DNA of 45,017 bases from Planctomycetota bacterium (lineage in GTDB: Bacteria > Planctomycetota > Planctomycetia > Pirellulales > Lacipirellulaceae), in the NCBI GenBank assembly GCA_039190745.1, contig JBCCXZ010000027.1, positions 1 to 45,017 on the forward strand. Reading direction: 5' to 3'. The translations under genes and the position numbers were made by a program. Each line of letters opens with the position of its first letter. Position 1 is the first letter of the stretch. The notes beneath the pieces were generated by a model, which made no database searches, was not told where the DNA came from, and was given only the letters and a program-made list of their open reading frames with translations. This document shows positions 1 through 45,017 of this stretch, in pieces.

Positions 1-1
1 G

Positions 2-1249
2 AACGTCTACGAGCGGGCCGACAAGCTCGACCGGGCGGCCGGTTACATCCGCGATCGGCTCGACGAGTTCGCCCACGTGACGACCGCCGAGAGCGGCAAG
101 CCTCTGCGGCAGTCGCGCGGCGAGTGGTCGGTGGCGGCGGACTTCTTCGAGTGGTTTGGCGAAGAAGCCAAACGGGCCTACGGCCGAGTGGTGCCGGCGC
201 GGACGCCGGGCCGGCGGATCCACACGCTGCTGCAGCCGCTGGGCGTGGCGGGCGTGATCACGGCGTGGAACTTCCCGGCGTACAACCCGGCGCGGTCGGT
301 GGCGGCGGCGCTCGCTGCGGGGTGCACCGTGGTGTGCCGGCCGGCGGAAGACACGCCGCTCTCGGGCATGCTGCTGGCCGAGGCAGCCGAAGCGGCGAAG
401 CTGCCCCCCGGCGTGTTCAACGTCATCAGCGGCGACCCCGCGGGGATGGCCGGGGCGATGATGGCCGACCCCGCGTGCCGGAAGATGAGCTTCACCGGCA
501 GCACCCGTGTGGGGAAGCTCCTGATGCAGCAGGCGGCGGAGACGCTCACCGGGCTCGCGCTGGAACTCGGCGGCAACGCGCCGGTGCTGGTGTTCGACGA
601 TATCGATGTGGAAGAGGTGGCCCGGAGCGCCGTAGCGGCGAAGTTCCGCAACGCGGGCCAGGTGTGCATCTCGCCGCAGCGCATTATGGTGCAGGAGAGC
701 CTGCTCGAGCGGTTCGTCGAAGTGGCGGCCGAGGAGGTCGCCAAGCTGAAGCTCGGGCCGGGCAACGACCCGGAGACCGACGTCGGGCCGCTCATCAACG
801 CAAAGCAGTTAGACCGCGTTTGCAAGCTGCTCGACGGGGCGAAGAGCGCCGGCGCCAAGGTCCACCTCGGCGGCGAGCGGCCCGACGGGCCGGGCAACTT
901 CCTGACCCCGGCGCTGGTGACGGGCGTCTCTCGCGATGATCCCTTGTGGAACGAAGAGACGTTCGGCCCGGTGATGGTTGTGGACGGCTTCCAGAAGGAA
1001 GCGGACGCGTTGGCGGAGGCGAACCGGCTCGAAGCAGGATTGGCGGCGTATGCGTTCACCAACCACCTGGCCCGCGCGGTGCGCGTGTACGAAGGCCTCG
1101 ACTACGGCATGGTGGCGGTGAACAGCTGGGTGCCGAGCGCGACCGAGGCGCCCTTCCCCGGTTGGAAGCAGAGCGGCCAGGGGATGGAGGCCGGCCCCGA
1201 GGGGCTCATGGAATACCTGGAGACGAAGGTGGTGAGCCTGAATCTTTGA
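2..1249 (+). CDS. gabD: NAD(P)-dependent succinate-semialdehyde dehydrogenase-like aldehyde dehydrogenase (5' end outside window)
   Basis: ALDH motifs ITAWNFP, SFTGSTRVG, LELGGNAP, GQVCISP (catalytic Cys), EETFGP and GWKQSGQG. The frame is open back to position 2. It converges on two class III aminotransferases. Confidence 0.8.
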   Translation, partial: NVYERADKLDRAAGYIRDRLDEFAHVTTAESGKPLRQSRGEWSVAADFFEWFGEEAKRAYGRVVPARTPGRRIHTLLQPLGVAGVITAWNFPAYNPARSVAAALAAGCTVVCRPAEDTPLSGMLLAEAAEAAKLPPGVFNVISGDPAGMAGAMMADPACRKMSFTGSTRVGKLLMQQAAETLTGLALELGGNAPVLVFDDIDVEEVARSAVAAKFRNAGQVCISPQRIMVQESLLERFVEVAAEEVAKLKLGPGNDPETDVGPLINAKQLDRVCKLLDGAKSAGAKVHLGGERPDGPGNFLTPALVTGVSRDDPLWNEETFGPVMVVDGFQKEADALAEANRLEAGLAAYAFTNHLARAVRVYEGLDYGMVAVNSWVPSATEAPFPGWKQSGQGMEAGPEGLMEYLETKVVSLNL

Positions 1250-1261
1250 AAAGAAGAAATG

Positions 1262-1433
1262 GACAGGATAACGGGATCGGCAGGATCTACAGGATAAGGA
1301 AGAGAAGCAAGAACACTAATCCGCGCTAATCAACACTAATCAGATGCTTCATTAGCTAAGATTAGCGTCGATTAGTGTTCCCTTGATTTCCTTCTCTTCA
1401 TCCTGTCCATCTTGCCGATCCTGTTATCCTGTC
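1262..1433. repeat. Nested palindromic intergenic element, copy 1 (CAGGAT outer arms + CTAAT core)
   Basis: Left arm GACAGGATAACGGGATCGGCAGGAT is an imperfect inverted match to right arm ATCTTGCCGATCCTGTTATCCTGTC. The core at 1311-1380 has 3x CTAAT then 3x ATTAG at 10-bp spacing, bounded by GAACAC...GTGTTC. Confidence 0.9.
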
Positions 1434-2785
1434 ATTGTCCCTGAAACGGCGGCGATTGACTCTTCGATCACGTCGAGCGCTTCGTCGAGCTGGGCGTCGG
1501 TGATCACCAGCGGGGGTAGCAGGCGGATGCAGTTGCTGTAGAGGCCGGCGCGGATCAGCAGCAGGCCCTTCGAGACGCAGGCTTTGATGATCTCGAGCGT
1601 TTGGTCGGGCGCGGGCTTCTTGGTGTGGCGGTCTTCGACGAACTCCGCCAACAGCATGGCACCCACTCCGCGGACGTCGCCCACTAGCGGGAAGCGTTCC
1701 TTCCAAGCGTCCAGGCGAGCCATCGTCCGCTCGCCGACCTCGTCGGCGCGGGCGAGCATCGCGGGGTCGCTGAGTGTCTTGAGCGCCTCGATGGCGGCCG
1801 CGCAGGCCACGGGGTTGCCGCCGTAGGTGCCGCCCACCCCGCCCTTGTGAGCGGTGTCCATGATCTCGGCCTTGCCGGTGACCGCTGAGATGGGCATGCC
1901 CGCGCCGAGCGACTTGGCGCTCACAATCAGGTCGGGCTCCACGCCGGAGTGCTCGATCGAGAACAGCTTGCCGGTGCGGCCCATGCCGGCCTGCACCTCG
2001 TCGGCGATCAACACGATGCCGTGTTGGTCGCAAAGCTCGCGGAGGTGTTGCAGATAGGCGTGCGGCAGCGGCACGAAGCCGGCCTCGCCCTGCACGGGCT
2101 CGACGATCACCGCGGCGAGCGCCGACGGGTCGACGTGCGCCACCATGGCGTCGTCGAGCCGGTCGCACATCCACTCGACGTACGTCTGGTCGTCGAGCCC
2201 CTCGGGCTTGCGGTAGAGGTTGGGCGCCGGCACGCGGTACACCTCGGGGGCGAACGGCCCGAAGTTCTTCTTGAACAGCGCGTACTTGCTGGTGAGCGTC
2301 ATCGCCAGCATCGTGCGGCCGTGGTAAGCGCCCTCGAGCGCGAGCACGCCCGAGCGGCCCGTGGAGGCGCGGGCCATCTTCACGGCGTTCTCGACCGCCT
2401 CGGCGCCGCTGTTGGAGAGGATCGTCTTCTTGGGGAAGTCGCCCGGCGTGAGCCGGTTGAGCATCTCGGCCAGCTCGACGTAGGGCTCGTACGTGGCGAC
2501 CAGGGCGCACACGTGCAGCATGTCGTCGGCCTGGGCCTTCATGGCGTCGACAACGTTCTCGGGCGTGTGGCCGACGTTGAGCACGCCGATGCCGCCGGCC
2601 ATGTCGATCAGCGTGTTGCCGTCGACGTCGGTTACGAGCGCACCGTGAGCGCGTGCGACGGCGATCTCTGTGGAGTAGGCCAGCCCGACCGGTGTGGCCG
2701 CCTGGCGGCGGGCGAGCATCGCGCGGCTCTTGGGGCCGGGGAGTTCGGTGAGGAGCCGGATGGCGGGCGTGGTTTCGACGGACAT
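1424..2785 (-). CDS. gabT: 4-aminobutyrate--2-oxoglutarate transaminase (class III PLP)
   Basis: Start reassigned to MSVETTPAIRL. Motifs DMAGGIGVLNVGH, NSGAEAVENAVKMAR, YHGRT, EPVQGEAGF, DEVQAGMGRTG, AKSLGAGMP (PLP Lys), GGTYGGNP and IRLLPPL. Confidence 0.88.
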   Translation of the reverse strand: MSVETTPAIRLLTELPGPKSRAMLARRQAATPVGLAYSTEIAVARAHGALVTDVDGNTLIDMAGGIGVLNVGHTPENVVDAMKAQADDMLHVCALVATYEPYVELAEMLNRLTPGDFPKKTILSNSGAEAVENAVKMARASTGRSGVLALEGAYHGRTMLAMTLTSKYALFKKNFGPFAPEVYRVPAPNLYRKPEGLDDQTYVEWMCDRLDDAMVAHVDPSALAAVIVEPVQGEAGFVPLPHAYLQHLRELCDQHGIVLIADEVQAGMGRTGKLFSIEHSGVEPDLIVSAKSLGAGMPISAVTGKAEIMDTAHKGGVGGTYGGNPVACAAAIEALKTLSDPAMLARADEVGERTMARLDAWKERFPLVGDVRGVGAMLLAEFVEDRHTKKPAPDQTLEIIKACVSKGLLLIRAGLYSNCIRLLPPLVITDAQLDEALDVIEESIAAVSGTMTG

Positions 2786-2814
2786 GGCTGTGTTTGTTCG
2801 AAAGTGTTTTGGGT

Positions 2815-4092
2815 CTACTTGGCGGCCGCAGCGACGGCATCGGCGAAGAGGTCGGCGGCGTGGTCGATCTGCTCGGCGGTCACGATCAACGGCGGGATGA
2901 AGCGCACCACGTTGCCGTCGGTGCCGCAGGTGAGCAGCAGCAGACCCGCTTCGGCGCAGTGCTTCGAGACGGCCCCGGCGATTTTTTTGCCCTCGGCCCC
3001 GGCGGTGAACTCGCAGCCGACCATCAGCCCCGGGCCGCGTATCTCGCGGAGGCAGTCGTGGCGATCGGCGACTTCCTTGAGGCGGGCGGTGAGCTGCTCG
3101 CCCCGCTCGCGGGCGTTGTCGATCATGCCCTCGTCCTGGATCGCGCGGATCGTGGCGACGGCCGCGGCCTGGGCGATCGCGGAGCCGCCGCCGTAGGTGC
3201 CGCCGTGCGTGCCGGGGGGCCAGCGGTGCATCATCTCCCGTGGGGCTGCGATGACCGACATCGGTAGCCCCGAGGCGATGCCCTTGGCCAGCGTGAGGAT
3301 GTCGGGCCGGGCGCCGCTGGGCGAATGGGCCCACCACCGGCCGGTGCGGCCGAAACCGGATTGGATCTCGTCGACGATCAGCAGGATCCCGTGCCGGTCG
3401 CACACTTCGCGGAGCCCGGCGATGAACCGCATCGGCGCCTGAACGTATCCGCCCTCGCCGAGGACGGGCTCGAGCAGCATCGCGGCGGTCTCACTGGGGG
3501 CGGTCTGCGAGGCGAGCACGTGCTCCAGTTCGCGGAGGCAGAAGTCGACCGTCTGCTCTTCGTCCCAGCCGTAGCGGAGCGTGTACGGGAACGGCGAGAA
3601 GAAGACGCCGCCGGGCAGCGGCTGGTAGCCGGCGCGGTAGACGGTCTTGCTGCTGGTGAGCGCCATCGTCATCGCGCTGCGGCCGTGGAAGCCGCCCTGG
3701 AAGGCGATGATGTTCGGCTTGCCGGTGACGACGCGGGCGAGCTTCACAGCGCCCTCGACCGCTTCGGCCCCGCTGTTGGAGAAGAAGTAGCCGTCCAGCC
3801 CCTCGGGCATGATCGGCGTGAGCGTCTCGGCCAGCTCGACGGCCGTCTCGGGCACGACGCAGTTCATCTGGCCGAACAGTAGTTTCTCGGCCTGCTCGCG
3901 GACGGCGGCGACGACGGCCGGGTGGCAGTGGCCGGTGTTGGTGACGCCGATGCCGCTGGTGAAGTCGAGGTACTGCTTCCCGCTGGCGGCGTGGAGGCAG
4001 GCTCCTTCGCCGCGGACGATGGTGTCGTCGACCACGCGGGCCCAGGCGGTGGAGAAGGCTTCGAGTGAGGCTGTTGGGCTGGCTTGCAGCAT
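2815..4092 (-). CDS. Class III PLP aminotransferase (GABA/putrescine aminotransferase-like)
   Basis: Start reassigned to MLQASPTAS. Motifs YLDFTSGIGVTNTGHCHP, NSGAEAVEGAVKLAR, DEIQSGFGRTG, LAKGIASG and HGGTYGG. Confidence 0.88.
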   Translation of the reverse strand: MLQASPTASLEAFSTAWARVVDDTIVRGEGACLHAASGKQYLDFTSGIGVTNTGHCHPAVVAAVREQAEKLLFGQMNCVVPETAVELAETLTPIMPEGLDGYFFSNSGAEAVEGAVKLARVVTGKPNIIAFQGGFHGRSAMTMALTSSKTVYRAGYQPLPGGVFFSPFPYTLRYGWDEEQTVDFCLRELEHVLASQTAPSETAAMLLEPVLGEGGYVQAPMRFIAGLREVCDRHGILLIVDEIQSGFGRTGRWWAHSPSGARPDILTLAKGIASGLPMSVIAAPREMMHRWPPGTHGGTYGGGSAIAQAAAVATIRAIQDEGMIDNARERGEQLTARLKEVADRHDCLREIRGPGLMVGCEFTAGAEGKKIAGAVSKHCAEAGLLLLTCGTDGNVVRFIPPLIVTAEQIDHAADLFADAVAAAAK

Positions 4093-4139
4093 GGTTGGAT
4101 GGGTTGTTGAGAGGAGCGGGTTGTTGAGAGGAGTGGTAC

Positions 4140-4805
4140 TTAAGCGGGCCAGGCCACGTCGTTTTCGGACGGTAGCACCAGCAGCGCACCGTATCCGTCG
4201 CACACGGGGTCGTTGACGTAACCGGAGACGAGTCCGCGGAGCTTGAATCCCACTCGGCGTTGCGCGGAGACGGTCGGATCGTCGCGGTCGCCGGCAACGA
4301 GCTGGTCGTAGTACTCGCGGGCGGAGAGCTGGTCTTTCAACGGGCCGAAGCCGCTGAGCATGCCGACGGTCACCTGCCCGGCGAGGCCGAGGCGTTGGGC
4401 CGATTCCTGCCGGGCGGCGTACAGCGCGCGGGCGACTCCGCGGCCGCGATATTCGGGGTGCGTGCCGACGTCGACGCCGTACATCCACTCGCCCTCGGGA
4501 TCGTGCGAAGTGAGCCACCCACCCTCGATCACCTCGGCGAACGTGTGGTCGGCTCCGAGGAAATCATTCGGCAGCCGCAGCGTGGAGGTCATGCCGACGA
4601 CGCGGTCGCCGTCGAGCGCCACGAACTGGCCTTCGGGGAACAGTTCGATGTGTTTGTGGTAATGCTCGGCGCGGAACAGCTCGGCGGGGTCGAGCGTGGG
4701 GAACACCGCCTTCTGCAGCGCTTCGAGCTGCTCGGCGTGCTCGGCGGCCGTGGAGGCGACCGACAACCCGGAGGGCAACGCGCGGCGGAAGGCGGCGGTC
4801 GTCAC
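4140..4805 (-). CDS. GNAT family N-acetyltransferase
   Basis: Acetyl-CoA binding motif VGTHPEYRGRGVARALY and FPEGQFVA motif. Its start overlaps the nitrilase stop. Confidence 0.85.
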   Translation of the reverse strand: MTTAAFRRALPSGLSVASTAAEHAEQLEALQKAVFPTLDPAELFRAEHYHKHIELFPEGQFVALDGDRVVGMTSTLRLPNDFLGADHTFAEVIEGGWLTSHDPEGEWMYGVDVGTHPEYRGRGVARALYAARQESAQRLGLAGQVTVGMLSGFGPLKDQLSAREYYDQLVAGDRDDPTVSAQRRVGFKLRGLVSGYVNDPVCDGYGALLVLPSENDVAWPA

Positions 4806-5689
4806 GGGGCGCCCCCGCTGGGTTCAACGAGCTGCTTCAGCAGCGGGCCGTAGGTGTCCACTCGGCGGTCGCGGAGGAAGTGCAGCAGGTTGCGCACGTC
4901 GCGGATCTCGGCCAGGTTCAGGTCGGCGGTGACGATCGCCGGGTCGGCACCGCCCTCGGCGAGCACGTCGCCCAGCGGACCGCTGAGGAAGCTCTGGCCG
5001 TAGAACGTCATGTCGGCCTCGACGCCGACGCGGTTCACCGCGGCGACGAACACGCCGTTGGCGATGCCGTGGGCGCGGATGCCGGTGCGCCACGCCTCGG
5101 CGGTGCTGAGTTCGGGTCGGTCGGGCTCGGAGCCGATCGCCGAGGGGTAGAACAGGATCTGCGCGCCCATGAGCGCCATGATCCGCGCCACCTCGGGGAA
5201 CCACTCGTCCCAGCAAATGGCGACGCCGATCGTGCCGAAGCGGGTGGGGAACACCTTGTACCCGAGGTCACCCGGGGTGAAGTAGAACTTCTCCAAGTAC
5301 TGCGGCCCGTCGGGGATGTGCGTCTTGCGGTACTTGTCGACCGTGCTGCCGTCGGCGTCGAACACCACCACGCTGTTGAAGTAGACGCCCGGCTGTGCCT
5401 CTTCGAAGACGGGTAGAACGAGCACCACGCCCAGCTCGCCGGCGAGGCGGGCGAACCGCTCGGTCGTGGGCGACGGGATCGGCTCGGCCAGATCGTACCC
5501 GGCGACATCGACCGTCTGGGGGAAGTACTGCGCGTCGAACAGCTCTTGGAGGCAGACGATGTGCGCGCCGCCCGCGGCGGCCTCGCGGACGCGGGCTTCG
5601 GCGGCGTCTCGGTTGGCGTCGCGGTCGGGGGTGCAGGCCATCTGCACCAGCGCGGTGCGGACGGTTTGGTTCTCGGGGTCGGCCGGCAC
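4802..5689 (-). CDS. Carbon-nitrogen hydrolase, N-carbamoylputrescine amidase (AguB)-like
   Basis: Nitrilase triad in QELF (E), YRKTHIP (K) and ICWDEWFPE (C). YLEKFYFTPGDLG and YPSAIGSEP are typical of the AguB/CPA branch. Confidence 0.85.
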   Translation of the reverse strand: MPADPENQTVRTALVQMACTPDRDANRDAAEARVREAAAGGAHIVCLQELFDAQYFPQTVDVAGYDLAEPIPSPTTERFARLAGELGVVLVLPVFEEAQPGVYFNSVVVFDADGSTVDKYRKTHIPDGPQYLEKFYFTPGDLGYKVFPTRFGTIGVAICWDEWFPEVARIMALMGAQILFYPSAIGSEPDRPELSTAEAWRTGIRAHGIANGVFVAAVNRVGVEADMTFYGQSFLSGPLGDVLAEGGADPAIVTADLNLAEIRDVRNLLHFLRDRRVDTYGPLLKQLVEPSGGAP

Positions 5690-5901
5690 GGCTGGGGCTC
5701 CGCGGGGGCTTGGCTCATCAACCCACCGAGTGTAGCCGGGCCCGCGTCGGGTGGGCAGCGGGCGTGCGCAGTTGCGCGACAGATGTTCGCAGGATGTAAG
5801 CCTCTTGGGGATGCGTGTTTGGCCCAGGCGTAGGCCTCGTTTACCCTGTGGGCCTAGAGCCGCGACCAGTTGGCTCTTTCGGACACGCAGGAGAACGCAC
5901 C

Positions 5902-7224
5902 ATGAGAGGTTGCTTTGCCTGGGCAGCGAACGTCGTGCTGTTGGCCGGGAGTTTACTCACGGTTCTCTTTGACTCTTCTGCCGGCGCCGTCGAGATCGTT
6001 GACCAGATTCATCCCGCCACAACGCCGGGCATCTCGATTGGCTCGTCGCTGAACTCGTTCAACCTGGTTGCGCAGACATTCACGGTGGGGCAGCCCGGGA
6101 CGCTCAGTCAGATCGACGTCTCGCTGGACGTCGACGCCGGGGCGGTCGGCGACCCGGTCTTTACGCTGTTGCCTGTGGTGGGCGGAACGCCTGACCCGAA
6201 TCCCGCGAACGAACTGTTCACCACCACGATCCCGATCGGGTCGATCGATGAGTTCGCATTCGGGGACTTCTTTACCGCTTCGGTCGACCTGAGCAGCGCC
6301 GGGATCGAGGTGCTCCCCGGCGAGGAGTACGCCTGGGCGTTGGACCGCCCCGGCTCCTCCGCGTTCGATATCTTCGTGCAGGGGGCGGGCGGGTACGACG
6401 GCGGGCAGGAGTTTGACCGCACCAGCCCGCTCAATGCATGGGGCGCGGGCGGTAGCGATTTATTCTTTCGAACAATCATCGATACGGCGGGTAGTTCGGC
6501 TTCGATTGCGATCGACCCGGCGGTAAAAGCCAACGTTGAGTTGGACAACAGCGTGTACGTTCTTGAGAACGATCCGTTCTTTTTGGTAACGCAGCAGAGC
6601 CTGGCCTCGGGCACCGACAGCCGGGTGATCTTGGAGTTTCCATTGGCTCAGGTGCAAGCCAACGCAGTCATTACCGAGGCCACGCTCGACGGGTCGATCA
6701 GCCTGAGCTCGTTCTCGCCGGGGAATTTCCCCGAAGTGCCGGTCTTCGGCTACGAAGGCGACGGCTTTGCTTCGGTGAACGACGCGGCCGTGACGACGGA
6801 CCTCGTCGGCGTGAGCCCGTCGATCACCTCGAACGGCCCGCTCACGGTCGACCTGGACACGGCGTTTTTGCAGGGTTTGATCGACGACGGCGCTTCGCAC
6901 GTCGGCCTCGCACTAATCGGCGACGCCGACGGGCTGCAAGCCGGGTGGGACAACTTCACGAACCCGCCGGTCCTGAACGTGTCGTTCGACATCCCCGTCG
7001 CCGCCGACCGCGACGTGGACGGCGACGTGGACATCGCCGACCTGATGGCCTATCAGCGGGACGACGGCAGCGGCGCGGGGCTTTCTGCGTGGGAGTCGCA
7101 GTTCGGCGTCGGCGAAGCGGCCGCGGCGATCGTGGTTGTGCCAGAACCGACGACGCTTGCTGGGCTCCTCGGGGCTCTCGTCGCATTGGGCGTCGTTAGA
7201 AGACGCTCTTTTGCTTCGGCTTAG
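5902..7224 (+). CDS. Secreted PEP-CTERM sorting domain protein
   Basis: AGGAGA RBS before ATG 5902 and an N-terminal signal peptide. Dockerin-like DRDVDGDVDIADL, followed by VVPEPTTLAGLLGALVALGVVRRR (PEP, TM helix, Arg cluster). Confidence 0.88.
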   Translation: MRGCFAWAANVVLLAGSLLTVLFDSSAGAVEIVDQIHPATTPGISIGSSLNSFNLVAQTFTVGQPGTLSQIDVSLDVDAGAVGDPVFTLLPVVGGTPDPNPANELFTTTIPIGSIDEFAFGDFFTASVDLSSAGIEVLPGEEYAWALDRPGSSAFDIFVQGAGGYDGGQEFDRTSPLNAWGAGGSDLFFRTIIDTAGSSASIAIDPAVKANVELDNSVYVLENDPFFLVTQQSLASGTDSRVILEFPLAQVQANAVITEATLDGSISLSSFSPGNFPEVPVFGYEGDGFASVNDAAVTTDLVGVSPSITSNGPLTVDLDTAFLQGLIDDGASHVGLALIGDADGLQAGWDNFTNPPVLNVSFDIPVAADRDVDGDVDIADLMAYQRDDGSGAGLSAWESQFGVGEAAAAIVVVPEPTTLAGLLGALVALGVVRRRSFASA

Positions 7225-8479
7225 CTTCCTGCGGCTGGTCTTCTCGACCGGCATCGATCGCGAGCACCTCCATGCCCTCGATCTCCTGCAGGCCGGTGCC
7301 GATGATGCCCTGCAGGTCGCCGTAGAAGCCGGTGGTGCTCGCCAGGGCGCGGTCGAGCTGCTTCTGGCGTTTGTTCCAGTGCTTGTTGTAAGCCCGTTTC
7401 TCGGCCTCGAGGTCGGCCTGCATTTCGATGTAGGGCTCGACCAGCCCGCGGACGCGGTTGCGGAACTCGGGGCCGGCCAGGTAGTCGTACACCAGCTCCA
7501 TCTTGCCCTGCTGGCCTTCGGTGGCGCGGCGGGCCTGGGCGGTGTCGATCAGCACCCGCCGCATCGCCGCGGCGGCCGCTCGGGCGCAGGCCCAGCTCGA
7601 TACCCACACGCCGTTCACCTCGCCAAAATGCTCGACACCCTCGGGCAGCGCGGCTGACACGATGCACGAACACGTCGCGCGGGCCTCCTGCTGGTCGTCG
7701 ATCAGTTTGCCGAGCCAGCCGTCGCTCCAGTTCTTGGTGCGCTTCGACTCCCAGAGGATGGCGCCGCACTCGCGGCCGAGCTGGTCGAACACGCGGTGCA
7801 CCACGTCGCCGCCCTTGACGCCCTTGGGCACGGGCTCGATCGCGTCGCGGGGGAACGCCTCGGCGAGCAGGTTTTCTAAGGCGAGTTCCAGCACCTCGCC
7901 CTGCGTCTGCTGCGAGCCTTGCTCCAGCTTCTGCTTGAGCTGGTCGACCTGCTTGCGGAGTCCGTTGATCGTCTCGCTGTTCTCGGCCTGGCGGAGCTCG
8001 AACTCGTCGCTGGCCTGCTTGAGGGCCGCCTCGCGGACCCGCTTGCGTTCGTCCTCGATGCGGCGGGCGATCTCCAGTTCTTGCCGCTCGGCCTGTTCTT
8101 CCAGGTCGCGAGACTTTTTGAGCAGGTCGAGCTCTTTGGCTTGTTGGGCCTTGAGCTTCTCTCGCGTTTCCTTGAGTTGGGCCTGGCTGTCTTGGATCTC
8201 AACCGCCACGGCCTGCTGCGCTTCGACGCGGGCGCGCTCGACGAGCGACTCACGCTGCTTCTCGAGCTCGCGGCGGACCTGCTCGTCGAGCTGCTTCTGC
8301 TGCGACTGGAGCTGCTCGCGGAGCTTGGCCAGCTCGCCCCGGTCGGCCGCGAGCCGCTCGGCCTTCTCGGCGAACTCCGACTCGTACCGCTCGCGGATCG
8401 AGGCGCTGAGCTCGGCCGAGAGGGCTTCGGTCAGCTCAATCGTGCAGTGGCACTGCGGGCAGCGGATGTTCTGGCTCAT
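7196..8479 (-). CDS. DUF2130 family coiled-coil protein
   Basis: N-terminal IRCPQC zinc knuckle and long coiled coil. GSQQTQGEVLE, PVPKGVKGGD and ILWESKRTKNWSDGWLGKL are characteristic of DUF2130. Confidence 0.85.
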   Translation of the reverse strand: MSQNIRCPQCHCTIELTEALSAELSASIRERYESEFAEKAERLAADRGELAKLREQLQSQQKQLDEQVRRELEKQRESLVERARVEAQQAVAVEIQDSQAQLKETREKLKAQQAKELDLLKKSRDLEEQAERQELEIARRIEDERKRVREAALKQASDEFELRQAENSETINGLRKQVDQLKQKLEQGSQQTQGEVLELALENLLAEAFPRDAIEPVPKGVKGGDVVHRVFDQLGRECGAILWESKRTKNWSDGWLGKLIDDQQEARATCSCIVSAALPEGVEHFGEVNGVWVSSWACARAAAAAMRRVLIDTAQARRATEGQQGKMELVYDYLAGPEFRNRVRGLVEPYIEMQADLEAEKRAYNKHWNKRQKQLDRALASTTGFYGDLQGIIGTGLQEIEGMEVLAIDAGREDQPQEAKPKQKSVF

Positions 8480-8578
8480 CGGGAGGATTCCTTTCGCGGC
8501 GTTACTGACAAGGCGTTCAGTATCCTCGTGCGGGCCGCCTGAGACAAGCCGAGGGGCCGGCGGCCTGCCAGGCCGCGA

Positions 8579-11500
8579 TCACTCTTCCTTAAGCTGCTCC
8601 ATCAGGTCCGGCCACGTCAGGCTCGCCTGGCCCAGGCGGCCCGAGAGGCGGTCGATCGCCGGGAGGTGGTTGCGGCGGGAGCGGGCCTCGGCGACCTCGT
8701 CTTCCAGCGCGGCGAGCCAGTCGGGCAGGTCGAGCCCGGCGCCGCACGGCTCGCTCGCCAGCCCGGAGATTTCGTTTTCTAGCGCCTGGTAGGCGCGGAG
8801 CCGTTGGTCGGGGTCGTCGAACATCGCGGGGCCGACTAACGCCTTCACGCGGTCGATGACCAGCGGCCGGATGAAGCGTTCTTTCAGCCGGTCGGAAACG
8901 GTCGCGAGGCTCATGCCGTAGTCTGTGCTCAGTCTGGCGAGCTCGGCGAGGTGGCGGTCGGCGACGTCGTTGGTCCGCTCGCGGAAGGCTTGGCACCACA
9001 TTTCCGCGGCGACGCTCCGGCCTTGACGGACCAGGATCTCATGGGCCCAGACCACGGGCTTGAGGTTCCAGGCCACGCGGTCGTAGTTGCCGCGGAGGCG
9101 GAGGAAATCGACCAAGCAGTAGAGCCGCTCGCCGTGGTCGCTCTGCGTGGTGGTGGTGTTGTAGTCGCGGTAGACGCGGTAGTTTTCGACCACGCACTCG
9201 ATGGCGAGCTCGAGCATCTCGATCTCGGCGGTCCCCGCTTCGCCGGATTCGATGTCGGCCAGCAGCGAGAGGTTCTCCGCCGCGTCGGGGTCTTCGGCGA
9301 GGCTCTCGAGCCAGTGCTCGACGCCCTGGTGCATGATGCCGCGGAGGTTGCCGAGGCTGAGGAACCGCTGGTCGAACAGCTCGCCGCCGTAGCGCTTGAT
9401 GAAGGCGACGAAGGCCTGCCAGGCTTTCTCATCGCCGAGCGTCTCGACGATGCTCAGCCGGAGCGTCTTGCTGTGGTTGAGCCACCGGTTGAGTTCCTGC
9501 TCGGTGAGCTGTTGGAGTGCCTCGACCAGCATGTGGTCGGGCGGCAGCTCGGGGCCGTGGCCCTCGTGCCGCCATTGGTCGGCCGACGACACCATCGCCC
9601 GGACAACCGACTGGTAGCCGTTCTCGAACAGCCGGTCGAACTCGGTGACGGCCCCCTGGCCGACGGGGTTCTGCGTTTCGAGTTCCTGTGCCAGTTGGAG
9701 CAGGTCGCAGGTCTCGCGGATCAGCCCCAGCCGCGGCATCCAGCCGAGCAGGTCGTGCAGCAGCTGCTGCAGGCCTCGGGTGGCGACGATCTCGCGTGGC
9801 TTGCCGCCGCGGGAGTGGGGGATGTACAGCATCCGCTTCGGCGTGAGCCACGATACGAACCGCGGCCAGCACTCGCGGAAACCCGCCGCGTCGCCCGAGA
9901 GCACCTGCGTCAGCAGACAGATCGCCGGTTCCTCGGCCTCGGCCGCGCTCCCGGGGCGGGCGATGGCCCGCAGCAACCGGGCCGCGTCGAGCGTCTCGAC
10001 GCAGGTGGTAATAATGCGCTGGACGAGCGCCTCTTTAATCGTCCGGAGCCGGTCGAATTCGACCAGCGACTCGTGCGTCCCCGTCGGCGGCGTGAGCCGG
10101 TAGCGGTCGACCGTTTCGAGCAGGTCCAGCAGGTGCGACTCGTTTAGCGACGCCCGCCGGAGCCACTCGTCGAACACGCCGCCGCCCGCGGCGGAGTCGC
10201 CCTCAGTCCCGGCCGGCCCCCATGTGGTCGCGGCTTGCTTCCAGAGCCTGCCGACCGTGGTGAGGAACTCCAGCCTCAGCTCCAGCCGGTCGACCTCGGC
10301 CTCCCACTCCTCGTGCTGCGGGTCGTAGTAGTCGTCGCCGCCGGCGGTGTCGCCCTCGACGCCGTCGTCGGTGCTGTCGCGGTAGACCATTTCATCGTAG
10401 GCGGCCTCGAACAGGCCGGAGTCGTCGGCCGGCGGCGCCCCGGTGTCGCTGTCATCCCCGTCGCCGGGCCGGTCGTCCAGCGGCGGGGCTTCGGCGTCGC
10501 CCAGCTCGAAGACGGGCGCCTCCCAGTACTCCTCAGCGTTGGCTTCGAGGTGCGTGAAGAACCGCTCTACCTCCGGCCAGGCGTCTTGGCCGGTGTCGGC
10601 CTGTTTCTGCTCCACGCACGAGAGCCACTGGTGCGCCAAACGGTGGAACGAGCTGTCCCCCTCCTCCAGGGGAGTGCGGTCTTTCTGGCTGACCCACTGC
10701 ATCATCAACGCGCTCGAGGCCACGGTGTCCCCGTGGTCCAGCAGGCCCTCGATGACCAGCTGGAAACTTTTTGAAGAATCGAATTGGTCGACGAACATCC
10801 GCCAGAAGGCAATGTCGCCCGCGGCGGCGCCCGCCTTGTGCCAGGCGTTCAGGGCCCCGGCGACGAGGTTCGCCGAGACCTCCACTTCTTTGGCGACCAG
10901 CCGTTTGACGTTGTCGACCGAGGAGGTCGCGAACTGGTCCCACCACGCCGCGAGCCGGCCGAGGATTTCGGAGACGGCTTGCTCGGCCTCAGCGTTGTCG
11001 ATCGCCGCGGCTTCGCTGCGTCCGCGGGCGCAGAGGTCGAGCACCTGTTCGACCAGCTCGATGAGCTCGTCGACCCGCCAATCGTGCACGGTGTTCTCGA
11101 GCGCCGGAAAGAGGCTGAAGTTGCCGCCGAAACCGACGATGTTCCACGGGTCGACCAGGGCACCGCAGCGGATGGCCCGCATGAGCAGGTCTTCGATCTC
11201 GACAAGGTTCTCGACAACCCCGTCGGGGCGGTTGCTGTCGATCGCGTCGTGCCCTGCGGTGAGCCTGCAGTAGATCTCGCTGAGCATCCGCGCCGACGGC
11301 ACGCGGACGAGGTTCGCCTGGCGGACGGCGGCCTCGGGGTAGCCCATGCGGGCGAACAGCTGGGCGAGGTGGACGCGTTGCAGCTGGATCGCGCGGCGGC
11401 GGGCGAGCTCGTGGTTCAGGTGCTGGCGCGCCCCGCCGAAGGGCTGGTGGTGGCGGATCGCTTCGGCGCGGAGCGCGTCGCCGACCTCGCCGTCGGCGTC

Positions 11501-12502
11501 GCGGAGCAGCTGGTCGTAGAAGTCGTCTCGGTACGCGGCGATGTGCGGCAGGAGGGTCGCGAGGGTCGTCTCCGAGTCGTGCCGGTCGGGCCCGTCGCCG
11601 CAGGTGCCCGAGGCCATGAGCATCGTGCCGGCCAGCACCGCGGCCGCCTCGAAGCGGGCCTGCTCGGTGTCGAGTTCGTTGCAACGGGCGGTGAGCGCGT
11701 CGAGCGTGATCTGCTGAAGGACGAAGCGGGTGTAGTAGCCGTCCTTAGAAATCTGGTAGGGGTCCCACTGCCCGAAGTGGTAGTTCGGCCTGCGGTTGAC
11801 CGGGTGGTCGAAGTCGTAGGCCCGCGGGTCGAGCGCGATCTCTTCCAAGCGGTCTAACCCAAACCAAGCGCGGGCGAGGATGTCTTGGTCGGCTCGGCGG
11901 AGCACCTCCATCGCGCGGCCAACCAGTTCGGTGTAGGGCCCGACCGAGACGCCGACGCCCTGGAGGTAGAGCGGGATGGGACGGACGAACTCGTGGCTGT
12001 AGGCCTCGCCGCTGGCCCCCGATTCGAGCTGGGGGATCGGGCGGTAACCGATGTAGTCGTTCAGCCCTGCAACGGCTGCGGCCACGATGCGGTCGGCCTC
12101 ATCCCAGGGCGGCCCCTGCTGCAGGATGGCCTCGAAGACCTTGCCGACAAAAAGCGGCCGCCAGAGGTCGGACTCGCTTTGGTGGTACAGCAGGTCGGAG
12201 TGGAACGCCCAGTAGGCGGGAAGCGTGCGGTCGCGGGCCAATGCGAGCACTGCCCGGGCCTGGCGCGTGTCTCCAAAGGCCCCGCCTGCGGCTTCGAGCT
12301 CGCTGATCTTCGCCTCGATCCACGCCATGAGCACGCGCCAGCTGCTCTGCCGCGGGACGGTCTTCTCCAGCGAGCGGAACAGGCCGTTGACGTGGGCCAA
12401 GAATTTCGGGTCGGTCGAACCCGAAGAGAAGTTCAGGTACCCCACGACTTCGCTCAAGGCTTGCGCGTCTTGGGCGTCGTCGGGTGCGGGATCGAGAGTC
12501 AC
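8579..12502 (-). CDS. Large (~1307 aa) hypothetical protein
   Basis: Very long ORF with coding-like codon usage. Contains GYLNFSSG, DPRAYDFDHPVNRRPNYHFGQWDP and an acidic linker. GTG start at 12502 is inferred (the ORF track starts at 12721). Confidence 0.8.
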   Translation of the reverse strand: MTLDPAPDDAQDAQALSEVVGYLNFSSGSTDPKFLAHVNGLFRSLEKTVPRQSSWRVLMAWIEAKISELEAAGGAFGDTRQARAVLALARDRTLPAYWAFHSDLLYHQSESDLWRPLFVGKVFEAILQQGPPWDEADRIVAAAVAGLNDYIGYRPIPQLESGASGEAYSHEFVRPIPLYLQGVGVSVGPYTELVGRAMEVLRRADQDILARAWFGLDRLEEIALDPRAYDFDHPVNRRPNYHFGQWDPYQISKDGYYTRFVLQQITLDALTARCNELDTEQARFEAAAVLAGTMLMASGTCGDGPDRHDSETTLATLLPHIAAYRDDFYDQLLRDADGEVGDALRAEAIRHHQPFGGARQHLNHELARRRAIQLQRVHLAQLFARMGYPEAAVRQANLVRVPSARMLSEIYCRLTAGHDAIDSNRPDGVVENLVEIEDLLMRAIRCGALVDPWNIVGFGGNFSLFPALENTVHDWRVDELIELVEQVLDLCARGRSEAAAIDNAEAEQAVSEILGRLAAWWDQFATSSVDNVKRLVAKEVEVSANLVAGALNAWHKAGAAAGDIAFWRMFVDQFDSSKSFQLVIEGLLDHGDTVASSALMMQWVSQKDRTPLEEGDSSFHRLAHQWLSCVEQKQADTGQDAWPEVERFFTHLEANAEEYWEAPVFELGDAEAPPLDDRPGDGDDSDTGAPPADDSGLFEAAYDEMVYRDSTDDGVEGDTAGGDDYYDPQHEEWEAEVDRLELRLEFLTTVGRLWKQAATTWGPAGTEGDSAAGGGVFDEWLRRASLNESHLLDLLETVDRYRLTPPTGTHESLVEFDRLRTIKEALVQRIITTCVETLDAARLLRAIARPGSAAEAEEPAICLLTQVLSGDAAGFRECWPRFVSWLTPKRMLYIPHSRGGKPREIVATRGLQQLLHDLLGWMPRLGLIRETCDLLQLAQELETQNPVGQGAVTEFDRLFENGYQSVVRAMVSSADQWRHEGHGPELPPDHMLVEALQQLTEQELNRWLNHSKTLRLSIVETLGDEKAWQAFVAFIKRYGGELFDQRFLSLGNLRGIMHQGVEHWLESLAEDPDAAENLSLLADIESGEAGTAEIEMLELAIECVVENYRVYRDYNTTTTQSDHGERLYCLVDFLRLRGNYDRVAWNLKPVVWAHEILVRQGRSVAAEMWCQAFRERTNDVADRHLAELARLSTDYGMSLATVSDRLKERFIRPLVIDRVKALVGPAMFDDPDQRLRAYQALENEISGLASEPCGAGLDLPDWLAALEDEVAEARSRRNHLPAIDRLSGRLGQASLTWPDLMEQLKEE

Positions 12503-12724
12503 CGGTGCTCGCTCGGGGATCAGGCCGCGGCAGCGCCGGCGGTCCCGGCCCCGCCGCCGGGGATCGGCGCATCGTAAAGGACCCTGCGGGGGGAGGTCTA
12601 GGACCCCGGGCCCCGGCGCCACGCCTACAGGCCCTACAGGAGGCTTTTTTGGCGTCCGCAGTTTGGACTGATTACTATGGAGGTTTCGCGGCGAACCGCT
12701 CCAGATGGACAGAGGAATCAAACG

Positions 12725-14053
12725 ATGCGCACGCGTGCGACCCGCCGACCCGCCCGCCGGTTTCCGCTCCAGCTAGTGCTTGGTTCTTGGGCTTGCGTCT
12801 GCCTGGCGGCGACGGCCCCCACTGCGGCCGCGGAAGCGTACATCGAGCCGGAGGAAGCCGCGCGGCTTGGCCTCGAGGTTGGGTGGCGGACGCAGGCGGT
12901 GGTCGACGCCTACCAGCGTCGCATGGTCGATTGGCGGCTAGCGGGCGATCGTCTTTACGCGACGAGCTCCTCGGGCACGGTGACGGCGATCGACGCGGTG
13001 ACCGGAGCCGAGTTGTGGGTCTCCAACAACGGCCGCGCGAACCTGGTCACCAGCGGGGTCGGCACTAACGGCGACGTCGTCGCCATGGTCAACGGCTCGC
13101 GCCTGTATGTGCTCGACGCGGGCGACGGCCACGTCCGCTGGCAACGCGACCTGGACGGCATCCCTATCGGCGCCCCCGCAGTGACCGACAAGCAGGTGTT
13201 CGTCGCCCTCGTCACCGGGTTGGTCGAAGGGTACGACCTCGCGGCCCCTAGAGCGACGCCCTGGTTCTACCAGTCTTCCGGCAGCATCTACGCCGACGCC
13301 CAGCTGCTGGGCGGCGTCGTCGCCTGGCCGAACGACCTCGGAGCCGTGTACGTGGCCGACGCCGAGCAGGCACGGGTCAAGTTCCGCTTGGCGACCGACG
13401 GCGAGGTGCGGGCCGCGCCGTCCGGCCGCGACAACTACCTCTACATCGCCTCGACCGACCACAACGTGTACTGCATGGAGGAAGACCGCCGGCGCCTTGT
13501 CTGGGACTACGCAACGGGCTACCCGATCGAGGAGCGCCCCGCGGTGATCAACGACCGTGTGTATGTCGCCTCCCGCGAACCGCGCCTGCACGCCTTGCGG
13601 GCTAAGGACGCTAACCCGGTTTGGACCGCCGAGGGCGTCTCCAGGTTTGCGGCCGTTGGGGGCGAGTTTGTTTATGGGCTGACGAACGAGTCGCAGCTGG
13701 TCGCCCTGACGAAAGACGGCGGGGTTCCGGTCGCGGGCTTGCCGCTCGACCGCGAGCAGACGTGCCTGCCCAACGACAAGACCGACCGCTTGTACGTAGT
13801 GAACGAAGACGGCTACGTGCAGTGCCTACACCCGGCCGGGGCCTCGACCCCCACGTACTACGCCGAACAGCCGGTGGCCGCGGATGAGGAGGCCGTGCAG
13901 CCGTTCGTCGACGAGCCCGCGGACCGGCCCCAGGACGAACCCCTCGACCAGCCGGACGAGAACCCCTTCCGGGCCGACCAGGTTCCTGCCGACGAGCCGG
14001 ACGACGCCGGGGCCGAGGAGAACCCGTTCGGCACGTTCGATCCGTTCGAGTAG
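12725..14053 (+). CDS. PQQ-binding-like beta-propeller repeat protein (BamB-like)
   Basis: Signal peptide, repeats such as VTAIDAVTGAELW and LYVLDAGDGHVRW, and an acidic ENPF tail. AGAGGA RBS before ATG 12725. Confidence 0.82.
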   Translation: MRTRATRRPARRFPLQLVLGSWACVCLAATAPTAAAEAYIEPEEAARLGLEVGWRTQAVVDAYQRRMVDWRLAGDRLYATSSSGTVTAIDAVTGAELWVSNNGRANLVTSGVGTNGDVVAMVNGSRLYVLDAGDGHVRWQRDLDGIPIGAPAVTDKQVFVALVTGLVEGYDLAAPRATPWFYQSSGSIYADAQLLGGVVAWPNDLGAVYVADAEQARVKFRLATDGEVRAAPSGRDNYLYIASTDHNVYCMEEDRRRLVWDYATGYPIEERPAVINDRVYVASREPRLHALRAKDANPVWTAEGVSRFAAVGGEFVYGLTNESQLVALTKDGGVPVAGLPLDREQTCLPNDKTDRLYVVNEDGYVQCLHPAGASTPTYYAEQPVAADEEAVQPFVDEPADRPQDEPLDQPDENPFRADQVPADEPDDAGAEENPFGTFDPFE

Positions 14054-14066
14054 ACGGGCCGCTCGC

Positions 14067-15383
14067 TTAAAGGCTTTCTTGTCCGGTGGCCGCGAGCACG
14101 GCGGTCCAGAGCTCGCCTTCAGGCGAGAGCCGTTTTTTCATGCCGGTGGAGATGGCCAGCGGCACGTGCACCAGGTGGTTGTGCCACAGGCCGATCAACA
14201 GGTCGGTCTTGCCCGCCATGCCCGCGTGTACCGCGCTGCGGGCCAGTTCTTGGCAGTAGAAGCTGTCCGCGGCGGAAGCCGGCGCGCTGCGGATGTGGTA
14301 GCTGGGGTCGAAGTACTTCACGCCCACCGGGATCTGCCGTTCGGCGAAGTGCTCCCGGATGCGCTCCTTCAGCAGCGGGCCGATGTCGCCCAGGCGGCGG
14401 TTGCCGGAAGCGTCTGCTTCTTCGGGGTCGGTTTCCATCAGGTGCTGGCCGGCGCCCTCGGCGACGACAACCACGGCGTGCTCACGGGCGAGCAGCCGCC
14501 GCTCGAGTCGGGCGAGGAAGCCGTCGTCGCCTTCAAGGGTCAGCGGCACCTCGGGGATCAGCACAAAATTCGCCTCGCCGCTGGCGACCGCGGCCGCCGC
14601 GGCGATGAAGCCCGCCTCGCGGCCCATGAGCTTCACCAGGCCGACGCCGTTGAGCACGGCCTTGGCCTCGATGTGGGCCCGGTCGATCACTTTTTCCGCT
14701 TCGGCGACCGCCGTGTAGAAACCGAACGTGCGGAAACAGAACTTGATGTCGTTGTCGATGGTTTTCGGCACGCCTACCACGGCGATGTCGAGCCCCTGGC
14801 GGGCCGCCTCCGCTGCGATGGCGTGGGCGCCGCGCTGCGTGCCGTCGCCGCCGATGCAGAACAGGATGTTCACGCCTTGGGAGCGGAGGTACTCGGTCGT
14901 CACGGCCGGGTCTTGGTGGCCGCGAGAGGTGCCGAGGATCGTGCCGCCCATGTGGTGGATCGCTTCGACCGCTTCGAGCGACAGGTCGATCGGCGGCCGC
15001 GCCTGCTCCGGGTTCAGCCCACGGTAGCCGAACCGGATGCCGAGCACCTTGGGCACGCCGTAGTTCAGCCGCAGTTCGTGCACCAGGCTGCGGACGACGT
15101 TGTTGATGCCCGGGCAGAGCCCGCCGCAACTGACGACGGCGGCCTTTACCTGTGCGGGATCAAAATAAATCCGCTCCCGGGGCCCGGCCCTCTCGAGGCC
15201 AACCTGCGCCGGCTGCCCGCCGGCCGAGTAGCGGGGCTCGTACAGCACCCGCATGTCGTCGGGGACGAAGCAGCCGCGTCCCTGGCCGGGCGCGGTCGAA
15301 CGCCGCAGGGGCGATGCGTGCTGGGGCTCGCCGAGGCGGGGGACCTGGAGCTGCTCGTCGGTGAACTTCGGCGTCTCGACCAT
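14067..15383 (-). CDS. pfkA: ATP-dependent 6-phosphofructokinase
   Basis: CGGLCPGINNV, GGTILGTSRG, IGGDGT (Gly variant associated with ATP use), PKTIDND, KLMGR and VAEGAGQ. Confidence 0.9.
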   Translation of the reverse strand: MVETPKFTDEQLQVPRLGEPQHASPLRRSTAPGQGRGCFVPDDMRVLYEPRYSAGGQPAQVGLERAGPRERIYFDPAQVKAAVVSCGGLCPGINNVVRSLVHELRLNYGVPKVLGIRFGYRGLNPEQARPPIDLSLEAVEAIHHMGGTILGTSRGHQDPAVTTEYLRSQGVNILFCIGGDGTQRGAHAIAAEAARQGLDIAVVGVPKTIDNDIKFCFRTFGFYTAVAEAEKVIDRAHIEAKAVLNGVGLVKLMGREAGFIAAAAAVASGEANFVLIPEVPLTLEGDDGFLARLERRLLAREHAVVVVAEGAGQHLMETDPEEADASGNRRLGDIGPLLKERIREHFAERQIPVGVKYFDPSYHIRSAPASAADSFYCQELARSAVHAGMAGKTDLLIGLWHNHLVHVPLAISTGMKKRLSPEGELWTAVLAATGQESL

Positions 15384-15390
15384 GCCGCGT

Positions 15391-15396
15391 AGTGTA
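15391..15396 (-). promoter_or_regulatory. Putative -10 box (TACACT) 7 nt upstream of the pfk ATG; candidate leaderless promoter
   Basis: The minus strand reads TACACT-ACGCGGC-ATG with no Shine-Dalgarno. The same geometry occurs at 27064-27069 and 42189-42194. Confidence 0.4.
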
Positions 15397-15430
15397 CCGG
15401 ATGCCGCCGCCTCCGGCAGAGACCGGCCGG

Positions 15431-16432
15431 CTACAACCAGCCGTGCTCGCGGTACCAGGCCACCGTCTCGGCAAAGCGTTGCTCCAAGGGTGATGCCTGC
15501 GAGTAGCCGAGCCCGCGGAGCTTGGCGTCGCTGCAGACCCAGCCGGGGGCGACCGCCTCGCGGATCTTGTCGCGGTTCACAAGTCCGGGCCTGCCGGTGA
15601 TACGCCCCTTGAGCGTGCCGCCTCGCCCGGCCAGCCGAAAGAGGAACTTCGGCATCGGCAGAGCGACGACGCTCTTGCCGTAAGCCGCCGCCGCGAGCCG
15701 GCCCATCTCGCCGTAGCCGATGCTGCGTTCCGCGGCCGCGTAATAGACGCCCTGCCCAGGTGGACCGTCTTTGCGCAATCGCTCGCCACGCTCGGCAACC
15801 ATCTCGAACGCCGCGGCAAGATCGGCCGCGTGGATCAGAGACACTGGAAACCGGCGGTACCCGGGCAACGGGTGCAGCCGCAGGTTGCGGATGCCCTGGT
15901 ACATGGCGAGGCTTGCGCGGTCGGCGGGGCCGAAGATGATCGGCGGCCGCAAGATCGAGACGGCAAGCTTCTCGGCGAACTCCAATAGGGCTTCTTCCGC
16001 GGCGAGCTTGCTCCGGCCGTACTCGGAGACGGGTCGGGCCGGCTCGCTCTCCACACGCGGCCGGCCTTCTTCTGACGGCCCACCCGCGGCCATCGAACTG
16101 CAGAACACCAGGGTGGGCTTGGTCTGCCGATCGAGGCAGGCTTCGGCGACGGCTCGGGTTCCGTCGGCGTTGTCGCGGTGGAACTCTGCGTAGCGGATGC
16201 CCGAGGTGCGGCCGGCGAGGTGGAACACCACGTCCACCCCGTCGACTGCCTGCCGGATCGACCCAGGGTCATCAAGGGCGCCTACGGTTTGCTCGACGGG
16301 CAGTCCGTCGAGGTTCGCCGACGAAGAGGTCGCCCGGCGGAGGCAGCGGACAGACCACCCCGACTCGCAGAGCCGAGAGGCCAGATTGGAGCCGACAAAC
16401 CCCGTGGCGCCGGTAATCAAGCAGGAAGGCAT
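15431..16432 (-). CDS. NAD-dependent epimerase/dehydratase (extended SDR); candidate ceramide reductase
   Basis: LITGATGFVG Rossmann motif, VFHLAG and catalytic YGRSK. Start reassigned to MPSCLITG. Confidence 0.85.
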   Translation of the reverse strand: MPSCLITGATGFVGSNLASRLCESGWSVRCLRRATSSSANLDGLPVEQTVGALDDPGSIRQAVDGVDVVFHLAGRTSGIRYAEFHRDNADGTRAVAEACLDRQTKPTLVFCSSMAAGGPSEEGRPRVESEPARPVSEYGRSKLAAEEALLEFAEKLAVSILRPPIIFGPADRASLAMYQGIRNLRLHPLPGYRRFPVSLIHAADLAAAFEMVAERGERLRKDGPPGQGVYYAAAERSIGYGEMGRLAAAAYGKSVVALPMPKFLFRLAGRGGTLKGRITGRPGLVNRDKIREAVAPGWVCSDAKLRGLGYSQASPLEQRFAETVAWYREHGWL

Positions 16433-16609
16433 CGAACAGCTCAAGGGGAACGGCTCGGGCAGAACGGCAGTGAGTTTGCCAACGTGGGCCGCGTTTGCCA
16501 ATGCCTTGTTCTGGGAGGGCACGGCCTGCCGTCGTTGGTTGACCCCCTCTGCGCGGCCCGATTAGAGTGTGGCGGGTCGAACCCGTCCTCCTTCTCGATT
16601 GAGCCGCGG

Positions 16610-17797
16610 ATGCCGAGTATTGAGATCGTTCCCGTTGCCGGAGCTCGGCAAAAGAAGCAGTTCCTGAATCTGCCCTGGCAGATCTACGAGGGCGATCCCA
16701 GTTGGGTGCCGCCGCTTCGGATGACCCAGAGAGAGCTGGTGAACTTCAAGCGGCACGCGTTCTACGAGGACGCCGACTCGCAGGCCTTCCTGGCGCTGAA
16801 GGACGGCCGGCCCTGCGGCCGGGTGCTGGCCATCGAGAACCACGCTCATAACCGGTGGTACGAAGAGAAACGGGGCTTCCTCGGCTTCTTCGAGAGCGAG
16901 GACGACGGCGAAGTCGCCGGGCGGCTTTTCGATGCGGCCCGCGATTGGTTCCGGTCACGCGGCATCGAGGCGATCCGCGGGCCGATGAACCCCTCGCTCA
17001 ACTACGAGCTGGGTCTGTTGATCGAGGGGTTCGACGACCCGCCCTGGTTCATGATGACCTACAACAAGCCGTACTACGAACGGCTGTTCGACGAGTACGG
17101 CTTCCGCAAGGCCCAGGATATGTACGCCTTCTGGGGCCATGTGGACATGCTCGAAGAGGTCACAAGCCGGCTGGGCGCTTTCGGCAAGAGCGTCGTCGAG
17201 CGGTTCAATGTCCAGTGCCGGCCGCTGGACGTGAAGCGTTTCGACGAAGAGGTCAACCTGTTCTTGGAAATCTACAACCGGGCGCTGGTCTCGACGTGGG
17301 GCTTCGTCCCCATGTCCGAGAGCGAAGTGAAGAAGCAGGGCGAGGGCCTCCGCCGGCTCATCATCCCCGAGCTCACCATCATCGCGGAAGTCGACAACAA
17401 ACCGGTCGGCACGGTGTTCGGGCTGATGAACTACAACCCGCGGATCAAGAAAATCGACGGCCGGCTGTTCCCGTTTGGGTTCCTCAAACTGCTGAGCAAC
17501 CGCAAGACGATGCACCAGATGCGGCTGATCAGCACGAACGTGCTGCCGGAATTCCAGAGTTGGGGGATCGGCGTCGCGCTCGTGGCCGCGCTCCTGCCCA
17601 ATGCGCTGGCGTGGGGGGTCCAGGAGGCGGAATTCTCCTGGGTCCTGGAGAGCAACGACCTCTCGTACAAGACGCTCAAGAAGGGCGGCGCCAAGGTCAC
17701 CAAGAAATACCGCATCTACGACTACGGGCCGCCCGACACGACGGCCAACGCCCGCTTCATGCCGCCGCAGCCCGGTGCGGACGGCGAGGCCGGCTAG
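16610..17797 (+). CDS. YghO-type GNAT-fold acyltransferase; candidate bacterial ceramide synthase
   Basis: FLNLPWQIYEGDPSWVPPL, GFLGFFES, IRGPMNPSLNYELGLLIEGF, MMTYNKPYY, WGFVPM and EFSWVLESN follow the pattern of this ~390-aa family. Confidence 0.78.
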   Translation: MPSIEIVPVAGARQKKQFLNLPWQIYEGDPSWVPPLRMTQRELVNFKRHAFYEDADSQAFLALKDGRPCGRVLAIENHAHNRWYEEKRGFLGFFESEDDGEVAGRLFDAARDWFRSRGIEAIRGPMNPSLNYELGLLIEGFDDPPWFMMTYNKPYYERLFDEYGFRKAQDMYAFWGHVDMLEEVTSRLGAFGKSVVERFNVQCRPLDVKRFDEEVNLFLEIYNRALVSTWGFVPMSESEVKKQGEGLRRLIIPELTIIAEVDNKPVGTVFGLMNYNPRIKKIDGRLFPFGFLKLLSNRKTMHQMRLISTNVLPEFQSWGIGVALVAALLPNALAWGVQEAEFSWVLESNDLSYKTLKKGGAKVTKKYRIYDYGPPDTTANARFMPPQPGADGEAG

Positions 17798-17885
17798 AGC
17801 GCACAACACCGAAGCGTAGCGGCTTCTCCGTTGGAATAGTCGGCGAACACATCGCCGCCGACGTTATACGTATGTGCGACTCGCA

Positions 17886-18755
17886 CTAGCGACGCAGCAC
17901 GCCGTACTTGAAGATGCACCAGAAGGCGTTCAGCGCGTCCCGCACGCCGATCTTCTTGCCCTCGTCGTAGCCCCGGCATTGGTAGCTGATCGGGAGCTCG
18001 CGGATCAGAGTTCCACGGCGGGCGATCTTGGCGGTGATCTCCGGCTCGAACCCGAACCGGTTCTGCTCGATGTCCAGCGACTGGATCAGCTCGCGGCGGA
18101 AGACCTTGTAGCAGGTTTCCATGTCTGTGAGCTTCTGGCCGGTGGTGAGGTTCGACGCGGCGGTGAGCACCCGGTTGCCGAAGCGGTGCAGCCAGGACGG
18201 GTCCTGCTCGGCGTTCTCGAGGAACCGCGAGCCGTACACGACATCGGTCTGGTCGTCGAACGCGGCGAGCAGCTTCGGCACGTCGGCGGGGTCGTACTCC
18301 AGGTCGGCGTCTTGCACCATCACCAAGTCGCTGCTCGCGTGGGCGAACCCCGTCCGCAGCGCGGCGCCCTTGCCGCGGTTGTAGCCGTGCATCTCGACGC
18401 GGATGCCGGGCTCCTTGGCGAGCTCCAAGAGCAGCGTCCGTGTGCCGTCCATGCTGTAGTCGTCGACGATGATGATCTCGTCTGCGACGCCCGCGGCCTG
18501 CACGCGCCGGACGATGTCGACAATCGTCCGCCGCTCGTTGTAGACGGGGATCACTACCGAGAGCGACAGCTTCTGTGCAATCGACGCAACCGGGTCGGCC
18601 GCCGCGGCGTCGGCGACGGCTAGGGTTTGCTCGGCGTTGTCGACGGCCGTCTGCATCCGTTTGAGGTACTCCGAGTCGGTCACCGGCTGCAGCGGCACGG
18701 AGGGCGCCACCGGGGCCGCTGCGGAAGTCGTCGTGTCGGTCGTCATGGCGTTCAC
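17886..18755 (-). CDS. Glycosyltransferase family 2 (DPM1-like polyprenol-phosphate sugar synthase)
   Basis: SVVIPVYNE, IVDDYSMDGT, NRGKGAAL, VQDADLEYDP, VYGSRF, TDMETCYK and FGFEPEIT. Confidence 0.9.
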   Translation of the reverse strand: MNAMTTDTTTSAAAPVAPSVPLQPVTDSEYLKRMQTAVDNAEQTLAVADAAAADPVASIAQKLSLSVVIPVYNERRTIVDIVRRVQAAGVADEIIIVDDYSMDGTRTLLLELAKEPGIRVEMHGYNRGKGAALRTGFAHASSDLVMVQDADLEYDPADVPKLLAAFDDQTDVVYGSRFLENAEQDPSWLHRFGNRVLTAASNLTTGQKLTDMETCYKVFRRELIQSLDIEQNRFGFEPEITAKIARRGTLIRELPISYQCRGYDEGKKIGVRDALNAFWCIFKYGVLRR

Positions 18756-18767
18756 CGTACGCAGTTC

Positions 18768-20483
18768 TCAGGCGTCTGGGTGGTTGAGTGTGGGTAGCGC
18801 CGGCCACTCGATCGCGCCGGTTCGCGGCGTCGCGTCTTGCCGTCTGACGCTTGGCGCCAAGTAGTCTTCGTTCTGTGGGTGGTCGTACCGCGACGAGCGG
18901 CCCCACAGCTCGGCGATCCGGTCCCGGTACAGCAGCGACCACTCAGGAGCCGCCAAGGTTTGTTGCCGCTTCATGACCTCAACCGAGTTTTCGTAGCGAC
19001 GATCCACGAGCACCAAGTCGGGCTTGCCGAGCGAAAGCACGCGGGCGCCGTCAACCGGCCCCGAGGTTGCCGCACGGTTGCGGAGGCCCTGGGCGTCGCC
19101 GAGCAGGAAGTCGAAGTGGGCGTCGACCACCTCCTGCGGGTAGCACGTGCGGAAGCGTCCGTCGAAGCCGACTGTCGTGCCGTCGTCGGCAAGTGCCGCA
19201 ATGGCGTACTGGGCCCAGTTGAACGAAACCACCAACCGGCCGTGCAGGCCGTGGTCGGCCATGAACTGCACGGCGTCTACGGGATAGTTGGCCCGAGGAA
19301 CAGGGAAGCTCCGCAGGTTGCCCGCCAGCACCCAGCCGTGCATTGCGCAGCTGACGACCAACGCCGCCAAAGCGGTGTGCCGAATAGCGCGCCCCGGGCT
19401 GAGCCCGGCCATCGCCACCCCGCTCGGTCGCAGCCGCACTAACGCGGAACGCAAGTGCACCGGCAGCCAGAACCCGCACAGCAGTGCGAAGAACGCGATG
19501 TGCCGCAGGTGGCTCCACGCTTGGTAGGCGACCAACGCGAGAATTGTGATTTGTACCCAGTCTCGCCTTTCCGTCGTGCCGGCAACCGCCGCGACGGTCA
19601 CCACGCACAACGCCACCAGAGGCCAGAACACCGGCGTGTCGATCGTGGGCGGCAGCCATTCGGTGATTTCCGGACGCGGCTGACCAAGCGAGGCGATCAA
19701 CCAGCGGTGGAGTTCGAGGCCGTAGGGCGTGCAGAGCGTGGCCGCCAAGCAAGCGATTCCCACTGCCGAGAGTCCTGCTGACGTCTTCAGGTATCCCGCC
19801 GGCCGGCGGGATATCACCTCGGCGATGCGGCCCAGCAGCAAAGCTCCTATGATGCACAGCCCCGCCACAAACGCACCGTGAGAGTTCACCCACACGGCCA
19901 TGATGATCGGAACCAAGGCGAGCGGTTTCCAGTCGACACGCAGCGAGTCCCCCCAGTCGCGGAACGCGCGGTCGAGCGCGACCAGCGTCGCCGCACACCA
20001 GACGAAGCTCAGCAACTGCGGGCGGAGCGGGAAGAAAGCTTGCAGGTTGCGGGCGATGAGCCACAGGAAGACCCACGCCAAGAGCGGCCCCACGCCGTGG
20101 CGGCGGGCGACCCAGGCCATCGAGGCGAGGATGCCCAGGCCGATAGCGCACTTCGCAAGCAGCAGCCCGCGGACGCCGAGCACGCGGTAGCCCTCGGCCA
20201 TCGCCAGCTCGGCGAGGTTTTCGTGGTTCACCCAAGGGTGCCCCACAGCGGTGTAGGTGTGGGTAGCGGTGCGGTGCAGCGTGCCGTCGGCGAGCCAGTC
20301 CTGCCCGTAGCGGACATGACCCCAGAGGTCGGGGTCGACCAGGTTCAGGGAGACCATGCCCGCGCACGAGAGCACGATGGCGCCAACGACCCAGTTGCGC
20401 AGCGTGCCGATCTGCCGGATGGCCACGGTGCGGTCGATGCCGATACCGGCAGCGGTGGATGGGGCGGCGGTGCTAGCGTTCAT
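18768..20483 (-). CDS. Polytopic membrane protein, GT-C-like
   Basis: Multiple hydrophobic helices, an acidic DPDLWGH motif after the first TM, RPQLLS, WVNSHGAF and a C-terminal FDGRF. Directly upstream of the GT2. Start uncertain (20483 vs 20564). Confidence 0.7.
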   Translation of the reverse strand: MNASTAAPSTAAGIGIDRTVAIRQIGTLRNWVVGAIVLSCAGMVSLNLVDPDLWGHVRYGQDWLADGTLHRTATHTYTAVGHPWVNHENLAELAMAEGYRVLGVRGLLLAKCAIGLGILASMAWVARRHGVGPLLAWVFLWLIARNLQAFFPLRPQLLSFVWCAATLVALDRAFRDWGDSLRVDWKPLALVPIIMAVWVNSHGAFVAGLCIIGALLLGRIAEVISRRPAGYLKTSAGLSAVGIACLAATLCTPYGLELHRWLIASLGQPRPEITEWLPPTIDTPVFWPLVALCVVTVAAVAGTTERRDWVQITILALVAYQAWSHLRHIAFFALLCGFWLPVHLRSALVRLRPSGVAMAGLSPGRAIRHTALAALVVSCAMHGWVLAGNLRSFPVPRANYPVDAVQFMADHGLHGRLVVSFNWAQYAIAALADDGTTVGFDGRFRTCYPQEVVDAHFDFLLGDAQGLRNRAATSGPVDGARVLSLGKPDLVLVDRRYENSVEVMKRQQTLAAPEWSLLYRDRIAELWGRSSRYDHPQNEDYLAPSVRRQDATPRTGAIEWPALPTLNHPDA

Positions 20484-20848
20484 AAAGCTAAGCGAGAGTG
20501 GGGGAGCGGCCGTCGGCGCCGGCACAACCGGCGCACATTGCCCCCGCATGGAAGTCCACCCCAAACCTACCCCACTATTGCGCGCGGTTCGGCCGTCTCA
20601 CTCGGCGAAGATAAGGCTCCGATTCGGCCCGCTGAGGCCGATCTGTCACAACCGGTACACACCGCTTTCTACAGGTTTCCTTCGAGAAAAGCCTGTTGGG
20701 TTGATCGCCGTTGGCACCCCCCGGGCCATCTGTTAACCTCCTCGCCGTCTCGTCAGTAGCCGAACCGGCTGGGCCGTCGTCGACGGTTTGCCGGGGTCGT
20801 GCCGGTTGGCCCTCAGGCCCGCCGGTCTTTGAGGGAGAGTGGCCTGCC

Positions 20849-21370
20849 ATGAGCACCGACCGCAAACAGGGTTTGCGTGTGCATATCCGTTGGATGATCC
20901 GCCGCGACATGCCCGAGGTCCTCGGCATCGAGTCCGAGAGCTTCGAGTTCCCCTGGTTCGAGGAGGACTTCATCCGCTGCCTGCGGCAACGCAACTGCAT
21001 CGGCATGGTCGCCGAGAGCGGCGAGCGGGTCGTGGGTTTTATGATCTACGAACTGCACCGCACCCGGCTGCACATCCTGAACTTCGCGGTCGCGGCCGAC
21101 GCCCGCCGCGACGGCGTGGGCAGCCAGATGGTCGACAAGCTCATCGGCAAGCTCTCCAGCGAGCGCCGGACGCGCATCTCGCTGGAAGTCCGCGAGACCA
21201 ACCTGCCGGCGCAGCTGTTCTTCAAAGAGGTCGGCTTCCGCGCGACCACCGTGCTGCGGGCTTATTACGAAGACTCGCCCGAAGACGCGTACATTATGCA
21301 GTTCCGCTACGACGCAAAGCCGGACGAGGCCGCGACCTCGACCAACCGCCTGGGGCGACTGGCCGGCTAG
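20849..21370 (+). CDS. rimI: Ribosomal protein S18 N-acetyltransferase RimI-like
   Basis: IRWMIRRDMPEVLGIE, HILNFAV, LEVRETNLPAQLFF and YYEDSPEDAYIM. GAGGGAG upstream of ATG 20849. Confidence 0.85.
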   Translation: MSTDRKQGLRVHIRWMIRRDMPEVLGIESESFEFPWFEEDFIRCLRQRNCIGMVAESGERVVGFMIYELHRTRLHILNFAVAADARRDGVGSQMVDKLIGKLSSERRTRISLEVRETNLPAQLFFKEVGFRATTVLRAYYEDSPEDAYIMQFRYDAKPDEAATSTNRLGRLAG

Positions 21371-21382
21371 CGTTCTTGGGGG

Positions 21383-21865
21383 TCACAGGCTGACGATGGT
21401 CGCTTCGAGCGCTTCGAGGTCGACTACCGCGATCGAATGCGGGTTCGCTCGGTAGACGGCACCCGGGTTGAGCACCACCGTTTCGCCCGCGTGCTCGATG
21501 AGCGCCTCGTGCGTGTGGCCGTAGCATACGAGGTCCCAGGCGCCGCTGGAGATCGTTTCCCGGAATCGAGCTGCGTCGTGGCTGTGCAAGAGCGCCACGC
21601 GGCGTCCGGCGATCTCCAGGCCGCCAAACTCGCCGTGGCAGGTTTGGCCCGCCGCTTCGATCGACGCCCGCAGCCCGGCGTGGTCGTAGTCGCAGTTGCC
21701 GAAGACGAAGTCGGTTGGCCAGGGTGCGAACTGCTCGACGACTTCGGCTGTGCCGATGTCGCCGCAGTGCAGCACGCGCTCAACCTCTAAAGCCTTGAGC
21801 ATCGTCACCGCTGGACTGGTAAGCTCCAAGTGCCCGTGGGTGTCGCTGACGACGCCAATCCGCAT
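21383..21865 (-). CDS. YfcE/MJ0936 family metallophosphoesterase
   Basis: SDTHG, HCGD, GNCD, GHTH and NPGA motifs. Confidence 0.9.
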   Translation of the reverse strand: MRIGVVSDTHGHLELTSPAVTMLKALEVERVLHCGDIGTAEVVEQFAPWPTDFVFGNCDYDHAGLRASIEAAGQTCHGEFGGLEIAGRRVALLHSHDAARFRETISSGAWDLVCYGHTHEALIEHAGETVVLNPGAVYRANPHSIAVVDLEALEATIVSL

Positions 21866-21896
21866 GCTTGCCCTCTCCTGGTTCGGATGTCTTGTC

Positions 21897-23018
21897 TCAG
21901 TCGTAGAGGCGTGCTTCCATCGCCCCGGCCCGATCGCGGAGCAGCGGTTCGACTTCGTCGGGCCGCGCCGCTTCGGCGAAAACCGTCAGAACCGGGTCTC
22001 CAGCGTCGAAGACCGTTCCGCCATGCGGGATGTCGGCATAGCCCCCGTGGCCGGGAGATTCTAGCAGCTCTTCCGCCAAGCGTTGCGAGAGCGTGAACGG
22101 CCGTTGCGCATAGAGGATCGCCTTCCCCGCAGCTTTTTGTGGCCGCGGCAGGTTCTCGGGGGTTCGGCCTCGGCAGGAGTCCACGTGCCCCGGGATGGTG
22201 CTCGTTCCGAGGCAGCGTTCGAGTACTTCGACCGAAGCGGTGTACCGCGGGTTGATTTCCAGAACCCACGGCTGCCCGCCGTCGAGGACAAAATCCACGC
22301 CGAACAACCCGGCGAGGCCGAACGACGCAGTGGCGGTGTTGGCGAATTGCTGCAGCCCTTGGGCGGCGGACAAGGGGACCGCCCACGGCGCGATCGAGCC
22401 GCAGTAGGCGAATCCGCTGGAGCCGGTCCACGCCTCGCCCGTGAGCTGCCGGGAGACGCCGACCAGCCGGGCTACGCCGCGAGAAGCCAAGAACACCGCC
22501 GCCCCGCTCTGCCCCGTCACACGGCGTTGCAACAACGCGTCTGATGGGCGGTCAGCCGGCTTGAGTTGTTCCCAATTCTCGGTGGACCATACCCGTCCGC
22601 CCCCGGCGCTTGCCGCCGCTTTCACAAGCCAACCGGCCTCTAACGCTCGGTCTTCCAGAGTCGCGGTGTCGGGGAACCCCACGCCGCTCTCCGTGGCCAG
22701 CGACGCCAACCGCTGGGGATCGCGGCAACCGGCGAGCGCCTGCGGGCCGTTCCCTAGCAGCGGCTTCACCTCTGCCATCCTCCCGACGAGATCGGGCCGA
22801 TTCTCCAAAGCGCCCGTGTAGAGCCAGCCGTCGCAATCGGCGTCGGCGAGCCAGCCTTCCAACGCCGCGGGGTAATCCGCAATCCGCGTCGCATGGCAGC
22901 GGGCCGCGAGGTCGGCGTCGGCGAACAGGTCGGCCGCGATCACCTCGAATCCTGCGTCGACCGCTGAACAAGCCGCCGCACGCGCGCTCGCCCCGACGAT
23001 GGCCAGCCGCTTCGGCAT
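21897..23018 (-). CDS. ATP-grasp ligase of the type associated with H4MPT/methanofuran C1 gene sets
   Basis: Start reassigned to MPKRLAIVGASARAAA, which overlaps the upstream TGA. Motifs ADLFADADL, LVKAAASAGG, GLFGVDF and VLEINPRYTASVE. Confidence 0.78.
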   Translation of the reverse strand: MPKRLAIVGASARAAACSAVDAGFEVIAADLFADADLAARCHATRIADYPAALEGWLADADCDGWLYTGALENRPDLVGRMAEVKPLLGNGPQALAGCRDPQRLASLATESGVGFPDTATLEDRALEAGWLVKAAASAGGGRVWSTENWEQLKPADRPSDALLQRRVTGQSGAAVFLASRGVARLVGVSRQLTGEAWTGSSGFAYCGSIAPWAVPLSAAQGLQQFANTATASFGLAGLFGVDFVLDGGQPWVLEINPRYTASVEVLERCLGTSTIPGHVDSCRGRTPENLPRPQKAAGKAILYAQRPFTLSQRLAEELLESPGHGGYADIPHGGTVFDAGDPVLTVFAEAARPDEVEPLLRDRAGAMEARLYD

Positions 23019-23440
23019 CACTCCGCCGTGCCGCGGCCGGCGTCGCGCGAGCCGTAGCGGCCCCGGAACTCCTCGACCGGGTACTTCCGGGCGTTCTTCT
23101 CCATCTTGGCGTGGATGGTCGAAGCCAGGTCGATGTCCAAGGCGTTGGCGATCGCCAGCGTGTAGCTGAGCACGTCGACGAGCTCCTCTTCCACGTCGCG
23201 CATCACCTCGGGGCGCTCGCCGACGCAACGAGACTCCTCGACCCCCAGCCACTGGAAGTGCTCCATCAGCTCGGCGGCCTCGATCGAGAGGGCCATCGTC
23301 AAGTTCTTCGGCGCGTGGAACTGATTCCAGTCGCGCTCGTCGACGAAGCGGCGGACCAAGTCGCGGAGCTCGGCGACCGTGGAGACAGAATCGTGGGGGG
23401 CCTGGTTGGTGCTCTGAGAATCGGCGGCGGGGTCGCTCAT
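23018..23440 (-). CDS. MazG-like nucleotide pyrophosphohydrolase (dCTP pyrophosphatase type)
   Basis: ERDWNQFHAPKNL, EAAELMEHFQW, EELVDV and KMEKNARKYP. Confidence 0.9.
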   Translation of the reverse strand: MSDPAADSQSTNQAPHDSVSTVAELRDLVRRFVDERDWNQFHAPKNLTMALSIEAAELMEHFQWLGVEESRCVGERPEVMRDVEEELVDVLSYTLAIANALDIDLASTIHAKMEKNARKYPVEEFRGRYGSRDAGRGTAE

Positions 23441-24441
23441 GCGGCGCGGGCGTTGCGGGTGAGGTCGATGCCCGCCTCGGCGAACCCGGGCGGCGGCCGG
23501 CGGCCCGGCTGCGGCGCATGATAGCGCTCCCGGTAACCGTCTGCCAAGAGCCCCAGCACCTCGAGCGACATCAGGTCGGCCCGGCTCATCACGTGCCGGG
23601 CGCTGCGGTTGCCCAGCCCGCCGACCAGTTCTTCGAGTACCTCGACGTGTAAGGCGATTGCCCGCTGCGAGCTAACCCCCGCCTCGACGAGCCGATTGAC
23701 GAGCCCGGCCAGCTCGTCCCCCAGCCGGCCGCTGCCCATCATGACGTAGGCCCGCAGGATCTCGCTGTAGCGTGCAGCAAGCTCGGGCGGCAGCGGCGCC
23801 TGGGCCGCGTCGCCTGCCAGGCGTGCCCCCAGAGGCAACGCGGGGCCCGTCGACGACTCTTGCGGAGAGTTGGTCGCCCCGTCCTGCGGTTCTCGGAGGA
23901 CTTCGATGTCGGCCAACAACGCCCGCTGTTGTCGGAGCAGGCTCTCGGTCTCGTGGTGCTCCTGCCGCAGCCGCTGGCGGTCGGCCTCGAGCAGCCGGCG
24001 GTTTTCTTGCACCAGCCGCGACCGTTCGACCGCCCGTGCAATGGTCCAGTAAAGACCGCGGACCGTCGTGTGGGTAAGGCAGGCGTAGCCGTCGGCCCCC
24101 GACTCGTAGCAGAGCGCGTCCGCCTCGTTCGGGGGCATCTCGCCGACGATCACGACCGGCTCGGCTCCGCCGCCCGCCCGCAGGCCCTCGGCAAAGGCGA
24201 ATGCGTCGACCGCGGGCGGTCGGTGCGGCGCCAGCACCGCGTCGAAGGGCTCGTCACGCAAGCACTCGATCGCGGCTGGCGCGCCCGCCACGCAGTGCAG
24301 GTCGAACTGCACCGCGTTGTCTCCGGCGATCGCCGTCGGCGCCCAGTCGTCCGACCCGTCGCCCGCGGAAACCAGCAGCATTTTCACCCTCCCCGGAAGC
24401 AGGGCGGAGAGGCCGTCGGGCGTGGGCGTGCTGGCGTTCAT
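23437..24441 (-). CDS. Atypical receiver-domain protein with a C-terminal KaiA/RsbU-type helical domain
   Basis: Receiver-like fold (KMLLVS...FDAVLAPH...PVVIVG...GADGY) lacking the canonical Asp residues. A coiled coil is followed by YSEILRAY...IALHVEVLEE...LEVLGLLADGYR. Start inferred. Confidence 0.7.
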   Translation of the reverse strand: MNASTPTPDGLSALLPGRVKMLLVSAGDGSDDWAPTAIAGDNAVQFDLHCVAGAPAAIECLRDEPFDAVLAPHRPPAVDAFAFAEGLRAGGGAEPVVIVGEMPPNEADALCYESGADGYACLTHTTVRGLYWTIARAVERSRLVQENRRLLEADRQRLRQEHHETESLLRQQRALLADIEVLREPQDGATNSPQESSTGPALPLGARLAGDAAQAPLPPELAARYSEILRAYVMMGSGRLGDELAGLVNRLVEAGVSSQRAIALHVEVLEELVGGLGNRSARHVMSRADLMSLEVLGLLADGYRERYHAPQPGRRPPPGFAEAGIDLTRNARAA

Positions 24442-24632
24442 GCGGGCGGTTCCACCGAGGGCCGGTTCCACAGGGGTATCGGGGCAGGGAGGATACGAAC
24501 GCCGCCGCGGAGCGTCAATCGCGCCGCCCCGCCGGGCTTCCCCAGCTTTCCGTCGCGGGTCTAGAATCGCGGAGGCACCGTCGGCACGCGGGACGCCCCT
24601 TAGCCGCTTACGAACAGAGGAACACAACCACC

Positions 24633-25805
24633 ATGAGAATCGCTTACCTCGACTGCGCCAGCGGCGTCAGCGGCGACATGATGCTCGGCGCCCTGATCGA
24701 CGCCGGGGTCGACCTGGCGGCCGTGCAGGCGGCGGTCGACTCGCTTGGCCTGCCGAACTGCCGGCTGCAGACCGAGACCGTCAAGAAACGCGGTTTCCGC
24801 GCCCTGCAGCTCACCGTTCACCACGAGCCCGAACACGCCCACCGGCACCTGCACCACATCGAGGAGATGATCGAGCGGAGCGCCCTCACGTCCGAGCAAC
24901 GCCGGTTGGCGCTGGCCATCTTCGGCCGCGTCGCCGAGGCCGAGGCCAAGGTCCACGGCACGACCATCGAGAAGGTGCACTTCCACGAGGTGGGTGCGGT
25001 CGACTCGATCGCCGACATCGTCGGCTCGGCTGTCGCTTGGAGCCTGCTGGGCGTCGACCGGGTCGAGTGCTCCCCGGTGCCGACGGGCAACGGATTCGTC
25101 GAGATCGCGCACGGCCGCTGCGCGATCCCGGCCCCCGCCACCGGCGAGCTGCTCAAAGGCGTCCCCCTCGCGGCGACCGACGTCGAGGGCGAGCTGACCA
25201 CGCCGACGGGCGCCGCGATCGTCGCCGAGATGGCCGACGCCTTCGGCAACCTGCCGGCGATGTCGATCGAAGCAATTGGCTACGGCGCCGGCCAGAAAGA
25301 CTTCCCGCAGGCCAACCTGCTGCGACTGCTGGTGGGCGAGTCGGCCGGCCCTGCCGGCGAAGTGCAGTCAGACACGATTACGCTGCTGGACACCAACCTC
25401 GATGATTGCTCCGGGGAGCAGATCGGCCGGTGCGCGGAACTGCTTTGGGCGGCCGGTGCGCTCGACGTCTGCATCACGCCGCTCACCATGAAGAAAGGCC
25501 GACCGGGCGTGCACCTCAGCCTACATTGCCGTCCGGCCGACGCCGACAAGCTGGCCGAGATCGTCTTCACCGAGACCACGGCGCTCGGCATGCGCCGCAG
25601 CCGGGCCGACCGGCTGGTGCTGCCGCGCGAGGCTACAACCGTCACAACCCCGTGGGGGGGCGTAGCCGGCAAGGTCGCCACTCTCCCCGACGGCAGCCGG
25701 AGGTTCTCGCCCGAGTACGATTCCTGCCGCGAGATCGCCGATAAAGAAAACAAGCCGTGGGCCGATGTGGCCGAAGCCGCCCGCCGGGCGTACGACTCTG
25801 GTTGA
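24633..25805 (+). CDS. larC: Nickel-pincer cofactor nickel insertase LarC
   Basis: MRIAYLDCASGVSGDMMLGAL, His-rich HHEPEHAHRHLHH, VHFHEVGAVDSIAD, GELTTPTGAAI, TMKKGRPG and FSPEYDSC. AGAGGA RBS. Confidence 0.93.
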   Translation: MRIAYLDCASGVSGDMMLGALIDAGVDLAAVQAAVDSLGLPNCRLQTETVKKRGFRALQLTVHHEPEHAHRHLHHIEEMIERSALTSEQRRLALAIFGRVAEAEAKVHGTTIEKVHFHEVGAVDSIADIVGSAVAWSLLGVDRVECSPVPTGNGFVEIAHGRCAIPAPATGELLKGVPLAATDVEGELTTPTGAAIVAEMADAFGNLPAMSIEAIGYGAGQKDFPQANLLRLLVGESAGPAGEVQSDTITLLDTNLDDCSGEQIGRCAELLWAAGALDVCITPLTMKKGRPGVHLSLHCRPADADKLAEIVFTETTALGMRRSRADRLVLPREATTVTTPWGGVAGKVATLPDGSRRFSPEYDSCREIADKENKPWADVAEAARRAYDSG

Positions 25806-25825
25806 ACGTGCACGCCGGGTTTGTT

Positions 25826-25998
25826 GAACCACGAAAAGCACGAAAGAAACGAAAAAGAAGAGATTGGTCAGAAAGGCAGAGGGGAGTAGGAACACTAATC
25901 TGCACTAATCGTCGCTAATCCGGATTAGTGCAGATTAGCGTCGATCAGTGTTCCCACACTTCCTCCTTCCTTTCGTTTTTTAGTTCCTTTCGTGGTTC
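25826..25998. repeat. Nested palindromic intergenic element, copy 2 (CGAAA outer arms + CTAAT core)
   Basis: Arms GAACCACGAAAAGCACGAAAGAAACGAAA ... TTTCGT...TTTCGTGGTTC. Core at 25890-25953: GAACACTAAT CTGCACTAAT CGTCGCTAAT CCGG ATTAGTGCAG ATTAGCGTCG ATCAGTGTTC. Confidence 0.92.
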
Positions 25999-26020
25999 CA
26001 AACAGAAGCAAGAGAGTCCG

Positions 26021-26389
26021 ATGACCCCCCTGCTCGCGAACACCCCCGCCGTGTGGATGTTTACCGCGGGCTGTGCGCTCTTGAGCTACCTGCTGCTGCG
26101 TCGGTCGTTCCGCTACTTCGGCCGCCGCGGCAACCGACGGTCAAGTGCTTACCTGGAACGCGTCGCCCGGCCCAAGAGCGAGTGGGACGGCATGCAACGC
26201 GACGCCGCCGCGCACATCGAACGCCAGAAAGTGGAGCTCCACGACATGAGCCGAGACCTCAACGGCGAGCTCAGCTCGCGCATCATCGTGCTGGAGCGGC
26301 TCATCGCCGAGAGCTCCGACCAGATCCGGCGGATGGAGACGCTGCTCGACGAGATGGAGCGTGCCCAGGCGGCGACCGCCGAGCGCTAA
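26021..26389 (+). CDS. Hypothetical protein with N-terminal TM helix and coiled coil
   Basis: MTPLLANTPAVWMFTAGCALLSYLLLRR followed by a helical charged region. Start placed after the palindrome. Confidence 0.7.
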   Translation: MTPLLANTPAVWMFTAGCALLSYLLLRRSFRYFGRRGNRRSSAYLERVARPKSEWDGMQRDAAAHIERQKVELHDMSRDLNGELSSRIIVLERLIAESSDQIRRMETLLDEMERAQAATAER

Positions 26390-27057
26390 CCCTCGACCAA
26401 CTCGAGCGTGATCCAGCAGCTGGGGTCCTCTTCGTACGGCAGGTGCGGGCCGTTGCTGAGCGTTTGCAGGCCGAGCTCGCGGTCGAGCAGCGCGTAGGTG
26501 AAGCCGATGGAACGCTGCTGCTGCGGGTCGTAGCCGCCCAGCGCCTGGGCCGAGACGAATGCGCTGAGTGTGTAGCCTGTCTTCTTCACAGACGACTTGG
26601 CCGTGATCTCCCGCGGCCGGATCGGCCGGGCGTTTTCCCGGGCGCGGTTGATGAGCACCTGGTCGGCGACCGCGTCCTCGGCCGAGCGCCCCCCGCCGCG
26701 GGGCAGGAACGCAAACCGGTGGCAGAACCGCGTCGCCCGGTGCACGTTGTGCGTCGCCCGCGTGTCGACCCACACCTGCAGGCCGTCGCTGTCTTCGAGC
26801 CGCGACTCGCGGCACCAGGGCAGCTGATGCTTGCCCGTGACGGTGGCCTGCCAGGCGATGCCCTCCGGGGCCCACGCCATGCGGACGTCGGCGAAGGTGC
26901 GTTCGCCGTCGAGCTGCCCCAGGTCGGGCAGGCGGTGCTCCTCGCCGAGCTTGACGCCGGCGGCCGACCAGATCGGCTTGTGTGGGCGCACCTCGGTCCG
27001 GAAGCGGAACAGAAACCGCGGCGGGACGAGCGGGCTTTCAGCGGGAGGTGCGGGCAT
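26386..27057 (-). CDS. Hypothetical protein (possible CBM9/DOMON-like beta fold)
   Basis: Compact ORF with FADVRMAW, DGLQVWVDTR, GYTLSAFV and IGFTYALLD. The fold guess is tentative. Confidence 0.7.
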   Translation of the reverse strand: MPAPPAESPLVPPRFLFRFRTEVRPHKPIWSAAGVKLGEEHRLPDLGQLDGERTFADVRMAWAPEGIAWQATVTGKHQLPWCRESRLEDSDGLQVWVDTRATHNVHRATRFCHRFAFLPRGGGRSAEDAVADQVLINRARENARPIRPREITAKSSVKKTGYTLSAFVSAQALGGYDPQQQRSIGFTYALLDRELGLQTLSNGPHLPYEEDPSCWITLELVEG

Positions 27058-27101
27058 GGGGATATCGTACCGCTCTGGCGACTAACACACGAGCCGCGCA
27101 C

Positions 27102-27135
27102 AAAAAACGGGGCACCCGTCGCGGGGCGCCCCGTT
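27102..27135 (-). terminator. Rho-independent terminator of the DUF1559 gene
   Basis: Hairpin AACGGGGCACCC-GTCGCG-GGGCGCCCCGTT with an A-tract on the left (U-tract on the minus strand), about 25 bp after the stop. Confidence 0.75.
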
Positions 27136-27159
27136 GAAGATGCAGGTTGTGTTAACGGG

Positions 27160-28335
27160 CTAGAAATCGTTGTCGCCAACGATATCCATCGTCCGCTCCT
27201 GGTCGCCACTTGGGCCGCCGAACACGAGATCAGATTTATTCCGATTGGAAGTCATCAGCTGCCCGTAGATGCGGGGCTCGATGTTCTCAGCCACAAAACG
27301 CACGTTGCCGCCGACAAACGCAACGTTCACGCCGCCTGGGTGGTTGCTCGTCGGGAAGTAGTGAGCAAAGTTCCCGAACTGGAGGTCCACGTCAGAAGGC
27401 TGCTCGTAGGAATCCTGTTCTCGATCGCCGTTGATACGAGACAAGCGGAAAACGTCGGTAGCCGAAGGGTTGACGACCTCGTCTGGCTGCTCCCAGCAGA
27501 TGCCGAAGTGATACTTTTGATCAGTAGTACCACTCGAAGTATAGTCTGCATCATTCGGGTACACCCAGGTGGTCAGGTGTAGGTTTTCCGTCAATAGAAT
27601 CGTGGTCGTCGTTCCATCGCCTTTTGCTTGAATATAGCTGTTGGTCACCACAATCTGAGGATTCCCGTTCGTGTCGAAAATGTCCTCCGGCCCGACTAGG
27701 TTATTGGTAAATTGGGTTGGCACGCGGCTACGGTCAAAGAAGACGCCGTTGGCTGGGTTTTCCTTGACCTGATTCGCGTCATTCGCAATCGCCGACAACG
27801 GTGGTACTGCGACACTGTTGACGGTCTGGTGTGTGCGCTGAATCCAGCCCGCATTGGCGCCGTACGAAAGATTGGGCTGACCCGGGATTGCGGGCGGGTC
27901 GCTCGGGCAAACCAGCACTTCAAGCTCGGGTATGTTCGAGTTGTCGATGTTGCCTCCGGCATCGATTCCCAAGAGCGGTGCAGCACCATTGGCCGAATTG
28001 GGTTGGGACCATATGTCCCACAGAGACTGTTGCTCAACGTAAGGGAACGTAAAGACAACCCAACTCGCACGCACTTGATTCGCCGTGCCCTTAACCCCCA
28101 GGTTGTTGATGTAGCCCGGGAACTCGTTGAGCGTCGACTCACGGTTCGCCAGACCCTTCTGGAGCTGGAGCAGGTTGTTCTTGCAGGTGTTGTTGCGGGC
28201 CGCCTCGCGGGCGTTCTGCACCGCCGGCAGCAGCAGGCCTACGAGGGTGCCGATGATGGCGATCACCACTAGCAGCTCCACGAGCGTAAAGCCGCGCTGG
28301 CGAACAAGCGTTTGCCTCGGTTCTGTTGGCTGCAT
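27160..28335 (-). CDS. DUF1559 family prepilin-like protein
   Basis: [34 protein letters not shown] prepilin N-terminus, CKNNL, LVCPSD and a C-terminal [17 protein letters not shown]. Confidence 0.92.
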
Positions 28336-28590
28336 CTTCTCTTTCTCCGGTAGTAGACCGCGAACGGACGCCACAAAGGGCCGCCGCGTGGATTAGTTGC
28401 CGCAAGCACTCTGGATGCCTCTACCCCATCGTGCCTAGGGCCGCCCCTGCCGGGCCGATTCCTTGAATCGGTTCGGACGGATAAATTCGGGATGAAAACG
28501 TCTGGTCTGTCCCGCACTCCCGGCAAGCCTTCTAATTGTGGCAAAAACAGGCCCCTAAGTCCAGGAAACCGGGTCTGGCGGCATTGTTTT

Positions 28591-28810
28591 GAAGGAGATA
28601 GGGGAGACTTTGGGGATGAAACGGGGATGGAGCGCAAAGCATTACTTGGGCACCGTTTGAAATGCGGAACTCGGTCTCCGGCAACCTCCGAACCTGCAAA
28701 AAGTGGGGCTAGGCAAGAGCCGTTTCCGAACGGAACCCTCCATCGCAGATTCGTCTCTTGCCGAATCCCCTAGGCTGTCTGCCTCCATCCCCGGCATCCC
28801 CCCATCCCGC
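28591..28810. repeat. Degenerate palindromic intergenic element (GGGGAT outer arms)
   Basis: Left GAAGGAGATAGGGGAGACTTTGGGGATGAAACGGGGATGGAG versus right CTCCATCCCCGGCATCCCCCCATCCC. It resembles the arms of the 44666-44857 element. Confidence 0.6.
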
Positions 28811-28990
28811 CCGGTTGTCTGAGCGGCTTTGCCGGTGGTAAGCTCTGCTGCTTCGCAAGAGAATTTGGCCGCGCAGGCGTCTGCAACGGCCCGCCCCGGA
28901 CGCACCGCCACGGCAGCCAACCGGCCCGTGGTTCTGGGGGAACCTACGCGAGTCTCCCCGCTGCGGAGACCCATTCGGAGAATTGGTTGA

Positions 28991-29488
28991 ATGTCGATGT
29001 TCATCGGAGAAGCGCTCGCCGGCGACGGCAACGAGATCGCCCATATTGACCTGCTGCTCGGCTCGAAAGACGGCCCCGTCGGGACCGCCTTCGCCAACGC
29101 CCTCGCCACGCAGAGCGAAGGCCACAACAACCTGCTCGCGGTCCTCACGCCCAACCTGGCCGTGAAGCCCTCCACCGTGATGATCACCAAAGTGACCATC
29201 CAGGGCATGCGTCAGGCGGTGCAGATGTTCGGCCCGGCCCAGGCCGCGGTCGCCAAGGCGATCGCCGACTCGGTCGCCGACGGCGTGATCGCCAAGGACG
29301 CGGCCGAAGACCTCGTCTGCGTCTGCGGCGTGTTCATCCACCCCGAGGCGGCCGACGACAAGAAGATCTACGACTACAACTACGAGGCCACGAAGATGGC
29401 CGTGAAGAACGCGATGGAAGGCAAGCCGACCGTCGACGAGATGCTCGCCGGCAAGGAAGAAGCCGCCCACCCGTTCCGCGGCTTCTGA
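28991..29488 (+). CDS. fae: Formaldehyde-activating enzyme (5,6,7,8-H4MPT hydro-lyase)
   Basis: IGEALAGDGNEIAHIDLLLG, VKPSTVMITKVTI, QMFGPAQAAVAKA, VFIHP, YNYEATKMA and HPFRGF. Confidence 0.95.
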   Translation: MSMFIGEALAGDGNEIAHIDLLLGSKDGPVGTAFANALATQSEGHNNLLAVLTPNLAVKPSTVMITKVTIQGMRQAVQMFGPAQAAVAKAIADSVADGVIAKDAAEDLVCVCGVFIHPEAADDKKIYDYNYEATKMAVKNAMEGKPTVDEMLAGKEEAAHPFRGF

Positions 29489-29514
29489 TGGCGGGCCCGT
29501 CTGATGGCGAGCCG

Positions 29515-30372
29515 ATGCGAAAAATCCTGCTCTGCCTCGACAGCGACCCGCAGCCGAGCGTGTTCGACGGCGTGGTCGCGGTCGACGCGGGGGCGGACCA
29601 CCTGTTCCGCCACGGCGGAGTTCAGCCGGCGGACGTGCAAGCGCTCGTCCACGGCGCCATGTTCACGCGCGGCGGCGACGACCTGAAGCACACGGCCGTG
29701 TTCGTGGGCGGCTCGGACATCGCCGCCGGCGAGCGTCTGCTCGAGGCGGTGACGAAGAGCTTCTTCGGCCCGGTTCGCGTTTCGGCGATGCTCGACAGCA
29801 ACGGCTCGAACACCACCGCGGCCGCGGCGGTGGTCGCGGCGGGGCGTCACCTCGATCTGGGCTCAAGCACGACCGCGGTCGTGCTGGGCACCGGTGCTGT
29901 TGGGCTGCGCGCTGCGCTGATGCTCGCTGCCGAAGGGGTCCGCGTCCGGCTCGCTTCCCGCACGCAGGAACGCGCGGCCGCGGCGTGCGCGACCCTCGCG
30001 GACAAAGGCCTCGCGGGAGCCGTCGAGCCGTTTTCCTCCTCCGCCGATGCGCTGGCAGCGACACTCGGAGGGGCCCAGGCGCTCATCTCCGCCGGCCCTG
30101 CGGGCGTGACAATGGTGGACGAAGCAACCCGGTCCGCCGCGGGTTCGCTGCGGGTGGCGATCGACCTGAACGCCGTCCCCCCGCTCGGCCTTGCCGGGAT
30201 CGAAGTCACCGACAAGGCCGCCGAACGCAACGGCCAGACCTGCTACGGCGCCCTCGGCGTCGGCGGGCTCAAGATGAAGATCCACAAGGCGGCCCTGCAA
30301 AGCCTCTTCGAGCGCAACGACGCCCTACTCGACGCCGCGGAGATCTACGCCGTGGGCAAGTCGCTTGGGTGA
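29515..30372 (+). CDS. mtdC: NAD(P)-dependent methylene-H4MPT dehydrogenase (MtdA/MtdC type)
   Basis: DSDPQPSVFDGVVAVDAG, VHGAMFTRG, DSNGSNTTAAAAV, DLNAVPPLG and GALGVGGLKMKIH. Directly after fae. The subtype is assigned from the inferred planctomycete lineage. Confidence 0.85.
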   Translation: MRKILLCLDSDPQPSVFDGVVAVDAGADHLFRHGGVQPADVQALVHGAMFTRGGDDLKHTAVFVGGSDIAAGERLLEAVTKSFFGPVRVSAMLDSNGSNTTAAAAVVAAGRHLDLGSSTTAVVLGTGAVGLRAALMLAAEGVRVRLASRTQERAAAACATLADKGLAGAVEPFSSSADALAATLGGAQALISAGPAGVTMVDEATRSAAGSLRVAIDLNAVPPLGLAGIEVTDKAAERNGQTCYGALGVGGLKMKIHKAALQSLFERNDALLDAAEIYAVGKSLG

Positions 30373-30379
30373 TTTGATT

Positions 30380-30544
30380 GAACCACGAAAGAAGCGAAAG
30401 ACACGAAAAAGAAGAAGTGAGAAGGGGCTCAAAGAACACTAATCAACGCTAATCGACACTAATCCGGATTAGCGCTGATTAGCGTCGATTAGTGTTCCTA
30501 TTCCTCCTTTCTTGTTTTCGTCCATTTCGCGTCTTTCGTGGTTC
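30380..30544. repeat. Nested palindromic intergenic element, copy 3 (CGAAA outer arms + CTAAT core)
   Basis: Arms GAACCACGAAAGAAGCGAAAGACACGAAAA ... TTTTCGTCCATTTCGCGTCTTTCGTGGTTC. Core at 30434-30497: GAACACTAAT CAACGCTAAT CGACACTAAT CCGG ATTAGCGCTG ATTAGCGTCG ATTAGTGTTC. Confidence 0.92.
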
Positions 30545-30576
30545 CCACCCCGCCTCAACCCAGTCTTCAGGTAGCA

Positions 30577-31161
30577 GTGGCCAAGCGTGCTCGCAAGAAA
30601 CCGCCGCGTTCTTCGGGGCCGCGTCGGCCTCCCGCCGGAGGGGTTGGCGTGCAGCGCTCCGCCAGCGGCGACGGCTGGGTGCTCACGCACCCGCGTTGCG
30701 CACGCGACAGGGCGGAGGACCTGGAAGAGGTGCGCCTGATGATCGAAGCCGGCGAGGGCGACGTCGCGGTCGACGAGCTCCGCTGGCTGGTCGGCGGCTG
30801 CAGCGAGATGATCGAGGCCCACTTTCTGCTTGGCAAGCTCGCCGTCGAGCTGGACGGCGACCCCTCGCTCGCCCGCGGGCATTTTGGCTTCGGCCACCAG
30901 ATGGGGGCCAAGGCGTTCCGCCGCGCCCGCTGCCCGGGGCCGCTCTCCGCAATGCACCCGGCGAACCGCTCGTTCTACGATTGCGGTCGCGGGCTCGCAT
31001 GGAAGCTGCGCGAGCTCGGCAAAACGCCCATGGCCATCGAGGTGGTCGAGGCGCTGATCGCGATGGACCCGGCCGACCCGCTCAACCTTTCGGCGTGGTT
31101 GGATGAACTGCGGACCGACGGCAAGACCGTCGTCGGCATCGACGACCTGCTCGGGCGGTAG
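30577..31161 (+). CDS. Hypothetical helical/TPR-like protein
   Basis: Coding-like frame with EAHFLLGKLA and HPANRSFYDCGRGLAW. GTG start at 30577 inferred. Confidence 0.7.
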   Translation: MAKRARKKPPRSSGPRRPPAGGVGVQRSASGDGWVLTHPRCARDRAEDLEEVRLMIEAGEGDVAVDELRWLVGGCSEMIEAHFLLGKLAVELDGDPSLARGHFGFGHQMGAKAFRRARCPGPLSAMHPANRSFYDCGRGLAWKLRELGKTPMAIEVVEALIAMDPADPLNLSAWLDELRTDGKTVVGIDDLLGR

Positions 31162-31171
31162 CCAAGCAAGC

Positions 31172-32299
31172 CTAGGGCAGCGGGATGTTCCGCAGCTCGA
31201 ATTCCACCGGCACGAGCCCCACGTTCGTCGGACTCCGGTAGACCCAGTCGTACTCGCTCAGCTCGCCGGGGGCGTCGAAGAAGTACGCCAGCCCGAGCTC
31301 GTTCTCGCTCTGCATGGTCGTCTCGAGCCCCGCGTGGTCGATCTTCTCGCCGTCGGCGGTTTCTAAGTAAGTCAGGTTCTGGAACAGCCAGCTCGTCGCC
31401 GAGAGCAGCCGGCTGTCGTCGCTCAGGATGGTCACCCGCATCCGCAGCTCCCACAGCTCCTGGTTTCGGCGGACGCCCTCCAGGGCGACCCGGATCCCGC
31501 CCGTGGTCTGCGTGTTCGTATCGTCGTCTTCCGACTCGAGGTCTTGGAACCGGAACTCCGTCACCTCCTCGGGCACCAGCGCCACCATCTGGCCCTCCAG
31601 CGAGGCGATCATCGAGATGTCACGCCGCGGCAACTCCAGCGGCACGGTCAGCTCCGCGGCGTAGCTGCCGGGCTGGACCTCGACGTCGAGCGACTCGACC
31701 ATCGTGCTCGGTCGGACCCAGCTCGAGTCGTCTGCGAGCACCGTCAGCGCCGCCAACGGCTGCGACAACGCGAGCGGCTTCACCTTCGGCTCCCACGAAA
31801 TTTCCAACTCGAGCTGCAGGCTGCCCGGTTTGAGCGAACGCAGGTCGGAGTGCGCGTAGATGTTCGTCACGTCCAACCGGAAGGGCCCCGAGTACACGGC
31901 CCGGCCCTTCCGAAGCCCGAGGTCGGCCTCGCGCCGCACGACCGCCATCGCACCCTCACCCGAGTACGGGTAGAGGTCCAGCCCCGTGTTGTCGAGCATC
32001 GCGTCGACCACGGGCCAGAACTCTTTCTCGGTGTGGTCGAACACGACCCGCACCTCGTCGGTGTCCTGGTTGAACTGTTGCCGGAAGTCAACGAGCCGGT
32101 TGCCGGTTTGCTTCTCAATGCTCGCGAGCACATCGGGCAGAAGAGCCTCGCCGGAGAGGTCGAGCTCGCTCGCCTCCAGGGCGCGGACCAGCTGCGGATC
32201 GCGGAGCTGGGCGGCCGTTGGGGCACCCAGAAACGCGGCGAGTAACAGGGCCCCAGTCGTAGGTGCAAGCAATCGTGGCCTGGCGTGCGGGGCGTTCAC
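31172..32299 (-). CDS. Hypothetical exported protein
   Basis: Signal-peptide-like GALLLAAFLGAPTAAQ, then a beta-rich body ending FELRNIPLP. Start uncertain (32299 or 32359). Confidence 0.72.
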   Translation of the reverse strand: MNAPHARPRLLAPTTGALLLAAFLGAPTAAQLRDPQLVRALEASELDLSGEALLPDVLASIEKQTGNRLVDFRQQFNQDTDEVRVVFDHTEKEFWPVVDAMLDNTGLDLYPYSGEGAMAVVRREADLGLRKGRAVYSGPFRLDVTNIYAHSDLRSLKPGSLQLELEISWEPKVKPLALSQPLAALTVLADDSSWVRPSTMVESLDVEVQPGSYAAELTVPLELPRRDISMIASLEGQMVALVPEEVTEFRFQDLESEDDDTNTQTTGGIRVALEGVRRNQELWELRMRVTILSDDSRLLSATSWLFQNLTYLETADGEKIDHAGLETTMQSENELGLAYFFDAPGELSEYDWVYRSPTNVGLVPVEFELRNIPLP

Positions 32300-32500
32300 G
32301 TTGTGCGGTCTCCGCGAGTCGGCGGGCGGGTAAAGTTCGCATGCATTGTAACCGTCCACCGCGGGCGGGCGACCTTGTGAGCTAGGCTTCCGTAGGCGCC
32401 CCGCGCGGCGTCGGCGCCTGCGGTCCAGCCTCTTGTTCCGTGAACCGCGGCCGGGCTGGCTACGAAGAGTTTCATTCCATAATCAGCGAGCAATAAACGC

Positions 32501-33595
32501 ATGCACCCGAGATCCCAAATCGCGGCTCGCCCGCTGTTGGTTTTTTCGGCTTGGGTTTTGCTGACCCTGCCCGCGCTGGCCGGCGGGCCGGCCAAGTTCA
32601 TGATGACCGCCACCGTTGGCGGAAAGCAGGTCGAGGGCCAGCCCCTCTCCTGGAGCAGCAGCGAGATGCTGCTCTACGGCCGCGACGGGGCCCTGCATGA
32701 GTTCAACACCAGGAGCGCCGAAGGGGCCAAAAAGTCAGCTCCCAGGTTCCGTGCGTACTCCAGCAGCGAGCTCCGCGACCGGCTCCAGGAAGAGTTCGGC
32801 CGTGGCTGGGCCGTCACCGTGTCGAGACACTTCGTCGTGGTCCACCCCCGCGGTCGGTGGGTCGAGTGGGCCCAGCGGCTGGAGAAGCTCTATCAGTCAT
32901 TCCACAGCTACATGCGGGTGCGTGGCATCCGCGTCGAGCGGCCCCGGGTGCCGTTGATCGCCGTCGTCTTCCGCAACAAGGGCGACTACCACCGCTACTC
33001 CGCCAAGAGCGGCACGCCGCTGCACCCCAACACCCTGGGGCACTACGATTCCGAATCGAACCGCATCTTCCTGTTCGACGCCAGCGGCAAGGCGGACGCC
33101 TCGTGGTCGGTCAACGCCGAGACCATCATCCACGAGGCCACGCACCAGACCGCGTACAACGTCGGCGTGCACCGCCGGTTCGCCGAGCAGCCGCGCTGGC
33201 TGGTGGAGGGCTTGGCGATGATGTTCGAAGTCCGCGGCGTCTGGAACGCCCGAAGCTCCGACACCCAGGCCGACCGGATCAACGACTACCGGCTCCGCGA
33301 CTTCCGCGCCGCCAAAGACCGCATGGGCGGCAAGGGCCTCGCCGGGTTGGTGGCTTCGGACAACCTATTCCGCTCCGACCCGTTGGGGGCCTACGCCAAC
33401 GCTTGGGCACTGAGCTTCTACCTCACCGAAACCCGCCCCCGCGAGTACGACCGCTACCTGCAGAAAGTCGCCGCCCGCGAACCCTTCACCCGCTACCCCG
33501 GGCGAAAGCGGGTCTCCGACTTCGTGAGCGTCTTCGGCTCCGACTTCGAACTGCTCGCCGCGCAGATGGAACGCTTCTTTGAGGAGCTGCAATAA
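32501..33595 (+). CDS. DUF1570 domain protein (zincin-like HExxH)
   Basis: Signal peptide, GHYDSESNRI, TIIHEATHQTAYNVGVH, PRWLVEGLAMMFE and YANAWALSFYL. Confidence 0.85.
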   Translation: MHPRSQIAARPLLVFSAWVLLTLPALAGGPAKFMMTATVGGKQVEGQPLSWSSSEMLLYGRDGALHEFNTRSAEGAKKSAPRFRAYSSSELRDRLQEEFGRGWAVTVSRHFVVVHPRGRWVEWAQRLEKLYQSFHSYMRVRGIRVERPRVPLIAVVFRNKGDYHRYSAKSGTPLHPNTLGHYDSESNRIFLFDASGKADASWSVNAETIIHEATHQTAYNVGVHRRFAEQPRWLVEGLAMMFEVRGVWNARSSDTQADRINDYRLRDFRAAKDRMGGKGLAGLVASDNLFRSDPLGAYANAWALSFYLTETRPREYDRYLQKVAAREPFTRYPGRKRVSDFVSVFGSDFELLAAQMERFFEELQ

Positions 33596-33603
33596 GGAGA
33601 GGG

Positions 33604-33758
33604 GACCACGAAAGGAACGAAATAGACGAAAGAAAAGACGGTTGCGAAGTCACAAAGAGCTGCCGATCCGCACTAAGCTCGATGTGCGTCTATCGGCACG
33701 AATTAGTGTTCCTGCTCTGCCTTCAGTGTTTTCGCGTCTTTCGTCCTTTTCGTGGTTC
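33604..33758. repeat. Nested palindromic intergenic element, copy 4 (CGAAA outer arms, degenerate core)
   Basis: Arms GACCACGAAAGGAACGAAATAGACGAAAG ... TTTTCGCGTCTTTCGTCCTTTTCGTGGTTC. The interior retains CACTAA and ATTAGTGTTC plus a TGCCGAT...ATCGGCA pair. Confidence 0.85.
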
Positions 33759-33766
33759 TTGATCAA

Positions 33767-34609
33767 TTAAACGGGCGCAGGCAGGTCGCGGCGGCAGAAC
33801 ATTGCCGCGGCGACCATCCAGCACGCGACGCCGATGCCCAGCAGCAACGCGTTGTACTCCCACGAGAGCGTCTGGTAGACCTCCGGCTCGCGGGCCAGGC
33901 CGACCGAGATCTTCGTCGGCTCGTAGGCGGTGAGGAAGGTTAGGTTCTTCAGCCAGGCCACTTTCGGCCCCACCATGCTGAGCACCTTGCACGTGATCTG
34001 TGCGAAGTAGAAGCCCACGACGAGCCCCACCGCCTGGCCGCGCGAGGAGCCGGCCGCCGAAGCGAGCGTCGAGACGCCGATCAGGATCGCCGCGAGCGCG
34101 AACAGGTTGACCGAAGCCGGCACGTACGCCGACGCGGCCGTGGGCTCGTCGAACTCGAACATCGCGATGCCCGCAGCAGTGCCCAACCAGGCCGCTCCGG
34201 CGATCACCGCCGCCCCGAACACGGTGACCGCGGTGTGCGTGGTGACCAGCGTCAGCCGGCTGATCGGCTGCGAGAGCATCATCTCCATGGTCCCCCGGCC
34301 CAGTCGGCCGGCGATGCAGTCGGTCCCCCGGGCGATCGCCCACAACGCCGCGAGCCCTACGGCCGGCGCCTCTTCGTAGCCGTAGGCGACACGCCCCTCG
34401 ATCGAGGCAAGCGTCTCCAGCGGCACCGGCATCAATTGCTCGATAAACTTCGGCATTGCCCCCGAGGCAAACATCTTCAGCACCGCCCCGAAGTCGATCT
34501 GCGAGACGATCCACAGCCGGAACCAGATCAGGAACGCGACCAACGCCGAGCAGCTCACCAGCATGGCAAGCCCGTCGCGGAAAGAGCGGATGCAGAGTGC
34601 GCGGATCAT
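33767..34609 (-). CDS. ABC-2 type transporter permease
   Basis: About 6 TM helices and IAGRLGRGTMEMMLSQPISR. The ATG overlaps the ATPase stop (ATGA). Confidence 0.85.
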   Translation of the reverse strand: MIRALCIRSFRDGLAMLVSCSALVAFLIWFRLWIVSQIDFGAVLKMFASGAMPKFIEQLMPVPLETLASIEGRVAYGYEEAPAVGLAALWAIARGTDCIAGRLGRGTMEMMLSQPISRLTLVTTHTAVTVFGAAVIAGAAWLGTAAGIAMFEFDEPTAASAYVPASVNLFALAAILIGVSTLASAAGSSRGQAVGLVVGFYFAQITCKVLSMVGPKVAWLKNLTFLTAYEPTKISVGLAREPEVYQTLSWEYNALLLGIGVACWMVAAAMFCRRDLPAPV

Positions 34610-35496
34610 GCCCGGTCCAGGTAGTGGTGGCGCTGGTACACGGCCTTCAGGCCGACCGGCTCGATGCGGAGCTCGCTGAACGGCTGCTGGGCGAGCCAGC
34701 CCAGGATCGGCTCCAGCGGGCCGTCTGCCGTGAGTGCGATCTCGCCCTCGGGCGTGCCGTGCACCTCGACGCTCTTGGGCGGGTCGGGCCGCCAACCCGG
34801 CGGGGCCGACTCGAGCCGGGCCGTGATGCGGTGCTGCCGGTGCACGTCACCCATGGCGATCGTCTCGACCAGTTCGCCCGCCTTGAGGATCACCACCCGG
34901 TCGGAGACCTCCTCTACTTCCGACAACACGTGCGAGGAGAAGAGCACCGTTTTGCCGCTTTCGCGGACTTCACGAATCACCGCCAACACCTGCGCCCGGG
35001 CGGTGGGGTCGAGGTTCGAGGTCGGCTCGTCCAGAACCACCAGGGGGACGTCGGCCGAAAGAGCGATCGACAGCGCCAGCTTCTGCCGCATCCCGGTCGA
35101 CATGTGCGTAACCCGCCGGCCGAGGTCGAGCCCCAGCCGCTCGGCGGTGCTCACTTCGTCGATGGTGTTGTCGCTGCCGCGCAGCCGGCCGAAGAACCTC
35201 AAGGTCTGCAGCCCTGTGAGGTCGCGGGCCAGCCGGGGGTCGCCCGGCAGGTAGGTCAACCGGCGGTGCACCTCGACCGACTGACGGTAGCAGTCGAGCC
35301 CGTCGATCGAGGCGGAGCCCGAGGTGGGTTTGAGGAAACCCAGCAGCAGGCGAATAAGCGTCGTCTTGCCCGCCCCGTTGGGGCCCAAGAGGCCCAGCAC
35401 TTCGCCGCGTTCAACGCCGAAGCTGCAGCCCTTCAGCGCGTGCATCGAGTGGTACCGCTTGCTCAGCGAATCGACCCGGATGAAATCCACGCCCAA
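34606..35496 (-). CDS. ABC transporter ATP-binding protein
   Basis: Walker A GPNGAGKTT, signature MSTGMRQK, Walker B VVLDEPT and FSSH. Confidence 0.92.
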   Translation of the reverse strand: MGVDFIRVDSLSKRYHSMHALKGCSFGVERGEVLGLLGPNGAGKTTLIRLLLGFLKPTSGSASIDGLDCYRQSVEVHRRLTYLPGDPRLARDLTGLQTLRFFGRLRGSDNTIDEVSTAERLGLDLGRRVTHMSTGMRQKLALSIALSADVPLVVLDEPTSNLDPTARAQVLAVIREVRESGKTVLFSSHVLSEVEEVSDRVVILKAGELVETIAMGDVHRQHRITARLESAPPGWRPDPPKSVEVHGTPEGEIALTADGPLEPILGWLAQQPFSELRIEPVGLKAVYQRHHYLDRA

Positions 35497-35572
35497 GGCC
35501 TCCCGTGCCGACCCGAGACGTGCGCAACCGGGGCGGCGATGGTTCCTAATCGGTCAGGGTTCCGACGCGGTG

Positions 35573-36859
35573 CTACCGCTTCTCGATCGGCAGAAAATCC
35601 CGCTCGGTGGGCCCGTTGTAGATCTGCCGCGGCCGGCAGATCCGCTTCGCCGGGTTCTCGTGCATCTCCCGCCAGTGGGCGATCCACCCCGGCAGCCGGC
35701 CCATCGCAAACAGAACCGTAAACATCGGCACCGGTATACCGATCGCCCGATAAATTACGCCGGAATAGAAGTCGACGTTCGGGTAGAGCTTCCGTTCGAT
35801 GAAGTACTCGTCCTTCAACGCCACCTGCTCCAGCTGCTGGGCGATCTCGAAGATGGGGTCGTCGATCCCGCGTTTCTTCAGCAGCTTCTCGCAGGAAGCC
35901 ATGATGATCTTCGCCCGCGGGTCGAAGTTCTTGTAAACGCGGTGGCCGAAGCCCATCAGGCGGAAGCTGCTGTCCTTGTCCTTGGCCATCTCGACGTACT
36001 TGGCGACGTTCCCCCCGTCGGCCAGGATTGTCTCGAGCATCGCGACGCAGGCCTCGTTGGCGCCGCCGTGCAGCGGGCCCCACAGGGCGCTGATGCCCGC
36101 CGAGATCGACGCGAACAGGTTGGCGTTCGACGAACCCACCATCCGCACCGTCGAGGTGCTGCAGTTCTGCTCGTGGTCGGCGTGCACGATCAGCAGCAGG
36201 TTGAGCGCCTCGACGAAGTCGGGGTCGGCCTCGTACGGCTCGCTCGGCACCGAGAACATCATCCGCAGGAAGTTCTCGCAGTACGAGAGGTCGTTCTTCG
36301 GGTAGACGAATGGCTGCCCGACCGACTTCTTGTAGGCGAACGCCGCGATCGTCGGCAGCTTGGCCAGCAGCCGCACGATCGACACGTCGACCTGGGCGTT
36401 GTCGTGCGGGTCGAGCGCGTCCTGGTAGAACGTGCTCATGGCACCGCACACCGAGCTGAGGATCGCCATCGGGTGCGCGTCGCGGGGGAAGCCGTCGTAG
36501 AACAGCCGCATGTCTTCGTGCAGCAGCGTGTGCCGCCGGAGGGTCACGCGGAACGTGTGCAGCTGTTCGGCGGTCGGCAGCTCGCCGTAGATCAGAAGGT
36601 AGGCGACCTCGACGAAGTCGCACTTCTGGGCCAGCTGTTCGATGGGGTACCCCCGGTAGCGGAGCACCCCCTGCTCGCCGTTGAGGAACGTGATGCCGCT
36701 GCAGGTCGAGCCGGTGTTGACGTACCCCTCGTCGAGCGTGATCAGGCCGGTGGAGGCGCGGAGCTTGGAGATGTCCAGCCCCGTCTCCCCTTCCGAGCCG
36801 GTGACGACGGGGAGGTCTAACTGCTGCTCGCCGTGGGTGAGCTTGGCGGCCTCGGCCAT
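35573..36859 (-). CDS. gltA: Citrate synthase (type II)
   Basis: LRYRGYPIEQL, HADHEQNCST, GPLHGGANE, LMGFGHRVYK and YPNVDFYSG. Start reassigned to MAEAAKL. Confidence 0.95.
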   Translation of the reverse strand: MAEAAKLTHGEQQLDLPVVTGSEGETGLDISKLRASTGLITLDEGYVNTGSTCSGITFLNGEQGVLRYRGYPIEQLAQKCDFVEVAYLLIYGELPTAEQLHTFRVTLRRHTLLHEDMRLFYDGFPRDAHPMAILSSVCGAMSTFYQDALDPHDNAQVDVSIVRLLAKLPTIAAFAYKKSVGQPFVYPKNDLSYCENFLRMMFSVPSEPYEADPDFVEALNLLLIVHADHEQNCSTSTVRMVGSSNANLFASISAGISALWGPLHGGANEACVAMLETILADGGNVAKYVEMAKDKDSSFRLMGFGHRVYKNFDPRAKIIMASCEKLLKKRGIDDPIFEIAQQLEQVALKDEYFIERKLYPNVDFYSGVIYRAIGIPVPMFTVLFAMGRLPGWIAHWREMHENPAKRICRPRQIYNGPTERDFLPIEKR

Positions 36860-37060
36860 GGAGGGGTTCCTTGGTAGGAGAGTCGTTTCTTCTGCGTTCC
36901 GCCCCGGGAAGAGGGTGGCGGCCCCCGGAAGCCTGCAGCGTGCCGCTCCGAGTCTACCGATGGCGAGCCCGGGGTTCAATCGGCGGAGGGCCCCGACGGA
37001 GGGCTCGTCGCGGCCAAAGATTGGGGCTTTTGCGGTTTCTCGCGATCAGGCAGATCGCCG

Positions 37061-38506
37061 CTACCGCCGACGCTTCTCGCCGAGCCGTTGGGCGAGGGCC
37101 GGTCCGTTCAATTGACCCTCGAAGACCGTCCACGCCGTGCCCTTGCTCCGCAGCTCGACGAGCTGCTTTTCGATCAGGCCCTGCCTCTGCTTGGCCTCGA
37201 GCGCTTCGCGGATCGAGGCCTGCGCCTCGGTGTAGGGGGTCCGCCCCGCTTCTTTCCGTTCCAGGACACGCACGATGTGGAAGCCCGTCTCGCCCTCGAT
37301 GACGTTGCTCATCTGGCCCACTTTCAGCGAGAACAGGGCCTTGTCGATCGCGACGCTCCGCATTGCCCCCTTCGTCGTCCATTTGTGCAGGCCGCCCTTC
37401 TTGGCGGTGAAGCCCTGCGAACGCGCTTGCGCGACCGAGCCGAAAGCCGGCCCCCGCAGGCCGGGGTTTTTGCGGACCGTGTCCCAAACCTCGTTGCCCA
37501 TCGAGCAGATCGCTTCGGCCGCCTCGCTCTTGTTGGCGAACTTGTCGAAGCGCACCATCAGCTCCTCCCAGCGCGCTTTAGCCGGGTAGTCGTAGTCGGT
37601 TACGTGCTCCCGGTAGTAGGCGAGCATCTCGTCGGCGGTCGCCGGCTTCGGCTTGGGGATCATCTGCCGCAGCCACTCGCCCGCGATTGTCCGTTCGATG
37701 AACTGCTGCCGGACGTCCGCCATCGACGAGCCGTGCTTCCGCAGATATTCGGCCAGCTCGCCCTCGTCGTCCAGGTCCAGTGCCTTTAGCAGCCGCGGAA
37801 CCTCGTGTTCCTGGAAGGGTTCCTGCAGGTTCTCCTTCACCGTGGGGATGTTCTCCGACGGCACGTTCCGCAGGAACTCGCCGTAGAGCAGCTTCGTGTC
37901 GAGCATCCCCATCACCTGCTTTTGCATGAGCACGGCCCGCAGCTTGTCTTCCTCGCCGGGTGGGATCTTATCGCGGTTGTCTTCGACGATCTGCTCGATC
38001 TGCCACTGCACGTCGCTGGCCAGGATGATGCTCCGCCCCACCCGGGCGATGATCGTCCCGCCCTCCATCGGCTTGGCTTCGGCCGTTGCACGCGCTGGCT
38101 GGTTCGGAGCCGCGCCGGGTAGACTCAATCCGGGGGGAGGAACCACCGCGGGAGCCCCAGCCGGCGCCCTGTTCCCGGAAGGCCCGAGCGCGGGCAACCC
38201 GCTGACCGGAGGGGTGAACGTCGCCGCGGGACGGGGCGAAGCGGTCGCCGGCGGTGCGAACACCTGCGCGGGTGAGGGTTCATACAGCCGGGGGTTGTAG
38301 ACGCCGCGCACTTTGCTTACCGCTGCGCTCGTCGGCAGAGCGGCGTTCGGGTCGGCTTCGGGCAGCGGCGGCGGCGCGAAGGCCGGTTGGCCCCAAGCAC
38401 ACGGTCCGGTCGCAAGAACCCCCGCTAGCCACGCCGCGATCCACACAACACGTGCGCTGGCAGTGCGGGTGCGCACGCGGTCGGGCTCTGGTGGCGATAG
38501 CAGCAT
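37061..38506 (-). CDS. Exported parvulin-type peptidylprolyl isomerase (SurA/PrsA-like)
   Basis: Signal region, Pro-rich linker, IIARVG, GGLHKW and FSLKVGQMSNVIEGETGFHIVRV. Confidence 0.82.
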   Translation of the reverse strand: MLLSPPEPDRVRTRTASARVVWIAAWLAGVLATGPCAWGQPAFAPPPLPEADPNAALPTSAAVSKVRGVYNPRLYEPSPAQVFAPPATASPRPAATFTPPVSGLPALGPSGNRAPAGAPAVVPPPGLSLPGAAPNQPARATAEAKPMEGGTIIARVGRSIILASDVQWQIEQIVEDNRDKIPPGEEDKLRAVLMQKQVMGMLDTKLLYGEFLRNVPSENIPTVKENLQEPFQEHEVPRLLKALDLDDEGELAEYLRKHGSSMADVRQQFIERTIAGEWLRQMIPKPKPATADEMLAYYREHVTDYDYPAKARWEELMVRFDKFANKSEAAEAICSMGNEVWDTVRKNPGLRGPAFGSVAQARSQGFTAKKGGLHKWTTKGAMRSVAIDKALFSLKVGQMSNVIEGETGFHIVRVLERKEAGRTPYTEAQASIREALEAKQRQGLIEKQLVELRSKGTAWTVFEGQLNGPALAQRLGEKRRR

Positions 38507-38551
38507 AGGGATCGACTGGGTGAAACGGCCGCGGAGAAGAGCGGCGGGAGT

Positions 38552-41500
38552 CTAGGAACCACCCGCCGCCGGCCGCAAGAGCGGTTTGAGCGCTGCGAGC
38601 ATCGCCCCGTAGTCTGTGCCGATCGTCTTGAGCGGCAGGTAGGCGCTCGAGGCGTCCGCCAGCCGTAACCGGCCGGCCGCCCGCTCCAAGACGCCGCGGA
38701 ACCGCCGCTCGTCGTGGAATTCCAGCACCAGGTACCCGCCCTCGACGCGGATGCCCGAGACCGCCCAACCGTGGGCCCACACCCGTAGGCGTGCTAGCTG
38801 CACCAATTCCACGACCGGCCCCGGCAGCGACCCGAACCGGTCTTCCAGCTCCGCGGCAAACTCGTCCAGCAGCGGCTCGTCCGGAACGCGGGCCAACCGG
38901 CGGTAGAGGTCGACCTTCGTCCGCCGGTCGCCGATGTACTCGTCGGGGAGGTACGCCTCGGCGGGGAGCTCGATCGCCACGTCGATCGATTCCTTGGGCG
39001 GCAGCTTCCGCAGTTCCCGCACGGCCCGCTCCAGCAGCGCGCAGTACAGCTCGTACCCCACCGTGGCGATGTGGCCGCTCTGCTGCGTGCCGAGGATGTT
39101 GCCCGCCCCGCGGAGCTCGAGGTCGCGCATCGCCAGCGCAAAGCCGGCGCCCATCTCGCTGAACTCCTCGATGGCCCGCAGCCGCCGCGCCGCCTCCGGC
39201 GTGAGCTGCCGGTCCGCCCCGATCAACAGGTAGCAGTAAGCCCGGTGCTTGTACCGCCCTACTCTGCCCCGCAGCTGGTGCAGGTCGGCCAGACCGTAGC
39301 GGTCGGAGTCGTCGATGAAAATCGTGTTCGCGTTGGGGATGTCCAAGCCGCTCTCGACGATCGTGGTCGCCAGCAGGATGTCGAAGTCGTGCCGCACAAA
39401 CCCCAGCATTACCTCTTCCAGCTCACGCTCGTTCATCTGGCCGTGGCCAATCGCCAGCGACGCCTCGGGCACGATCTGCTGCAGACGGTGCGCCACCTTC
39501 TGGATGTCGTGCACCCGGTTGTGGACGAAGTACACCTGACCGTCGCGGTTCAGCTCGCGGAGCACGGCGTGGCGGATCGTCTCTTCGTTGAACCGCGTGA
39601 GCCGCGTCTCGACTGCCACGCGGTCCTTGGGCGCCGTCTCGAGGTTCGAGATGCTCCGCACGCCCAAGAGCGAAAGGTGCAGCGTCCGCGGGATGGGCGT
39701 CGCGGTCATCGTGAGCACGTCGACGCTCGCCCGCAGCGCCTTCAGCCGTTCCTTGACCTGCACGCCGAACCGCTGCTCCTCGTCGATGACGATCAGGCCT
39801 AGGTTCTGAAACTCGACGTCCGGCGAGACCAGCCGGTGCGTGCCGATCACCAGATCGACCTTGCCCTCGGCGGCTTTCTTGAGCGTCTCCCGCGTCTGCT
39901 TGGTTGTCGAGAAGCGCGAGAGCGAGGCGATCTCGAACGGGAACTCCGCCATCCGCTCGCTGAACGTCCGCCGGTGCTGCTCGGCGAGCACCGTGGTCGG
40001 TACCAGCACGGCCACCTGGTAGCCCGCGTCGATCGCCTTGAACGCCGCCCGCATCGCCACCTCGGTCTTGCCGAAGCCGACGTCGCCGCAGAGCAGCCGG
40101 TCCATCGGCTTGGCGACGGTCATGTCTTCTTTGATGCCTTCGATCGCAGCCAACTGGTCGTCGGTTTCCTGGTAGGGGAACGCCGCGTCGAACTCCGCCT
40201 GCCACGGCGTATCCGCAGGGAACGCGATCCCCGGGCGCGACTCCCGGGCCGCCTGCAGCTCGAGCATCTCGGCCGCGAGGTCGGTCACCGCCCGCTCGGC
40301 GGCCTGCTTCTGCTTGGCCCAGGCCGCTCCGCCGATCTTCGCCAAGTTCGGCTTGGCCTTCCGGCCGCCGACGTACTTCTGCACCAGGTCGATCTTGCTG
40401 GTCGGCACATACACCCGCGTGCCGCCGAAGTACTCCAGCTCGAGGTGCTCCTCGGCGCCCGCTTCCTTTTGGATCAGCTTCAGCCCGCGGTACCGCCCGA
40501 TGCCGTGGGCCAGGTGCACCACCAGGTCGCCCTGCCGCAGCTCAAGAAAGCTGTCGATCGCCCGCCCGAGCTTGCGCTGCGAAGGCCGCTGGACTTCGCT
40601 GCGGTGGAACAACTCGGCGGCGCTGATCAGCACCGTCCCTTGGTCCGCCGCCCGGAATCCGCGGTCGAGTCGCCCCAGCGCCAGCCGCAGCCGGCCGCTC
40701 TCCGCGAGCTTCGACCCGGCGAACAGCTCGCCCAGCCGTTGGAGCTCGGCCTCGGTGTCGGCGACCAGGTAGACGCGGTCGTCGCCCGCGGCGGCTTCCA
40801 GCTCTTCGCGGACGCGTTGAACTTCGCCGCTGAACCTTTCGACCGACTCGAACCGCGCGTGCGCCACCGCCCCGGCTTCCACCGAAGGCACGCCCGCGAC
40901 CGTGACGTTGGTGAACTGCGTCAGCTCTTTCACCGTCGTGGCTACGCTCAGGCAGGCCGACGGGTCTTCCAGCCTGCTGAGGTAGTGCCGCCCCTGTTCG
41001 TCGATCTCCTGCGGCTCGACCAGCGCCACCCACGCCCCTTCCGGCAGATACGCCGTGGCGTGCGTCCGGTGCGAGACCCCCGGGCTCATCGCGGTCACCT
41101 CGATCACCGAAAGGCTCTCGATGCTCCGCTGCGTGGCGACGTCGAACACGCGGATCGATTCCAGCTCGTCGCCAAACAGCTCGAGCCGCACCGGGTGCTC
41201 GACGTCGGGCGCAAACACATCGATGATGCCGCCGCGGCGGGCGAATTCCCCGGGCAGCTCGACGGCCGTGGTGCTCTGGAAGCCGCCCTCGGCGAGCCAA
41301 ATACAGAACGCGTCGGCGTCCAGCGTCTGCTCGACCGCCAGCCGCCGCGTGGCGGCGGCCAAGTCGTCGCGGCTGGGGACGGGCTGCATCAGACTCTGGA
41401 TCGACGCCACGACCACAGCGTGCTCAGTCGAGGGGTCCTTGCCCGAAAGCCGCTTCAGCGCCCGCAGGCGCCCGCCGAACACCTCGTCCCGGGCGAGCCG

Positions 41501-41809
41501 TTCGCGGCCCTCGCTTTCCCAGGCCGGCAGGCGTACCACCGGCGCCCGGGTGAAGAGCCCCAGGTCGGATTCCAGGGCGTCGCACTCTTTCTCGCGCGCC
41601 GAGACCACCAGCAGCGGGTGCTCTGCCGACCGCAGGAGCGTGGCGACCGCGAGCGCGCACGACGAACCCCAGACACCGCCCACAGCGGCGGAGTGGCCCT
41701 CGCGGAGCCGCTCGACCACCTCGCGGAGCCCCGGCGACGCTTCGAGTTGAGCGGCCAGCGCGAGCAGTTCGTCAGAAACCGTGGCCCCGGCCGCTTGGGC
41801 CGTGCTCAT
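38552..41809 (-). CDS. mfd: Transcription-repair coupling factor
   Basis: UvrB-like GEFARRGGIIDVF, CarD-like GDLVVHLAHGIGRY, DRLLCGDVGFGKTEVA, DEEQRFGV, TATPIPRT, QLRGRVGR and DLELRGAGN. Confidence 0.96.
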   Translation of the reverse strand: MSTAQAAGATVSDELLALAAQLEASPGLREVVERLREGHSAAVGGVWGSSCALAVATLLRSAEHPLLVVSAREKECDALESDLGLFTRAPVVRLPAWESEGRERLARDEVFGGRLRALKRLSGKDPSTEHAVVVASIQSLMQPVPSRDDLAAATRRLAVEQTLDADAFCIWLAEGGFQSTTAVELPGEFARRGGIIDVFAPDVEHPVRLELFGDELESIRVFDVATQRSIESLSVIEVTAMSPGVSHRTHATAYLPEGAWVALVEPQEIDEQGRHYLSRLEDPSACLSVATTVKELTQFTNVTVAGVPSVEAGAVAHARFESVERFSGEVQRVREELEAAAGDDRVYLVADTEAELQRLGELFAGSKLAESGRLRLALGRLDRGFRAADQGTVLISAAELFHRSEVQRPSQRKLGRAIDSFLELRQGDLVVHLAHGIGRYRGLKLIQKEAGAEEHLELEYFGGTRVYVPTSKIDLVQKYVGGRKAKPNLAKIGGAAWAKQKQAAERAVTDLAAEMLELQAARESRPGIAFPADTPWQAEFDAAFPYQETDDQLAAIEGIKEDMTVAKPMDRLLCGDVGFGKTEVAMRAAFKAIDAGYQVAVLVPTTVLAEQHRRTFSERMAEFPFEIASLSRFSTTKQTRETLKKAAEGKVDLVIGTHRLVSPDVEFQNLGLIVIDEEQRFGVQVKERLKALRASVDVLTMTATPIPRTLHLSLLGVRSISNLETAPKDRVAVETRLTRFNEETIRHAVLRELNRDGQVYFVHNRVHDIQKVAHRLQQIVPEASLAIGHGQMNERELEEVMLGFVRHDFDILLATTIVESGLDIPNANTIFIDDSDRYGLADLHQLRGRVGRYKHRAYCYLLIGADRQLTPEAARRLRAIEEFSEMGAGFALAMRDLELRGAGNILGTQQSGHIATVGYELYCALLERAVRELRKLPPKESIDVAIELPAEAYLPDEYIGDRRTKVDLYRRLARVPDEPLLDEFAAELEDRFGSLPGPVVELVQLARLRVWAHGWAVSGIRVEGGYLVLEFHDERRFRGVLERAAGRLRLADASSAYLPLKTIGTDYGAMLAALKPLLRPAAGGS

Positions 41810-41867
41810 AGGTAGTGCCGCGATTCTACGCAGACTTGCCGGACTCACATAGTCCCGGCCAGCCCGT

Positions 41868-42182
41868 TCAAGGCTTCACCGTGAGGAATGCGACATTCTC
41901 TCGCGGGACCCAGTATTCGATGCCCGGCACGGTTTCCAGAACCACCCACTCGGAGTTCATCCGCACGAACCGCCCCTCGAAATCCTTGCCGGATGGGTCT
42001 TTGCAGATCACCCGGCAGTTAGCGCCCGCGGTGGGGGTCATCAGCTCACGGGCCCGCCGTTCGGTCCGCTCGGAATAGGTTTGCCAAGTGGTATAGCCGC
42101 TCCACGCCACCAAGCCGACCAAGGCCACGACTAGCGTGGTCCGCAACCGTGGGCGGAACCAGGAGCGGCGGGGTTCGATCAT
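41868..42182 (-). CDS. Small membrane-anchored hypothetical protein
   Basis: MIEPRRSWFRPRLRTTLVVALVGLVAW (Arg-rich segment plus TM) and a small beta domain. TACAAT lies 6 nt upstream of the ATG. Confidence 0.65.
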   Translation of the reverse strand: MIEPRRSWFRPRLRTTLVVALVGLVAWSGYTTWQTYSERTERRARELMTPTAGANCRVICKDPSGKDFEGRFVRMNSEWVVLETVPGIEYWVPRENVAFLTVKP

Positions 42183-42379
42183 GGCGCGATTGTAGCAGGC
42201 CCGTGCGGCAGCCCCGCAAAACCGCGCAGGCCCGCACCACCGGCGGCCAGGGCCCGGCACAGGCGGGGATCGCCGGCGACGGGTTGTGTGTCTCCAGGCC
42301 GGCGGGCCGATAGCTACGGATGGAGCCTTCCCGCCCCTCTTTCGCGGCGGGCCGAATCTCTAGGAAGGAGGACCGCACG

Positions 42380-42604
42380 ATGTGGCGTGCACTATTTCTA
42401 GCACTGGGCGCTTTCACGTGCCTTTTGGGCGTTCAGGCCCTCGCAATCGAGCGGGCCACTGTCAAGCAATCCGCCCCCGACAACCCCGGCGCCTATACCT
42501 ATAAGGAGGTTACCCTCCCCGATTGGGCGCCCTGGAGCCTGATGTCCGGCGGGGTCGTCGTGGTGCTCTACTCTTTTACGCTCCCCAAGAAAGTTGGCGG
42601 CTAG
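42380..42604 (+). CDS. Small two-TM membrane protein
   Basis: Strong AGGAGG RBS. MWRALFLALGAFTCLLG...PDWAPWSLMSGGVVVVLYSFTLP. Confidence 0.75.
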   Translation: MWRALFLALGAFTCLLGVQALAIERATVKQSAPDNPGAYTYKEVTLPDWAPWSLMSGGVVVVLYSFTLPKKVGG

Positions 42605-42880
42605 CCAGCATTTGTCGGTCGTTGGGTCGCTGGCGCGAACCCGCAACTGCGGCCCCGACTCCATCCCAGCGGAGCCGCCCGGGGGCCCTGCTCCCGTCTG
42701 GTTGTCATGAGGCCGCAAACGGCCTACCATGGAAAGGTTTAGGGCCGACCCGCAGGCCGCCGCAATAAGGCCCCAATGCGTTTTGGCGCCGACCGACGCG
42801 GCGTCGCCCACGCCCTCACTCCTCGCGACCTGCACCCGACGTTTATCGATCCACCCCCGCCGCTCACCGGAACCCAAGCC

Positions 42881-44650
42881 GTGGCAACCGCGATCCCTCC
42901 GAAGACCACCAACGAACTCACCTCCGGCGCCGACATCCTGGTCCAGTCCCTGGTTCGGCTGGGTGTCGACACGATCTTCGCCTACCCAGGCGGCGCGAGC
43001 ATGCCGCTGCACCAGGCGCTCACCCGCGTGAAGGACGAGCTGCGCACGATCCTGCCCCGCCACGAGCAGGGCGGCGGCTTCGCGGCCCAGGGCATCGCCC
43101 GCGCCACCGGCAAGGTCGGCGTCTGCATGGCCACCAGCGGCCCCGGCGCCACCAACCTCGTCACCGCCATCGCCGACGCCAAGCTCGACAGCATCCCGCT
43201 GCTCGCCATCACCGGCCAGGTGCCTACGAGTGCCATCGGCACCGACGCATTCCAAGAGACGCCCATCGTCGAGGTCTGCCGCGGCATCACCAAGCACCAC
43301 TACCTCGTGACCGACGTCAACGACGTCGCACGCGTCGTGAAAGAAGCGCACCTGATCGCCACCACCGGCCGCCCCGGCCCGGTGCTGATCGACGTGCCCA
43401 AAGACGTGCAGCTCGCCCAGTGCGTGCCCGACTTCGACGCCGATCTGAACCTGCCCGGCTACTCGTTCGACAAGCCGCACGCCAAGCCCGAACAAATCAA
43501 GCAGGCCGCTGCCGCGATCAAGCTCGCCAAGCGCCCGGTCATCTACGCCGGCGGCGGCATCATCCTGGCCGAGGCTCACGAAGAGCTCCGCGAGCTGGTC
43601 GAGAAGACCGGCATCCCCATCACCACCACCGTCATGGGCCTGGGCATCTTCCCAGGCTCCCACGAGCTCTCGCTCGACATGCTCGGCATGCACGGCTCGG
43701 TTTACGCCAACTACGCCGTCGACGAGGCCGACCTCCTGATCGCCCTCGGCGTGCGGTTCGACGACCGCGTCACCGGCAAGGTCGACGAATTCTGTAAGCA
43801 CGGCAAGATCATCCACATCGACGTCGACGCCTCGGAGCTGAACAAAAACAAGGAAGCCCACTTCCCCGTCTGCAGCGACGTGAAGTACGCCCTCGAAGAG
43901 CTGAACAAGATCGTCGAGCCCCCCGAGGACATCTCCGACTGGGTCACCCGCTGCAAAAAGTGGAAGCTCAAGCACCCGTTCTCGTTCGACGAGAGCTACC
44001 CCGGGATCACGCAGCAGCTCGCGATCCAGGAGATCTGGAAGCTCACCGCCGACCAGGACCCGGTCGTGGCCGGCGGCGTCGGCCAGCACCAGATGTGGGC
44101 AGCCCAGTTCTTCAAGTTCGAGAAGCCGCGGACCTGGCTCTCCAGCAGCGGCCTCGGCACGATGGGCTTTGGCCTGCCCGCCGCAATGGGCGTCCAGGCC
44201 GCCTTCCCCGACCGGCTGGTGATCGACATCGACGGCGACGGCAGCTTCCTGATGAACATCCAGGAGCTGGCCACCTGCGCCTGCGAGAAGCTCCCCGTGA
44301 AGGTGCTGCTCTTGAATAACCAGCACCTCGGCATGGTCGTGCAGTGGGAGGACCGCTTCATGGCCGGCAACCGGGCCCACACCTACCTCGGCCCCATCGA
44401 CAACCCCGAGGCGGTCGGCCAGGGAGACGGCATCGGCCCCGCGGACCGCTACCCCGACTTTGTCAGCATCGCCAAGGGTTTCGGTTGCGGCGCCGCCTAC
44501 GTGAAAGAGAAGGCCGATCTGATCCCAGCTATCGAAGAGATGCTCGCCTACGACGGGCCGTACGTGCTCGATGTCGAGACGCCGTACCAGGAGCATGTGC
44601 TCCCGATGATCCCCGGTGGCAAGACCGTCAAGGACATCATCATCCAGTAA
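42881..44650 (+). CDS. ilvB: Acetolactate synthase large subunit (biosynthetic)
   Basis: [29 protein letters not shown]-like [21 protein letters not shown], ThDP motif GDGSFLMN...NN and [10 protein letters not shown] start inferred. Confidence 0.95.
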
Positions 44651-44665
44651 GCTCTCTTGAAGACA

Positions 44666-44857
44666 GAGTCGATTGAAGCGAACGAGATAGGGAGATGTTG
44701 GGGACACAGAGGAGGTAAAGAAGAGGATTATAGGATTCCAGGAAAGTCCTAGTCAGCGTCCCCGAATTGCGTAACTGCTGGAATCCTCTCCCCTCTCTCC
44801 TTTTTTTATCCCCCGTCATCTCCTACATCCCCTCGTCTCCTTCTTCAGAATCGACTC
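44666..44857. repeat. Palindromic intergenic element (GGAGAT/GGGGAT outer arms)
   Basis: Terminal inverted pair GAGTCGATT / AATCGACTC and inner inverted pair AGGATTCCAG / CTGGAATCCT. The left arm is purine-rich and the right arm pyrimidine-rich, with GGAGATG/CATCTCC units. Confidence 0.72.
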
Positions 44858-44869
44858 AACCAGCGCACG

Positions 44870-44903
44870 AAAAAAGCCCGCCCGCAGAACCCTGCGGGCG
44901 GGC
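44870..44903 (-). terminator. Rho-independent terminator (possibly bidirectional)
   Basis: AAAAAA followed by the perfect 12-bp stem GCCCGCCCGCAG-AACC-CTGCGGGCGGGC. Confidence 0.85.
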
Positions 44904-44932
44904 GTTGTGTTTGGCTTGTTCGCAAGAAGAGA

Positions 44933-45016
44933 TCAGCTCTCGGTCGACACGTCCTCGTCTTCCGTGGGTTTATTATTTTTATTCTTCATAATCAGCTTGC
45001 GCACACGCACCGTCGG
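44933..45016 (-). CDS. C-terminal fragment of a gene entering from the right edge
   Basis: The minus frame reads PTVRVRKLIMKNKNNKPTEDEDVSTES* and ends 30 bp before the terminator. Confidence 0.55.
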   Translation of the reverse strand, partial: PTVRVRKLIMKNKNNKPTEDEDVSTES

Positions 45017-45017
45017 C

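Follow-up and report, generated by a model that had tools for sequence, protein, structure and literature searches.

Six inverted-arm elements in the window

The window, by which the whole analysed stretch of 45,017 nt is meant, carries six intergenic elements, and inspection of its sequence located them where an earlier note had described AT-richer segments with a purine-rich left and a pyrimidine-rich right arm. Their GC content is 0.44–0.59 as compared with 0.67 for the window, and purines make up 62–73% of the left and 25–40% of the right halves, copy 3 being a weak case. With 100 dinucleotide shuffles per element as reference, folding z-scores of -16.5, -6.8, -2.6, -10.1, -4.4 and -4.1 were obtained for copies 1 to 6, respectively. 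According to our own gene calls, five of the six elements begin 7–20 bp past a stop codon, as had been claimed, the exception being copy 3. Also in agreement with the earlier note, none of the 36 genes called in the window belongs to a transposase family, the one IstB match, below the cut-off, being an ABC ATPase.

In copy 1, the left outer arm consists of four CAGGAT words spaced by about 9 bp (1258..1298, plus strand; profile score 46.3 bits) and the right outer CAGGAT arm (1397..1436, minus strand; 43.2 bits), which is mostly gone in a congener, overlaps the stop of a convergent aminotransferase gene; an inner inverted pair of CTAAT arms with a 10-bp period lies at 1310..1382 (1310-1343 and 1350-1382; 34.8 and 33.2 bits). 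Copy 2 has CACGAAA outer arms on the left (25824..25857, plus; 28.1 bits) and, eroded, on the right (25969..26001, minus; 12.6 bits) around a CTAAT inverted pair (25887..25956; 41.4 and 41.1 bits). Copy 4 starts 7 bp past the mtd stop and is built in the same way, with CACGAAA arms at 30378..30411 (plus; 29.2 bits) and 30514..30546 (minus; 28.2 bits) and a CTAAT pair at 30433..30500 (36.3 and 41.5 bits). The CACGAAA arms of copy 5 (33602..33633, plus, 25.8 bits; 33729..33758, minus, 22.0 bits) enclose a decayed CTAAT remnant, recognized by an inverted sequence match and best preserved in its right half (33666..33712), and copy 6 has GGAGAT arms at 44669..44704 (plus; 25.7 bits) and 44806..44854 (minus; 31.1 bits). 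In the case of copy 3 (28591..28810), a decayed GGAGAT/GGGGAT element with divergent genes on either side can be seen in the sequence; no arm profile reaches 12 bits there, and the orthologous site of the congener shows a clearer GGAGAT pair. The core GAACACTAAT is found within CAGGAT arms in copy 1 and within CACGAAA arms in copies 2 and 4, and what remains of its right half is found in copy 5, so that the claim of one core shared by two arm types holds. Of the proposed layout of periodic outer arms around a separate core, the outer arms were recovered, but the core is itself a fourth periodic arm type with a period of 10 bp and not 9 bp (32 triplets, all with 10/10 spacing), and it has its own clade of GxxExxY predicted nucleases.

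Distribution, turnover and conservation of the arms

A profile search of the window's genome (G000, 3.9 Mb) detected about 158 arm sites, so further copies exist, and the window, with 5 profile-detected sites in 45 kb, is denser than the genome average. In the sequence, each half is seen to consist of words in tandem. Of 90 pairs of arms of the same type, 88 point inward; 4 of the 158 sites lie inside called genes, 20 arms belong to a CACGGAG type, and 17 of the 28 CTAAT sites are nested, CTAAT always being innermost. Most arm interiors are without a gene, and small unrelated ORFs were found inside some arms. Pattern searches of viral contigs detected 12 loci for CAGGAT and 23 for CTAAT, several of which are simple tandem repeats, and no GxxExxY gene was present at these loci among the matches listed.

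The congener G001 is 88% identical to G000. All six window sites are occupied there, one with swapped arms (CACAGAG/CACGGAG in place of CACGAAA at the copy 5 site), which suggests that turnover is slow. The earlier note had expected a mobile family to leave empty sites: the six window copies are all orthologous in the congener, but in a comparison of 70 orthologous sites one of the two genomes is empty at 11, a further 5 are replaced by other DNA, 36 share the arm type, and the arm type differs at 6 by profile and at about 8 more by eye. These exchanges and the innermost position of CTAAT bear out the modular nesting and swapping proposed before. The empty sites may reflect either gain or loss, and at least one (C19:8689) resembles a deletion scar. 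By eye, no target duplication was seen in the 11 filled/empty pairs, in genomes that differ by 12%, so that old duplications would be eroded. The copy 4 junction is without arms in both of two informative other genera.

An improbable reading takes the arms as hot spots of recombination in a gene-capture platform, cut by the nuclease or by hairpin nucleases of the host. The interior would then be exchanged during repair from homologous DNA entering the cell, and new sites would rarely arise. This reading would account for three loci (C72:15034, C2:126730, C4:60178) with unchanged outer arms and different interiors, for the small ORFs between arms, for the different repeats that occupy the fae-mtd junction in different genera, and for a GxxExxY gene (C3) that is only 74% identical between the congeners as compared with about 89% in its flanks. 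However, it explains neither the 158 sites nor the association of arm abundance with the cognate gene described below, most interiors hold no gene, and cargo was also swapped at two junctions without arms (C6:32387, C19:16615).

Fixed letters of orthologous arms differ at 55 of 826 positions (7%), against a neutral expectation of 25–29%, and variable letters at 68 of 203. The words are conserved in place, with change at roughly one fourth of the rate expected under neutrality; such conservation at old resident copies is unlike that of a dead passenger and points to some host-level selection. It would suit a reading that we consider rather unlikely, in which GxxExxY, a four-helix-bundle protein or a host protein binds the words, in DNA or transcript, at gene ends and tunes termination, processing or chromosome structure, spread being incidental. 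This reading also draws on the location of the arms, as 75 of 86 arm ends lie at -20 to +21 bp from a stop codon and divergent gaps are avoided (10/145 versus 430/1663), and regulator sites have been proposed for such pairs (Aklujkar, 2009; PMC2700814). A post-stop position is, however, also expected from selection against harmful insertions, words are freely exchanged at the same site, sites are often empty, and the genes nearby have no pathway in common.

A 3'-RNA element dependent on pairing, which the earlier note had also considered, found no support. On the sense strand there is no G-U excess (55 G-U versus 76 A-C in G000, 28 versus 30 in G001), which also speaks against the binding-site reading. 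Variable letters of partner arms match at 0.39 versus 0.48 when permuted in G000 and at 0.415 versus 0.419 in G001; the below-chance match is significant in G000 only, stems mainly from CTAAT and was not repeated in G001. In 63 gene-bearing cassettes from other genomes the match was above chance (0.78 versus 0.59), a value confounded by lineage differences. Arm pairing is not favoured, and selection for an RNA hairpin or a structured RNA was rejected because there was neither arm covariation nor a G-U excess; a Rfam search of the elements also gave no match.

GxxExxY genes and their repeat words

Six GxxExxY genes (PF13366, PDDEXK_3; TIGR04256), all scoring above both curated cut-offs, are present in G000, and all six lie in or beside periodic arms, with a different word for each. 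These arms support the earlier suggestion of a non-autonomous, REPIN-like family with a trans-acting partner elsewhere. When relatives' loci were chosen by protein similarity only, CTAAT arms were found at 77 of 80 loci of C17-paralog relatives (73 distinct proteins) and at 0 of 80 loci of C9-paralog relatives, 57 of which had CCGCAGAG/CACGGAG arms instead; CAGAT arms accompanied 16 of 24 relatives of the C3 paralog and CACGAAA arms 3 of 8 relatives of the C117 paralog. Genes with CAGGAT and GGAGAT arms are present in the genomes G003 and G299, and no CAGGAT-armed gene was found in G000, although 23 CAGGAT arms occur there. On a tree of 84 labelled proteins the word changes 14 times versus 43.7 times after shuffling, and none of 200 shuffles gave so low a number. 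In these sequences the word follows the protein clade; gene and arms are inherited together, and this by itself would produce such a pattern.

In 67 proteins, E27, D67, E77, K79, Q91 and Y95 are conserved to at least 90%. The predicted structure (pLDDT 94.7) has restriction-fold, Cas4 and lambda-exonuclease proteins as neighbours, with a best VIA Z of 8.4 and no nearest enzyme standing out. Foldseek gave no match at E 0.001, and a search of the sequences of solved structures, run with the profile of the 67 proteins, gave 0 matches at E 1. The PD-(D/E)XK catalytic residues are intact and the helper is a predicted nuclease; its family is listed with the function 'Unknown' and no arms or repeats are mentioned in that listing (PMC3424549). 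There is one helper gene per clade, at fixed sites, and synonymous versus non-synonymous codon changes of 27:5, 14:3 and 51:21 in three G000/G001 ortholog pairs indicate that helper genes are under purifying selection, as the binding-site reading would also predict. The same pairs showed no sign of recent horizontal spread, and recent homing-like transfer between the congeners was rejected on four-fold differences of 20/49, 11/55 and 28/43, compared with a genome median of 0.30.

Between the congeners, arm density follows the presence of the cognate gene. CACGAAA arms occur at 4.1 per Mb in G000, where the gene was found, versus 1.2 per Mb in G001, where it was not, and CGCAAAG arms at 3.6 versus 1.2 per Mb in the same situation; heptamer GACAGG arms occur at 1.0 per Mb in G000 and 9.6 per Mb in G001, and their four-helix-bundle gene was found in G001 and not in G000. 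At least 10 CTAAT arms were present in 9 of 12 carriers of the CTAAT-clade gene versus 13 of 59 non-carriers (P 0.0008), an association that is not significant within the family (8/11 versus 12/32, P 0.08). Arms also persist without a detectable cognate gene, which favours maintained binding sites: in G285, a single-contig genome of 97% completeness, there are 93 CTAAT arms and no CTAAT-armed member among the five GxxExxY genes, and no CTAAT-armed GxxExxY gene was found in G299, which has 141 such arms. The cognate CTAAT-clade gene itself is interrupted by an internal stop in G000, as it is in two others of the 12 carriers.

That the genome's RAYT or host replication errors move the elements, GxxExxY genes being passengers with captured arms, is quite improbable. 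A RAYT is present (C95), the only one found in G000; it was detected only with NF047646 and is cut by the contig end, so that one flank is visible. One GTAG-type REP also occurs, with 25 of its 86 sites at most 300 bp from an arm. However, the visible RAYT flank carries its own GTAG doublet, and periodic arms flank the GxxExxY genes instead. The arms have neither a short perfect stem nor a GTAG/CGTC tag, and a contrast of 77/80 with 0/80 is not expected of passengers.

A candidate repeat-plus-nuclease system

That each repeat word has its own nuclease lineage points to a likely undescribed repeat-plus-enzyme system that spreads, nests and swaps at gene ends. On balance, we favour the explanation that the window elements derive from cassettes with inverted arms which, when complete, enclose a small GxxExxY gene that these copies lack, and that they are likely non-autonomous and spread in trans by the predicted nucleases, each clade probably reading its own 7–10-bp word. 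It draws on the arms around all six GxxExxY genes, the match of word and clade, the turnover and ordered nesting at orthologous gene ends, the conserved words and the intact catalytic residues; speaking against it are arms without a cognate gene, the internal stops, the lack of recent horizontal spread and the slow turnover at the window sites. Several protein copies would bind the 3–4 words of each arm on double-stranded DNA, the bound protein would cut at or near the arms, and host repair might then place a copy in a gap near a stop codon, frequently landing midway in an older element and replacing its interior. Such repair would leave uneven junctions with no duplicated target, and it would also account for the nesting of arms, for copies without a gene and for the capture of cargo genes.

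With binding, cutting and mobility as predicted, this is likely a REPIN/RAYT-like system with a different enzyme. REPINs are dispersed inverted doublets between genes, with single-copy, vertically inherited helpers flanked by their own repeat and with several pairs of helper and repeat in one genome (Bertels and Rainey, 2011, PMC3116915; Bertels, 2017, PMC5581495), and they lie near 3' ends of genes and have mismatched partners (PMC3733652); in the available text of these sources, each trait matches the extragenic doublets and helpers described here. The helper genes behave like domesticated RAYTs, as suggested by their single copy per clade, fixed sites and purifying selection. In contrast, the helper here is a 125-aa PD-(D/E)XK protein and not a HUH Y1 transposase, the arms consist of 3–4 tandem words at 9–10 bp where a REPIN half is a short tagged hairpin (GTAG/CGTC), and they surround a gene as well as other cargo, with nesting in a fixed order. 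Like MITEs, the elements are gene-less derivatives of a gene between inverted arms, but the arms enclose GxxExxY or small unrelated ORFs and no DDE transposase, target duplications are not visible, and ends and interior vary in length. Several protein sites per end, as in the arms, are also a feature of Tn7/Mu-like ends.

Class 1–3 paired repeats of Geobacter metallireducens, termed 'putative global regulator binding sites' and read as IHF/HU-type regulator sites (Aklujkar, 2009; PMC2700814), are likewise gene-less, opposite-strand pairs at variable distance with three to five tandem words, and the paper notes that the proBA junction of a sister species is occupied by another repeat. In a comparison of consensus sequences only, TCTCCGTS[Y] of class 2 can be read as the reverse complement of the CACGGAG arm, the window's own words being different. 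The available text of that paper draws no connection to GxxExxY, mobility or nesting, and a literature search, mostly outside subscription journals, found no description of the arm–GxxExxY link. The link to GxxExxY and four-helix-bundle genes mentioned in the earlier note was supported by the armed genes of G000 and by PF05635 cassettes elsewhere, in which a gene likewise lies inside periodic arms at the same junctions, but the protein is unrelated and the words are of 7 bp. TIGR02436, PF05635 and PF01797 gave no match in G000 (95% complete) at E 0.001. As PF05635, without known nuclease activity, has the same design, the nuclease may not be the mover, and we infer nuclease-driven mobility with this in mind.

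GxxExxY proteins (PF13366) are widespread, with a function that is unknown, and for the published pairs of periodic repeats no partner had been named; the match of one word per clade predicts a substrate for each enzyme and makes both puzzles directly testable. More tentatively, and with somewhat less than even confidence, we propose that these elements are mobile DNA of a new class: minimal PD-(D/E)XK nucleases would read a code of short periodic words, with one word for each enzyme clade, and would move or swap word-bounded cassettes at gene ends without a transposase. Rival clades would enter the elements of one another in a set order, taking cargo genes along. If true, these 125-aa proteins would form a natural family of enzymes that move DNA in a sequence-specific manner and have matching target words. 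Should the nuclease be the mover, domesticated repeat systems of the REPIN style would have arisen a second time, independently and with another class of enzyme; otherwise, the conserved words would be signs of an unknown layer of protein binding at some 150 gene ends in each genome.

Periodic arms in the window and across the genome

The six inverted-arm elements described in the earlier note (copies 1 to 6, at 1262-1433, 25826-25998, 28591-28810, 30380-30544, 33604-33758 and 44666-44857) were recovered, with a GC content below that of the window, a purine-rich left half and a pyrimidine-rich right half, and all of them fold far more stably than shuffled sequences except copy 3. No Rfam family matched them, and the window indeed lacks a transposase (0 of its 36 called genes, among which DUF1559, Fae and Mtd genes suggest a planctomycete host). 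The "core" that had been set apart from the arms could not be kept as a separate part, being a further arm type (CTAAT) with a strict 10-bp period. The family does extend beyond the window: twelve arm profiles, trained on arms of the source genome G000 and its congener G001 (88% identity) and lacking some heptamer types later noticed by eye, detected 279 arms in G000, distributed over 158 sites; the reversed genome gave 0-2 matches per profile.

Of 90 same-type arm pairs, 88 point inward, and 4 of the 158 sites lie inside genes as called by our own script, on which all positions relative to genes rest. The 145 sites with both neighbours comprise 110 co-directional, 25 convergent and 10 divergent cases, as compared with 430 divergent among 1663 gaps of at least 100 bp, and 75 of the 86 arm ends adjoining a 3' end lie -20 to +21 bp from the stop. 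Nesting of arm types follows an order: CTAAT is innermost at 17/17 sites shared with another type (28 CTAAT sites in all), CAGGAT mostly takes the middle position and ACCAC/ACCGC types the outer one. CAGGAT or CAGAT arms also enclose small unrelated ORFs on three contigs (C9:47830-48390, C72:15050-15640 and C2:126740-127110); the first encodes a CSAGLSRS motif, which we take to resemble dual-specificity phosphatases.

Arm words and GxxExxY genes

G000 possesses six genes for GxxExxY proteins (PDDEXK_3/PF13366, small predicted PD-(D/E)XK nucleases), each with a different arm word, namely CCGCAGAG, the CAGAT type, CGCAAAG, CACGAAA and GGAGAT for five of them and, for the sixth (contig C17), which contains an internal stop, an adjoining CTAAT hairpin. 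When relatives of each paralog, named here by contig, were picked on protein similarity alone, CTAAT arms were found within 300 bp of 77/80 C17 relatives (73 distinct proteins, metagenome contigs) and near 0/80 C9 relatives, whereas CCGCAGAG or CACGGAG arms accompanied 57/80 C9 relatives from many phyla; CAGAT was present in 16/24 C3 relatives, CACGAAA in 3/8 C117 relatives and related words in 3/10 C36 relatives. CAGGAT-armed and GGAGAT-armed genes occur in two other genomes (G003 and G299), so that a cognate clade exists for each of the four window words. In a tree comprising 84 proteins, the word changed 14 times versus 43.7 in shuffles, in a sample from which 43 of 167 proteins had been dropped as unlabelled and in which labelled C9 relatives had been thinned to 25 of 65. 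Joint inheritance of gene and arms can by itself produce such a match between word and clade.

The proteins keep residues E27, D67, E77, K79, Q91 and Y95, and the predicted structure is a confident fold whose neighbours are restriction-fold proteins, Cas4, lambda-exonuclease and Hjc, with no single nearest. Three ortholog pairs between G000 and G001 are under purifying selection and gave no sign of recent transfer. At locus L031 (G004:C5) a GxxExxY gene has its 3' end and right arm duplicated in tandem. PF05635 four-helix-bundle genes (L421-L438; G001, G004, G007, G008, G018) lie mostly within 7-bp periodic arms, the word differing per gene.

For three words, CACGAAA, CGCAAAG and the heptamer GACAGG (the last paired with a four-helix-bundle gene), arm density differs between the congeners in step with the presence of the cognate gene. 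The CTAAT-clade gene is carried by 12 of 71 relatives, and CTAAT arms were detected in 12/12 carriers, at least 10 of them in 9/12 carriers versus 13/59 non-carriers (P 0.0008), kin not being independent and the association inside the family having P 0.08. Strict dependence is opposed by the closed genome G285, with 93 CTAAT arms and 0/5 GxxExxY genes CTAAT-armed, by the internal stop in 3/12 CTAAT-clade carriers, and by the failure to find a CAGGAT-armed gene in the 95% complete G000 assembly.

Conservation and turnover of arms

In 38 orthologous arm pairs, fixed letters changed at 55/826 positions and variable letters at 68/203, four-fold codon sites of the same genome pair at 1731/6247, and neutral decay with the same filter is expected to give 25-29%. 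Variable letters of partner arms in G000 matched at 150/385 positions versus 0.48 permuted (P 0.0002, mainly CTAAT); in G001 their match equalled chance. In neither genome was covariation between partner arms found, nor were sense-strand G-U pairs preferred. The words are thus conserved but pairing of the arms is not, a pattern expected of protein sites on DNA.

Whether copies are fixed or turn over was compared with G001 over 2.4 of 4.9 Mb. Each of the six window sites is occupied in G001, copy 5 with other outer arms and copy 1 with its right arm mostly gone. From 158 G000 and 92 G001 sites, 70 distinct sites were mapped, 36 with the same arm type, 6 differing by profile and 28 scoring in one genome; by eye, another repeat type occupies 8 of these 28, 1 is a decayed common copy (copy 3), 11 are empty, 5 have other DNA instead and 3 could not be classified. 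Junctions are ragged, the direction of gain or loss is not polarised, and the target duplications looked for at filled and empty sites were not visible. No periodic arms were found at the copy-4 junction in G003 or G006, the two relatives compared in which gene order matches. The rival explanation that the arms are binding sites maintained by the host seems unlikely to us.

At C36:13183, G000 holds a GxxExxY cassette, common to other genera, where G001 has gene-less CACGAAG arms around CTAAT, and at C72:15034 both genomes have the same outer arms, around a CAGGAT cassette that carries a cargo ORF in one and around a CTAAT remnant in the other. Such interiors bring up a gene-capture hot spot, which we consider improbable.

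Other differences were also seen. The fae-mtd junction (29470-29515) is short in G000 and holds differing repeat types in several relatives (L471-L482); a 90-bp AT-richer insert between convergent genes (17796-17886), with CTA at both ends, is missing in G001; and the middle of a DUF1559 gene (27357-28003) has largely been replaced between the two genomes, its ends still aligning. Junctions at 21369-21383, 26372-26391 and 31161, empty in G000, carry in G001 two GTGGCACTGGC-type REP doublets and one long GACAGGA heptamer array. At the armed site C19:16615, G001 has an unarmed small gene pair resembling, by eye, a bacterial toxin-antitoxin module, and at C1:~113320 a GCGGA heptamer arm in a coding frame that reads like mutS has one unit in G000 and has gained 21 bp in frame in G001.

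Relation to known systems and proposed spread in trans

In the excerpts of PMC3116915, PMC5581495 and PMC3733652, REPIN/RAYT systems resemble the present one in their way of working, but the present one has a different enzyme and a different repeat form. Spread driven by a RAYT or by the host appears very unlikely, as the RAYT at C95:3-335 (L409) is flanked instead by its own GTAG REP doublet. That doublet also lies within a CTAAT element at C10:67549, and G000 has at least four REP-like families (140, 70, 36 and 34 matches). Geobacter has gene-less pairs of what appears to be the same design, read in PMC2700814 as putative sites for regulators, the likeness being judged by the description given there. 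PDDEXK_3 function is listed as unknown in the relevant entry of PMC3424549, GxxExxY is only a domain label in the excerpted part of one preprint (10.1101/2021.01.26.428298), and our literature search found no paper tying periodic arms to a GxxExxY gene.

On balance, we lean towards non-autonomous elements that GxxExxY nucleases, each clade acting on its own elements, spread in trans: the nuclease would bind the arms of its own word and may then cut, and insertion would proceed through host repair.
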